Translations under genes and position numbers: made by a program
In this document: positions 1 to 64,000 of the stretch, piece by piece
How positions within the stretch are numbered: position 1 is the stretch's first letter
How the letters are laid out: each line of letters begins with the position of its first letter
Assembly: GCF_030028105.1 (NCBI RefSeq)
Contig: NC_092384.1
Span: forward strand, 17,553,629 to 17,617,628
Direction of reading: 5' to 3'
DNA: 64,000 bases
From: Mobula birostris
Lineage: Eukaryota
The notes under the pieces: model-generated
Database searches by the model: none
Told to the model about the DNA's origin: nothing
The model's input: the letters and a program-made list of their open reading frames with translations, nothing else

Positions 1-19
1 CTCGTGCATAATTTGAAGG

Positions 20-560
20 TGCCTTGATAGAGGTATTCAAAATATCCTGACCCACGGGTGAGAAGCCAGAGGACTGGATATGACTAATGTTTTTTAGGTG
101 TTCAAGAAAAGTTCTAAGAAGACGCAGGGATCTTTTAGGCTGGTAAGACTGACGATTGTAAATGATAACTTGTTACAAATATTCCAAGTGACAAGATACA
201 TAACTATTTAGATAGAAGTTGGAATAGCCATCAGGATTTTGTGCATGGTAAGTAGTGTCTGGCTTATCTTGAATAGCTTATCGAGGAGTTTACCAGAGAT
301 CATGTTGAAGGAAATGCAGTGGATGTTGTCTACATGGCAATCCCTTGGGCAAAGTCCGTAATGAGAGGCTGATCAAGAAGGTTCGGTTGGCATTCAGGAT
401 GTAGTAGTAAACTGCATTTCACATTGGCTTGGGGGGAAAGCCAGGGGGTGGCTGTCGACGGCTTCTCTCTGACTGGAGGCCTATAACTAGAGGTGTGCCG
501 CGGGGATCGGTGCTGGCTACGTTGATAGTTCTTAATTAATTTTTTATGACAATGGATTAA
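20..560 (+). mobile_element. Degenerate CR1 LINE RT fragment
   Basis: Decayed matches to CR1 RT segments intact elsewhere in the window (gcagtggatgttgtctacatgg; ctagaggtgtgccgcggggatcggtgctgg). Confidence 0.7.
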
Positions 561-773
561 ACTGGTTGAGAATTATTTTCAGATCTGCACAATGGGTAAC
601 GAATGCAGACAGCTGTAAAATGGGCTGTAAAATGACAGCTGGAATTCATTCGCTTTCGAATTCCATTCGTGCTCAGCTCTCTACCCTTTACATTATAACC
701 CTATCAAAATTCATCTCGATATTACGATTTCTATTTCTCTCCCTATTTTGAATGGGGAAAGAGGTATAGATAT

Positions 774-880
774 TCAGAAATTTTGCAAAGCACATTTGGA
801 TTGATAATTTGCAACAAATTGGTACATTATATTGCTATTAATTCTTTTGGATCTGGGTGAGTTTGTAACCTTGTCATATC
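774..880 (-). CDS. Gene 1 exon 4: cytoplasmic tail (G)YDKVTNSPRSKRINSNIMYQFVANYQSKCALQNF* with ITIM-consensus IMYQFV
   Basis: Acceptor tttatcaactctcttatag, phase 1, in frame with the preceding exon, ends at TGA 774-776. Confidence 0.6.
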
Positions 881-1082
881 CTATAAGAGAGTTGATAAAA
901 TTGTTCATGATTTGCCTCATGTGTGATGGGAAATCGAGCTTTCCAACTACAGCCACTCACATTAGTAACAATATTATTTCAACATCTTGCCTGCAATGCA
1001 AACATTACTTCACTTGCAAATAATTCCTTGTTTTTGAAGCACCTTCTCGATAATAATGCTAAAATCGAAGGGCATCACTAAC

Positions 1083-1199
1083 CTTGGACATTAGCTTTAA
1101 ATAGGAGATTGTCGATCGATAGGTCTGCACTGACAGCAGTTGTAAGGAGTACGATACAGCAAACAGAATCAGCGTTATTTCTCGTCCAATTGACGCTGC
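1083..1199 (-). CDS. Gene 1 exon 3: stalk/TM-like exon (G)SVNWTRNNADSVCCIVLLTTAVSADLSIDNLLFKANVQ
   Basis: Acceptor cacattttag, donor G|gttagt, 117 nt, phase 1-1, open, hydrophobic core; same length as the exon at 35737-35853. Confidence 0.65.
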
Positions 1200-1392
1200 C
1201 TAAAATGTGATTATTTTATTCTGTTCTTTTTAACTCTACAATTGGAGCTTGTAGAATGGGGTTTGCTTTGACGCGTGAAACAAATCCGCTCTCGCTGTTT
1301 GTTTTATCAAATAGTAACATTACATATTAATCTCATCATTAGCTTTAATTTAAATTGCACAAAAGCGAAAATCTCCTCGTAGCCGCACTAAC

Positions 1393-1698
1393 CGAACACA
1401 GTGAGCTTGGAGCCACTTCCATTCCAGAAAGATTGTTCCCGATACTTTGCTCCACAGTAGTAAATTCCGGAATCGGCGAATTTCACATCCAGAAGAACAA
1501 GCGTTCCTCTTGTCTTTTCGAGACTAAATCGTTTTCTGCTGTCACTTTCTAAAAATGCATTCTCGCCTTCCCTCCACCAAAGAAAGCTAACAGTATCTTT
1601 TGATATTTGAGTATTGCAGTGCAAGGTAACACTCGTCCCGCCCGGAACGTCCAAGTCCGTAGGGAATTGATATACTCTGAACGCAGGCACTTCGACTA
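1393..1698 (-). CDS. Gene 1 exon 2: V-set Ig domain with germline-joined J-like end (NKp30/CD28-family/NITR-like architecture)
   Basis: VTLHC...FLWW...DSGIYYC...WNGSGSKLTVF; acceptor tttatttttccggcag, donor G|gttagt, 306 nt, phase 1-1. Confidence 0.92.
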
Positions 1699-1898
1699 CT
1701 GCCGGAAAAATAAACAAGAGCATTAATAACAGCTACACACAGGGAATAAATAAGAACCTAAAGACCTGCTGGATGTTACTGGATAATGAAGAGACAAAGA
1801 CGACCGAATTGCTCAACCGCTGAAACTAGGTATGCAGCGCGAACCCAGGTTTAAGTTTTCTAAAATAGAATACTCAGTTGAGAAACGGAACATTTAAC

Positions 1899-1935
1899 TT
1901 AGCATACATAGACAGGTAATAGCCAGGAGCGCCAT
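1899..1935 (-). CDS. Gene 1 exon 1: signal peptide MALLAITCLCML
   Basis: ATG at 1935, hydrophobic peptide, phase-1 donor A|gttaaa (modest strength) joining the V exon in frame. Confidence 0.7.
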
Positions 1936-1968
1936 GTACGAAACCGTAAGTTTCTCTGACATATTACA

Positions 1969-2079
1969 GAAACCGAACCCAGCAATTTTGGGATACAAGT
2001 GATATTCTGAAGAGTTTGCGGAAGGAATAGAAATTCAAGAGTAAATATATGAACCGTGTAATCATGACGTAAGATGACG
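1969..2079 (-). promoter_or_regulatory. Candidate proximal promoter of gene 1 (ISRE-like and CRE/ATF-like motifs)
   Basis: GAAACCGAAC at 1969-1978, TGACGTAA at 2065-2072 and a TGACG half site at 2075, within 150 nt upstream of the ATG; short motifs only. Confidence 0.3.
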
Positions 2080-2599
2080 CCTCACCAAGACAGAAGCAGG
2101 TGTTTCAAAGATCGTTATACTGGGCAGACAGGGCAGTGAGAGCTCTTCACTTTTCAATTGTTAAAGGGCTATCTAGTGCTTTCAAAATTATGTTCGGATT
2201 TCGTGCACTATGCTGAGTTCAGGAATTATCCATTTCTTTATTTCGAACTAAATTCAAATCTGTGCTCTGCCAAGTAATTCCAAATATGGAAATCCGCATT
2301 GTAGTCATAAATATCTAATAACATTTGCGGTTTTGAATTGGATGGGTAAGATGGCACTAGCGACTAATGCTACTAACGGCGAATTCTTGCAAACGTCCAC
2401 GATTTTTTTCTTCTTCTTTTCCTTCTTTTAAAAAACATTTTAAATGTTATTAATGTGTGCGCGATTGGAGCCTGTAATATACAATTTGATAATGTGTCTT
2501 TGGGCCGTCTGAGGAATCTGGCGCTTTTGGTCTCTCCGACTGGATTCGGCGTGTTTGAGAACGTAGTATGCGGCTTACTAGTGGAAAGTGGATCCAATC

Positions 2600-3150
2600 G
2601 GCTCAGTTATTCCCACATCTCGTAAAAAAAGCGTCGAGCAAGATTAAAAGTCAAGAAGGACAATAGCGCAAAGCGAACGAGTTTTCAGAGCATCTGCCCG
2701 CGTTTGACTTGTATCGCTCTCCACCTCGGTTGCCCGAAGAAGCTCATGGAGACTTGGATTATGGGCAAGATTTGTAGATTGGAGTCATTTTCAGAGGTCT
2801 GTTAGTTCATGTTATGTGTATTTTTGGTTACACCGTTTGTATTGCTATTTAGCACGATTTTGATGGAGCACTTCGACTTGAATTGGTCCTGCGGCCTGCA
2901 GCGAAATTTTACACCGAACTCAAAGACACTGAAGGTTCCGAGAGTGTTTCAAGGACTCTTCTTTGATGTTTACTAGTCTGTGTGTTATTCGTTCCTTTTT
3001 GCCGTCTGCACGATCTGCTCTTTTATCCTCGTTGGTTTTTTGATATTTTTTTTTAAAGTTTCCATGATGTTTTTTTTTTACCGGCTGCCTGCGGGAAAAC
3101 AAAACTCAGGGTTGTATATTGCTTACATAATTGATAGCAAATGTACGTTG
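2600..3150 (+). mobile_element. Non-autonomous retroposon or LINE 3' tail
   Basis: Ends ctcagggttgtatattgcttacataattgatagcaaatgtac; related tail at about 45540-45600. Confidence 0.4.
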
Positions 3151-4414
3151 ATGTTGAATCGGACAAAAATAGTAACAACCTTTCTTCACTATTTAGCTTC
3201 GTTGTGTTGTTGCGTTTCAATCATATACCATCGGTCAATTATCATCCCGCTGGTTGCAAACCGCAAACGCAAACCCCCACTTCACGTCCTCTACATTCTC
3301 TTGATTATATTTTAGCTCATCTCCCTCTCTTGTTCGAACTCTAGCTGCTCCTGCAAAGACATTCTTGACTTCCAAACTGAAATTTCATAGCTATGAATTC
3401 TATTGTTCTTACAATCACCATTGCAGTAAGATTTGCAGAAAACGGGGAGAGCAGGTGCGCTTTTACGGCAAGAAAGGCTTTAACGCTTTTTTTCTCCTAA
3501 TAATTTCCTTTAGGGTTTGTTTATAAAAGTCTGACTGATGAATTACTGTTTAATAGCTGGAAAAACAACCGAAAAGAAACTGATGAACGAGACTGCTTTG
3601 AACAGTCAGTACATTCCCTCGGACACCGTCATTCACACGTCTCTGATACAATGTGTGATTTTGGATTCTGAGCATTCATGAAACTGCTCAAAGGAAGCGA
3701 CATATGTTCCAGGAATAGGCCTGTTACTTCAGCAATTCTCATCTAATTCAAATGCTTGATCATTTCGAGGCTACATACTTTTTTATGAAATAAAAACATA
3801 ATACTAAATGTTACTTCATAAATTTATTCCAGCGATGGATTTGTCGTTGTTTTTTTTTTTGTACCAAGTTGCCCCCATAGTACTCAGGTTCCTCGCTTGC
3901 TGCTCTGGCTAGTTCGCACGCAGAACTCGGCGAGAAGCAACAGCAAGTGTTGTCTCTGATGGAAAACTATACCGGATGTCGGATGATAATCACCGAGAAG
4001 AGAGTGCTTAGAGTTGAAACTATAGGTTTATTCAGTTTAATGATTATGGTAACACAGAGATTTAGGAGGTATCACGAGAAAATTTATAAAGCGAGCATGG
4101 AGGACACCTCAACTGATAGAATGCAGTTCCGAGGCTCCATTTTTAAGTCCAATCAGCACGTGCGGAATTGGGGGTAATGCTGCAATTTCAAACATCTCTT
4201 AAATTTGCACAAAGTAAAAAGGAGACAGATGTAGAATCAATCTGAGCTAATGCTTAACCAGGTACAGACAAAACAGGCATCGGAATGAATCATTTGTCTG
4301 ACTCGGCAGCGCATACACGCTTACCCGTTTCTAATATGAGAATACAGAATATTCTTCAAATCATCGTGGTTGGCAGTGAAACTCTACTGAATTTCTCCCG
4401 AAAGCAGTAAAGAC

Positions 4415-4940
4415 TCTGATTACCATGCGGATCACGGCCCTCTTGTGAGTTATTATGCATCTGGAATTGCCACGATTCGGTGGGGACATTGCGCTGTTTT
4501 CATTGACACGTCATCGCCATCATCGAATTGCATCTCCTGCCCTCTCAGAAATGAAATTTTGTATGTGTATCGAGCGTGAGGTTGTTCACAGTAACACACA
4601 TTTAGTCCAGTGGATCCCACTGGATGTAATTAAGTTCGGGTTGTTGAGGAGATTGTCGAGGACAGGATGAATCAATGCTCAGCTTCCATGTGCTTCCTAC
4701 GTTCAGAGTCAATATTCTGATTTCCATGCGAATCACCACGTCATTTTGCCCAGTTATGCATTGGGAATTTCCACGAATCGTTTGGGATGTTATGCTACTT
4801 TCATGGACACATTGTCGCCATCATTGAATTCCATCTTATGTCCTCTCAGAATTGAACTCGATTGCAGAAACACATATTTTGTCCATTGGTACAGCTGGAT
4901 GTAATTGAGGTGGGGAAGTTGCGGAGGTTGGCGGGGTGAG
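4415..4940. repeat. Diverged tandem duplication, unit about 300 bp
   Basis: ctctgattaccatgcggatcac...cactggatgtaattaag recurs as ttctgatttccatgcgaatcac...agctggatgtaattgag. Confidence 0.75.
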
Positions 4941-5775
4941 GACACCGACTTAGTTAATTTTATCCTGCTGTTGATCTGGATAAAGTGTAAGGGGGAAAAA
5001 AACAACAACTAATAAGAGACAGTTCAATATTACCTTTCAAGTGATTTCAGATGCCTAACACAGAAATGCGACTGCGGTTTAAAACACTGCTTCCAGTAGG
5101 TAATTTTTCAGCCGAGACGCGGTGGGGGTGGGGAGAGTTGGGGGACTGGTCTTCATCTTCAGATATTCCTTTTTTCGACACATAAATACCAAAGGTGACA
5201 GGACCGTGATTGATTTCCCATGAACCACCCTCTGTTCACGATTGGTCGATTCTTCATGGCGTGTAGGAATTGAACAGTAACTTGGACAGATCACTAATCA
5301 TTTAAAAATAAGCTGACTGAAAAAAAAATTACCTGGTTTGAGCACTTGTGAGATTGTTGTGGTTGCTGTCAGGTGACAATTAATTAAGACGGCACATGCA
5401 TTATTAATTGTAAATGCTTTGGAAATAGTCCCTGTATCTCCTCAGTTTAGCTTGCAAATATATTGTTCATTGTTAACTGGCCTGGAAAAGCACAGGACAG
5501 TATAAGGAAAAATGTGTTTTTAAGTATTTAATTTATCAGTTTATTAATTCAAATGCTTGAATATTTCTGATAATGTCAGAAAAATCAAGAGGTTTCCAAT
5601 TGTTAAGCACAGCTCTGGTTATGTCTATGGGCTGACTGTGCATCTAGATTTGTAATTTATGAGACACTTCTGTCCACTTCACGACGAAATCCATTGTAAC
5701 GTCGCGCCTTTAAATGTCGTTACCTTCATTGGAAACATAATCCCAAATGTTCTCAACAATGTCTTCCTATAAGTG

Positions 5776-6180
5776 AACAGAACAGGAACAGGCCACCGAC
5801 CCACAATGCTGCGCCAAACCAGCTAAAAGGCAAATCAAAACACAGAAACACTAATCACATCCACCTGACCCATGTTAATCCTTACATCCATATGCCTATC
5901 CAGATGACTGTTGAAATCCTCTATTGTCCTTGCCGCTAGGACCATACCAGGCATCCACAACTCTCTAAGTAAAAGACTCGCCCCCCTTTGAACCTGCCCC
6001 CTGTCACTGTCAATGTGTGTCTTCTGGTATTAGACATTTCAACTCTGGGTAACAGATGCTCTCTGTACACTTTATCTATGCCTCTCATAACCTTGTAAAT
6101 CTCTATTAGATCTCCCTTCAGCCTGCAACGCGCCAAAGAAAACGACCCAAGTTTATCCTGCCTCTCGTGATAGCATAAAT
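5776..6180 (-). mobile_element. CR1 LINE 3' end
   Basis: LGSFSLARCRLKGDLIEIYKVMRGIDKV, the CR1 ORF2 C-terminus, plus 3' UTR. Confidence 0.9.
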
Positions 6181-6189
6181 ATTTCAACT

Positions 6190-7090
6190 GAATTTTCATT
6201 ATTATTTTGGTAAAATAATAGGGAGCTGTGTTGGAGTACTCTGACTGCAAAATTAAAGCTATTGTTTTATACTCTTGGGCCAGGTGACGGGAATATCCCA
6301 GAACGCTAGGCTCCATCGTCTGAGAGAGAAATCGTGATACCACTTCCTTGATAGTTTTCCCCTCTTCAGAGACCGTTCCTGACGGGCCTAGGATTTCCAG
6401 AGTTTTCTGCTTAATTCCGGCTTACAAACATCGGCAGTGCTATTTAACGTTATTACCCTTCTTTTCATGAACGATCTAACTAGATATAAGTTGAACACAT
6501 GAAGGCATGACCTTCCTTCCACTTTCATTCGTCTTTAAATGCATCGTGGAAATATTTTGGTTAAAAGACAGCTCTCGACATTGTCTCATCATGCTATTTG
6601 TCAACCTGCTCCTTACGCTATTAACACTGCTTTTAATATAAGATGGACGAGTACAGCGCAGGTTTATGACCTTCGCCAAATCAAACTAAATGCTTGCTAG
6701 CTGCGTATGATCTGCAACTCTCAAGTCACTGCACATTCGTGTCTCTATCCAAAAGCCTCTTTATTACAATATCTTCTTCTGATTTCATTTTCTTTAATGT
6801 ACAAGGAGTTTTGTTCCATTCCTGAGGGTAAGGTCACTCTAATTCCCGGCGCTCCTGCATTTCATGCGAATTGAACTCTTTGTAACAATTTGACACGTTT
6901 TTCTGTGCGTCCGTAGAAAAAAATCATTCCGGTTCAGTGAAGGGACAGGACTTTCAAATAATTGTCAAATGTATTTTTCCAACTCGTCTTAGTCTGGAAC
7001 ACTTTAAAGTCATCAAATAACAATCTAATACTCAGTGACCCGAAACGGATATTATTTCATGTAATTACGAAATCTGACATGATTTACACC
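6190..7090. repeat. Non-TE duplicated block, copy 1 (copy 2 at about 19330-20265)
   Basis: Collinear shared strings such as cattcgtctttaaatgcatcgtggaaatatt, ttaatataagatgga, gcggatattatttcatgtaat. Confidence 0.85.
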
Positions 7091-7139
7091 ACCATCACTT
7101 TGGAAAGATATTGTCTAATACACATAAAAGTTATACCGA

Positions 7140-9490
7140 TATCCTATATAACCATATAACTATATAACAATTACAGCACGGAAGCAGGCTATCTCGGCCC
7201 TTTTAGTCCGTGCCGAACTCCTACCTAATCCAACCGACCTGCACTCAGCCCAAAACCCTCTATTCCTTTCCTGGCCATAAAGCTGTCCAATCTAACGTTA
7301 AATGACAACATCGAACCTGCTTCAACCACTTCTGCTGAAGCTCGTTCCACACAACTACGACTCTCTGAGTAAGAAGTTTCCCCTCATGTTATTTCTAAAC
7401 TTTTACCCTTTAACTCTCAACTCATGTCCACTTGTTTGTATCTCCCCCACTCTCCACGTCAACTCTATCTATCCCCCTCATAATTTTAAATACCTCTATC
7501 AAGCCGCCCTCAACTTTCCGCATTCCAAAGAATAAAGACCCAACTTTTTCAACCTTTTTGTATAACTTAGATAATGAAACCCAGGTAACATTCTAGTAAA
7601 TCTTCTCTGTACTCTTTCTATTTTGTTGACATCTTTCCTATAATTCGGTGACCAAAACTGTACACAATACTCAAAATCTGGCCTCACCAATGCCTTGTAC
7701 AATATCAACCTTACATCCCAACTCCTATACTCAATGCTCTGATTTATAAAGGCCAACATATCAAAAGCTTTCTTCACCACCCTTTCCACATGAGATTCCA
7801 CCTTCAATGAATTATGCACCATTATTCCTAGATCCCACTGTTATAATGCATTCTTCAATGCCCTAGCATTTACCAGGTATGTCCTATTTTGATTAGTCCT
7901 ATCAAAATGTTTCACCTCACATTTATCAGCATTAAACTCCATTTGCCATCTTTCAGCCCACTCTTCTAACGGGCCTAAATCTCTATGCATGCTTTAAAAA
8001 CCTACTTCATTATTCACAACTCCACCCATCTAAGTATCATGTGCATACTTACTCATCCAATTTACCACCCCATCATCCAGATCATTAATGTATACGACAA
8101 ATAACATTAGACCCAGGACAGATCCCTGAGGCACCCCACTAGACACTGGCCACCACCACCACTCTCTGGCGTCACCCATCCAGCCACTGCTGAATCTATT
8201 TTACTACTTCAATGTTAATACCTAATGATTGAACCTTCCTAACCAGCCTTCCGTGTGGGAACTTGTCAAAGGCCTTACCGAAATCCATATAGACAACATC
8301 CACCGCTTTACCCTCGTCAACTTTCCCAGCATCCTCTTCAAAAAATTCAATAAGATTTGTCAAACATGACCTTCCACGCACAAATCCATGTTGACTGTTT
8401 CTAATCAGACCCCGTCTATCCAGATAATTATATATACCATCTCTAAGAATACTTTCCAACAATTTACCCACCACTAACGTCAAACTCACAGGCGGATAAT
8501 TGCCAGGTATACTCTTAGAACCCTTTTTAAACAATGGATCGACATGAGCAATACGCCAATTCTCCGGCACCATCCCCGTTTCTAATGATATTTGAAATAT
8601 TTCTGTCAGAGCCCCTGTTATTTCCACAATAACTTCCTTCAATTTCCCAGGGAATATCCTGTCCGGGCCCCGAGAATTATCCACGTTTATATTCCTTAAA
8701 AGCTCCAGTACTTCCTCTTCTTTAAAAATCATAATTTCCATAATTCCCTACCTGTTTCCCTTATCTAACACAATTCAATGTCCTTCTCCTCAGTGAATAC
8801 CGAAGAGAAGAATTTGTTCAGAATTTCCCTATCTCCTTTGGCTCAACACATAACTGTCCACTCTGATTCTCTAAGGGACCAATTTTACCCCTCACTATCC
8901 CTTTGCTAATAATATAATGGTAGAAACACTTGGGATTTATTTTCACCTTACTTTCCAAAGCAACCTCATATCTTCTTTTAGCTTTTAGCTTTTCTAATTT
9001 TTACATTCTTTATATTCCTCGAGAACCTCATTTACTCCATGCTGCCTATATTTATTGTAGATATCTCTCTTTTACCGAACCAATCTTCCAATATCCCTTG
9101 AAAATCGTGGCTCTCTCAAACTTTTAATCTTTCCTTTCAACCTAACAGGAACATAAATATTCTGTACTCTCAAAATTTCACCTTTAAATGACCTCCATTT
9201 CTTTATTACTTTCTTCCCATAAAACAAATTGTCCCAATCCACTCCTTTAAAATCCTTTCGCATCTCCTCACAGTTAGCCTTTCTCCAATCAAAAATCTCA
9301 ACCCTGTGTCCAGACCTATGCTTCTCCATAATTATATTCAAACTAATAGCATTGTGATCACTGGACCCGATGTGCTCCCCAACACAAACCTCCTTCACCT
9401 GACCAATCTCACTCCCTAACAGGAGATCCAACACTGCCCCTTCTCTGGTTGGTACCTCTATATATTGCTGCAAAAAAACTATCCTGAGGA
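7140..9490 (-). mobile_element. 5'-truncated CR1 LINE (end of EN, RT, 3' tail), disrupted
   Basis: ORFs 9072-9524, 8196-8741 (GNYPPVSL, QHGFVRGRSCLTNL, YMDFGKAFD) and 7499-7822 (LVRPDFEYCVQFWSP). Confidence 0.95.
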
Positions 9491-9499
9491 CTAACTTAT

Positions 9500-9685
9500 C
9501 CGGATGAGAGAAAAAAAATTGCACTACCTTACTTATTTTATATTTGTGATTTATAATTTAAATTTTTACTATTTACTATCGATTTGTAATCCAGAGAGCG
9601 CGAAGCGCAGAGTCAAATATCACTGTGATGATTGTACGCTCTAGTATAAATTGTTTGGCGACAATACAGTAAAGTAAAGTAAAAT
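9500..9685 (+). mobile_element. Short LINE/SINE 3' tail ending in (GTAAA)n
   Basis: gcgcagagtcaaatatcactgtgatgattgtacgctctagtataaattgtttggcgacaatacagtaaagtaaagtaaa. Confidence 0.5.
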
Positions 9686-10854
9686 TATTGTCCATTTTTA
9701 CATGTAGTTCCTTATTTAAGTAATCAGAAAGGAAAATGTGTTACCCCACTACTGAGATCAAGTTTACATTGCCTTTTAATTTGTAAAGTTATTTGTTCAT
9801 CATTCAATTTTCTCAGAGAATGAGTCACACATGAATAGCAACTATTTAGCTATTCTTAAAAACATTGTTTCGTGTAGTTATCTCCATACTGAACATAACA
9901 TAGAATCAGGAAGCATAGACGCCGCTGCACAGCTTCAGAAACGTTTAACTGACAGAAGCCGGCTTTCAAAAAAGTGTTATTTTTAACTTATTGTCCTTCT
10001 CTTAAACGCAAACGAGCAGTCTGCAAAATACGTGTTTCAGAGAGGCGCAATCATTGACCACAGATCTTCCATGATGTCACAAACAGATTCGCGCGTGCAG
10101 TTCTGTTCTCAGACGGTGTGTTAGTTCCCGTAAACGCAAATTATAATGACCTTCTTGGTAAACTGATACTTAATTAAAACCTGTATTCCGACCAGCTTTT
10201 TATAGAAAACTTGCACAAGCTCGCATGCAAACATTCGCATTTGCGAATTACGAACAGGAAGTTAGCATATATCTGCTTTGAGAGGATATGACAACTCATC
10301 GGAATGGAACATAGTAATGTAATCTGATTGCATTTCAAATGGGCAGTGGAAATAGAAAAGGAAAGTACCAAGGTACACACGGATACACTCATTTAAATAT
10401 TTTAATATGTTAACGTAAATGCTTCGATTCATGACTCACGGATGTGGGGTTTGAATTTGGTTCTCCAGAAACAGAATTCCTTGCACATATTCATAGCATT
10501 CCATATTCAATAGTCAGCAAGCTGAACCGTAACTCTATTTACTTATATATTTTGTTAGGCCACTTAATATTCATTGAATATGGAATTTTAATATCTGTTT
10601 CTTACTCTACCGTAATCCATAAAGCTCCTGATCTCCGCAGGTTTAAATGATCCGCGAGTTAAGTACGCCATGTGGAAGAACATTCATCTGCTGAGGCACA
10701 TGGCGTGAAACGATGATTGGGTTCCTAGATACAGATTATGGAGGGCGATAAACAGAAACACCACGGCTATCAGTGCTGGAAGCTAACAAATAAAGGAGAG
10801 GGATAATGGGAGCCATTAGAGGAGAAGTGAAAGCCAGATGAAACCTTACTCACT

Positions 10855-10970
10855 CTTCCTTCAGTTAGTCCTGACGAAGGGTCTCGGCCTGAAACGTCGA
10901 CTGCACCTCTTCCTAGAGATGCTGCCTGGCCTGCTGCGTTCACCAGTAACTTTTACGTGTGTTGCTTGAA
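10855..10970 (+). mobile_element. Penelope-element terminal fragment
   Basis: Near identical to 45280-45395 (cctgacgaagggtctcggcctgaaacgtcgactgcacc). Confidence 0.9.
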
Positions 10971-12169
10971 ACCAGGGGCAGATGGGGACGGGGAAGACTT
11001 TGTGTGAAATATATGTGCGGTGAATGGATGGAACTAGAAGGGGGCAATAACGAAAACGAGTACGTAGACACTGAAGTAAGAAAGTGTTAATAGCAATTAA
11101 CCTACAACAGCAAACACTGTGTAATTTCGTGGTTTGCAGAATATATAGGTGGAATATGAAGCTAGATATAAGCCACAAAATGCTAACCTTCATTGAAAAG
11201 GACTTGGTGTATGACCAGAAAGACATGTTGCAGCATGATACAATGAATTGGTTTAGTACTTACAAACTATTTTGAATATTTTCTTGGAAGGAGTACAGCC
11301 AAGTCTCTCTAAATTGGGTCAAGCAACATCTATGTAGCGAAGTGGAAGGTCAACTTTTCTGGACTAGACTCGATCAGGACTGAAAAGAAAGAGGAAAGTT
11401 AGTGTTAAAAGGTCATGAAAAAGCTGGAGCAATAGTTGGAGATTAATAGGTGGATCCAGGTGAGGAAGTGACAGCCAGTAAAAGGGGCGAGATTTAGTGT
11501 GATCCATGAGTCTGGTAGTCATAGATGGAAGCAACAAAGACTGAAGAAGTCAGACGACTTCAGCAGTGGAGAATTCCATTTTTTTACACGCGTGAACAAA
11601 CAACTCTAGATCATGTGATATATTGCAGGTGTATCCCGCATTTCACAAATTCCCCCGCGTCAGCGACCCACTTACAAATATTTGGAGTGTTATTTGCACG
11701 TATACTCCAAGATCAGGAGCTTCGAATGGTAGAATGCACAATATTGACTATTCTAAGCAGTTTACAGAAGACCATAAAACTTCGTTTTTTTTCAGCTCTC
11801 TCCTAAATCGCTATGATCGTCATTTTTTTCTTCATTCGCTCCTCTGCATACTCACAAGTAACAGGGAAGCTTAACAGGACGAAGATCCTCCCCCTCGATC
11901 ATGGCCGATCCAATCACATTCTCAGGCGACACTTTCTTTTTCATCTGATGCTCATATCGGTATTGTGAAATTCCTCCATTACTTTGTATGTATTGCTTCG
12001 ATTTCCAGCATCTGCAGATTTTCTCTTGTTCAGATCGGTATTAGTCAGCTTTACCTTGCTTTCGAAAAATCTCCAGCGAATTATTGTTATGAGTTTGGTC
12101 TTGTAAGTTAACAGGTTGGATCAATGAAGAAAATTATTTCTTTAAATTATTACTTACGATACGTTCAAA

Positions 12170-14680
12170 AAACTAGGTAATGATCAATAACTAGAAGATT
12201 ATGAGACTAGCAGGAAGGAGTTTAGGAATCAAATTAGGAGAGGCAGAAGGGGCCATGAGAAAGCCTTGGCAAGCAGGGTTAAAGAAAATCCCAAGGTATT
12301 CTACAAGTATGTGAAGAGCAAGAGGATAAGACGTCAGAGAATAGAACTAAACAAGTGTGACAATGGAAAAGTGTGTATGGAACTGAAGGAGAAAGCAAAG
12401 GTAGTTAATGAATACTTTGCTTCGGAAAAGTATTATGACGATTGTGGGGATGACTTCAGCGGATTGAAAGGCTTGAGCATATAGACATTAAGAAAAAGGA
12501 TATGCTGGAGTTTTTGGAAAGTCTCAAGTCTCCGGAACTGGACGAGATGCACTCCAGGATACTGTGGGAGGCGAGGGAAGAGATTGATGAGCTCTGACAA
12601 TGACCTTTGGATCATCAGTCGGGACGGGAGAGGGTCCAGAGGATTGGAGGGTTGTAGATGTTGTTCCATTATTCAAGAAAGGCAGTAGACCAGTCAATCT
12701 TACTTCTGTGGTTGGTAAATTGATGGAAAAGATTCTGAGAAGCAGGATTTATGGACATCTGGAGAGGCATAATATGATTAGCAAAAGTCAACATGGCTTT
12801 CTCAAAGGCATGTCGTGCCTTACGAGCCTGGTTTAATTTTTTGAAAGATGTGACTAAACACGTTGATGAAGGCAGAGTAGTAGATGTAGCGTACATGGAT
12901 TTCAGCAATGCATTTTATAAGGTATCCCATGCGAGGCTTATTGAGAAAGTGAGGAGGCATGGGATCCAAGGGACCTTGCTTTGCCGAAACAGAACTGGCT
13001 TGCCCACAAAAGGCAGAGTAGTTGTAGACAGGTCATACTCTGCATGGAGGCCCGTGACTACTGGTGTGCCTCAGGGATCTGTTCTGCGACCCTGTCTCTT
13101 CGTAATTTTTATAAATCACCTGGATGAGGAAGTGGAGGGACGGGTTCAAAAAATTGCTGATGATACAAAGGTCGGGGGTGTTGTCGATAGTGTGGAGGGC
13201 TATCAGAGGTTACAGCAGGACATCGATATGGTAAAAAAAAAATTGGGCTAAGAAGTTCCAGATAGAGTTCAAAACAGATAAGTCTGAGGAGATTCATTTT
13301 GGAAGGTCAAATATGATGGCAGAATAAAGTATTAATGTCAGGCTCTTGGCAGTGTGGGGGATCAGTGCAATCCTGGGGTGCGAGTCTTTTGGACACTCAA
13401 ACGTGCTCCGCAGGTTGACTCTGTTCACAAGAAAGCGTATGGTGCATTCACTGTCATAAACCATGGAATTGAGTTTAAGAGCCGAAAGGTAATGTTACAA
13501 CTTTATTGAACCCTTGTCAGACCCCACTTGGAGTACTGTGCTCTGTACTGGTCATCTCACTAGAGGAAGGATGTGGAAACTATAGAAAGCGTGCCGAGGA
13601 GATTTTAAAAAAGGTTGCCTAGATTGGGGAGCATGCCTTATGAGAATACATTGAGTAAACTCGTCCTTTTCTCCTTAAAACGGCGGAGAATGAGAGGTGA
13701 CCTGATAGAGGCGTATAAGATGATGAGAGGGATTGATCGTGTGGATAGTCAGAGGCTTTTTCCTAGGCCTAAAATGGCTTGAGAGGGCACAGTTTTAAGT
13801 GTCTGGACGTAGGTACAGAGGAGATGTCAGCGTTTTTTTTTTACGTGTAACGCTCAGTTATATTTTCTCGTATATGTCTAGGGGAAATCCCACCAGGCAC
13901 CTGCCTGAACGCTTCCTACTGAGTCGGTTGCTGACCCCTACCACCCGAATCAATCCCAAACATCAATCATCAGCCAGCACACACAGTACGTTTTGCACAG
14001 TACATTTTATACATATCACTAAGTCCATGAAACTAGTATACATTCGATACAGAAAAGGAAGCAATGGGGAAAAAAAGGCGCCAGACTTATCAAAGTCTAA
14101 GTTCTTCGTGCACAACAGTTGGAGCTCAATAAATTCCTGAGGACCACCCGGATCCTGTCGACTCACGGCTTGGGACCACCCAGAGTGATCTACCGGAGCC
14201 TTTCACACCGTCCGCCGTCCTTTCCGTCTCTCCTCTGACTCCTCGCCAAAAACTCCGTTCCCAGTCATATGAGACAGCATTATCACCCGAATAAAACGAT
14301 GACATTAATACCCATTGGCTAATAGCACCCTGCTATCTGTATTCACCCAAGAAAATGTCTAGCTAGAGATTTTCTCAGCATTTAACATAACAAAGAAGCA
14401 TTCCCAAGTATAACATAACAAAGAAGCCATTTTAAACTTAACACAAAAAAACCCATACATACGCAGTGAGTGGAGCGGTGAGTGCTTGGAATGCGGTGTC
14501 GGCGACAGTGGTGGAGGGGGATACCATAGGGTCTTTTAAGAGACTCCTGGATAGGTACATGGAGCTTCGAAAAATAGAGGGCTATTGGTAACCCCCGGAA
14601 ATTTCTAAAGTAAGTACATGTTCGGCCCAGCATTGTGGGCCCAAGGGCCTGTATCGTGCTGTAGGATTTCTATGTTTCCA
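12170..14680 (+). mobile_element. 5'-truncated CR1 LINE interrupted by a solo LTR
   Basis: SRVKENPKVFYKYV, QHGF, YMDFSNAF, GVPQGSVL, ADDTKVGG; 3' end resumes at 14460. Confidence 0.95.
13846..14459. mobile_element. Solo LTR, 614 bp
   Basis: TGTA...TACA termini flanked by 4-bp direct repeat tacg (13842-13845, 14460-14463); removal restores the CR1 sequence. Confidence 0.8.
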
Positions 14681-14689
14681 TGTTTCTAT

Positions 14690-15870
14690 TACAGTCACAA
14701 AACATGGGGTAAAGCAGCATATTTCCACAAATCGCCCTCCAGTCCACGCCTGCGAGTGTAGACTGGATCCTTTAAAGCTGGCTGGCAACCGCGAAGGCTG
14801 AGTTTGCCAAAATGGAAAGAGTTGGCTTTGTATGCCGGTCGAATGGCCCTTGGGCCTTGCCTCTGTATATGTCCCCACGTCCGATAGTGGTTGCCACCCA
14901 TGTGGCGATTACGGACACCTTCATGAGGTGACCACCGCAGATCGTTATCCGGTCCCACGCACGCATGACTTTTCGGCACATTTAGCCGAAAGTAATTTTT
15001 TTTTTGCCGAAGATGTCTTAGTTCGAGGCTACCATCAGGTACTTGTGTGCTCTGAGGATATTTCCAAAACGGTTCTGTTAATCAAATTTGGACTCAGAGT
15101 TTCTGCGCATGCCGTTTGGGCTGAAAAATGCAGCACAGATTTTCCAGCTGTTGTCGGGCATTGCATTAAAAGACGCAGACTCTATTTTTGTTTACCTGGA
15201 TGACCTGCCAGTGCATCCAAATCCGAATATACATCTCATCTCCGCACACGCTTTGAGCATTTTTGCCAACAAGGGATTGATTATTAACCGTAATAAATGC
15301 CAGTTTGGGTTGTCAACTATGACGTTTCTCGGCTATCGCATCTCCGCAGAAGGTACGAAACCCGCCCCCCACCCCATCGAAAGTAGCCTCTATTATGGTT
15401 TCCTACCGCCCTGTAGTATTAGAAAGCACATTCGGTGTTCGGTGTGGTGAACTTCTGTCACCGCCTTATTCTGTGAGCTGCTGAACTGAAGCTTCCCCTG
15501 TAAAGGCAATACCCCTAATCATGTGCTTAACTGGTCAGCGGACATGGCTGGGCATTTGACAACACCAAACACGCCATTCCATGCGCTCCTTATGGTGCAC
15601 CCGCTCCGCAGCGCACCTATAGCCATTACTGCTGACGCTTCAGACTCTGCTGTGTGCGATGTGGACGAACAGTTGGTCGGAGGAATGTGGCATTCGCTCG
15701 CCTTCTTTAGCCGGCAGCCCCGTCGCCCCGAAAGGAAGTGCAACATGTTTGACCGTGAGTCTTCCGGTCTCTATCTGATTGTCTGCCACTTTCGTTTTCT
15801 TCTGCAACGTCGCCATTTCGCAGCATTCTTTGACCACGAACCCCTCGTGCACGCGATGGCGAAAATATCA
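14690..15870 (+). mobile_element. Ty3/Gypsy pol fragment (RT and RNase H), frameshifted
   Basis: PCGDYGHL...DRYPVP, RMPFGLKNAAQIFQ, VYLDD, ITADASD, LAFFSRQ, DHEPL. Confidence 0.92.
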
Positions 15871-16329
15871 TCACAATATATTTTTGTGGAGTGATATGTA
15901 GAATTACTCGAAAGTAAAATAGTTTCCGTTTTTTGCGCTATGCTTACACTGTCATGTTTCAAATCAAGTACATTTATCTTTATTATTCCGTCTCCTATCT
16001 TCAAATGATTTCCCCGTATGAAACAATTGGTTACTACGTTGATTTAACAAAACAAAAGTAATTATTGAAGACCCACCTCCAATTGCATAAGGGCCAAGCA
16101 TTTGAGTCTTAAAGAGGAAGCTGAACAACTTATACAATATTCATTCCGAAGCGCGAATACATAAAACTTATTGTCTTGCTTCTGAGAGTATCACCGTTCC
16201 GGAAGCTGGGTTGCATCCAATTCGATTCACATCATCTAAGAGTACATATGACCGCGTGGACAGATGTATCGAGTCCTTTCTGTAAAACTATAACTATAAA
16301 GTCGCACTCCAGAAACAACTCCGCCTTTA

Positions 16330-16680
16330 AAGTCCAAAGGTCCAATTTAATGTTGGAGAAATATATACAATCTACATCCTGAAATGCTTTTTCTTCGCAA
16401 ACATCCACGAACGCAGAGAAGTGCCCCAAAGAATGAACGACAGTTAAACGTGAGAACCTGAAAGTCCCCCATCCCAGTTCCCCGTCCCCCGCGTAAAGGA
16501 CAATGAGCAGCGATCACCACCCCCCCCCCACCTCGCACCCCAGCAAAAAAAAACTCACCCGCTACCATGCGCAAGTGTGAGTTCGGCATAGCAAAGTCAC
16601 AGACCTAGCAGTTGCCTCAAAGACTATCGCATTTCATCGGGCATTGGAGAAAGCACAGGTTCTCTCTCTCCCGAGTAAAG
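16330..16680 (-). mobile_element. 3' part of the retroposon family also at 29755-30545 and 53605-53790
   Basis: Shared atacatcctgaaatgctttttcttcgcaa...gtgccccaaa...atgaacgacagttaaacg. Confidence 0.8.
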
Positions 16681-16867
16681 GAGGGGGAGGTGTCCCCTAT
16701 TTTCACGTTACTTCAGTACTTTTACAGTAATTACATGATCATTGCTATGCCCAGATATATCCGTTACAAAACAAAACTTTTCCCACAAGCCATGGACTCA
16801 CTTTCAAGGACTGCTCATCTTATGTTCTCGATAATTATTTCTTCTTATTATTATTCTAGTTGTTGTA

Positions 16868-17567
16868 TTTTTTTCTGAGCTCAAGCTGGTAAAACTTGAC
16901 CTACTGGCATAACTAAGCAGACCGTTTCTCAACTGCTAGGAACTTTCGGACTATTCTAGTGGTGTTTAGCATTGTGGCTTTCTGAAGAATTACGGAATCT
17001 GAAGATTTACATTAATATTGCTATGTAGGCCTAATGGTTTAATGTTATTTTGTAGTGACTTTGGGATGACACCTGCTGTGGATATTGCTATTTGGACAAT
17101 GTATCATAATCCATAGGCTTTTCATTTCCTGTCTTAATCCAGCATTATTTCTGGTGTTAAATTCTTTATGCTCTGTGTGTGTTCCGAATGGCTATATCTG
17201 TTCAGTAAGTTGCTCTTACTGGTTTATTCCAGGCAGTTATTATTGATTGTCCTGTCTGTAATAACAGATTAGTCAGAATATAATTTGTGGAATTCTGACT
17301 CTAAGACTGGATTAGGCTTGTATTTATCGTAAGGTATCGTGGTTTTTATGAGCTTGTATTTTAAATCGAGAGTTTGGGGAATGGTGTTTGCAACTGGATT
17401 GTGCTTGTGAAAGTAATCAGATTGATTTAAACTGCGGCAAGATTATGTAATGTGTTGGATATTTCTGGTTTCTCTTGGCATTTATCGTCATCAATGTGTC
17501 AGTATTTTTGACATTTTTTTGTATTAAACACCTACTTCATTGCTATAAGGAATCTATCTGTTTCCAA
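16868..17567 (-). mobile_element. 5'-truncated R4/Dong-clade non-LTR element (REL endonuclease C-terminus)
   Basis: Minus strand reads KYKPNPVLE...KLYSD*SVITDRTI...TDIAI...LQKATMLNTTRIVRKFL, short A tail, TAA repeats on both flanks. Confidence 0.8.
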
Positions 17568-17568
17568 C

Positions 17569-17599
<31 letters not shown>

Positions 17600-17614
17600 G
17601 TTATTATTGTTATA
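17569..17614. repeat. (TTA)n microsatellite
   Basis: Directly visible. Confidence 0.98.
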
Positions 17615-17624
17615 ATTAGTCAGT

Positions 17625-18430
17625 GTTGGCTCGTGGCCAAGCGGTTAAGGCGTTGGTCTAGTGATTTGAAGGTTGGCTGAGTCAGCGTGTGTGTCCTTGA
17701 GCAAGGCACTTAAGGCTGATTTATAACTCTGCCTCAAAACGATGCCGTAGGTGGCGTAACCGCGAACCTTACGCAGATCCTACGCGAATCCCTACGCCGT
17801 AGCCTGACGCAGTCTCCCAAAATGTAACTACGCTTCGCGGCAACGCAGACCGCAACAACTGTGATTGGTCCGCTTAGTAGCATCGCATTTCCTCCTACGC
17901 TGCAATAATTTCCCATTGGGCGACTGAAGGGCAGGGAAGGAACTCTGGCTGCAATGTTTTCCAGAAAGCTTTATAGACCTCCAAAATGATGGACACTTTT
18001 CGCTTTTACGAAATAAGATGCTCGCTTTAAACTTGTTTACCCCAAGAAAGACTACCATGACCATGAAGCCTTGCACGGGCAGGTGTGTGCGCATACGCGA
18101 CGTGCCCGAATTACAGAGCTACGCAGACATACCAATGCACAAGCATTAATACTGTCAACGCGCGTATGTTACTTTCGTAGGTTACGACTTCCATTTGATG
18201 CAGAAGTACAAATCAGCCTTTAAGCACACATTGCTCTGCGACGACACCGGTCCCAAGCTGTATAGGTCCTATGGTCCTTCTCTTGGACAACATTGGTGTC
18301 GTGGAGTGGAGAGAATTGCAGCATGGGCACCTGCTGGTCTTCCATACAACCTTGCCCAGGCCTGGGCCCTGGAAACCTTCCAAGGCGCAAATTCATCGTC
18401 TCATGAGACTGATGGATGCCTATATATATA
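17625..18430 (+). mobile_element. tRNA-derived CORE-type SINE split by a MITE
   Basis: A-box-like tggccaagcggttaagg, MIR-core-like gtgtgtccttgagcaaggcacttaa, resumes at 18220, ends in (TA)n. Confidence 0.75.
17713..18219. mobile_element. PIF/Harbinger-type MITE, 507 bp
   Basis: TIRs aggctgatttataactctgc / gcagaagtacaaatcagcct with TTA target duplication on both sides. Confidence 0.85.
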
Positions 18431-18537
18431 TCATTAGAAAAACGCCTGCTCCGGCAGCAGGAGGTTGAGTTTGGAAAGCCTCTTGAACGGTCAGTCATTC
18501 AGCCGCATCGACTTGGAGAACAGGTGAGGAGCTGGAC

Positions 18538-18682
18538 CTCGGTTTCGGGGAGAAGACATCCACTGTGTAACAATAACCACGCCCCTCCCCTAATCCCGGT
18601 CCTGAAAAAAAGAATCCAGATATCATCTGTATCCAGATTGGGCGATGCTCTGGTCAGCGTCTGTTCTCCATGTTCGGTGCGG
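18538..18682 (-). pseudogene. Possible decayed stalk/TM exon
   Basis: Good acceptor cacattttattttcag; PIWIQMISGFF and GVVIVTQWMSSPRNR in shifted frames, in-frame TGA, weak donor. Confidence 0.25.
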
Positions 18683-18989
18683 CTGAAAATAAAATGTGTC
18701 TGTAGATTTAAAAAAAAGCTAACCTCTTTCATTTTAGAAACGGAAAGATGTCTACGGAACAGAGTGATACGGCTGATGACTGGCGATCACCAGGGCATAA
18801 CAGTAAGCGAGCCGCTAGAGGCGCAGTGGAGAATAGGCGGACAGGTACCGGGAAACGGCAGAAAAACACTGCCAGTACTTAAAGTAGCCCATTGACACCA
18901 CAGGCTGCGACTGCTGCAAGCGTTGCTCAGGGGAGCAATCCAATTTCAACTGAGAATACCCAAGGCGCTCCCACATAAGTCATTTCCCT

Positions 18990-19310
18990 TTTCCCCCATC
19001 TTCCTTACATCCAGGTTCGATCCAAACGTCTATTAATAGCCCCTATTGTAGTTGCTGCTAGCACCTAACCAGGAAGGACATTCCAGGCACCGACGACGCT
19101 CTGAGTAAAAAGTTTACCTCTCACATCCCCTTTGAACCAATCTCCTCCCACCTTCAATTTCATTTCACGTTCTAAACTTGGGCAACAGATACTCTCTATA
19201 CCCTACATATGTCTCTGATATTTTTTGTGAATCTCTATCAGGTCTCCCCTTAGCCTCCGACGCCCCAAAGGAAACTACCCAAATATATCCAGCCCCTAGT
19301 GATAGTATAA
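18990..19310 (-). mobile_element. CR1 3' end fragment
   Basis: cacatcccctttgaacc, ctatcaggtctccccttagcctccgacg. Confidence 0.8.
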
Positions 19311-19329
19311 ACGTTTCACCTTGTATTTT

Positions 19330-20265
19330 CGTTATTCTTTTGGAGAGATACAGGGAGCTGTGTTGGACTTAGTTCGATTGAAAAATTAACGCTACTGTTG
19401 GAAACCATTGGCAGAAGTGACAGGAATCTCTCAGGACGCTCGGCTGCATCGGCTGAGAAAGAAATCGTGTTAAGACTTCAAGTTGATAGATTTTCACTCC
19501 GGCATGAACCGCAATGTTTCCTATTTTCCCCTCTTTAGGGAAGGTTCCTGACCGGTCAATGCTTCCTCATGTTTTTTGCTTCATTTCTGGATACAAACAT
19601 CTACAATGCTATTTTCTATTAATTACCCTACTTTCCATTAAGAAGCTAACTTGATTTGCGATAAACCCATGGAGGCATGAGGCTCCTTCTGCTTCCATTC
19701 GTCTTTAAATGCATCGTGGAAATATTCTGGTTAAAAGCAACTCTTGACATTGTCTAATCACGGCAGTTTTCCACCTATTCCTTACACCATTAACACTGCA
19801 TTTAATATAAGATGGATGAGTACAGCACAGGAATAGGACATTCGGCAAAGCTGCCTGTCGCGAACACAATGTCAAATGAAACTAAATCTTTGCGAGCTGA
19901 TTGCTCTATATCTCATAATTCACTGCATGTTCAAGTGCCCATTCAAAAGTATCTTCTGATTTCACCTTCTTCATGTATAAGGAATTTTGTTCCGATCCTG
20001 CCAGCGAAGCACGTCTCGTTCCCTGCCCTCCTGCATTTTATGCGAATTGATTTTATTTAACAATTTTGTACCGTGTTGTTGCGAGTCCGCAGGAAGAAAA
20101 ATTATACCGTTTAAGTGAAAGGGCAGGAATTTCCACTCATTCTGAAATGTATTTTACAACTCGTTTCAGACTGGAACACATCATAGTCACCAAATGACAA
20201 TCTAGTTCTCACTGACCTGATGCGGATATTATTTCATGTAATCTACGAATTCTCATATGACTTGC
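19330..20265. repeat. Non-TE duplicated block, copy 2
   Basis: Collinear with 6190-7090. Confidence 0.85.
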
Positions 20266-20269
20266 ACCA

Positions 20270-21855
20270 TCTAGAAATTACAAGGCTGCCAGTAAGGAGC
20301 TTAAGGATAGAATTAGGAGAGCTAGAAAGAGCCATGAGAAGGACTTTGCGAGCAGCATTAAGGAAAGCCCCAAGGCATTGTACAAACATGTGAAGAGCAG
20401 GAGGTAGAGCCATGGAGAATGGGACCAATAAAGTGAGAGTGGAAACATGTGCATGGAACTGGAGGAGCTAGCGGAAGTACTTATTTTGCTTCAAAATTCA
20501 TCAGTGAAAAGGATCTTGGCAATTGGAGGAATGACTTACAGCGGACTGAAACGTTCAGTGTATCGACATTAAGAAGCAGGATGTGCTAGAGCTTTTGAAA
20601 GGTATTACCACAGAGACGGTAGAAATACTGGAAGATTGGAAGGTTGAAAGTGTTGTTCACTTCTATGACAAAGGGAACAGAGATAACCCGGAAAGTTATA
20701 GACCAGTGAATCCGACTTCGGGGTGGGCCAATTGTTGGAGAAGATACTGAGGGGCAGGATTTGTGAGGATTTGGAGAAACACAATCTCATTAGGGATAGT
20801 CAATGTGGCTTTGTCAAGGGAAGATCATGCCCTACGAACCTGATTAAATTCTTTGACGATGTAACATTGATGACGGTAGAATTGAATTGAGTATTTAAAT
20901 ACATGCTCATCTCAATCCAAAGGTGCAATGCGCAAACTATAACAATTTATGATAAATGGTATGTACAACAGGATAGTCGATATAACATAGAAATGCAGTT
21001 GTGTCAGCATGAGGTAAGCAGTTTGAGGATCTGGTGGAAGAAGCTGTCCTGGAGCCTGTTGGTCCTGGCTTTTATGTTGTGGTACCGTTTCCCAGATGTA
21101 GCAGCTGGAAGATTTTCTGCCAAAAGCTTTCTTTACGACCCTATCTACCTGTGACGCCATTTTCAGCAAATTAGACAGCTGTATTCCCAGATCCTTTTGC
21201 TCTACCACCATCCTCAATGCCCTGCCATTCACGGTCTAAGACCTACACTGGTTGGTCACACCAAAATGGAACATCTCGTACTTGTCTACATTAAATTCCA
21301 ACTGCCATTTTCAACCAATTTTTTTCCTGCTGATCCAGATCCATCTGAAGCCAGGAAAGCCTTCCTCACTGTATAGTACATGCATCATCCTGGTGTAATC
21401 CGTAAATTTGCTGATCTACTTATTCACATTATTTTCCAGATCGATAATATTGATGACAGACAGGAAAGGACCCTGCACAGATCCGTGCGGCATGCCACTA
21501 GTCCTCCGACCAGAGAAGCATCCATATAATGTTATTTTTTTTTTTTTGCTTCTCCCACAAAGTCTATGGCCAATCAAATTTACTACATCACTTTGAATAC
21601 CAAGAGACTGAATCTTGTTGACCAACCTTCAAAGTGGGCCTTGTCAAATGTCTACTAAAGTCATTGTTGGCGACATGCACTGTCTGCTCTTCAACCACTT
21701 TCCTGGCTCAGAAAACTCTATAAGGTTGGTTAGATATGATCTATCATGCACGAAGCCATGCAGGCTCTCCTTCATCAGTCCATGTCTATCCAAATACTTC
21801 TACTGTGTATCCAGTCCCTTAGAATAGCTTCCAATACTTTCCCACTACTGCTGTC
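20270..21855. mobile_element. Two CR1 RT fragments in opposite orientation (20270-20875 +, 21105-21855 -) separated by a Rex1-like LINE tail (20880-21100)
   Basis: gtggctttgtcaagggaagatcatgcc on +; GMPHGSVQGPFL and ASQVDRVVKKAFG on -; attgaattgaattg tail. Confidence 0.75.
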
Positions 21856-22777
21856 AAGCTCGTTGTTGTTCAGTCGTTAAGTCGAGTCAGACTCTTCGTG
21901 ACCTGACAGAATTCTGCACACTAAGTCTTCTTGTTGGAAACTGTCTCTCTAAGTTCCCCCGAACATCATACGCATTTGCTGAGTATTATTATCTATCCAT
22001 TATAGCCTCTGCTGCCCTCTCCTTCTCTTACCCTCTGTTTTACCTCCATGACAGTGTTCTCCAAGGAATGCTGTGTTCTCCTGATGTGGCGTAAATATTT
22101 CAACGTTTGTCTCATAATGAAGCGTCGAAATGAGCAGGCTGGCTGTATTTCTTCAAGTATTTTCTTGTTGGATCTTCTTGCTGTCCAACGAACTCTTTAC
22201 ACTTTCCTCCAGCAGCCAAGTCAAAGGCATGGATTATTTTGTATTCAGCCTTACTAATTGTCCAGCTCTCACAGCCATTCAGCACAACTGGAAATACCAT
22301 AGGCTTGACCATACGGATCTTCGTAGACAATGTTATATTTCTGTTCTTCAGGATTTTAACTAAATTTGCCATTGCTTCTCTCCTGAGAAGTAGGCGCTGT
22401 TTAATTTCACGGCTGCAGTTACCATCAATAGAAATCTCTGAACGTAGGAAAACAAAATCCATCACTGTTTACATTTGCTTGCCATTTATTAATAAGGCTA
22501 ATAAACATAATCTTGGCTTTCTTCATATTGAGCAAAAGCCAGCTTTTGCACTTTTTGCTTTCACTTTGATAGAAGCTTCCTCAGATCCTCTTACATTCAA
22601 CCATTGGAGTAGTATCATCTGCATATCTGAGTTGTTCATATTTCGTCCGTCAATTTTGATTTCAACATTTGAGTTCTCCAGATCAGCATTCCTCATGATG
22701 TGTTCAGCATGTAGATTAAATAGTTAGGGTGATAGTATGCACCTTTATCGTACTCTTCCCAATCCTGAACCATTTTT

Positions 22778-23401
22778 TTTAGATTGTGAAGACACGCAGT
22801 CCTCTTTTATTGTCATTTAGTAATGCATGCATCAAGAAATGATACAATATTTCCTCCGGTGTGATATCACAAAATACAGGACAGACCAAGACTGAAAAAA
22901 AACTAACAAAACCACATAATTATAACATATAGTTACAACAGTGCAGCAATACCATAAATTGATGAAGAAGTCCATGAGCACAATAAAAGTTCGAAGTCTC
23001 TCAAATGTCCAATATCTCACGCAGACAGGAGAAGGAAGAAAAACTCTCCTTGTCATACTCGACCACGATCCGACTCTGAGTCATCCGAAAACTTCGAGCT
23101 CTGTTCAGCTTTCCGACACCGATTTCCGACTCCATCTCTATCCGAACGATTCGACCTCCATCTCGGTCGCCAACAGCAGGCAAAGCGGGGATTTTGAGGC
23201 CTTCTCTCCGAAAGATTCCCGACCACGCAGTAACGACAGTAGCGAACGAGCGTTTCAAAATTTTTTTTCCAGATGTTCGTCTGTGCTTTCACGCCCATCA
23301 TCATCAAATCAGAATTGTCCACGGCCCCTATTTAACGGATACGATATGATGCTTCACCGGAGTGCTGCGCACGCGCGGTGCGCTGTTTCTCTCTTCTACC
23401 G
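22778..23401 (-). mobile_element. 624-bp non-coding retroposon with A tail and 8-bp TSD
   Basis: ccattttt at 22770-22777 and 23402-23409; excision restores RTE ...acaaaaatggttcaggattggg. Confidence 0.8.
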
Positions 23402-23902
23402 CCATTTTTGTTCCGTGCTCGGTCCTAACTATTTCTTCTTGAACTTAGTTTCTCACAAGGCAGATCAGATGTCCATGTGTCCCCAGTTCTTTAAAGATTT
23501 ACTATAGTTTATTATGGTTGACACTGTCGAAGGGTTTATAGTAGTGAATAAAACATAGATAAATACTTTCTTGGAGTTCCCTCGATTTCTCCATTTTCCA
23601 GTGTAGATTAGTAATTTGGTGTGTGGTGCCCCGCCTCTTCTAAAACCAGCTTTTAAATCTGGCAGTTCTCGTTCCATATATTGCTGGAGCCTTGCTTGCA
23701 TGACCTTCAGAATTACCTTGCTAGCAAGTGAAATTAGTGAAACTGTCTGGTAATATGAACATTCCTTTACATTTCCCTTTTTGGGAAATAGGATATGAAC
23801 TGATCTTTTCCAGTCTAAAGGCCATTATTGGGTTTTCCAGATCTGCTGGAAAATTGCATGCAACACTTTTACACAGCATCGCCTTTTGAAGTAGTGAATT
23901 TA

Positions 23903-24115
23903 AAAACGCAAACACGAGAAAATCTGCAGATGCTGGAAATTCAAGCACTACACACACAATGCTGGTGGAACGCAGCAGGCCAGGAAGCATCTATAAGAAT
24001 AAGTACAGTCGACGTTTCGGGCCGACGGTCTCGGTCCGAAACGTCGACTGTACTTCTTCCTATAGATGCTTCCAGGCCTGCGGCGTTCCACCAGCATTTT
24101 GTGTGTGTTGCTTGA
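23903..24115. repeat. Palindrome of two head-to-head Penelope terminal fragments
   Basis: Arms 23941-24022 and 24032-24115 are near reverse complements; both match 45300-45410. Confidence 0.9.
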
Positions 24116-24804
24116 TCACCTTTTAAAGATTTAAACAACTCAACTGGAATCCTGTCACATCTTGCAGTCTTCTTATTGGCAATGTTTTCTAATGCCCATT
24201 CGATTTCACATTGCAGAATATCTGGCTCTAGATCGATGAGCGATTCATTGCAGGCGTCTTCACTGAATGAAACCTTCCTTTGATTTCTCTAATCCTCTTG
24301 AATAAATCTCTTGATCCTCCATTTCTTTTGGCGGCTTCAGCTTCTTTGCATCACTCCTTAAAGTAAGTTTGCTTATTTTTCCTTGAACCTTCTTGAAAAT
24401 TGTGTTCGATTGAAGGCATTTGTCCCAATCTGTATTGGCCTTCACTTCTCTTCGCTACTCAGCTCCTTGTGGTGCTTCGGCAGAAAGCCATTTTGCTTTC
24501 ATGGTCTTCTTTTTGTTTGCAATTTTCTTTTGATCCACCTGTTCTATAATGCGCATTACTTCTATCCATAGTTCTTCTGGATTTCCCTCTGGTAGGGTTA
24601 ATCCATTGAATCTGCTCTTCATATTCTTGCGGGATGCTATCAACATCAAACCTTGCTGGTACATTGGTTTTCCTGAAGTCGTCAGTTTCATTCTGAATAT
24701 TGCAACAAGCAGCTTCGCCTCACTTCTACTGAATGTGTGTCTATCTCTGGCTTAAATATGCATAAGATGTCTTCCAGCTCTTCTGATTCACTACGTGGAT
24801 GACC

Positions 24805-25400
24805 ATGTTAATTTTCCAGAGGACCAATTTTGTCCCTTGCAGTCCTTCCCATCTTAACATATCTGTAGAATCCTTTAGGATTCTCCTTTACCTTGCATGC
24901 TATGTCAAACTCATGCCTTCCTTTATTCTTTTAGTCCTGGTTATTTCTTTCTTAAGTATTCTCTTGCATATTGTATACTCCATAAGCACCCTATTTTCCT
25001 GCATGCTCATACCTGCTATGCAGTTTTTCTTTCCATAACCAGGGTCTCAATAGCTCTTGAAAACGAAGGTTCGCGACATGTGTTATCTTTACCTTTTATT
25101 CGGACAGGCATATCCAAACTTTGTACTCTCAAAATTTCGCGTTTGTAGGCCTTGCTTTTCCCAAGTATATTTTGGCAATAATTTCCTGTCCTAATCCACA
25201 ATTGCCATATCCTTTCTGATACCATAAAAAAAAATCACCTGTCTGCAATTTAGAATATCAACCCACGGACTAGAGCTATCATTTTGCATATTTACTTTTA
25301 AACTAATGGAAATGTGATCACTACATACAATGTCTCCTCTGACGCAAACTTCCGTGAAATGCCCCTTCTCATTTCCTAATAGCAGGTCAAGTATCGTTGG
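24805..25400 (-). mobile_element. CR1 EN/linker fragment
   Basis: ILDLLLGNEKGHFTEVCV, EPSFSRAIE. Confidence 0.85.
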
Positions 25401-25949
25401 GACGTCTGAAAACGATGATGATAACGACATTTGTCTCTCTCGAATGTCAATGGATTTACGGCACTGGAGTGACATCTCGAGGACACGTCTGGGTGGAAGG
25501 TATGCAGATCTTCACATCGTCACGATCTTCCACTTGGTCTCACCGGGCTCACTGGGCTCACAGTTGTAGTACAAAGAAAATCGAAGGAATATGTTTAGCA
25601 CCAGCTTGGCTGCAAGAGATGCCAGAAGGATGCTTAGTGACGTCCAGCCCCCTTAGATGGTCCACTGTGGATTTTCTCCCTGTGTTTCATTCCGTAGGAT
25701 TTGTCCCCACCGTGGCTGCCCACAAGGCTGTGGATCTATTTTTCCCTATCTGGGGATCTGGTTCTCGAGCACCAGGACATGTCCACGCGCCGATTGGCCT
25801 GCGTGCAGGGCAAGACCTCCTCCCCATCCTCTGTAGATTAGCATGCGTCCGAAATGCTTTCGGTTTCCATTGTCATTAGCGAGGTGGCACCAAATGAGGC
25901 TTTCTGTAGAGAGGCTATGCTTTGGTAGTGGTAGACTTGCACATTCAGG

Positions 25950-28900
25950 TCCACTTAAGTAATAACATCACCCCTTCCCTTAATCCCACCCGCTCTGTCC
26001 CGTCTAAACAAAGGACCTCGGAATATTAAACCGTTGGTCCTGCAACTCTCGGCACAAAGTCGCGCCAGTGGCTACAATAGCACAATTCCGGGCGTTGGTC
26101 CATGCCCTGAGTTCACCGAACTTTCCCACTGTACTTCTTTTATTGACATATATGCTGATCAGTAGTTAGTCACGCCATGCTCAACCTTGTGGTTCCGGAC
26201 TTTATCTGAGGACTTAATGACATCTGCCTTCAGAACCTCTCCACGGACTGTTGCAACACAATCGTTCCTATCCCCCTAAATTCTTGCTGCAATCTCACCG
26301 CACAGCACGAGCAAACCTCCGCGCTGGGACATTATCGCCTTCCCTCCTACACGAGCTCCTCAGCCAGGTACTAAACTGCATAATCTTTCTAATCTGGCCT
26401 CAATACCACGTGACACAGGCAGCAATCCTGAGATTACAAACCCGGAGATCCAGCACTTTAATTTAGCTCCTGACTCTCTGAACCCACCTTGTGGAACGTT
26501 GTCACTCACCCTGCTTATGTCAGCGGTAGCTACATGAACGACACCTCTGGATGTTCACGCTCACATTTAAGAAAACAAAGGACTCAATCCGAAATGTCCT
26601 GGATCCTAGCACCCGGGAGGCAACATCATCGGAAATCTCGTTGTCGTCCACAGAAGCTCCTTTCTGTTCTCCTAAAGAACCAACCCATACACAGCTCGGC
26701 TCTTCCCCGCTTCCCTCCCCCTCATTCCTTCTGAGTCGCAGAACTTGGCTCAATGCCAAAGACCGGACTTGTGTGTGTCATGGTCCAGTCCGTGAAATCC
26801 GCATTCCGATTCACGGTCCGGTTCATCGATCCTTATTCCTGGTTTTCCTATTTCCCTTATTCCATTGGGTGCTTTAATTGAGGCACCTGATTCTCATTTT
26901 GGGCTGGCACATAATTACCTCTGCAAACCAAGGATTCCCGGCTGGACTGTTCCCTCCCCTTCCCCATCCAAATCCCCGACAGTTACCTCGGCAATTTACT
27001 TCGGCAGTTTACCTCGGCAATTTATTTTGGCAGTTTACCTCGGCGGTTAACCACGGCAGTTAACCACAGCAGTCACCTCGGCAAGTATCCTCAGCAGTCA
27101 TCCCGGCACTGGGTCCAAGAAAGGATCCTTGCCCTGCGTCGAGAAAGGGTCCCGGCCCTGCGCTCCAAGAAGGGGTCCCGGCTCCGTACCCAAGGGCCTA
27201 ACCAAATCGGGTCCAAGAACCGAGTCAGACCTAGTCCAAAAGCCTTGTCCTGTGCTGGAGTTCCTCTTCCTGTTCTGGACTTCCCTCGTTCTGTCCAAGA
27301 GACTCTCGTCCAGTTTGGTAGTCCCTAGTCCAAGCCAGGTCCAAGAACCTCGTCTAGCCCAAGCCACGTCCTTGTACCTCGTCTTGTCCAAGCCACGTCC
27401 AAGTACCTCGTCTAGTCCAAGCCTAGTCCAAGAACCTCGTCCTGTCCAAGTCCCGGCTTTGTGTTCTCGTCCTATCAATGTGCCTAGTCCTGTGCAGGAG
27501 TTCCACGTCCAGTTCTGTAGCCACGTCTTGTCCTCGCCTAGATCCGGGGTCCGAGCCCGGATCAAGACCCAGGTTTCGAGTCCCTGTCCAGTCTCTGGCT
27601 CAGAGTCCTAGCCCAGGCTCCTAGTTCCAAGTTCCTTGTCCTGGTCCCACTTTCCTAGTCTTAGTCTTAGCCCAGGCCCGCTGTCCTTGTCTCGTCCAGA
27701 GCCAGTGCCCATATCGAGCGTCGTTTCCTCCTGACTCCCTTTGCTTTCCTGATAAACCTTGTCCTGTTCCTAGTACTTCAGTGTCTGCGTCTTCCATCTG
27801 GGTCCGTTCCCAACGCCCCCTTATGACAGAACAGCCCAGTCATACATCGACCCAGCAACACAGACACTGTCGTTTAACTCTCGCCACCCTGGGTTCCCTC
27901 CTGTTGAATAGCCCGCAACGTGCCCGAGTCATCCTTAGACCTGGAGAGCCTGTTCGGTCGCCAGGAGGTTCCCGTATAGGGGGTGGGGGGTTACTATGAT
28001 GGTCCGGTCCGTGAAATCCGCTTTCCGATTCACGATCCGGTAAATCGATCCTTATTCCTGGTTTTCCTGATTTCCCTTGTTCCATTGGCTGCCTTAATTG
28101 AGGCACCTGATTCTCGTTTTGGGCTGGCACATAAATACTTCTGCAAACCAAGGATTTCCGGCTGGACGGTTCCCTTCCTCTCCCCATTCGAATTCCAGAC
28201 AGTTAGCTCGGCAGTTAACCTCTGCAGTTTTTTGGCAAGTATCCTCAGCAGTCATCCAGGCCCTGCGTCCAGGCAAGGGTCCAGGCCCTGCGTCCTAGAG
28301 AGGGTCCCGGCCCTGTTAAAGCATTCCGGCCCTGCGTCCTAGGAGTCCTGGCCGTGCGTCCTAGGAGAGTCCCGGCTCTGCGCTCCAAGAAGGACTCCCA
28401 GTTCCGTACCCAAGGTCCTAACCAAGCCGAGTCCAAGAACCGAGCAAACCTAGTCCAAGAGCCACGTACTATGCTGGAGTTCCTCTTCCTGTGTTGGAGT
28501 GCCTCGTCCTGGGCTGGAGATCCTCGTCCTGCGCTGGTGTTCGTGGTCCTGCGCTGGAGGTCCTCGCTCTGCGCTGGAGTTCCTCGCCTAGCCCAGGAAT
28601 ACGTCGCCTAGCCCAGGAGTACGTCGCCCAGCCCAGGAGTACCTCGCCCAGCCCGGTGCTGGAGATTCCTCGTCCTGTGCTGGAGTTCCCTTGTCCTGTG
28701 CTGGAGTTCCCTTGTCCTGCGGTGGAGTTCCCTTGTCCTGTCCAAGAGTCTGTCATCCAGTCCAGCAGTCTCACGTCCAGTCCAGGAGTCCCTAGTACAA
28801 ACCATGTGCAAGAACCTCGTCTAGTCCAAGCTACGTCCAAGAACCTCGTTAGTCTAAGCCTAGTCCAAGAACCTCGTCCTGTCCAAGTCAAGGCTTTGTG

Positions 28901-29410
28901 TACTCGTCCTGTCCACGTGCCTTGTTCCACAGGAGTTCCACGTTCAGTCCTGTAACCCAGCCAAGTCCAGTCCTGTAGCCACGTCTTGTCCTCGCCTAAA
29001 TCCGGGGTCCGAGCCCGAGTCAAGACCCAGGTTCTGTGTCCCTGTCCAGTCTCTGGCTCGGAGTCCAAGCCCAGGCTCCTAGTTCCAAGTTTTATATCCT
29101 GTTCCCGCTTTCCCAGTCTTAGTCTTAGCCCAGGGCTGGTGTGCCTGTCTCGTCCAGGGCCTGTGTCCCTGCACAGCGTCGTTTCTTCCTGACTCCCCTT
29201 GCTTTCTTGCTGAACCTTGTCCTGTTCCTAGTACAGTGTCTGTGTCTTGCATTTCGGTCTGCCATCAATGCCCCCCGTATAAAACTGTGACTTTCCCCTG
29301 ATAGGTCACTCTCTCCAACAGTATCCAAAGTAGTATCCCTGCTTTTGAGGAGGATAGCCACAGGGTACTCTGCGCTGGCTGTTTAGATCCTTCCCCTTTC
29401 CGACTGTCAT
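25950..29410 (-). mobile_element. CR1 ORF1 (esterase) region interrupted by an LTR element
   Basis: caccatccggagatcc and gggaggcaacatcatc-type ORF1 sequence before 26776; continues after 29284 (ccaacagtatccaaagtagtatc). Confidence 0.75.
26776..29284 (+). mobile_element. Internally deleted Gypsy-type LTR retrotransposon: LTR 26776-27828, about 165-bp internal part, LTR 27995-29284
   Basis: TGTCA...TGACA 5' LTR; polypurine tract agggggtgggggg before the 3' LTR; flanks gtgtg/ctgtg; LTRs carry variable internal tandem repeats. Confidence 0.85.
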
Positions 29411-29754
29411 CCAAATATAAATTGCAAATGAACATTCTGCAAGAACAATGATATTACCTGATTCGTGCTTTCAATAAGAAACAGGTAATGAAAGACGCAC
29501 CTTCAGCAGTACACAGATATACGTGACTTGCAGAACCACAAGGCTGACCAGTGGCACAAGAAACGAATGGCAAGTCCATTAACCATATTCAGAAAAGGCT
29601 GAAATACAAACCCGATGGATATCCTGTTCAGAATTCACAACTGAAAAAATGGAAGGAAATAAGAGACATAGCATAACAATCAAAGCGCAGTTAACGTAGA
29701 TTAATGACCTTTTTTGTGTAATTAATTGAAATTCTCGTTTTTACGCAACAATGA

Positions 29755-30545
29755 ACATTGTTAAAGGTTCGGAGGTAAAATTTAATGTCGGAGAAATGTA
29801 TACTATATACATCCTGAAATGCTTTTTCTTCGCAACCAACTACGAAAACAGAGTGCCCCAAAAATGAACGACAGTTAAACGTTAAAACCCCGAAGTCTCC
29901 TCCCCCCAGCTCCCCTCCCTCCCGCCCGTAAGCGGCAGTGATCAATCCCCCTCTCCCCACCGGCAAGCGTGATCAAAGCAGTAGCAAAGACACAGACTTG
30001 CAGTTACCCCAAAGACTACAATTTTCACCCGATAATTCGACATGCTGCAGGCTCTCTCTCTCCTAATAAGCGAGAAATAGGTGACTACATTTTCCAAAGA
30101 GCGGGGGGACTTAACAAACAAATCACTAGTTTACGATGTCAGAAATCCGTTACGTCGCTTTTTTGAGCTTTGTGCTTGAAGATCGCCAAGATCCCGGGTC
30201 TCCAGACCCACAACAGATGTTCCGACTCCCTCAACGACACACGGGTCTCTTGTGGCGACACCGATCCTTGATGCGCCCGTCTCCAGCTCCTGGAGATCCC
30301 ATGCTTCTCAATCTGTGCCGAAAGCTTCGGCCGAGACTTTGGCATGCCGAAAAGCGGCCGATTATGGAACCCCGAGAGTCCCATCCCGGAAAGAACCGTA
30401 GTCAGCGTGTAACTCCAGGTCAGGGTCTTCAAAAGAACACTGAAAGGGAAAAATAGAGATACTAACGATGGAAAAGAACTGTTTTCGAAGATGCAAGCAA
30501 AAGAGTCGCTGTTGGACACCATAACTACTTAGTTCCGCCTCCTTC
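29755..30545 (-). mobile_element. Non-autonomous retroposon of about 790 bp
   Basis: 3' part matches 16330-16680 and 53605-53790; no protein motif. Confidence 0.6.
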
Positions 30546-31380
30546 TTACAGATAACACGATCTAAACGAGTCTTTTAAATATATAAACGTAAAGCTTTAG
30601 AGTAAAATATACTGTGTTTGCATAGAATTACTAAACAAACCCCGTTGTTCCTCGGAATATTTACAAACATCTTTGAAAATATCAAATAATAATTGAAATA
30701 AAAGGAAACTACTCAACGAATTCGGTGAGCCAGGTTGTGCGGGTGAAGGGAAGCCGATATTTAATGTTTTGAGCTGGAGACTCGTGAGTTAGTGTATAGA
30801 GGGAATATACGCAATATATTAATGTGAAAAGGAGGTGTGTGACCGGTGATAGTTGGAACCAAGCTCCTTACGTGGAATGGTGGAGTGTTTGCAAGCGTAG
30901 CGAGAGAAGCTTGATTCAATTTGCTCATTGCCGATTCCCGCAAAGACATATAACAACGGTCGAGTCAAACATGTTTTATTAAGATTGATTAAAGAATATA
31001 TATTGGGCAGTTAATGGGAGATAACGTTATCATCCAGGAAAACGATACCATGGGATAAATGCTGCTCAGTTGGCAGTACAAAGCGGCCTTTATTTAAGAT
31101 GTTTAGTGAAACGCATTTTGCGTGTAATGCACCCTCAGAGATTATCCGAAGGATTTTTAGCCGAGATTTCGTCCTCTAATTCTGAAATGAACTAAAGTGA
31201 GAAGCCAAGAATCAAAATCACGTCTGGTGTTCAGAGAATGCGATATCGTTTATCGTTTATTGGATTATTTATTAGTACAGGAGTTTTTCTCATTTGATTG
31301 TAACAAATCGAAGCTTTAGAATTGGAGGCGGTGTGGGGGGCGGTGTGGAGGTATCGTCGTAGCAGCGTAGCAATCCGAGA

Positions 31381-31396
31381 TGGCGCCCTCTCCAGG
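31381..31396 (-). promoter_or_regulatory. CTCF-like motif CCTGGAGAGGGCGCCA
   Basis: Resembles the CCASYAGRKGGCRS consensus; in non-TE, locally CpG-rich sequence. Confidence 0.35.
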
Positions 31397-32156
31397 CCGT
31401 CGCAGTGACAGAATGCACTTGATTAGGATGATTTAGAGGAATTTACAAGTTTACAGATATTTAAAATCCCTGAACCCGTTATCGTTTATGTTTACTTTCT
31501 GTTTGTATTTATTTACTTTCTTCGCCTCACTGTACTGATTTTTTTTCCAAGTAAATGTAGTACACACGTCCTTTTGCATCAGTATTAGAGAACACTTTTT
31601 TTTTACACAGGGCATTCACCAATGCGAGCAAATAATGATACCGGCTTGAAACGACGTTGAGCTGAGCTGAAACCAAATACATTCTGAAAAGCACTTTAGA
31701 AAATATCACCAGCACTTCGCACGCTTGAGAAATTGTTCTACGCTTGTGGCTTTGCCCTTCTGAGAAATGAAAAACAGCTATTTGTGTTTTTAATGAGTAG
31801 ATGAAAAACTGAATAAGATAGACAACAGTACAAAGATGCTGTCAACTCAAAACATGATACAACCGTGCATTTTTACTTGAAAGTAAATACCAAAACAATA
31901 TTTAAAAGTGCAGAAAATCGACGAGATTTGAGATGTGAAGTGACGTAGGAGAAGGAAGTGAATAAATGATTCTCAAAGGGAAATCTATCCCAGCCAACGT
32001 ATTCCGCTGAACAGGTCGAAGCGGTCCACTCTTGCTTCCAAGCTTGTACGTTTCTATTATTTTCGCAAATTTATCTGTATTACCGAAACTCCTTCAGAGA
32101 ATAGATTGTTGTTTGCACAATGAGACAGAGGATTTACTTCACTGTTGGAGTTCTCT

Positions 32157-32330
32157 GTACCTTCTCTCCACCTTCTTGAGTCCCGCACCTTATCCACCAA
32201 CCACGCTGACCTGATGAGCAACAATAATATATTGTTATACCAGGATGCTCACCCTGTTGTGTCACACATACATCTACCAGAACCAGAATTAAGCCGTCAA
32301 TAAACTGACTATTGCCAAACAAATGCTGGG
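32157..32330 (-). pseudogene. Possible degenerate V-exon 3' half
   Basis: GLILVLVDVCVTQQGEHPGITIYYCC followed by G-x-G-like sequence and a donor ag|gtacag; motif-level only. Confidence 0.3.
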
Positions 32331-32879
32331 CATATTTCAGACTTATTTTGATCCATTCGATAATTGGGCAGTTATTAGTCGCTGAGGAGCTCTGTCAAAA
32401 GCATCATATTCTTCGAGAGTACACATGTAGACACTTGATTCCTATTTAAATCAACTTTCCAACGTCCACGTTTCTCAGTCAAATGTTATGATTAGACTAA
32501 ACTTGATTTCCATCAATGTGACCATGTGGGTATTTTCTCTGCTTCAATGTGGGCTGGAATAGGCACACAGTTTGCGATGCATTTATTTTGCCTTTTGGGT
32601 GTCCTGGAATTTCTGTTATTACCATGTGATAGTGCTGTTGTATTTTACAGCTAATTTTGAGCAGCAAGCCGTGAATGTATATGAAACAAAAGAGTACTGA
32701 GTTTTCTTTTTAATCATACATTTATGATTAAAATTAAGGCACTTATGTGTTATGGCGAGAATACAGATTTTTTTTTCACATCATCAAATTGATATTTCCC
32801 TTGGTTGAAAGTTGATATCAGTGAGCAAGAATAACTGTTCAGTTGGCGTTTTTCACCCTGCAAAGTTTCTCGCGCTGGT

Positions 32880-34740
32880 GGTGACTATAAAAGCTTTTAT
32901 AGATATGTGAAAAGAAGAAGATTGGTTAAGACAAAGGTAGGTCCCCTACAGACAGAAACAGGTGAATTGATTATGGGGAGCAAGGACATGGCAGACCAAT
33001 TGGCTAACTACTTTGGTTCTGTATTCACTAAGGAGGACATAAATAATCTTCTGGAAATAGTAGGGCTCAGAGGGTCCAGTGAGATGGAGAAACTGAGGGA
33101 AATACATTTTAGTAGGGAAGTGGTGTTAGGTAAATTGAAGGGATTAAAGGCAGATAAATCCCCAGGGCCAGATAGTCTGCATCCCAGAGTGCTTAAAGAA
33201 GTAACCCAAGAAATAGTGGATGCATTACTGATAATTTTTCAAAACTCTTTAGATTCTGGACTAATTCCTGTGGATTGGAGGTGGCTAATGTAACCCCACG
33301 TTTTTTTAAAAAAAGGAGGGAGAGAGAAACTGGGGAACTATAGACCGGTTAGCATAACATCTGTGGTGGGGAAAATGCTAGAGTCAGTTATCAAAGATGT
33401 GATAACAGCACATTTGGAAAGCGGTGAAATCATCGGACATAGTCAGCATGGATTTGTGAAAGGAAAATCATGTCTGACGAATCTCATAGAATTTTTTGAG
33501 GATGTAACTAGTAGAGTGGATAAGGGAGAATCAGTGGATGTGGTATATTTGGATTTTCAAAAGGCTTTTGACAAGGTCCCACACAGGAGATTAGTGTGCC
33601 AACTTAAAGCACACGGTATTGGGAGTAAGGTATTGATGTGGATAGAGAATTGGTTGGCAGACAGGAAGCAAAGAGTTGGAATAAACGGGACCTTTTCAGA
33701 ATTGCAGGCAGTGACTATTGGGGCCACAAGGTTCAGTGCTGGGACCCCAGTTGTTTACAATATATATTAATGACTTAGATGACAGAATTAAATGCAGCAT
33801 CTCCAAGTTTGCGGATGACACGAAGCTGGGCGGCAGTGTTAGCTGTGAGGAGGATGATAAGAGGATGCAGGGTGACTTCGATAGGTTAAGTGAGTGGGCA
33901 AATTCATGGCAGATGCAATTTAATGTGGATAAATGTGAGGTTATCCACTTTGGTGGCAAAAATAGGAAAACAGGTTATTATTTGAATAGAGACCGATTAG
34001 GAAAAGGGGAGGTGCAACGAGACCTGGGTGTCATTATACACCAGTCATTGAAAGTGGGCATGCAGGTACAGCAGGCGGTGAAAAAGCCGAATGGTATGCT
34101 GGCATTTATAGCAAGAAGATTCGAGTACAGGAGCAATGAGTTACTACTGCAGTTGTACAAGGCCTTGGTGAGACCACACCTGGAGTATTGTGTGCAGTTT
34201 TGGTCCCCTAATCTGAGGAAAAACATCATTTGCATAGAGGGAGTACAAAGAACGTTCACCAGATTGATTCCTGGGATGGCAGGACTTTCATATGAGGAAT
34301 GACTGGATCGACTAGGCTTATAGTCGTTGGAATTTAGAAGATTGAGGGGAGACCTTATTGAAACGTATAAAATCCTAAAGGGATCGGACAGGCTAGACGC
34401 AGGAAGATTGTTCCCGATGTTGGGGAAGTCCAGAACGAGGGGTCACAGTTTGAGGATAAAGGGGATGCCTTTTAGGACCAAGATGAGGAAAAACTCTTCA
34501 CACAGAGAGTGGTGAATGTGTGGAATTCTCTGCCACAGGAAACAGTTAAGGCCAGTTCATTGGCTATATTTAAGAGGGAGTTAGATATTGCCCTTGTGGC
34601 TAAAGGGATCAGGGGGCATGGAGGGAAGGCTGGTACAGGGTTCTGAGTTGGATGATCAGCCATGATCGTACTGAATGGCAGTGCAGGCTCGAAGAGCCGA
34701 ATGGCCTACTCCTGCACCTATTTACTATGTTTCTATGAAT
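32880..34740 (+). mobile_element. 5'-truncated CR1 LINE (RT, 3' UTR, ctatg tail)
   Basis: DKSPGPDSLHPRVLKE, QHGFVKGKSCLTNL, YLDFQKAFDKV, PQGSVLGP, KFADDTKLGG. Confidence 0.97.
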
Positions 34741-34961
34741 CTCTGATTTATTTTTTCATCCTCTGAGGACTGTGGATGGAATATCTTGGGGCGCGGGGTG
34801 CCTAAGGAAAAGTAGGTTTATATCATGGAATGGCTGGGGTCTGTTTAATGATACAGCAGAGGAGATTATGGTTGAGCATATCAGATATTATCCTCTTGAA
34901 TGACCGGGCAGTGGAGAGAGGCGAAATGGTATATTCTCAAACTTATTCTCAAGTTCCTTAC

Positions 34962-34967
34962 TTTATT
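34962..34967 (-). terminator. Candidate poly(A) signal for gene 2
   Basis: AATAAA on the minus strand about 175 nt after the stop at 35142. Confidence 0.35.
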
Positions 34968-35141
34968 TTTTCTAGTGATAATCGCCTCCAATAAATAAAA
35001 GGCGTAATTGATCCCTTATCTTCCTAACTTATACATGTGATATCGATGAACAATCTTTGTCTGGATGCAAGAAATGAAACGAAGCAATACCTCGCGCCTG
35101 CACTCATTGATAGTCTACAGCTCTAAACTGCAGTTAGATTC

Positions 35142-35299
35142 TCAGCTTCGCTGTTTCTTTGATGTATTTACATCTGCGTACAATGAATTTTGGTTTTGAT
35201 GTTTGGATGCTGAGTTGTTCTTGGAATCGGGAAGCTTCAGAGCAGCGTAAGTCAGTTTGTCATCTCTATTTGATTTAGTCTGTGAAAATATTTCATAAT
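35142..35299 (-). CDS. Gene 2 terminal exon: (D)YEIFSQTKSNRDDKLTYAALKLPDSKNNSASKHQNQNSLYADVNTSKKQRS*, two ITIM-consensus motifs
   Basis: LTYAAL and SLYADV fit (S/I/V/L)xYxx(I/V/L); acceptor gattaactgcag gives phase 1, in frame with the TM-like exon. Confidence 0.75.
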
Positions 35300-35736
35300 C
35301 TGCAGTTAATCGAGAATCCATTGAGTTGAACAAACTGCAAAATAATTAGTGATGCATTCATAAGTTATCAATTTTATGTTTCTACCGTTTTACACAAAAT
35401 TTATGTCAATTTTTTTTCAAAATTTCTCGTCTTAATTGATATGGTGTTTCAAGTCCAAGAGTCAGTGTTCTCCTACTGAACAATGAGCCGTTCTTTCCTT
35501 ACTTGAAATGAAGTGTAACAAAATCGTTTTGGTTTCTGTTCTTAACAACGTCACATTGTCCCCTCCACTCTGACTTCTAAGCACTTCCATCTTATTGAGC
35601 GCAAAAGATTCTGAACATGCTGAAATCCAGAGAAACACAGAAAATCCTGGAAGAACTCTGCCAATCAGGTAGATCTAAAGTGTCGACGTTTAAAGCCGAG
35701 ATCCAACATGATGACTTCATAAAAGCACCATCTTAC

Positions 35737-35853
35737 CTTGCTCCTGGAAGTAGCTGAAACTCGCAGGCACCGTGAGGGAGACATGTGATACCAGAAAGGT
35801 GTAAATATATTTTCGCCAAGTAGACTGCATGATTTCCAATGAACTAAAGGCTT
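35737..35853 (-). CDS. Gene 2 stalk/TM-like exon (E)AFSSLEIMQSTWRKYIYTFLVSHVSLTVPASFSYFQEQ
   Basis: Acceptor gtattttaag, strong donor G|gtaaga, 117 nt phase 1-1 as in gene 1. Confidence 0.6.
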
Positions 35854-36191
35854 CTTAAAATACATCAACGCTCCGGTTTGTCACACTTTCTATTTCAGCG
35901 CGAACTTGCTTGTTATTTCTTTGCCAAACGATTTCTAATTTCTCCGGGTAGAAGGCAACCATTTTACAAAGGAACTTTCGAGGAGACGAAAACCCTCCAA
36001 CAGGAACAATGAGCTTGAGTAAAAACAAAGTTATACTAGGTGTTCACGATTCATTTCATTGCGGATAGATTCCTTTCTCTCCGCGCCAACTAACATGACA
36101 CTCAACTATCAATTTAGTTACCCGCCAGTATTAATCAGTATTTAATAAAGTCGTTCAATTTCACGTTTGCTTTATTGTTCCTCAAGCATAC

Positions 36192-36365
36192 CCACACACC
36201 GCTAAGCGAAACATTGTTCTTCTGGGACGAAGATGCAAAGGCAGTAGATATAGTCACACACAGCACATATAGTTACCATCCAGCGCAGGCCGTCACAAAA
36301 TAAGCAGAGCAAATACTTGGGAGACAGAATAAAGGAAGAGTTCAGAGAATATACCTCGACGGCGA
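36192..36365 (-). pseudogene. Possible decayed V exon of gene 2
   Basis: RGIFS...ALLIL*RPALDGNYMCCV*...TMFRLAVC then phase-1 donor G|gtatgc, about 340 nt upstream of the TM exon; two stops. Confidence 0.35.
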
Positions 36366-37167
36366 AGCTAAGAGGTCCGAAGTGAGGAAGACATTGTCTT
36401 TTGAATGGGACTTGAGCGTTATTGAACAGCTGGGTTTGCGGCGGGCGTTAGCTTTGGAAACCTGACTACTTTTGGATTTTTCATTTCGTATCAAGACTGA
36501 GCTACAAATCCAAAAATATCACAGATTTCTATAGTACGAATGCACATGGAGTTGAATATTCTGGCAGCTCAACTGCTTAGGGAGTGTTTATGGACTTGAG
36601 GTTGAGCTTTCACGTCATAAACATTCAGTAATAGAGCTTTCCCTAGAATGTGAACCATTCCTGCAATAGTTCTCCCGTGCTGAATATGGCAAATCATCTC
36701 CTCCGTGAACCAACCAGGAACGCAAACGCAAGTTGCTATTAAACGCATTGATTATATAGTTCTATGCTTTCAAAAGACTGAAGTTCTGCAGCATAATGTT
36801 CGACACTGACTTAACACTGCGAAAGGAACGTTTGTGGAAACAATGCCTTGCAGAGGGTCAAGCAGGAACTGAACGAATTCAATTTCACCATACATAGAGT
36901 TTGCTAAAACGTGAGCCCTATTTTAATGTTTTGTAAACACGGACTCCTTCCGCTACAGCTATGGTCGGTGTCTAGCAGGGGAGATCAAATAGTTAGATCG
37001 CTTTATCTGTTTACCACAGTAGTTAGGGTTTCGCTTTGCCTACAATATGTATCCGGAGCTCACCATTGCCGGACCTCACTTCCCAAACATATACCGACGT
37101 CAACGTTCCTGGCCTTCTCAAATTCTAGGTGAAGGACAATCCTGAAGTGAAAATACGCGAAGGGCTT

Positions 37168-40100
37168 GCACCGAGATGTAGCTCCTCAGAGACCGTGTTG
37201 GGGATCTGGAGCTGCAGCTTGATGACCTACTGATTATCAGGGAAAGTGAAGAGGTTATAGACAGGAGCTACAGGGAGGTAGTCATCCCTAGGCTACAGGG
37301 GTCAGAGAACTGGGTCACTGTCAAGAGAGGGAAGAGAAATGCCCGGATAGTGGAGAGCACAGCTGTGGCTGTCCCCCTCAGCAACAAATATCTTGTTCTG
37401 GTTGCTGTTGAGGGGGATAACCTGACAGGGGACGCCCACGGTGACCGGGTCTCTGGCACTGAGCCTGGCGCTGTTGTGCAGGAGAGAAGGAGGGAGCAGT
37501 GGAATGCGGTAGTCATAGGGGGTTCCATAGTCAGGGGAACGGACAGGAGATTCTGTGAGCCTAATAGAGATACCCGCATGTTTTGTTGCCTCCCAGGTGC
37601 CAGGTTACGGGATGTCTCGGATCGGGTCCTGAATATTCTGAAGGGGGAGGGTGAGCAGTCAGTTGTCTTCGTACATGTCGGTACCGATGACATAGATAGG
37701 ACAAAGGAGGAGGTCCAGAAGAGAGATTTCTGGGAGTTAGGAAGGAAGCTGAGAAGCAGGACATCCAGGGAAGTAATCTCGGGATTGTTACCCGTGCCAC
37801 GTGCTAGCGAGGGCAAGAATAGTAGGATCAGGCAGATGAATGCGTGGCTGAGAGACTGGTGTAGGGGGCAGGGCTTCAGATTCTTGGATAATTGGGATCT
37901 CTTCTGGGCTAAGTACGACCTGTTCAAAAAGGACAGGCTTCACTTGAACCCGAAGGGAACCAATATCCTGGCGGGAAAGTTTAATAGAGCTGTTAGGGAG
38001 GGTTTAACCTAATTTGGCAGGGGGATGGGAACCAGAATGACAGAGCGAAGAATGGGGAAAACAGAAATAAATCTAAGATAGTGAGCAGTAAAGATGTCAG
38101 GAAAGACAGGCAGTTGATGGGGCAAATTTGTAGCCGTTAGGATGAGTTGGAGTGCAATAAAGTTGCAGTGAAATCAAAGCGAGAAGTACCAAATACTGGA
38201 CTTAAGGTGTTATGTTTAAATGCACGCAGCATAAGGAATGAGGTGGGTGATCTTGTCGTACAGCTACAGATTGGCAGGTATGATATTGTGGCCATCACGG
38301 AGACGTGGCTAAAGGATGCATTTCTCTGGGAGCTGAACGTCCAAAGATACACGGTGTAGCGGAAGGACAGGGAAGTAGGCAGAGGGGGAGGCGTGGCTTT
38401 ATTGGTAAGAAATGATATTAAATCATTAGAAAGAGGTGATATAGGATCGGAGGGTGCAGAATCTTTATGGGTTGAGCTAAGAAATCTCAGGGGTAAAAGG
38501 ACCGTGATGGCAGTTATTATAGGCATCCAAACAGCTGCAGTAATGTGCACTGCAAATTACAACAGGACATAGAAAAGGCTTGTCAGAAGTGCAGTGTTAT
38601 GATAATTGTGGGGGATTTTAACATGCGAGTGCATTGGGAAAATCAGGTCGGCACTGGATCTCAAGAGAGAGAATTTGTAGAATGTCTGCGAGATGGCTTT
38701 TTAGAACAGCTTGTTGTTGAGCCCACTAGGGGATCGGCTGTACTGGATTGGGTATTGTGTAATGAACCGGAGGTGATTAGAGAGATTGAGGAGAAGGAAC
38801 CCTCAGGGAGCAGTGAGCATAACATGATTGAGTCACTGTGAAAAAGAGAAGCCGAATTCTGATGTGTCAGTATTTCAGTGGAGTAAAGGAAATTACAGTG
38901 GCATGAGAGAGGAACTGGCCAAAGTTGACTGGAAAGGTACACCGGCGGGAAAGACAGCAGAACACCAGTGGCTGGAGTTTATGCGAGAAGTAAGGAAGGT
39001 ACAAGACAGGTACATTTCAAAAAAGAATAAATTTTCGAATGGAAAAAGGATGCAACTGTGGTTGACAAGAGAAGTCAAAGCCAAAGTTAAAGCAAAGGAG
39101 AGGGCATACAAGGAAGCAAAAATTAGTGGGAAGACAGAGGATTGGGCAGTTTTTAAAATCTTACAAAAGGAAACGAAGAAGGTCATTAACAGGGAAAAGC
39201 TTAACTACGAAAGGAAGCTTGCAAATAATGTCAAAGAGGATACTAAAAGATTTTTCAAGTATATAAAGAGTCAAACACAGGTGAGAGTAGATATTTGACC
39301 GATAGAAAATGATGCTGGAGAAATTGTAATGGGAGATAAGGAGATAGCAGAGGAACTGAACGAGTATTTTGCATCAGTCTTCACTGAGGAAGACATCAGC
39401 AGTATACCGGACACTCAAGGGTGGCAGGGAAGAGAAGTGTGCGCAGTCACAATTACGACAGACAAAATACTCAGGAAGCTGAATAGTCTAAAGGTAGATA
39501 AATCTCCAGGACCAGATGAAATGCACCTGCGTGTTCTGAAGGAAGTAGCTGTGGAGATTGTGGAGGCATTGGCGATGATCTTTTAGAAGTCGATAGATTC
39601 CGGCATTGTTCCAGAGGACTCGAAGATTGCAAATGTCACTCCGCTATTTAAGAAGGGGGCAAGGAAGCAAAAAGGAAATTATAGACCAGTTAGCTTCACA
39701 TCGGTGGTGGGAAAGTTGTTGGAGTTGATTGTAAAGGATGAGGTTACAGAGTACCTGGAGGTATATGACGAGATAGGCAGAACTCAGCATGGATTCCTTA
39801 AAGGAAAACCCTGCCTGACAAACCTATTACAATTTTTTGAGGAAATTACCAGTAGGCTAGACAAGGGAGATGCAGTGGATGTTGTATATTTGGATTTTCA
39901 GAAGGCCTTTGACGAGGTGCCACACATGAGGCTACTGAACAAGATAAGATCCTATGGCAATACGGGAAAGTTACAGACGTGAATAGAGCGTCGGCTGGTT
40001 GGCAGGAAACAGAGAGTGGGAATAAAGGGATGCTATTCTGGTTGGCTGCCGGTTACCAGTGGTGCTCCACAGGCGTACGTGTTGGGGCCGCTTCTTTTTA

Positions 40101-41085
40101 CATTGTACATCAACGATTTGGATTACGGAATAGATGGCTTTGTGGTTAAGTTTGCTGACGATATGGTGATATGTGGAGGGGCTGGTAGTGCTGAGGAAAC
40201 GGTGAGCCTGCAGAGAAACTTGGATAGATTGGAAGAATGGGCAAAAAAGTGGCAAATGAAATACAATGTTGGAAAGTGTATGGTTATGCACTTTGGCAGA
40301 AGAAATAAGCAGGAAGACTATTATTTAAATAGGGAAAGAATTCAAAGTTCTGAGTTGCAACGGGACTTGGGAATCCTCGTACAGGATACCCTTAAGGTTA
40401 ACCTCCAGGTTGAGTCAGTACTGAAGAAGACGAATGCAATGTTGGCATTCATTTCTAGAGGAATAGAGTATAGGAGCAGGGATGTGATGTTGAGGCACCA
40501 TAAGGCGCTGGTGAGACCTCACATGGATTACTGTGGGCAGTTTTGGTCTCCTTATTTCAGAAAGGATATGCTGAGGGTGGAGAGGGTACAGGAAAGATTC
40601 ACTAGAATGATTCCGGGAATGAGAGGGTTAACATATGAGGAAGGGTTGTCCGCTCTTGAACTGTATTCCTTGGAGCTTAAAAGAATGAGGAGAGACCTCA
40701 TAGAAACATTTTGAATGTTGAAAGGCATGGACCGAGTGGATGTGGCAAAGTTGTTTCCCATGATGGGGGAGTCTAGTACGAGAGGGCATGAATTAAGTAT
40801 TGAACTGCGCCCATTCAGAACAGAAATGCGAAGAATTTTTTTTAGTCAGAGAGTGGTGAATCTATGGAATTTGTTGCCACGGGCAGCAGTGGCGACCAAG
40901 TCATTGGGTGTATTTAAGGCAGAGCTTGATAGGTATCTGTGTAGCCAGGGCATCAAAGGTTATGGTGAGAAGGCGTAGGAGTGGGACTAAATGGAAGAAT
41001 GGATCAGCCAATGATAAAATGGCGGAGCAGACTTGATGGGCCGAATGGCCGACTTCTGCTTCTTTATCTTATGGTATTATGGTCT
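37168..41085 (+). mobile_element. Near full-length CR1: ORF1 SGNH esterase (37350-38012) and disrupted ORF2 EN-RT
   Basis: VVIGGSIVRG...CCLPGAR...VHVGTDD...HLN; CLNARSIRN, AITETW, GDFN; RT motifs; (ttatgg)n-like tail. Confidence 0.97.
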
Positions 41086-41169
41086 ATGGCTTCTGCAGAT
41101 ACTCGAAGCACAAAGGGATAGCGACAGACAAAATTGATCCACTTCAAGATCAGCGAGTTCAACACTGTT

Positions 41170-43340
41170 TGCATTCACTCTGTCCATACTGTTCATAATT
41201 TTGTATACCTCTATCAAATCTCCCCTCATTCTTCTACGCTCCAGGGAATAAAGTCCGAACCTATTCAACCTTTCTCAGTCACTCAGTTTCTCAAGTCCAA
41301 GCAACAATACTCCAGATACGGCCTCACCAATGCCTTATACAACCTCACCATAACATTCCAACTCTTATACTCAATATTTTGAGTTATAAAGGCCAATGTA
41401 TCAAATACTGTCTTTACAACCCTATCTACCTGTGATGCCACTTGTAGGGAATTTTGTATCTGAATTCCCAGATCCCTCTGTTCCACTGCTCTGCTCAGTG
41501 CCTTACCATTTACCTTATGTGTTCGACTGTGATTTGTCCTTCCAAAGTGCAATACCTCACACTTGTCTGCATTAAAATCCATCTGCCATTATAGAACAAG
41601 GAAGATAGAATAGTACAACACAGTACAGGTCCTTCGGCCCACAATGTTATGCCGACCCTTAAACCCTGCCTCCAATATAACCTCCCACCTTAAATTCCTC
41701 CATATACCTGTCTAGTAGTCTCTTAATTTTCACTAGTGTATCTGCCTCCACCACTGACGCAGCCAGTCCAAGCACCAACCACTCTCTGGGTAAAAAACAT
41801 TCCTCTAATATCCCCCTTGAACTTCCCACCCCTTACCTTAAAGCCATGTCCTCTTCTATTGAGCAGTGTTACCCTGGGGAAGAGGCGTTGTCTATCCACT
41901 CCATCTATTCCTCTTAATATCTTGTATTCCTCTATCATGTCTCCTCTCATCCTCCTTCTCTCCAAAGAGAAAAGCCCTAGCTCCCTTAATCTCTGATCAT
42001 AATGCATACTCTCTAAACCAGGCAGCATCCTGGAAAATCTCCTCTGTACCCTTTCCAATGCTTCCACATCCTTCCTATAGTGAGGCGACTAGTACTGGGC
42101 ACAATACTCCAAGAGTGGCCTAACCAGAGTTTTATAGAGTTGCATCATTACATCGCGACTCTTAAACTCTTTCCCTCGACTTATGAAAGCTAACACCCTA
42201 TATGCTTTCTTAACTACCCTATCCATTTGTGAAGCAACTTTCAGGGATCTGTGGACATGTATCCCCAGATCCCTCTGCTCCTCCACACTACCAAGTATCC
42301 TGCCATTTACTTTGTGCTCTGCCTTGGAGTTTGTCCTTCCAAAGTGTACTACTTCACACTTCTCCGGGTTGAACTCCAACTCAGGATGTCCTGGGCCTGG
42401 AAAGCGTCCACAGGCGCTTCACGAAAATATGACCAGAAATGAAAGCATTCACAGCGAGAGGCGTCCGGTATCACAGTACCTACAGTGGATGGAGCTCATA
42501 TGATCATAAAACCATAAGACGTAGGGGCTGAATTGGGCCATTTGGCCCATTGGGCCTGCTCTGCCATTTAATCAAGGATCATCGAATTTTCCTCTGAGCT
42601 CCAATATTTGCCTCCTCCATGTATCCCTTCATGACCTGACCAATTAACAAATATATCAATCTTTACCTTAAATATATAAAGACGTCGCCTTCACAGCTGT
42701 TTGTGTTCAATAGTTACCCGGATTCTCCACCTACTGCCTAAAGAAATTACTCCTCATCTCCATTCTAAAAGGACGCCCCTTTATTTTGAGGCTGTGTCCT
42801 CTCGTCGCAGACTCGCCCATCATAGGAGATATCCTGTCCACTCTATTCAGTCTATCAAGACCTTTCATTATCTGAGAGGTTTCAATAACGTTACCCCTCC
42901 TTCTTCTGAATTCTAGTTAATATAGTCCCAGAGCCGTCGAACGCTCTTCATATGAGGAGTGGGGGGGGGGGGAGGGGCGCAGATACCGCGAGTGATCTCA
43001 ATGAAACATGCCAGATAATGGGAAGCCCAAGGAGATTAGACGTGGAGAGGTGTTTCTTTTCGAGGCCGAGACTAGTATCAAAGTTTACAGATGCACATTG
43101 AAAGGATATGCCTTGGAATTAGCAAGAATTTCTTCTTGGCAAAGGGTGATGAATCTGTGGAACTTGCTGCCAAGGCAGGCTGCGGGGGTCAAATTTTTGG
43201 ACGTACTTAAGGCAGAGATTGAAATGTTCTTGACTGGTAAGGCATTTAAAGGTTACGAGTAGAAGACGGGAGAACAGGATTGAAAAATATCATACTGTAT
43301 TCAACGGCGGAGCAGAATGGATGATCTAAGTTTCCTCACC
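41170..43340. mobile_element. Stack of short CR1 3' fragments (about 41170-41590 -, 41590-42378 -, 42500-42950 -, 43020-43340 +)
   Basis: Repeated CEVLHFGR, LVRPxLEYC and ERRRMRGD motifs. Confidence 0.9.
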
Positions 43341-43609
43341 TGTTCTCATAATATTATGCTCATTGCAGAATTTAAACTTGCTCATGACAGGTCTTTGACG
43401 GAATTATAGTGAGGCGTAAAAAATTTGTTGGATCAATAGTCAACGACCAGAATTTTGTTATCCACTTGTAGATTGCCCAAAATAGAATGCAACCAAAATG
43501 AATCACTTATTTTTCCTTTCGTATTTCAGCATTGCTGTCCTTAAAGGCAGTTAAACTGATCAAACTCAAAAGCTTTCACGTATTGCTGCAAATGGAATCT
43601 ATTTATCAG

Positions 43610-45425
43610 TTCAATTACTATTTATTTATTTTGGATGTCCAGTCCCTATATACTTCCATCCCCCATCAGGAACGTCTCAAAGCTCTGCGCTTCTCTTTGG
43701 ATTCCAGACCTAGTCAGTTCCCCTCTACCACAACTCTGCTCCGTCTAGCGGAATTAGTCCTTAGTCTTAATAATTTCTCCTTTGGCTCCTCCCACTTCCT
43801 CCAAACTAAAGGTGTAGCTATGGGCACCCGTATGGGTCCTAGCTATGCCTGCCTTTTTGTTGGCTTTGTGGAACAATCTATGTTCCGTGCCTATTCTGGT
43901 ATCTGTCCCCCACTTTTCCTTCGCTACATCGATGACTGCATTGGCACTGCTTCCTGCACGCATGCAGAGCTCGTTGCTTTATTAACTTGGCCTCCAACTT
44001 TCACCCTGCCCTCAAGTTTACCTGGTCCATTTCTGACACCTCCCTCCCCTTTCTAGATCTTTCTGTCTCTGTCTCTGGAGACAGCTGATCCACTGATGAC
44101 TACTCTAAGCCTACTGACTCTCACAGCTATCTGGACTATTCCTCTTCTCACCCTGTCTCCTGCAAAAACGCCATCCCCTTCTCGCAATTCCTCCGTCTCC
44201 GCCGCATCTGCTCTCAGGATGCTTTTCATTCTAGGACGAGGGAGATGTCCTCCTTTTTTAAAGAAAGGGGCTACCCTTCCTCCACTATCAACTCTGCTCT
44301 TAAACGCATCTCCCCCATTTCACGTATATCTGCTCTCACTCCATCCTCCCGCCACCCCACTAGGAATAGGGCTCCCCTGGTCCTCACCTACCACCCCACC
44401 AGCCTCTGGGTCCAATATATTATTCTCTGTAACTTCCGCCACCTCCAACGGGATCCCACCACTAAGCACATCTTCCCCTCCCCCGCTCTCTCTGCCTTCT
44501 GCAGGGATCGCTCGGTACGCGACTCCCTTGTCCATTCGTTCCCCCCCCCCCACGATCCCTCCCCACTGATCTCCCTCCTGGCACTTATCCGTGTAAGCGG
44601 AACAAGTGCTACACATGCCCTTACACTGCCTCCCTTACCACCAATAATGCCCCAAACAGTCCATCCAGGTGAGGCAACACTTCACCTGTGAGTCGGCTGG
44701 GGTGATATACTGCGTCCGGTGCTCCCGATGTGGCCTTTTATATATTGGCGAGACCCGACGCAGACTGGGAGACCGCTTTGCTGAACCCCTACGCTCTGTC
44801 TGCCAGAGAAAGCAGGATCTCCCAATGGCTACGCATTTTAATTCCACATCCCCATTCCCATTCTGACATCTCTATCCACGGCCTCCTCTACTGTAAAGAT
44901 GAAGCCACACTCAGGTTGGAGGAACGACAGCTTATATTCCGTCTGGGTAGCCTCCAACCTGATGGCATGAACATCGACTTCTCTAACTTCCGCTAATGCC
45001 CCACCTCCCCCTCGTACGCCATCTGTTATTTATTTTTATACACACATTCTTTCTCTCACTCTCCTTTTTCTCCCTCTGTCCCTCTAAATATACCCCTTGC
45101 CCATCCTCTGGGTTCCCCCCCCCCCCCGTCTTTCTTCCCGGACCTCCTGTCCCATGATCCTCTCGTATCCCTTTTGCCAATGACCTGTCCAGCTCTTGGC
45201 TCCATCTCTCCCCCTCCTGTCTTCCCCTATCATTTTGGATCTCCCCCTCCCCCTCCAACTTTCAAATCTCTTACTCACTCTTCCTTCAGTTGGTCCTGAC
45301 AAAGGGTCTCGGCCTGAAACGTCGACTGCACCTCTTCCTAGAGATGCTGCCTGGCCTGCTGCGTTCACCAGCAACTTTGATGTGTGTTGCTTGAATTTCC
45401 AGCATCTGCAGAATTCCTGTTGTTT
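43610..45425 (+). mobile_element. Penelope-like element: RT, GIY-YIG endonuclease and terminal repeat; 5'-truncated and frameshifted
   Basis: DVQSLYTSIP, KGVAMGTRMGPSYA, RYIDD; VIYCVRCSRCGLLYIGETRRRLGDRF. Confidence 0.95.
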
Positions 45426-45629
45426 ACTATTTATTTATTTCCATTTTTAATTGTATTATGTTCCACGTTGGTTATTTGTCAATATTTCTCTGCAGTTTTT
45501 ATTGGTTCTATTGAATTTCTCAGGTTTACTCTAAATGCATGCAAGGAAATGAATCTCAAGATTGTATATGGTGATATATACATACTTTAAAAATATAGAT
45601 ACTTCCAACTTCGAACTTTTGAAAACTTT

Positions 45630-47690
45630 TAAAGACACTCATGAAGTTTTTCATACTGGTAGGTCTACCGAAGGAAATTCAATCTGACCAGGGTAGTAAC
45701 TTTACTTCGGGAACATCCCAGCACATAATTTATGAACTGTGGGCTAAACAAATTGTGTCACCTGCCTACCACGGTGCTTTGGAGTGGTTTCATTCCACTT
45801 TAAAGACCATGATTAAAACCTACTGTCATGAGAATGACAGGGACTGGGATGAAGGGATACACTTATTAGTTTTTGGTGTGTCCATTCCAGAATCCCTGGG
45901 GTTTATTCCATTTGAGCTCATTTTCGACCATGGCCCAAAGAATCTTTGACATAGCAGTTGTCTAACCCAAAAGTGTGTGTCAGTGTGTTAGATTATGTAC
46001 TGAAATTCTGGAAAAGACTTAATAGGGCAAGTGACCTTGCAAAACAGAATTTACAAAACTCCCAAGTTAAAATAAAACATTGGTATGATAAAAGAGCGAG
46101 GGACAGGTGTTCGAGGTTGGAGATAAGGTATTGGTCTTGTTCTCCCTGGTGACCAACCCCGTCCAAGCGCAATTACATGGACTACGTGAAATAATTAAGA
46201 AAATTGATTCTTTGAATTATGTTATTCAAACTCCTGACAGAAGAAAGGCCACCCAATTAGTGCATGTAAATATGGTGAAACCTTATTATGACTCTGAGAT
46301 GGTACCAGTAAGTACTGTTATGAAACAAAATGGGTTGTAGAATGTGGTAATGAGGTGCAAGATCATTTTAACAAGCTGAATATCATAACAACCAGACTTG
46401 AGAATTACAGTATTCTGACAGACCTTACTGATAAAGTCTGTCATCTGGAGCATGGACAGAGAAAGCAATTGAAAGAATTAATTAGTAAGCATAAAGATTT
46501 ATTTTCAAGACGGTGTACAGCTGCAGTGCATGACATCATTGTAAATTCCGGCCAGCCAATCAAACAGCAGCCTTACAGAATGATTTTAGAGAAAAATGAA
46601 ATGGTTGAACAAGAAATTGGAAACAAGAAAGAACAAGGAAAGAGAGTGGATGACTGTATTGCTAGAGTGAGAATGGCTAAATACGTTACAAAGATTGAGC
46701 TGGTGAAGCGATACTGGGGTGTTCCTTTAAAAGAGAGGGTTAGAGAAATATCTATATTTGTGACACCATCTGAACTGTATGAGTACGTACAATGGTTTAC
46801 CCTTCAGGATGAAAAATGCTCCAGGAACGTTTCAAGGAATGATCAACTTTATGATTAGAGGTCTAGAAAACACAGGGGCTTATATTGATGATTTAGTGGT
46901 CTGCAATGACACGTGGGAAGAGCATATTGCAGCGGTCGAAAAACTGTTTAAAGGGCTGCCCAAGGCCAATCTTACTGTGAACCAGATAAAAGTGAGTTTG
47001 GTCATGCCACAGTTACATATCTGGGCTATGTAGTAGGCCAGAGCCAACCGGCTCCTGTACAGGCCAAGGTTCAAGCTATTGCCGAGGTTCCCGTTCCACC
47101 GGGCAAGATAGCGTTAAGAAGGTTTTTTGGAACGGTTGGGTATTACCGAAAGTTTTGTAAGACCTTTGCAGATAACGCTCTCCCCCTTACGAAACTCCTA
47201 GGGAAGAGTGAAAGATTTGTATGCAGTGATCTTTGCCAGGAGGTATTTGAACACCTGATAACCATCCTGTGTTATCATCCCATGCTCAAAGCACCTGATT
47301 TTTCCAAGTCATTTTCCATAGCGCCAGACGCTATTGACGAAGCTTCTGGGGTAGTACTGTTACAGAGGGGTGAGGAAGAGATTGAACACCCAGTAGCTTA
47401 TTTCTCAAAGAAATTTAATGTACATCATAAAAAATTATTCCACTGTTGAAAAGGAGTTGATATCACTTATTTTGGCTTTACAACATTTTGAAATCTATGT
47501 TTCTCCTGCCCAGAAACCACTTGTGGTTTAGACAGATCACAATCCATTCGTGTTTCTGACTAAGATGAAGGATAAGAATAGAAGGTTATTAGAGTGGAGT
47601 CTGATATTGCAAGAATATGACCGGCAAATAAAACATGTGAAAGGTACTGACATCATTATAGCTGATTGTTTTTCCAGTTGTTAAATTAGA
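45630..47690 (+). mobile_element. Gmr1-type Ty3/Gypsy pol remnant, order integrase-RT-RNase H
   Basis: GLPKEIQSDQGSNF (45641-45949), FEVGDKVLV...VHVNMVKPY, then PIKQQPYR, YIDDLVV, then YFSKKF...YSTVEKE. Confidence 0.9.
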
Positions 47691-47783
47691 AACTATACAC
47701 GTTTTTGCTCTGTTATCTGATGATTATACAGATATTGTTTAAACTTTGTAATCTACAGTTTTTTTTTCCTAAAAGAAAGGAAG

Positions 47784-48624
47784 TTTAACGGGATCCTGAA
47801 TAATCCCTATGAACTGTGCTTTTAAAACAGAGAGAGCGAGAGAGGTATCCAACACAGACACCTTGTTATTAAGAGAGAGAGAGAGAGAGAGAGAGGGCAA
47901 ATGCTGATTGGAGATGGTGTTATGGTTTCTCTGCAGCATGTTTATAACTCTGCAAGGACACTGGCAGCTTCAAAGTTCTTACAGAGAGAGAAGGGAGGAG
48001 CTACTTGATGGACTGCTGCTGTTCAACATGGTAAGATAAAGAGAAGGTCAGATGATAGACTTACAGACACATGATTTTGGACACTGGATGAGCTTTGTTG
48101 TGCCCACAGAAAGGATGGGTTTTTGGAGTATTGATCAGGAGAATCGATCAGTGGTTCTCGCAGTGTGTAAAAGGTGTGACCGGTGGGGAGTTGTTCGTGT
48201 GTCCAACCCCGCCTAGGTTGATAATTCCACCACAGAAGAACGGTCCGCTTTGTTGTGGTCGCATTCGGTGAATTCTGAAGGATTTCGGTGGACAACGGGA
48301 AGATCGACGGCATCAGCTCACTGGAAGACTCAGACCTCTCTCTCTCACTCTCTCTCCACCTCTACTTAACTCAATACCACGAACTGAACTGAACTTTACT
48401 CATCACCGTAAGACTGTATCCATTTACCCCTAGGCTTGAAGAAGCTTGTTTTTTTTTAAATTTCCACACTTATATTTATATAATCATTGCTAACCTGTGG
48501 ATTTATCTGATTATATATTACTGTTTTGCGGAGTTACTAATAAATACCATTAGTTATTAGCATTACCAGACTCAAGTGTTTTCCATTTCTGCTGGATCTT
48601 TAACCCGTCACGGGGTACGTGACA
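47784..48624 (+). mobile_element. 3' LTR of the Gmr1-type element
   Basis: Purine tract aaaagaaaggaag precedes t(t)taacggg; ends cccgtcacggggtacgtgaca; contains (GA)n at about 47872-47894. Confidence 0.7.
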
Positions 48625-48639
48625 GGGTCTATTCATCCC

Positions 48640-51600
48640 TAGAGCACAGGTGGTTGCGCGATAACCATATATAGGTAATGTCAGGATGGGCTGGGCAGGG
48701 GTATGATTATAGTCTTTTACCCAAAATCGGTTATCTGAAAATGAGAATACTTCGATTCCAGGCGAGAGAGAAAATATTTACGAGGAGTCTTGGGAAAGTT
48801 TTTCAACAAAAGAGGTTTGTAAATGCTGTCAGAGCGGGCAGCGGATTGAGTGGCAGCATGATGTAGGGCTTTGGCTTCAACGGGCTTCGGCGGTAACGGG
48901 AAGAGGCGAGAGCGAAGCACCAACTCTTTTTTCCCCCTTGGCAAATCGGCCCTGACAGACAAGAACAGCAGGGCTCACGCAGCTAACGGTACGAAATAAT
49001 GGTTTATAAAGTACGCCTGTTTGGCGAGGTAAGTGGTGAGTAGACTTATTTTTCCTGCTTCATTCCTGTAGAATTAGATAGCATGCCTGCAGAGTCAGTG
49101 CTTTGTTCACGGTGTCAGATGTGGGAATCCTAGGAGACCTCCAGCTTCCCTGATGGCCATATCTGCACCAGGTGAACCGAGATGCAACTCCTCAGAGACC
49201 GTGTTAGGGTTCTGGAGCTGAAGCTTGATGACCTACTGCTTAGTAGGGAAAGTGAATAGGTGATAGACAGGAGCTACAGGGAGGTAGTCATCCCTAGGCT
49301 ACAGGGGTAAGAAAACTAGATGACTGTCAGGAGAGGGAAGGAAAATGCCCGGATAGTGGAGAGCACACCTGTGGCTGTCCCTCTCAGCAACAAGTATCTT
49401 GTTCTGGATGCTGATGAGGGGGATGACCTGACAGGAGACGCTCACGGTGACCGGGTCTCTGGCACTGAGCCTGGTGCTGTTAGACAGAGATTAAACGGAT
49501 TTGGCAGGGGGATGGGAACCGGCATGATAGAGCGGAGAAAGGGGTAAACAGAAATAAATCTAAGATAATGAGGACTGAAGATGTCAGGAGACAGTCAGGA
49601 GATGGGGCAAATTGTAGCCATTGGGATCAGTTGCAGCGCAACAAAGTTTCACTGAAATCAAAGCGAAAAGTACCAAATACTGGTCTTATGGTGTTATACT
49701 TAAAGGAAAGCAGCATAAGGAATAAGGTGGATGATCTTGTCGTACAGCTACAGATTGGCAGGTATGATATTGTGGCCATCACTGAGACGCGGTTAAAGGA
49801 TGCACGTCTCTGGGAGCTGAGCGTCCAAGGATACACGGTGTATCAGAAGGATAGGAAGGAAGGCAGAGGGGGTGGCGTGGCTTTATTGGTAAAAAATGAT
49901 ATTAAATCATTGGAAGGAGGTGACAGGATCGGAAGGTGCAGAATATTTGTGGGTTGAGCTAAGAAATCGCAGGGGTAAAAGGACCCTGATGGCAGTTATT
50001 TATAGGCCTCCAAACAGCTGCAGTGATGTGGACAAACAAATTACAGCCGGAAATAGAAAAGGCTTGTCAGAAGGGCAGTGTTATGATAATTGTGGGGGAT
50101 TTTAACATGAGAGTGGATTGGGCAAATCAGGTTGGCAGTGGATCTCAAGAGAGAGAATTTGTAGAATGTCTGCGAGATGGCTTCACAGAACAGCTTGTTG
50201 TTGAGTCCACTAGGGGATTGGCTGTACTGGATTGGGCATTGTGTAATGAACCGGAGGTGAATAGAGAGATTGAGGTGAAGGAAGCCTTAGGAGTCAGTGA
50301 TCATAACATGATTGAGTCCACTGTCAAATTTGAAAATGAGTAGCCGAAATCTGATGTGTCGGTAATACAGTGAAGTAAAGGAAATTACAGTGGCATCAGA
50401 GAGGAAATGATCAAAGTTGACTGGAAAGGGACACTGGCGGGAAGGTTGGCAGAGCAGCAGTGGCTGGAGTTTATGCGAGAAGTGAGGAAGGTGCAAGACT
50501 GGTATATTCCAAAAAAGAAGAAATTTTCGAATGGAAAAATGATGCAACCGTGGCTGACAAGAGAAGTCAAAGCCAAAGTTAAAGCAAAGGAGAGGGCATA
50601 CAAGGAAACAAAAATTAGTGGGAAGACAGCAGATTGGAAGTTTTTAAAAGCTTACAAAAGAAAACTAAGGAGGTCATTAAGAGGGTGAAGATTAACTAAG
50701 AGAGGAAGCTAGCAAATAATATGAAAGAGGATACTAAAAGCTTTCTCAAGTGTATAAAGAGTAAAAGGCAAGTGAGAGTCGATATAGGACCGATAGAAAG
50801 TGATGCTGGAGAAATTGTAGTTGGAGATAAGGAGATGGCGGAGGAACTGAACGAGTATTTTGCATCAGTCTTCACTGAGGAAGACATCAGCAGTATACTG
50901 GACTCTCAAGGGTGGCAGGGAAGAGAAATGTGCGCGGTCACAATTACGACAGCGAAAGTATTCAGGAAGCTGAATAGTCTAAAGTTAGATAAATCTTCTG
51001 GACCAGATGGAATGCATACTCGTGTTCTGAAAGAAGTAGCTGTGGAGATTGCGGAGGCATTAGCGATGATCTTTCAAAAGTCGATAGATTCTGGCATGGT
51101 TCAGGAGGACTTGAAAATTGTAAATGTCACTCCGCTATTTAAGAAGGGGGTAAAGAAGCAAAATGTTGGAGTCGATTGTCAAGGATGAGGTTACGGTGTA
51201 CCTGGAGGCATATGACAAGATAGGCATAATTCAGCATGGATTCCTTGAAGGAAAATCTTGCCTTACAAACCTATTACAATTTTCTGAGGAAATTACAAGC
51301 AGGCTAGACAAGGGAGATGCAGTGGACGTTGTATAGTTGGATTTTCAGAAGGCCTTTGACAAGGTACCACACATGAGGCTACTTAACAAGATAAGACCCC
51401 ACTGAATTACGGGAAAGTTGCATACATGCATAGAGCTTTGGCTGATTGACAGGAAACAGAGAGTGGGAATAAAGGGATACTATTCTGGTCGGCTGTCAGT
51501 TACCAGTGGTGTTCCACAGGGATCCGTGCTGGGGCCGTTACATTTATGTTATACCTCAACGATTTAGATTATGGAATAGGTGGCTTTGTGGCTAAGTTTG

Positions 51601-52888
51601 CTGATGATAAGAAGATAGGTGCTGAGGAAACAGAGAGTCTGCTGAGAGACTTGGATAGATTGGAAGAATGGGCAAAGAAGTGGCAAATGAAATGCAATGT
51701 TGGAAAGTGTATGGTTATGTACCTTGGCAGAAGAAATAAACGGGCAGACTATTATTGAAATGGGGAAAGAATTCAAAGTTCTGCGATGCAATGGGACTTA
51801 GGAGTCCTCGTACAGGATACCCTTAACGTTAACCTTCTGTCATAAGGTGGTGTCTGGGATGGGCCCATGTGCAAGGCAGAGACACTGAAGTACTAGGGAC
51901 AGGACTAGGCTACAGAGGGAGGGCTAGGATATGGACACGAAAACCGAGAACCCCGGACAGGACTGGAGCTAGAAGCCAGGGCTTGGACTCCGAGCCAGAG
52001 ATTGGACAAGGACCAGAACCTGGGTCTTGCCTCTGTCTCGGACCCGAGAACTAGGCAAGTATGTGACTTAGCTGACAGGCAGGAAGAGGCTGGAGTCTTC
52101 AGGCTTGAGGCAAGGCTGGAGACTTGAGTCTTGAGGCGAGGCTTGAGACTAGAGACTTGAGGCGAGGCTGGGGACCAGAGATTTGTGGCCTAGGGTCTTG
52201 AAGTTTGGCTTGAGGCGAGGCTTGGCGAGGGATTTGAGGCGAGGCTTGGCTAGATATTTAGGCGAGACTTAGCTGGGGACTTGAGGCGAGGCTTGGCTAA
52301 AGACTTGGGGCTTGGAGGCTTGAAGCTCCTCCTGGGCAGGGCAAGACTTCAGGCAATGCAAGGCGAGATAAGAACTTCAAGGCGAGGCGAGAGTTACCGG
52401 CAAGACAAGGCAAGGCGGGGCAAGAACTTCAAGGCGAGACAAGGGTTACCAGCAAGACAAGGCAAGGCTTCAGGCACGGAAGCAGAAGGCAGAGGAAGGC
52501 ATACGAGGAGTAAGGACAAGAACAATCCAGCACCCCGCCCTAGTCTCTGGAGGTATTTATGCAGCCAGCCCCAACGAGTGCTCAAACAGGAACAGAAACA
52601 GGGTAGACAGGAAAACCTGGAGCAAGGGTCGAAGGATGCACCGTGAACTGGAATGCGGACTTCAGGGACAGGACCATGACGCCTCCAGGTTGAGTCGGTG
52701 GTGAAGAAGGCGAAAGCAATGTTGGCATTCATTTCTAGAGGAACAGAGTATAGGAGCAGGGATGTGATGCTGAGGTTCTATAAGGCGCTAGTGAGACCTC
52801 ACTTGGAGTACTGTGAGCTGTTTTGGTCTCCTTACTTAAGAAAGGATGTGCTGACTTTGGAGAGGGTACAGAGGAGATTCACTAGAAT
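48640..52888 (+). mobile_element. CR1 of the same subfamily as 37168-41085, with 5' UTR, esterase deletion and LTR insertion
   Basis: Long collinear similarity to 37180-37470 and 38000-40620. Confidence 0.93.
51838..52681 (-). mobile_element. Solo LTR related to those at 26776-29284
   Basis: Ends are reverse complements of tgtcatggtcc and ccttatgaca; flanks ccttc/cctcc; CR1 resumes. Confidence 0.85.
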
Positions 52889-53604
52889 AACCCAAGCCTC
52901 GAAGATACCGCAGTCAAACTCCAAGAACGCAAGCCTCGAAGATCCCGGAGCCAAGCTCCAAGAACACTAGCCTCGAGGATCCCAAGCCAAGCTCCAGGAA
53001 CACCTGCCTCGAGGATCCCAAGCCAAGCTCCAAGAACACTAGCCTCGTTAATCCCAAGCCAAGCTCCAAGAACACAATCCTCGACGATCCCAAGCCAAGC
53101 TCCAAGAACATAAACCTGAAGTCCCCATCCTGCAGCCAAGCTCAAGACCCAAGGCTCCAGCCTGCAGCCAAGCTCAAGACCCAAGACTCCAGCCTGCAGC
53201 CAAGATCAAGTCCCAAGACTCCAGCCTGCAGCCAACCTCAAGACACAAGACCCCAGCATCAAGCCTCAAGAGCAAAGACCCCAGCCTGTCTCCAAGCTCA
53301 GGCCTCTAGACCCCAGCCAACGTCCTGTCCTGAAGGCATGTCATGTCTTTGTCTGGTTCTGGGGCCCGAGCCTGAGGCAAGACCCAGGTTCGGGGTCCTT
53401 GTCCTGTCTCGGGCTCGGAGTCAAAGCCTTGTCTCCTAGTCCCTAGTTTCTCGTCCTGGTCCCGCTTTCCCGAGCCCAAGTCTGCATTCTTGTCCCTGCT
53501 TCCTGCCTGTATCCTGTCTCGTCCCTACTCTAGTCAAGTCCTGCTCCTTGTACTTCATTGTCTGTGTCTCGCATTTGGGATCGTTCACAGCACCCTAGAG
53601 TGAC
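52889..53604 (+). mobile_element. Truncated related LTR with about 33-bp and about 21-bp tandem arrays
   Basis: ccaagctccaagaacactagcctcgaggatc and ccaagactccagcctgcag repeats; ends gagtgaca. Confidence 0.7.
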
Positions 53605-54539
53605 AACCCAAGAAAGACCATGATTTGCAGTACAGAAAAACTAATCGCCCTGCCAACGAATTCAACGTGCCCCATCTCCCTCTTTCTCTAATAAAGGGAC
53701 AGAGATTTGTCAGGAGCGACAGAGGGGAACAACAAAGCAAACAATTCGATGAGTTACGGTGTTAAAGTCTGCTGTATCGCTTTTATTCGAGAGAAAGAGA
53801 AAGAGAGAGAGAGTGGGAAAGAGAGGGAGAGAGAGAGAGACAGAGAGAGAGAGTCCAGTGAATAAGTAAAAAGTGGAACCCCACCTCTGAAATAAATTTG
53901 AGTGGAAAACTACCTACCTGGGGTTCAGAACTGCAGGGTATATTCTCCGACTGGAAGGGAATGATGGGAATCACATTTAAGGGGAAAACAAAGTACAGAT
54001 ACCTCATCAGTTCCAAATACACTTTAAAAATGTTGACCACATTGTTTTTAATTCAACAGATGCTTGTTAATTGAAACTTGTACTGGAAATGTATTTAGGT
54101 CTTTGAAAGTTCAGATAACAAAGAAAAAGATCTATTTGCCTGATGGGATGAAAGATCTTGGAAGCTTTAAATTTAGCCCCAAAAAAGAGAGTCACCCGTT
54201 TAAATCGATTTCGATTTGACAGACCAAGTTAACACTGGAGACTACTGAACTAATTTTCTCAAGATACATATCGGACTATTGATGTAAGCCCATGAATTAT
54301 GTAATATTACTCATGTGCATGGTTTTATTCCCTGGCCATCGGGATCGATGACATAGTTGAAGAGATTTTTTTTAAAACCTCTTGCAATTACGGCAAATTC
54401 CACGTTACCTTCGGTTGTTACTTAAAAGGTTTTAGGGAGAATCAAGGGTGAGAAACAAAGTTAAAACAAAGATTTAAAAAGAGAAATTTTCAACGGTTCT
54501 TGTTTCAGTCGAAGCAAGCAGCTGAGAAAAAAGGAGTGG

Positions 54540-57500
54540 AGAAATCGGGTACAAAAAGTATTTTTTTTTAAACATTGCTCGGGGAGAATGGTCTGCACTG
54601 CGCAGGGCGTGACGTAACGCACCAAGGTTTGAAAACAGACCACCATATACAGCGGGCAGCATTGTGAGCGGGCAGCGGATTGAGAGGGAACAGAGTGGGA
54701 CGGCTTTGGTTCAGCAGGCTTCGGCGAGAACAGGTAGAGGCCAGGGTAGGTTCCGGTAAGTTATTTTTGTCCAGAGTGGAGAGAATGTGAGGCAGGGTGT
54801 TAGAATGCTCCTCTTGCAGGATCTGGGAGGTCACAGAGCCCTCCGGTGTCCCTGACAACTACACCTGCAAGAAGTGCATGCAGATGCAGCTGCTAACAAA
54901 CCGCTTTAGGGAACTGGAGCAGGAACTGGACCTCCGGATCATTCGGGAGAATGAGGAGATTATAGATAGTAGCTACAGGGAGGTAGTTACACCAAAGGAG
55001 CAGACCACAGGAAATTGTGTCACTTTCAGGCTAGGGAAGAGGAAGGGGCAAGAGGAGTACGGTTCCCCTATGGCCATTCCCCTCAACAGCAAGTATACCG
55101 CATTGGATACTGTTGAGGGGCGGGGGGTGGGTTACCTGGGACAAGCTGCAGCAGCCAGATCTCTGGCACTGAGCCTGGTTCTGCAGTACAGAAGGGAGGG
55201 TGGATAAAGAGGAGAGCAGTAGTGATATGGGACTCGATAGTTAGAGGTACAGATAGGGGGTTCTGTGGTTGTGACAGAGAATCCAGGATGGTTTGTTGCC
55301 TCCAGGTTGCCAGGGTCAAGGATGTCTCTGGTCGATTGCATAACCTTCTGAAGTGGGAGTGTGATCAGCCCGATGTCGTGGTGCACATCGGTACCAATGA
55401 CATAGCAAGGAACAGTGAGGAGGTCCTGGAGAGTGAGTATAGAGCTTGGCAGGAAGTTGAAAAGCAGGACCTCGAGGGTGGTAATCTCAGGATTGCTACC
55501 TGTGCTACGAGCCAGTAAGGATAAGAATAGGATGCTCTGGAGGATCAACAAGCAGCTGAGGAACTGGTGTAGGGGGCAGGGTTTCAGATTTCAAGATCAT
55601 TGGGACCTCCTCTGGGGCAGATGGGACTTGTACAAGAGAGACGGGTTACACTTGAACTACAAGGGAACCAATATCCTTTCAGGGAGGTTTGTTAGTGCTA
55701 TTGGGGAGGCTTTAAATTAGATTTGCAGGGGGATGGGAACCAAAGTGCCAGAGCTGACAGTGGGACAGGTGTGAAGATAAATGTTGTTAAAAGTTCAAGC
55801 AAAGCCGCAAATAGAAAGGTTGTGAGTGGTGTTAAAAATCTTTTGAGGTGTATATATTTCAATGCTAAGAGTATTGCGGGGAAGACAAACGAGTTGAGGG
55901 TGTGGATTGACACGTGGAATTATGACATTATAGCAATTAGTGAAATTTGGCTACAGGAGGGACAGGACTGGCAGCTTAATATTCCAGGGTTCCGATGTTT
56001 CATATGTGATAGAGGCAGAGGAATGAAAAGTGGGGGGGGGGCGGTGTAGAATTGCTTGTCAGGGAAAATGTTCAGGCAGGACAGATTAGAGGGTTGTCAA
56101 CTGAGTCCTTATGGGTGGAGCTGAGAAAAAGAAAAGGTATGGCCACATTAGTGGGGTTGTATTATAGACCACCCAATAGTCAGCGAGATATGGAGGAGCA
56201 AATCTGCAGAAAGATAGCAGGCACTTGTAGGAAACATAAAGTTGTGGTGGTAGGGGATTTTAATTTTCTACATATTGATTGGGACTCCTATACAGTTAGG
56301 GGTCTAGATGGGTTAGAGTTTGTAAAATCTGTTCAGGAAAGTTTTCGAAATCTATATATAGAGGTACCAACTAGAGGGGATGCAATATTAGATCTCCTGT
56401 TAGGAAACAAATTAGGGCAAGTGACAGAAGTCTGTGCAGGGGAGCACTTTGTTTCCAGTGATCAAAACACCATTAGTTTCAACTTGATCATGGATAAAGA
56501 TAAATTTGGTCCTAGGGTTGAGGTTCTAAACTAGAAGAAGGCGAAATTTGAAGAAATGAGAAAGGATCTGAAAAGCGTGGATTGGGACAGGTTGTTCTCT
56601 GGCAAGGATGTGATCGGTAAGTGAAAAGCCTTCAAAGGAGACATTTTGAGAGTGCAGAGCTTGCATGTTCCTGTCAGGATTAAAGGCAAAGCGAATAGGA
56701 ATAAGGAGCCTTGGTTCTCAAGGGATATTACAACTCTGATAAAGAAGAAGAGAGAGTTGTATGACATGTATAGGAAACAGGGAGCAAATAAGCTGCTTGA
56801 GTAGTACAAAAAGTGTAAGAAAATACTTAAGAAGGAAATCAGAGGGCCGAAAGAAGACATAAGGTTGCCTTGGCAGTCAAAGTGAAGGATAGTCCAAAGA
56901 GCTTTTACGGGTATATTAACAGTAACAGTAAGAGCTAAAATTGGTCCTCTTGAAATCAGTGATCGGATGTGGGCGGAACCAAAAGAAATGGGGGAGATCT
57001 TAATCTTTTTTTTGCGTCTGTATTTACTAAGGAAACTGGCATGAAGTCTATGGAATTAACGGAAACAAGTACTGAGATCATGGAAACTGTACAGATTGAA
57101 ATGGATGAGGAGCTTGCTATCTTGAGGCAAATTAAAGTGGATAAATCCCCAACACCTGACAGGGTATTCCCTCGGACCTTGAAGGAAACTAGTGCTGAAA
57201 TTGTAGGGGCCCTGGCAGATATATTTAAAAAGTCAGTGTCTACAGGTGAGGTGCCGGAGGATTGGAGAATGGCTCATGTTCTTCCGTTGTTTGAAAAAGG
57301 ATCGAAAAGTAATCCCGGAAATTATAGGCCGGTAAATTTGATGTAAGTAGTGGTTAAGTAACTGGAGGGAGTACTAAGAGACAGAATTTACAAGCATTTG
57401 GATAGACAGGGACTTATTAGGGAGAGTCAACATGGTTTTGTGCGTGGTAGCTCATGTTTGACCAATCTATTGGAGTTTTTCGAGGAGGTTACCAGGAAAG

Positions 57501-58700
57501 TAGATGAAGGGAAGGCAGTGAATGTTGTCTACATGGACTTCAGTAAGGCCTTTGACAAGGTCCCGCATGGGAGGTTAGTTAGGAAAATTTAGTCGCAAGG
57601 TATACATGGAGAAGTGGTAAATTTGATTAGACATTGGCTCATGGAAGAAGCCAAAGAGTGGTAATAGAGGATTGCTTCTCCGAGTGGAGGGCTGTGACTA
57701 GTGGTGTGCCACAGAGATCAGTGCTGGGTCCGGTGTTATTTGTCATCTATATCAATGATCTGGATGATAATGTAGTAAATTGGATCAGCAAATTTGCTGA
57801 TGACACACAGATTGGAGGTGTAGTGAACAATAAGGAAGGATTTCAAAGCTTGCAGAGGGATTTGGAAGAGCTGGAAAAACGGGCTGAAAATGGCAGATGG
57901 AGTTTAATACAGACAAGTGTGAGGTATTGCACTTTGGAAAGACAAACCAAGGTAAAGCATACAGGGTAAACGGTAAGGCACTGAAGAGTGCAGTAAACAG
58001 AGGGATCTGGGAATACAGATACAACATTCCCTACAAGTGGCGTCACAGGTAGATAGGGTCATAAAGAGAGCTTCTGGTACATTGGCCTTTATTGATCAAA
58101 AGAGCTGGAATGTTATGATGAGGTTGTATAAGGCATCGGTGAGGCCGAATCTGGAGTATTGTGTTCAGTTTTGGTCACCAAATTACAGGAAGGGTATTAA
58201 TGAGGTTGAAAGAGTGCAGAGATGGTTTACAAGGATGTTGCAGGGACTTGAGAAACTCAGTTACAGAGAAATGTTGAATAGGTTAGGACTTTATTCCTTG
58301 GAGCATAGAAGAATGAGGGGAGATTTGATAGATGTATATCAAATTATGATGGGTATAGATGGAGTGAATGAAAGCAAGCTTTTTCCACTGAGGCAAGGGG
58401 AGAAAAAGAGGACTTGGGTTAAGGGTTGGAGGGGAGTTTAAAGGAAACATTAGGGGGCGGCTTCTTCACACAGAGAGTGGTGGGAGTGTGGAATGAGCTG
58501 CCAGACGAGGTGGTAAATGTTGGTTCTTCTTTAACATTTAAAAATAAATTGGACAGATACACGGATGGGAGGTGTATGGAGGGATATGGTCCGTGTGCAA
58601 TGCAGTGGGACTAGGCAGAATATGGTTCGGCACAGCCAAGAAGGGCCAAAAGGCCTGTTTCTGTGCTGTAGTTTTTCTATGGTTTTCTATGTTTTTTTTT
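54540..58700 (+). mobile_element. Essentially full-length CR1: 5' UTR, ORF1 (Cys-pair finger, coiled coil, esterase), ORF2 EN-RT, tail; multiple stops and frameshifts
   Basis: CSSCRIWE...CKKC; DSIVRG, VHIGTNDI, DGLHLN; FNAKSI, GDFN; RT motifs; ctatggttttctatg tail. Confidence 0.97.
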
Positions 58701-59169
58701 CTAAAGCCTTAGGTTTATAAACTTTCATCAGGTTACTAATCATAAATCTCTGTTATCGTTCCTGCTCCATCAAAATTCAGGCAGAGAACTGTTGTCACGA
58801 GAATGCGTTGCGAATATTCGAATATCGTCCGATCTATATTTCCGTCGGTTGAACGTTGACATTAGTGTGCAAGAATATTTTCTAATTGGCGGGTTTTCCC
58901 TGTCAAAAAAATTGTTTTAAAAATTCTCGCCGGTGGTAGCGAATCTCTGGATTTATTTTTCATCCTGTAAGGTTTGTGGGGACTAAACTATTGGGTCGTT
59001 CGAGGGGAAGGAAGTTTTTTGTCTTTGAATGATCGGATCTGTGGGGAGGACTTCAGGGTCACCAAGAGAATAGTAACGTAGGGAAAATCCCTCGACAAAA
59101 AAAGAACGTAAACTGCTCCAAAGTCGAAATTAGACAAATATTTAGTATTGTATAACTATATCAATAAAA

Positions 59170-62100
59170 GGGGCATGGATGGAGTCTAAGTACAAGAATA
59201 AAAAGTCCGTTCAGAAGGCTGATAAATATAAACAGACGCAGCAAGACGAGGGGCCTAGCTCCCCTCACGACGAGCCAGGACGTATATAATGTGGAAGAAT
59301 CGGTGAAGCTGACTTTGACTCTTAGAGAAATTCGTGATTTCTGACAAGATATCAACAAACAGCTGGAAGATATTAAAGGATAAATAGGAAAAACTGATCT
59401 GAGATTAGATGAAGCTGGGCTGTAGGGACTGAGGAGAGGCTGCAAAACGCAGAGGAAGTGATAGAAGAAATGCTGAAGCATCAAGAGCAGCTCCAGTGGA
59501 AGCTAATTGACCAAAAAGGCCACTCTAGAAGGGAAAATATGACGATCTAGGAGTTCCCAAAGGAGTTGAAGGTAAGCCTGGATTGGTGATTCCATTCGTA
59601 GAGAAGCTGCTTCGAGAGAACATTGCAATACCAGACGCAAAAGATCTACAGAGACAAAGGACCCACCAAGCGTTGGCACCCCATCCCCTGGTTGATGCCC
59701 AGCCCAGATCGATTTTAGTCAGATTTCTCACTAACAGAACGAAGGAAGAAGCTAGTGCTACGTGACGGTGATGGTAAGAATTGGAGCAGATGGCAGTTGA
59801 ATGCGTGGCTGAGGAGTTGGTGCAGGGAGCAGGGATTTAGATTTTTAGATCATTGGGATCTCTTCTGGGGAAGGTGGGACCTGTACAGATTGGCTGGGTT
59901 GCACCTGAACTCGAGGAGGAGCAATATCCTTGCAGCTAGGTTTGCTAGCATGGTTCGGGAGGGTTTAAACTAATTTGAGAGGGGGATGGGACCCAGAGCG
60001 ATGGAGCAGTGAAAGAAGTGCATGGAGTAAAGCCAGATCTAACATACAGAGAGGCTTTGAGCAAAGAGAAGCAGAATAAACGGTGTAAAGACAGTAAGGT
60101 AGAAGGGCTGAAATGTGTGTACCTCAATGAAAGAAGCATCAGGAACAAAGGTGATGAAAGGTGAGCTTGGATACATACATGGAATTATGATGTAGTGGCC
60201 ATTACAGAGACTTGGCTGGCACCAGGGCAGGAATGGATTCTCAGTATTCCTGGATTTCAGTGCTTTAAAAGGGATAGAGAGGGCGGAAAAAGGGGAGGAG
60301 GGTTGGCATTACTGGTCAGGGATACTATTACAGCTGCAGAAAGGGTGGGTAATGTAGCAGGATCCTCTTTTGAGTCAATATGGGTGGAAGTCAGGAACAG
60401 GAAGGGAGCAGTTACTCTACTGGGGGTATTCTATAGGCCCCTTGGTAGCAGCAGAGATACAGAGGAGCAGATTGGGAGGCAGATTTTGGAAAGATGCAAA
60501 AATAACAGGGCTGTAATCATGGGTGACTTTAACTTCTCTAATATTGATTGGCACCTGATTAATTCCAAGGGTTTAGATGGGGCAGAGTTCAAGTGTGTCC
60601 AGGATGGATTCCTGTCACAGTATGTGGACAGGCCAACCAGGGGGAATGCCATACTAGATCTAGTATTAGGTAATGAACCGGATCAGGTCACAGATCTCTC
60701 AGTGGGTGAGCATCTGGGGGACATTGACCACCGCTCCCTGGACTTTATAATTATCATGGAAAAGGATAGAATCAAAGAGGACAGGAAATTTTTTAATTGG
60801 GGAAAGGCAAATTATGAGGCTATAAGGCTAGAACTTGTGGGTGTGAATTGGGATGATGTTTTTGCAGGGAAATGTACTATGGACATGTGGTCGATGTTTA
60901 GACATCTCTTGCGGGATGTAAGGGATAAATTTGTCCCGGTGAGGAAGATAAAGAATGGTAGGGTGAAGGAACCATGGGTGGCAAGTGAGGTGGAAAATCT
61001 AGTCAGGTGGAAGAAGGCAGCATACATGAGCTTTAGGAAACAAGGATCAGATGGGTCATTTGAGGAATATAGGGAAGCAAGAAAGGAGCTTAAGAAGGAG
61101 CTGAGAAGAGCAAGAAGGGGGCATGAGAAGGCCTTGGCGAGTAGGGTAAAGGAAAACCCCAAGGCATTCTTCAATTATGTGAAGAAAAAATGGATGACAG
61201 GAGTGAAGGTAGGACCGATTAGAGATAAAGGTGGGAAGATGGGCTTGGAGGCTGTGGAAGTGAGCGAGGTCCTCAATGAATACTTCTCTTCGGTATTCAC
61301 CAATGAGAGGGAACTTGATGATGGTGAGGACAAGATGAGTGAGGTTGATGTTATGGAGCACGTTGATATTAAGGGAGAGGAAGTGTTGGAGTTGTTAAAA
61401 TACATTAGGACAGATAAGTCCCGGGGCCTGACGGAATATTCCCCAGGCTGCTCCACGAGGCGAGAGAAGAGATTGCTGAGCCTCTGGCTAGGATCTTTAT
61501 GTCCTCGTTGTCCACGGGAATGGTACCGGAGGATTGGAGGGAGGCGAATGTTGTTCCCTTGTTCAAAAAAGGTAGTAGGGATAGTCCGGGTAATTATAGA
61601 CCAGTGAGCCTTACGTCTGTGGTGGGAAAGCTGCTGGAAAAGATTCTTAGAGATTGAATCTATAAGCATTTAGAGAAACATGGTCTGATCAGGGACAATC
61701 AGCATGGCTTTGTGAAGGGCAGATCGTGTCTAACAAGCCTGATAGAGTTCTTTGAGGAGGTGACCAGGCATATAGATGAGGGTAGTGCAGTGGATGTGAT
61801 CTATATGGATTTTAGTAAGGCATTTGACAAGGTTCCACACGGTAAGCTTATTCAGAAAGTTAGAAGGCATGGGATCCAGGGAAGTTTGGCCAGTTGGATT
61901 CAGAATTGGCTTGCCTGCAGAAGGCAGAAGGTGGTGGTGGAGAGAGTACATTCAAATTGGAGGATTGTGACTAGTGGTGTCCCACAAGGATCTGTTCTGG
62001 GACCTCTACTTTTCGCCTGGATGTGGGGGAAGAAGGGTGGGTTGGCAAGTTTGCAGACGACACAAAGGTTGGGGGTGTTGTAGATAGTGTAGAGGATTGT

Positions 62101-63838
62101 CAAAGATTGCAGAGAGACATTGATAGGATGCAGAAGTGGGCTGAGAAGTGGCAGATGGAGTTCAACCCGGAGAAGTGTGAGGTGGTACACTTTGGAAGGA
62201 CAAACTCCAAGGCAGAGTACTTGATAGTGTGGAGGAGCAGAAGGATCTCGGGGTACATGTCCACAGATCCTTGAAAGTTGCCTCACAGGTTGACAGGGTA
62301 GTTAAGAAAGCTTATGGGGTATTAGCTTTCATAAGTCGAGGGACAGAGTTTAAGAGTCGCGATGTAATGTTGCAGCTCTATTAAACTCTGGTTAGGCCAC
62401 ACTTGGAGTACTGTGTCCAGTTCTGGTCACCTCACTATAGGAAGGATGTGGAAGCATTGGAAATGGTAGAGAGGAGATTTACCAGGATGCGGCCTGGTTT
62501 AGAAAGTATGCATTATGATCAGGGATTAAGGGAGCTAAGGCTTTATTCTTTGAAGAGAAGGAGGATGAGAGGAGACATGATAGATGTGTACAAGATAATA
62601 AGAGGAATAGATAGAGTGGATAGTCAGCGCCTCTTCCCCAGGGCACCACTGCTCAATACAAGAGGACATGGCTTTAAGGTAAGGGGTGGGAAGTTCAAGG
62701 GGGATATTGGAGGAAGGTTTTTTACTCAGAGTGGTTGGTGCGTGGAATGCACTGCCTGAGTCAGTGGTGGAGGCAGATACACTAGAGAAGTTTAAGAGAC
62801 TACTAGACAGGTATATGGAGGAATCTAAGGTGGGGGCTTATATGGGAGGCATGGTTTGAGGGTCGGCACAACATTGCAGGCCGAAGGGCCTCTACTGTGC
62901 TGTACTATTCTGTGCTCTATGCTCTATGCTCTAAGCGCTTGAACTGGCATGACAAAATAAAGGCTTTATGTGGAACATCTGTAAAATCAGTTTAGAGCAC
63001 GTTTACACACCGGGCATCCTTGCCAGACGGAAGGGATACGCGGAAACACGGAGGATCCTGAAGGAAAACAACATCAGATTTCAGGCCCTGTATCCAGCTC
63101 GGCTAAGAGTCTTTAACTACGAAGGGACAAAAAGCTACGCTGCAGTGGAGGAGGCAACAATGGATTTGGCCGTTCGGGGCTACCCATAAAAGTTATCACC
63201 CAAGCGGAGTCGTTACTGGAGTAGATTGCGCTGTGGACATGGCAGCCAGTGGAGCGAGGACGCTCCATTCGAACCACAGTGCCAAGCTATAAGGAAAAGC
63301 TGGCAGTATTCAGACGCGAACGTACAGAGAGTACAGAGAACGTACAGAAAATCAGCATATAAGTTACGTAAACAACAAGCAGACAATACAATTCATAGAA
63401 TAAAGAATCCAAAAACAAAGCTTCTGGAGAATACATTAGGGAAAATTCAAGAGGGTTTTGAAACATATTATCGAGCGCTGTACTCTCAACCCCGAGTCTC
63501 CAACGAGCCCCATATAGACACTTTCTTGATCCACCCAAGCTCACGGATTTACAAAATGCATGCCTATTAGAACCAATAACTGCCAAAGAACTGAAAGCGG
63601 CCATCTCTAGATTAAAGACCGGAAAGTCTCCAGGCTCAGATGGGTTTACCTCAGAGTAGTACAAATCGCTGAAGTCACAGCTAGTTCCATTATTACTCAA
63701 CACCTTTAATTGGATCTTACAGAGAGGAGAAATTCCACTTTCCTGGAGAGAGACGATTATCTCAGTTATTCCTAAAGACGGGAAAGATAAACTAGAATGC
63801 GGTAATTACCGGCGAATCAGTGCTCTTAATTGGACTAT
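59170..63838 (+). mobile_element. L1/Tx1-like LINE: ORF1 split by a CR1 insertion, EN missing, RT N-terminus present
   Basis: QRTHQALAP...PRSILVRFL; ILARRKGYAETRRILKENNIRFQALYPARLRV; KSPGSDGFT...WRETIISVIPKDGKDKLECGNYRRIS. Confidence 0.85.
59755..62935 (+). mobile_element. CR1 (ORF1 C-terminus to tail) with a 470-aa open EN/linker segment
   Basis: ORF 60195-61607 AITETW...YRP...GDFN...LDLVLGN; RT motifs; (ctatgct)n tail. Confidence 0.96.
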
Positions 63839-64000
63839 GTTGTGATGGAAATGAGACAGATTCCTTGGGTCGCAAAGGCCAAGAATTCTGGACACACAGC
63901 TTTAACAATAAGGAGTTTATTTACAAGGGGAGAAGAGATTGGGAACAACAGAAGCGGCTGCAATATTCGCACAAACGCGCTTAGAATAGACGAGCGTGGG
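63838..64000. mobile_element. Probable start of an LTR or other insertion interrupting the L1 RT
   Basis: Abrupt loss of RT frame at a TG start; runs off the window. Confidence 0.35.

Follow-up and report, generated by a model that had tools for sequence, protein, structure and literature searches.

This locus raises the question of whether four short open stretches at the left end of the window, as the whole 64,000-nucleotide piece of Mobula birostris DNA analyzed herein is called, make up a complete receptor gene by themselves. In the original prediction, 1899-1935, 1393-1698, 1083-1199 and 774-880 of the reverse strand were spliced into a compact single-Ig receptor comprising a leader, a V domain with a germline-joined J-like strand, a TM-like segment and an ITIM tail. 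The geometry of this chain was confirmed, in that all four stretches have GT-AG borders and phase-1 junctions and together give an open frame of 188 aa. Among the four proposed exons, only 1393-1698 was independently recognizable as coding.

The exon at 1393-1698 (-) encodes the last leader residues, a V-set Ig domain and a germline-joined J-like strand, enters and leaves in phase 1, and ends at the donor G|GTTAGT. Its 101-residue domain matched the Pfam V-set family (PF07686) with an E value of 1.6e-10 and carried the canonical Cys27, WW40-41, DSGIYYC and J-like GSGSKLTV residues. All the positions that are invariant across 34 family sequences (Q10, G20, C27, W40, D75, G77, Y79 and C81), as well as the nearly invariant G93, G95 and V100, were retained in the window V. 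The J-like GxGxxLxV strand is encoded in the same exon as the V-set domain, and YYC (codons 1462-1454) reads into it in frame. Neither a heptamer nor a nonamer was found between YYC and GSGSKLTV, and no CACAGTG or nonamer was present in or around the exon. The window V is thus a germline-joined, non-rearranging VJ domain, as originally proposed, and its identity as a rearranging Ig/TCR V segment was rejected because no recombination signal follows YYC. The sequence CACTGTG, the reverse of a recombination-signal heptamer, does occur at 1397-1403 (-) within the L-T-V codons of the J-like strand, with no nonamer; it is very probably coincidental. An AlphaFold2 model of the domain reached a pLDDT of 89 with the 34-sequence alignment and 57 without an alignment. 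In a Foldseek search, the modeled V domain scored best against CD79b (3kg5; E 3e-9, TM 0.76), and the TCR V-alpha and IgNAR V domains scored almost equally.

The leader, which had been placed at 1899-1935, was relocated by comparison with the homologues to 1908-1962 (-), an exon of 55 nt (18 codons plus 1 nt, phase 1) with the donor T|GTATGC. Its translation, MSEKLTVSYMALLAITCL, runs from the ATG at 1962 to 1909 with one further base at 1908, and is identical to the start of XP_062923618.1 from Mobula hypostoma at 17 of 18 residues. The leaders of the relatives all start with MSEKFTVSYMALLAITCL, followed by one split codon, and in nearly all of them residue 20 is the first of the V domain; the same split leader (18 residues plus one base, MSEKFTVSYMALLAITCL type) is present in the window copy. 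The T at 1908 and the TA opening the V exon together encode Leu, the same as in XP_062923618.1. Agreement with the homologues is obtained only via the 1908 donor, whereas the leader 1935-1899, with the donor GTTAAA, would insert CML and turn this Leu to Ile, residues found in no relative. The leader is split by an intron of 209 nt (1699-1907, (-)), whose acceptor, ...tttttccggcag, has a strong polypyrimidine tract.

When 1.8 billion representative proteins were searched exhaustively with the V exon using HMMER, one 285-aa protein was retrieved at 97% identity and 240-410-aa proteins at 37-56%, each as a single-stretch match. Compared with XP_062923618.1 (P0003), the window V was identical at 98 of 101 residues (97%) and differed by three conservative changes; its identity was 93% to P0151, 90% to the M. 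birostris protein XP_072135431.1 (P0159) and 85% to XP_072135231.1 (P0152), a long-tailed M. birostris paralogue. A maximum-likelihood tree built from 33 V domains placed the window V as sister to XP_062923618.1 (path 0.027) inside a six-member clade with 100/100 support, and the distance between the two resembled those of other M. hypostoma/M. birostris pairs. In these sequence comparisons, the window gene corresponds to XP_062923618.1 as a counterpart from a different Mobula genome would. The earlier assignment to a cartilaginous fish was borne out, the gene being from Mobula, a manta or devil ray, as was that of a VJ-type Ig domain that does not rearrange. The homology search and phylogeny that had been proposed as a check recovered a predicted counterpart; the spliced third and fourth exons were left without relatives.

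Further predicted members of this family include XP_062923619.1 from M. hypostoma and XP_059849400.1 from Hypanus sabinus, and many more annotated relatives were found in rays, sharks and one chimaera. Their naming in databases is inconsistent: NCBI predicts dozens of members as SIRP-alpha-like, NCR3LG1-like or Ig-lambda-like, calling XP_062923618.1 "natural cytotoxicity triggering receptor 3 ligand 1-like" and XP_072135431.1 "immunoglobulin lambda-1 light chain-like". The suggestion that the family might be undescribed accordingly failed as regards databases, where it is already predicted; in the literature searched, no study on shark SIRP-like or VJ-C1 ITIM receptors was found. No annotated protein with exactly the window V domain was present in the protein collections searched, and the M. 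birostris annotation may have skipped the window gene or called it a pseudogene. Taken together, we judge the window gene to be real and to belong, as an ordinary member, to a SIRP-like family that is predicted but unstudied.

Nearly all full-length relatives share one layout, namely an 18-residue leader exon, a VJ domain, a C1-set domain starting with APPTPLEIVP, and a strong membrane anchor (GADT..GGSAIL.. type) with a 19-residue Kyte-Doolittle score of 2.2-3.0. A domain scan identified one V-set and one C1-set domain in each of P0003, P0152, P0159 and P0153, and the four closest relatives (P0003, P0151, P0152 and P0159) combine V-set and C1-set domains with anchors of 2.2-2.8. The long-form tails of the family carry TxYAxL, IIYSQT, LTYAxL and xLYADV motifs. 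The window copy resembles these elasmobranch VJ-C1 receptors in its leader sequence, the position of its split leader, its FWNGSGSKLTVF end and a V domain that is 70-97% identical, and also in residing in a same-strand tandem cluster with another, dead member. It differs in that the C1, anchor and tail exons known from the relatives were not found in the window for this copy.

This common layout was hard to reconcile with a compact single-Ig receptor of four exons, as nearly all full-length annotated close relatives continue after V with a C1-set domain and a different, far more hydrophobic anchor, and neither 1083-1199 nor 774-880 resembled any part of it. No homologue of the 45-codon frame around 1083-1199 or of the 60-codon frame around 774-880 was found in about 45 family proteins, a small set in which all phmmer E values exceeded 0.2. 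Conversely, when the post-V parts of nine relatives were compared with window positions 1-1392 by tblastn, no C1, anchor or tail homology was detected even at an E value of 50. The TM-like segment assigned to 1083-1199, SVCCIVLLTTAVSADLSID, contains two Asp and scored 1.62 on the 19-residue Kyte-Doolittle scale, against 2.2-3.0 in the family, and the acceptor of this exon is preceded by a purine-rich tract. Past the proposed stop in 774-880, neither AATAAA nor ATTAAA was found in 776 nt. A TM-like segment in the third exon and an ITIM tail in the fourth could therefore not be upheld.

The frequency with which such chains arise by chance was estimated with Markov-1 random sequences matched in length and composition; a chain required an open exon bounded by AG...GT and containing a TM-like stretch, followed by a terminal exon of at least 20 codons. 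At least one chain with GT-AG borders, an open frame and a TM-like segment was obtained in 25% of the random sequences, the real sequence permits 58 alternative chains with many different terminal exons, and the ITIM consensus appeared in 8% of random open 35-aa tails. The tail with YDKV and IMYQFV is thus no more than chance expectation. Open frames of 30-60 codons are also common on both strands around 774-1199. These observations indicate that 1083-1199 and 774-880 are most likely chance open frames in the V-to-C1 intron, of which positions 1-1392 (-) most probably represent the first 1.39 kb. The same interval includes a retroelement-related fragment at 226-530 (+), which starts about 250 nt downstream of the proposed stop and, in retroelement-rich DNA, matches 57425-57741 at 66% identity and, in part, 61754-61808. 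An ITAM reading of YDKV...YQFV was also considered and rejected, as the 14 residues between the YxxV motifs exceed the consensus spacing of an ITAM and the exon itself is unsupported.

The gene of XP_062923618.1 spans 5.6 kb and that of an M. birostris paralogue 10.2 kb, whereas the window offers only 1.39 kb between the V exon and its left edge, which is the downstream side. This difference suggests that the C1, anchor and tail exons of the window copy are probably located beyond that edge. Our preferred reading, which we consider probable, is that 1962-1393 (-) represents the first two exons of a non-rearranging SIRP-like VJ-C1 gene, that its remainder lies to the left of the window, and that the proposed third and fourth exons are chance frames. 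The split leader and the germline-joined VJ domain would then open the gene, with a C1-set exon, a GADT...GGSAIL... anchor and cytoplasmic exons following downstream. By analogy with the relatives, the mature product would be a type I membrane protein, whose antigen-receptor-like V domain, spaced from the membrane by one C1 domain, would bind a ligand, and its signaling would be set by the tail: phosphorylated SIRP-alpha-like motifs of the XP_072135231.1 type would recruit SHP-1/2.

Both kinds of tail are found among the closest relatives. The tail of XP_072135231.1 contains three ITIM/ITSM-like motifs (TAYASL, LTYATL and TFYADV) plus VIYSQT, and those of XP_062923618.1 and XP_072135431.1 are short and have no tyrosines. 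The window copy may accordingly be inhibitory like the former, or may be a tail-less partner or decoy. The proposal of an inhibitory or regulatory receptor hence holds for some members of the family, which are of the inhibitory type, but the ITIM tail proposed for the window copy itself is unsupported. The tyrosine-free short tails of P0003 (residues 266-285) and P0161 (residues 267-285) resemble each other (V.V...L.SER.I), start with Val and share the exon boundary at which they depart from the long forms. In XP_062923618.1 the short tail leaves the long form exactly after ...QNEDP; together with the starting Val, this gives the appearance of a GT donor read through into the intron, and the short tail may be an annotation or splicing variant.

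Three other readings of the locus were weighed against the one preferred here. The most serious is that the leader and V exons are an orphan relic whose C1, anchor and tail were lost in a decaying tandem cluster, leaving a non-functional or V-only unit with a frame still intact because the loss was recent. Copies in the receptor cluster of the window do decay, as was evident from a dead paralogue located on the same strand about 33 kb upstream of the VJ exon, and this counts against the preferred reading. The C1-set exon of the dead paralogue, at 35720-36010 (-), showed 81.5% tblastn identity to XP_072135230.1 but is interrupted by an in-frame stop (VDVF*EAF) and no longer encodes the second Cys (YTFLVSH versus YTCLVSH). 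Its last cytoplasmic exon, at 35154-35291 (-), was 76% identical by tblastn to residues 300-345 of the same protein and keeps the LTYAAL and SLYADV motifs; no V or anchor exon belonging to it was detected in the 36-64 kb part of the window. The predominance of retroelement debris in the window and the lack of an annotated protein with exactly this V domain would also fit a relic. In the window copy, nevertheless, no damage is seen in the leader, at either splice site or at any invariant V position, and its V domain is only three conservative changes from XP_062923618.1, the M. hypostoma counterpart, whose annotation shows an entire V-C1-TM gene; we therefore regard a relic as unlikely.

It is very improbable, in our estimation, that the leader-V pair is one of at least two alternative cassettes upstream of a single C1-TM unit, selected by promoter and splicing, an arrangement that, if true, would amount to a non-rearranging, promoter- and splice-selected multi-V receptor gene. 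What speaks for it is a mosaic pattern: XP_072135431.1 and XP_062923618.1 are identical at 98 of 98 residues in C1, 92 of 101 in V and 17 of 34 in the anchor, and the window V is the closest V to XP_062923618.1 despite the C1 identity of XP_072135431.1. Such a mosaic points to gene conversion, or to a sharing of exons, among members of the cluster; however, the two nearest M. hypostoma genes each own slightly different C1 and anchor exons, and gene conversion between tandem paralogues provides the simpler account. Most improbable of all appeared the chain as first drawn, in which V is spliced to lineage-specific exons at 1083-1199 and 774-880 to give a single-V ITIM receptor of 188 aa, or 194 aa with the corrected leader. 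Besides its open frame, GT-AG borders and phase-1 junctions, it can claim that IMYQFV fits the ITIM consensus and that C1-skipping isoforms such as XP_072106610.1 are predicted in the family, yet such an isoform keeps the family's own anchor exon. The missing homologues of both exons, the weakly hydrophobic, Asp-containing anchor, the purine-rich tract at the acceptor, the missing poly(A) signal and the chance rates described above all argue against this chain.

The layout had earlier been likened to that of NKp30/NCR3, CD28/CTLA4, CD8 and NITRs, in all of which V is followed directly by a stalk and anchor with no constant domain; these single-V receptors were rejected, as the closest relatives of the window gene have a C1 domain after V, and the nearer kin were found to be SIRP-alpha, UrIg2 and antigen-receptor chains. 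In a PDB search with the ectodomain of XP_072135231.1, SIRP-alpha (2wng) was the best non-antibody match spanning V and C1 (E 4e-16), UrIg2 (9dmx) followed at an E value of 1.7e-14, and SIRP-gamma, light chains and TCR-beta scored lower. The nearest named Atlas clusters for the paralogue were likewise SIRP-alpha (0.96-0.97, 205-209 shared features).

SIRPs, which consist of one V-set and two C1-set domains, are paired receptors: SIRP-alpha acts via ITIMs and SHP-1/2, SIRP-beta via DAP12, for which its anchor carries a basic residue, and SIRP-gamma is almost tail-less (PMC12975943). Like SIRP-alpha, beta and gamma, the ray proteins carry at the N-terminus a V domain that includes a J-like strand, with a C1-set domain after it, their paralogues carry multi-tyrosine tails of the (T/L)xYA(S/T/D)L type, and members with inhibitory tails and members with short tails are both present in the family. 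Since the relatives possess one C1 domain rather than two and share only about 25-30% identity with SIRPs, a SIRP orthologue was rejected. Binding of CD47 by the V domain is a trait of the SIRP family and is not attributed to the ray family.

UrIg and UrIg2 are non-rearranging elasmobranch relatives of antigen receptors, and UrIg2, which has nine to eleven C domains and dimerizes through disulphide bonds, is located in the antigen-receptor complex (PMC12227049). Despite the UrIg2 match noted above, in UrIg/UrIg2 the VJ unit is followed by at least three C1-type domains, whereas the ray relatives have a single C1 and often ITIM-type tails. Given these many C domains against the single C1-set domain in the relatives scanned, identity with UrIg/UrIg2 was rejected. 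CD79b (Ig-beta) resembled the window V as the best Foldseek match and also as a full-length PDB sequence match, both having short V domains; however, it has an ITAM and no C1 domain, and the identity is only 27-30%, so that this assignment was likewise rejected for a family whose members have a C1 domain and no ITAM. PRARP is reported to combine an ectodomain of a non-rearranging VJ and a C1 domain with a membrane anchor and a tail that bears an ITIM, and PRARP genes may be related to the ray family. Fu et al. 2019, on PRARP, is cited in PMC10751288.

The finding chiefly amends the gene model, in which a "minimal single-V ITIM receptor" was most likely an artefact of chaining intronic frames near the window edge. 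With the V exon, a large tandem cluster of antigen-receptor-shaped VJ-C1 receptors in rays, which do not rearrange, gains one more copy, and genes of this type bear on the origin of Ig/TCR chains and of SIRP-type paired receptors.

The window itself contains no N runs, has a G+C content of 43.7% and gave no match in an Rfam scan. Most of it consists of retroelement debris between receptor genes, with broken reverse-transcriptase, RNase H and endonuclease frames at 8199-8747 (-), 12778-13248 (+), 33715-34299 (+), 39983-40711 (+), 46952-47446 (+) and 60165-61604 (+). A further open frame at 52891-53436 (+) is composed of tandem PKPSSKNTSLEDP-like repeats.

Follow-up and report, generated by a model that had tools for sequence, protein, structure and literature searches.

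The 64,000-nt stretch of Mobula birostris DNA analysed here (contig C19, 17,553,629-17,617,628; hereafter the window) belongs in all likelihood to a tandem array of V(J)-C1 receptor genes that do not rearrange and that evolve by birth and death; gene A is intact there and gene B is dead. The cluster is real and the family is already predicted in databases. Only the 5' end of gene A, which has seven exons and a V-C1-TM-tail layout, falls within the window, and gene B, on the same strand 34 kb upstream (locus 2, 35.1-37.2 kb), is a pseudogene. Coordinates are collected in Table 1.

Table 1. Positions of gene A, gene B, intronic open frames and retroelement debris. Positions are those of the window unless a locus is named.
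Feature	Position	Strand	Remarks
Gene A exon 1, leader (MSEKLTVSYM...)	1908-1962	-	ATG at 1962, GT donor 1907-1906; tblastn of P0152; splice model
Gene A exon 2, V(J) Ig domain	1393-1698	-	306 nt, phase 1-1, AG/GT flanks, ends ...GSGSKLTVF
Gene A V-C1 intron, first 1.39 kb	1-1392	-	continues to 1,205 b before window start
Gene A C1 exon	L037:8501-8794, outside window		294 nt, phase 1-1, begins L037:8794
117-nt stretch, locus 1 (first-pass 'TM-like exon')	1083-1199	-	intronic open stretch, AG/GT flanked, phase 1
IMYQFV frame, locus 1 (first-pass 'tyrosine-motif terminal exon')	774-880	-	intronic open frame
LINE reverse transcriptase fragment, example of debris between the loci	8199-8747	-	Pfam
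Further retroelement debris	12778-13248, 15082-15447, 46952-47446, 49990-50340, 56013-56531, 60165-61604	+ (all)	Pfam
Gene B tail exon	35142-35279	-	open, 45 codons + stop, LTYAAL and SLYADV, acceptor cag kept
Gene B deletion junction, ~6 kb	35443-35531	-	TM, cyt1 and cyt2 exons removed
Gene B broken C1-set exon	35737-36013	-	277 nt vs 294; alignment with four paralog C1 exons
117-nt stretch, locus 2 (first-pass second 'TM-like exon')	35737-35853	-	3' part of gene B C1 exon, just after in-frame TAA
Gene B V-C1 intron remnant, 3' part	36014-37174	-	homology stops at LINE-rich block

The array on C19 and its relatives

Exon-wise tblastn searches of the animal's own genome place the window inside an array of ~1 Mb, mostly on the minus strand (C19 16.72-17.74 Mb), which gave 14 V, 14 C1 and 14 tail matches; these resolve into 11 V+C1 pairs plus roughly eight partial remnants, the inventory being one of exon matches rather than of individually curated gene models. 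The units nearest the window lie 53 kb before its start (V 86% amino acid identity) and 13 kb after its end (V 83%), and further V and C1 matches occur on C19 at 3.1-4.1 and 12.6-13.1 Mb. The first-pass annotation had proposed from the window alone a tandem Ig-receptor family with intact and decayed members, mostly on one strand and reaching past the window; the chromosome-wide search bears this out, and the objection that the scaffold might hold no paralogs falls. Working units of the array are built from seven exons: first the leader, then V(J), a single C1-set domain, TM (99 nt), the short cytoplasmic exons cyt1 and cyt2, and a tail with tyrosines of ITIM/ITSM type. Several tail matches in the array stand with no partner exons nearby. 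A possible linkage of the array to the MHC was rejected, as none of the matches to MHC class I and II exons falls on C19; they are on C6 and on C4593, an unplaced contig.

RefSeq predicts relatives in M. birostris (XP_072135231.1, here P0152, and XP_072135230.1) and in M. hypostoma (XP_062923618.1), and P0152 aligns exon for exon with the neighbouring unit N+1 at 99-100%. The names given to such models are inconsistent ('SIRP-alpha-like', 'NCR3LG1-like', 'Ig lambda-1 light chain-like', 'tapasin-related', 'uncharacterized'). Full-length family models contain Pfam V-set and C1-set domains, and V(J)-C1 relatives are present in rays, sharks and the chimaera Callorhinchus; of the 20 short hits checked by name, none was a teleost protein. 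The chondrichthyan RefSeq V(J)-C1 models match the manta genes in exon plan, domains and tail motifs, with 91-94% identity to gene A and 76-82% to the pieces of gene B. Full-text searching of the literature outside subscription journals returned papers on UrIg/UrIg2 and on the MHC, and no curated description of a V(J)-C1-ITIM family. Between young copies, dN/dS is 1.2-2.8 in the V exon vs 0.27-1.18 in C1, values calculated from few sites, which suggests that the V domains of young copies diverge fast.

Gene A and gene B

The window contains only the leader and V exons of gene A, the other five exons lying 1.2-7.8 kb before its start. All seven are open with AG/GT at each junction, and together they give an intact 346-aa ORF whose 1,041-nt coding sequence shows 91% identity with P0152 and 94% with the model from M. 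hypostoma; the V exon taken alone is 92% identical to XP_062923618.1. The V domain is encoded by one exon with a J-like G-x-G-x-x-L-x-V strand (region 1391-1732; Pfam V-set 2.6e-10, family V HMM 2.8e-42), and V and TM are separated by a single C1 exon in gene A, in N+1 and in the RefSeq models alike. The 99-nt TM exon, both cytoplasmic exons and the tail were all found and are all open. Across exons and introns gene A is 96-98% identical to neighbour N-1 and 90-97% to N+1, its V-C1 intron being 91% identical at the nucleotide level to the N+1 counterpart. The tail carries the tyrosine motifs TAYASL, VIYSQT and TLYADV and lacks one tyrosine (LTNATL vs LTYATL in N+1); the TM segment contains Glu-Arg, and with this residue pair and the lost tyrosine the signalling of gene A may differ.

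Splicing was followed in Logan contigs from four small runs that are only guessed to be RNA, none being recorded as such; the contigs carry no depth or strand information. One spliced contig joins the leader at 1908 to the V exon (joint L043 4825->5037), and contigs in X1 and X3 join V to C1, skipping 2,598 b with GT..AG ends from 1393/1394 to L037:8794; contigs likewise splice C1 to TM. Given differences of 1-2% from gene A (about 5% in the X3 C1 piece), the contigs may stem from an allele, from a close paralog or from a sister species, and what they show is the splice pattern of the gene A subfamily rather than strictly gene A expression. One alternative is that gene A is silent or dying despite its open frame and that the contigs derive from N-1, N+1 or the ortholog of another species. 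The X1 contigs are indeed 98-99% rather than 100% identical to gene A, an ITIM tyrosine has been lost, and no RefSeq protein identical to the gene A product was retrieved. However, seven open exons with consensus ends at every junction argue against decay, the X1 V sequence is closer to gene A (about 1.3% different) than N-1 (4%) or N+1 (6%) are, and the X3 piece of the TM exon matches gene A at 99/99 positions. We consider a silent gene A unlikely and retain the reading of an intact member.

Gene B is recognizable by three blocks, an intron remnant, a broken C1 exon and a tail exon. The intron remnant (blastn) is 79-83% identical to the corresponding part of the intron in the paralog loci L033, L035 and L041, falling to 68-70% for gene A and N+1. 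Three lesions mark the C1 exon: a frameshifting 17-nt deletion between 36011 and 36010, a TAC->TAA change at 35857-35855 and a substitution of the canonical Cys by Phe at 35797-35795. Its AG acceptor and GT donor are retained. The exon is 81.5% identical to P0153 in amino acids and is still matched by Pfam C1-set (35858-36043, 4.6e-4) and, in two pieces, by the family HMM (4.2e-21 and 7.6e-15). Blocks matching N+1 stop at 35442 and restart at 35532-35606, where N+1 has 6.3 kb between C1 and tail (unit 3986 to 10264). The tail exon is 76% identical to that of P0153 (family HMM 1.5e-19) and sits in a region, 34827-35442, that shares 73% nucleotide identity with its counterparts around the tails of gene A and N+1. 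A further segment at 41088-41167 was rejected as gene B sequence, being a short colinear match adjoining a repeated 1.6-kb element, and homology stops at 37174 in blastn against five paralog loci. It could be argued that gene B is alive, with its tail or C1 piece used by a neighbouring gene or in a truncated product, as the tail keeps its acceptor, open frame and both tyrosine motifs. This is very improbable: neither tblastn nor the family HMMs found a gene B leader, V, TM, cyt1 or cyt2 exon anywhere in the window, the C1 exon is frameshifted, interrupted by a stop and short of a Cys, the closest unit upstream on this strand, N+1, is served by a tail of its own at a distance of 32 kb, and several other tails of the array likewise stand alone.

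Intronic frames and the interval between the loci

The first-pass annotation had read locus 1 as a compact gene in 774-1962 with four exons, namely leader, V(J), a 117-nt TM exon and an ITIM tail, and locus 2 as sharing the TM and tail module. Both loci do carry true Ig-receptor sequence by Pfam (V-set, C1-set) and family HMMs, and the 117-nt stretches and tyrosine-motif frames are present on the minus strand as described, but the stretches are not homologous, the one being intron and the other C1 exon, and neither is the family TM exon of 99 nt; the C1, TM and tail exons of gene A lie outside the window. Although the two intronic frames have AG/GT or AG/stop flanks and are open in three young copies (gene A, N-1 and N+1), the compact gene is scarcely credible, as contigs and RefSeq models splice V straight to C1, six older paralogs have no acceptor and show non-triplet indels and, in most, stops, conservation of the frames in young copies equals that of the flanking intron, the locus 2 stretch belongs to C1, and such windows and motifs are common by chance.

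In the six older paralogs the 117-nt stretch of locus 1 has lost its AG acceptor, is longer by 8 to 10 nt and has stops in 5/6; in two young copies it is 97% conserved vs 92-97% for the flanking intron. Its hydropathy is 1.62 vs 2.16 for the true TM, lowered by two Asp, and no junction in the spliced RNA contigs uses it. The tyrosine-motif frame is kept only in two young copies, with a 9-nt indel, and is skipped by the spliced V-to-C1 RNA junction; alignments with older paralogs contain 44-56 gap columns, and in L041 a stop occupies the position of the Tyr codon. Paralog comparison found no conservation above intron background for either frame. The minus strand of the window offers 45 open 117-nt stretches in phase 1 with AG/GT flanks; ITIM-like motifs number 129 there, and 100 terminal ORFs that start at an AG bear one. 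The equal 117-nt length at the two loci is at chance level and coincidental. The contigs are compatible with a rare isoform that may use the intronic ORFs.

The earlier description of the genes as buried in transposable elements is accurate, since ORFs with Pfam RVT_1, RT_RNaseH_2, Exo_endo_phos and Exo_endo_phos_2 occur throughout the window, and retroelement insertions occupy the space between gene A and gene B. The V-like and TM-like remnants also reported between the loci could not be recovered. Family HMMs built from 26 V exons, 11 C1 exons and, for TM and tail, six proteins were run with hmmsearch --max on all 3,111 six-frame pieces and found no extra family pieces in the window. Nor did tblastn find further remnants, whether the queries were the V, C1 and tail pieces of the window itself (E<=10) or P0152 and P0153 (E<=1). 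A V-like candidate at 32137-32394 on the minus strand ('ITIYYCCSS') had no Pfam match and was rejected. The sole extra HMM match (E=0.042; plus strand, 15779-15898) lies within a retroelement.

Relation to known receptors and possible role

The proteins would be type I membrane receptors whose ectodomain resembles a light chain. An AlphaFold model (pLDDT 82.7) has its best PDB matches among V-C chains of antibodies and TCRs, for the most part light chains (E~1e-15); the low TM-scores (~0.4) are attributed to the V-C elbow angle, and the fold search was used only for naming the chain type. By PDB sequence search SIRP-alpha d1-d2 (2wng_A) is colinear over V and C1 (residues 27-206, E 4.2e-16; 4i2x_E, 5.5e-13) and is the best match other than Ig and TCR among the matches listed, where many Ig and TCR chains score about as well. 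Mammalian SIRPs are a paired-receptor multigene family. SIRP-alpha/SHPS-1 resembles the array family in its V domain with a J-like strand, its C1, its single TM and its ITIM-type tail (YADV, YAAL); in contrast, SIRPs have two C1 domains where the manta family has one, with low identity to SIRP and a far higher copy number. Phosphorylation of the tail tyrosines would, as in SIRP-alpha, attract SH2 phosphatases and dampen activation of the cell, an inhibitory function suggested by the motifs alone. B7-H6 (NCR3LG1), a ligand of NKp30, has a B7-type V-C ectodomain; the best 60 PDB sequence matches and best 50 fold matches include SIRP, Ig and TCR chains and no B7-H6 chain, which is a statement about ranking only.

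The comparison with NITR, KIR/LILR and CD300 made in the first-pass annotation holds for cluster dynamics, as all are tandem, turn over fast and include inhibitory tails and pseudogenes, and NITRs share a germline-joined V-J domain with the manta family. It does not extend to domain make-up: teleost NITRs have V, sometimes plus an I-type domain, and no C1, KIR/LILR have C2/I-type domains and no V, and CD300 has a single V, so that a V(J) plus one C1-set ectodomain occurs in none of the three. UrIg and UrIg2 are described as elasmobranch non-rearranging VJ-C paralogues with multiple C domains, UrIg being reported as MHC-linked and UrIg2 as linked to the Ig/TCR complex (PMC12227049). These share with the manta family a single-exon VJ, a split leader and a C1-type constant domain, whereas in the manta family a single C domain is combined with ITIM tails and the copies number in the dozens, with at least 14 V in the local array. 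UrIg2 C1 (PDB 9dmx) is the second-best PDB match of the gene A C1 exon (2e-13). The family C1 domain is nearest to the IgH and UrIg2 constant domains, which, on the tentative proposal given below, would make the family another non-rearranging relative of the antigen-receptor precursor.

For annotation, the analysis corrects two wrong gene models, gives the exact lesions of a pseudogene and fixes the exon positions of an intact gene lying across the window edge. Antibodies and T-cell receptors occur in no lineage older than the cartilaginous fish, whose innate NK-type and myeloid receptor repertoires are, to our knowledge, poorly charted. A tentative proposal, on balance doubtful, is that the chondrichthyan V(J)-C1-ITIM genes are an undescribed fast-evolving system that fills the KIR/LILR/NITR role in these animals; it draws on the presence of at least three clusters on a single manta chromosome, V dN/dS >1 between young copies, the coexistence of ITIM-bearing and ITIM-less members, and frequent pseudogenes. 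An array of megabase scale, in which V(J)-C1 genes that are joined in the germline and bear inhibitory tails are gained and lost, is a candidate for such an innate repertoire, and it bears on how antigen-receptor-like V-C1 genes can diversify without rearrangement.

Gene A and the exon plan of the family

The translated V exon, searched by tblastn against the manta ray's own assembly (4.0 Gb), placed the window at G000:C19:17,553,629-17,617,628, and in an exhaustive protein search the only short-protein matches to this exon were chondrichthyan predictions, including the Mobula birostris models XP_072135231.1 and XP_072135230.1. RefSeq already predicts members of the family, under names that do not agree with one another, and no curated description of it was found in the literature searched. 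Both a V-set and a C1-set domain were detected by Pfam in full-length models. XP_072135231.1 is encoded at 99-100% by the DNA just past the window end (tblastn mapping), and this neighbouring unit, N+1 (stretches L039 and L031), supplied the seven exons of the family plan (see table). The M. hypostoma model XP_062923618.1 (285 aa), compared with L031:3926-4099, runs at its end past the donor of cyt1 and into intron sequence (…NEDPVGEVTRLV…), so that it represents either an isoform lacking the tail or a mis-prediction.

Gene A (locus 1) has an intact V exon with a Pfam V-set match of 2.6e-10, and its C1, TM, cyt1, cyt2 and tail exons lie in the correct order and on the gene A strand in L037, a 10 kb stretch that ends where the window starts. 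Leader, V and these five exons give a coding sequence of 1,041 nt with AG/GT at all splice junctions. The product has 346 aa and shows 91% identity with XP_072135231.1 and 94% with the model from M. hypostoma. The true TM exon has a length of 99 nt. We note that one tail motif has Asn in place of Tyr (LTNATL vs LTYATL in N+1), with TAYASL, VIYSQT and TLYADV kept, and that Glu-Arg opens the membrane segment in gene A and N+1 (LILERAAGG), a position that is uncharged in older paralogs (FILACALGG) and in N-1, the neighbour on the other side of the window (LIFTCAVGG).

The first-pass annotation had modelled this locus over 774-1962, with a 117-nt 'TM-like exon' at 1199-1083 and a 'tail' at 880-774. 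Because the C1, TM, cyt and tail exons are found in L037, both open frames fall inside the V-C1 intron, and three concordant tests indicate that they are not exons. Their identity to N-1 and N+1 is 91-97% at the nucleotide level, vs 92-97% for the flanking intron, with no extra conservation; six older paralogs have lost the acceptor and differ in length by 8 to 10 added nt or by 44-56 gap columns, and most of these copies carry stops. RefSeq models splice V straight to C1. Contigs from public sequencing runs, aligned to the 5.4 kb leader-to-TM stretch L043 (window coordinate = L043 position - 3129), contained three joints, leader to V, V to C1 (2,598 b skipped, GT..AG on the gene strand) and C1 to TM, and neither intronic frame was touched by any contig joint on L043. 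A contig from run X1 shows 12 differences from gene A over 650 positions and is nearer to it than N-1 or N+1 is. As the runs are coded and their RNA status is a guess, the contigs show the splice pattern of the subfamily and are not proof that the gene A copy is expressed.

Coordinates and contents of the features (window positions unless a stretch is named)
Feature	Position	Strand	Remarks
Family exons 1-4			leader; V(J); one C1-set domain; TM (XP_072135231.1 on N+1)
Family exon 5, cyt1			GNTNSLEGCQNEDP (XP_072135231.1 on N+1)
Family exon 6, cyt2			TAYASL and VIYSQ (XP_072135231.1 on N+1)
Family exon 7, tail			LTYATL and FYADV (XP_072135231.1 on N+1)
Gene A leader	1962-1908	minus
Gene A V exon	1698-1393	minus
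Gene A TM exon	L037:7146-7244		counterpart exon in L031
Gene A tail exon	L037:2203-2334		7.7 kb before window start
Gene B lesion 1	between 36011 and 36010	minus	17-nt deletion just past acceptor
Gene B lesion 2	35857-35855	minus	TAC to TAA
Gene B lesion 3	35797-35795	minus	canonical second Cys to Phe
Gene B tail exon	35279-35142		still open; LTYAAL and SLYADV present
GC-rich minisatellite arrays	27325-28740; 52354-53257		periods 20-52 nt; long spurious ORFs, both strands
Repeated element, ~1.6-1.8 kb	32913-34738; 39474-41085		second copy inverted

Gene B and the DNA between the loci

Locus 2 (gene B, 35.1-37.2 kb) is a pseudogene remnant. Its C1-like exon is nearest to the older subfamily typified by XP_072135230.1 (81.5% amino acid identity), and this exon with 1.1 kb of upstream intron is 79-83% identical to that subfamily at the nucleotide level; the homology ends upstream at 37174, at a LINE block. 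Alignment with four paralog exons revealed three C1 lesions, and the supposed second 117-nt phase 1-1 TM-like exon (35853-35737) proved to be the part of the C1 exon left beyond the new stop, up to the true C1 donor. A tail-region homology block (34827-35442) follows only ~100-160 b after the C1 block, where intact units have 6.3 kb with TM, cyt1 and cyt2 between these regions, and no match to TM, cyt or a gene B V exon was obtained across the whole window.

The shared 117-nt length and tyrosine tail carry no weight as evidence, as the minus strand of the window holds 45 phase-1-open 117-nt stretches flanked by AG..GT, 129 ITIM-like motifs and 100 short terminal ORFs that start at an AG and include such a motif. 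V-like and TM-like remnants had also been proposed between the loci; family-specific HMMs, run with all filters off on every six-frame piece of at least 12 aa, matched only the V, two C1 pieces and the tail. The DNA between gene A and gene B is retroelement debris and minisatellites. The repeat copy at 32913-34738 is 91% identical to L034:3038-4864, in the V-C1 intron of a paralog at C19:17.43 Mb, and related copies occur in the same intron of several further paralogs.

The tandem array on C19

Although the supporting exon observation was mostly coincidence and the gene models were wrong, the proposal of a tandem, same-strand, birth-and-death family of Ig receptors reaching past the window was borne out. 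Searches of the own genome with V, C1 and tail pieces found further copies on C19, forming an array at 16.72-17.74 Mb. It consists of 11 V+C1 pairs (two in an inverted segment), the majority followed downstream, at 6-20 kb, by a tail exon, and of about eight partial remnants. The remnants are a V only, a V with TAA and one half of a C1, single fragments of a V and of a C1, tail matches with no partner exons close by, and gene B. Further matches to the V and C1 exons, with 30-44% identity to the exons of gene A, lie at 3.1-4.1 and 12.6-13.1 Mb; with these groups (3.1-4.06 and 12.6-13.07 Mb) C19 therefore holds at least three V-C1 gene clusters. The unplaced contigs C2919 (V 25573-25914, C1 22084-22395, tail 12056-12241) and C4229 (7796-7981) carry a unit whose scores nearly equal those of the unit at C19:16.90-16.91 Mb, and which is probably a haplotig or assembly duplicate, not an extra locus.

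Three units, gene A, N-1 and N+1, are young, and their nucleotide identity stays at 90-98% through the introns. Their V exons (window 1393-1698 vs L031 and L032) differ by 10-14 nonsynonymous and 1-3 synonymous changes, and dN/dS is 1.2-2.8 for V and 0.27-1.18 for C1; with just 1-6 synonymous differences, these few counts hint that the V exons may be under diversifying selection.

Resemblance to known receptors

PDB sequence matches of the full-length model include Ig heavy chains; SIRP-alpha d1-d2 aligns colinearly at 4.2e-16, and UrIg2 scores 1.7e-14. Taken singly, the V exon aligned over its whole length to TCR-alpha V and to CD79b, and the C1 exon matched the UrIg2 C1 and constant domains of IgH. 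The ectodomain was also modelled with AlphaFold (pLDDT 82.7), and the model matched antibody and TCR chains of V-C type, for the most part light chains, at E~1e-15. UrIg and UrIg2 have several C domains, where the manta family has one, and are described as linked to the MHC or the Ig/TCR complex. In the manta assembly, MHC exon matches (class I and class II alpha) cluster at G000:C6 174.9-180.2 Mb, with two further class I matches on the unplaced contig C4593, and the C19 receptor array is therefore not MHC-linked. Some relatives have short tails without tyrosine motifs, as expected of paired receptor families. From its architecture and motifs, we predict that the family would act most like a SIRP with one C domain.
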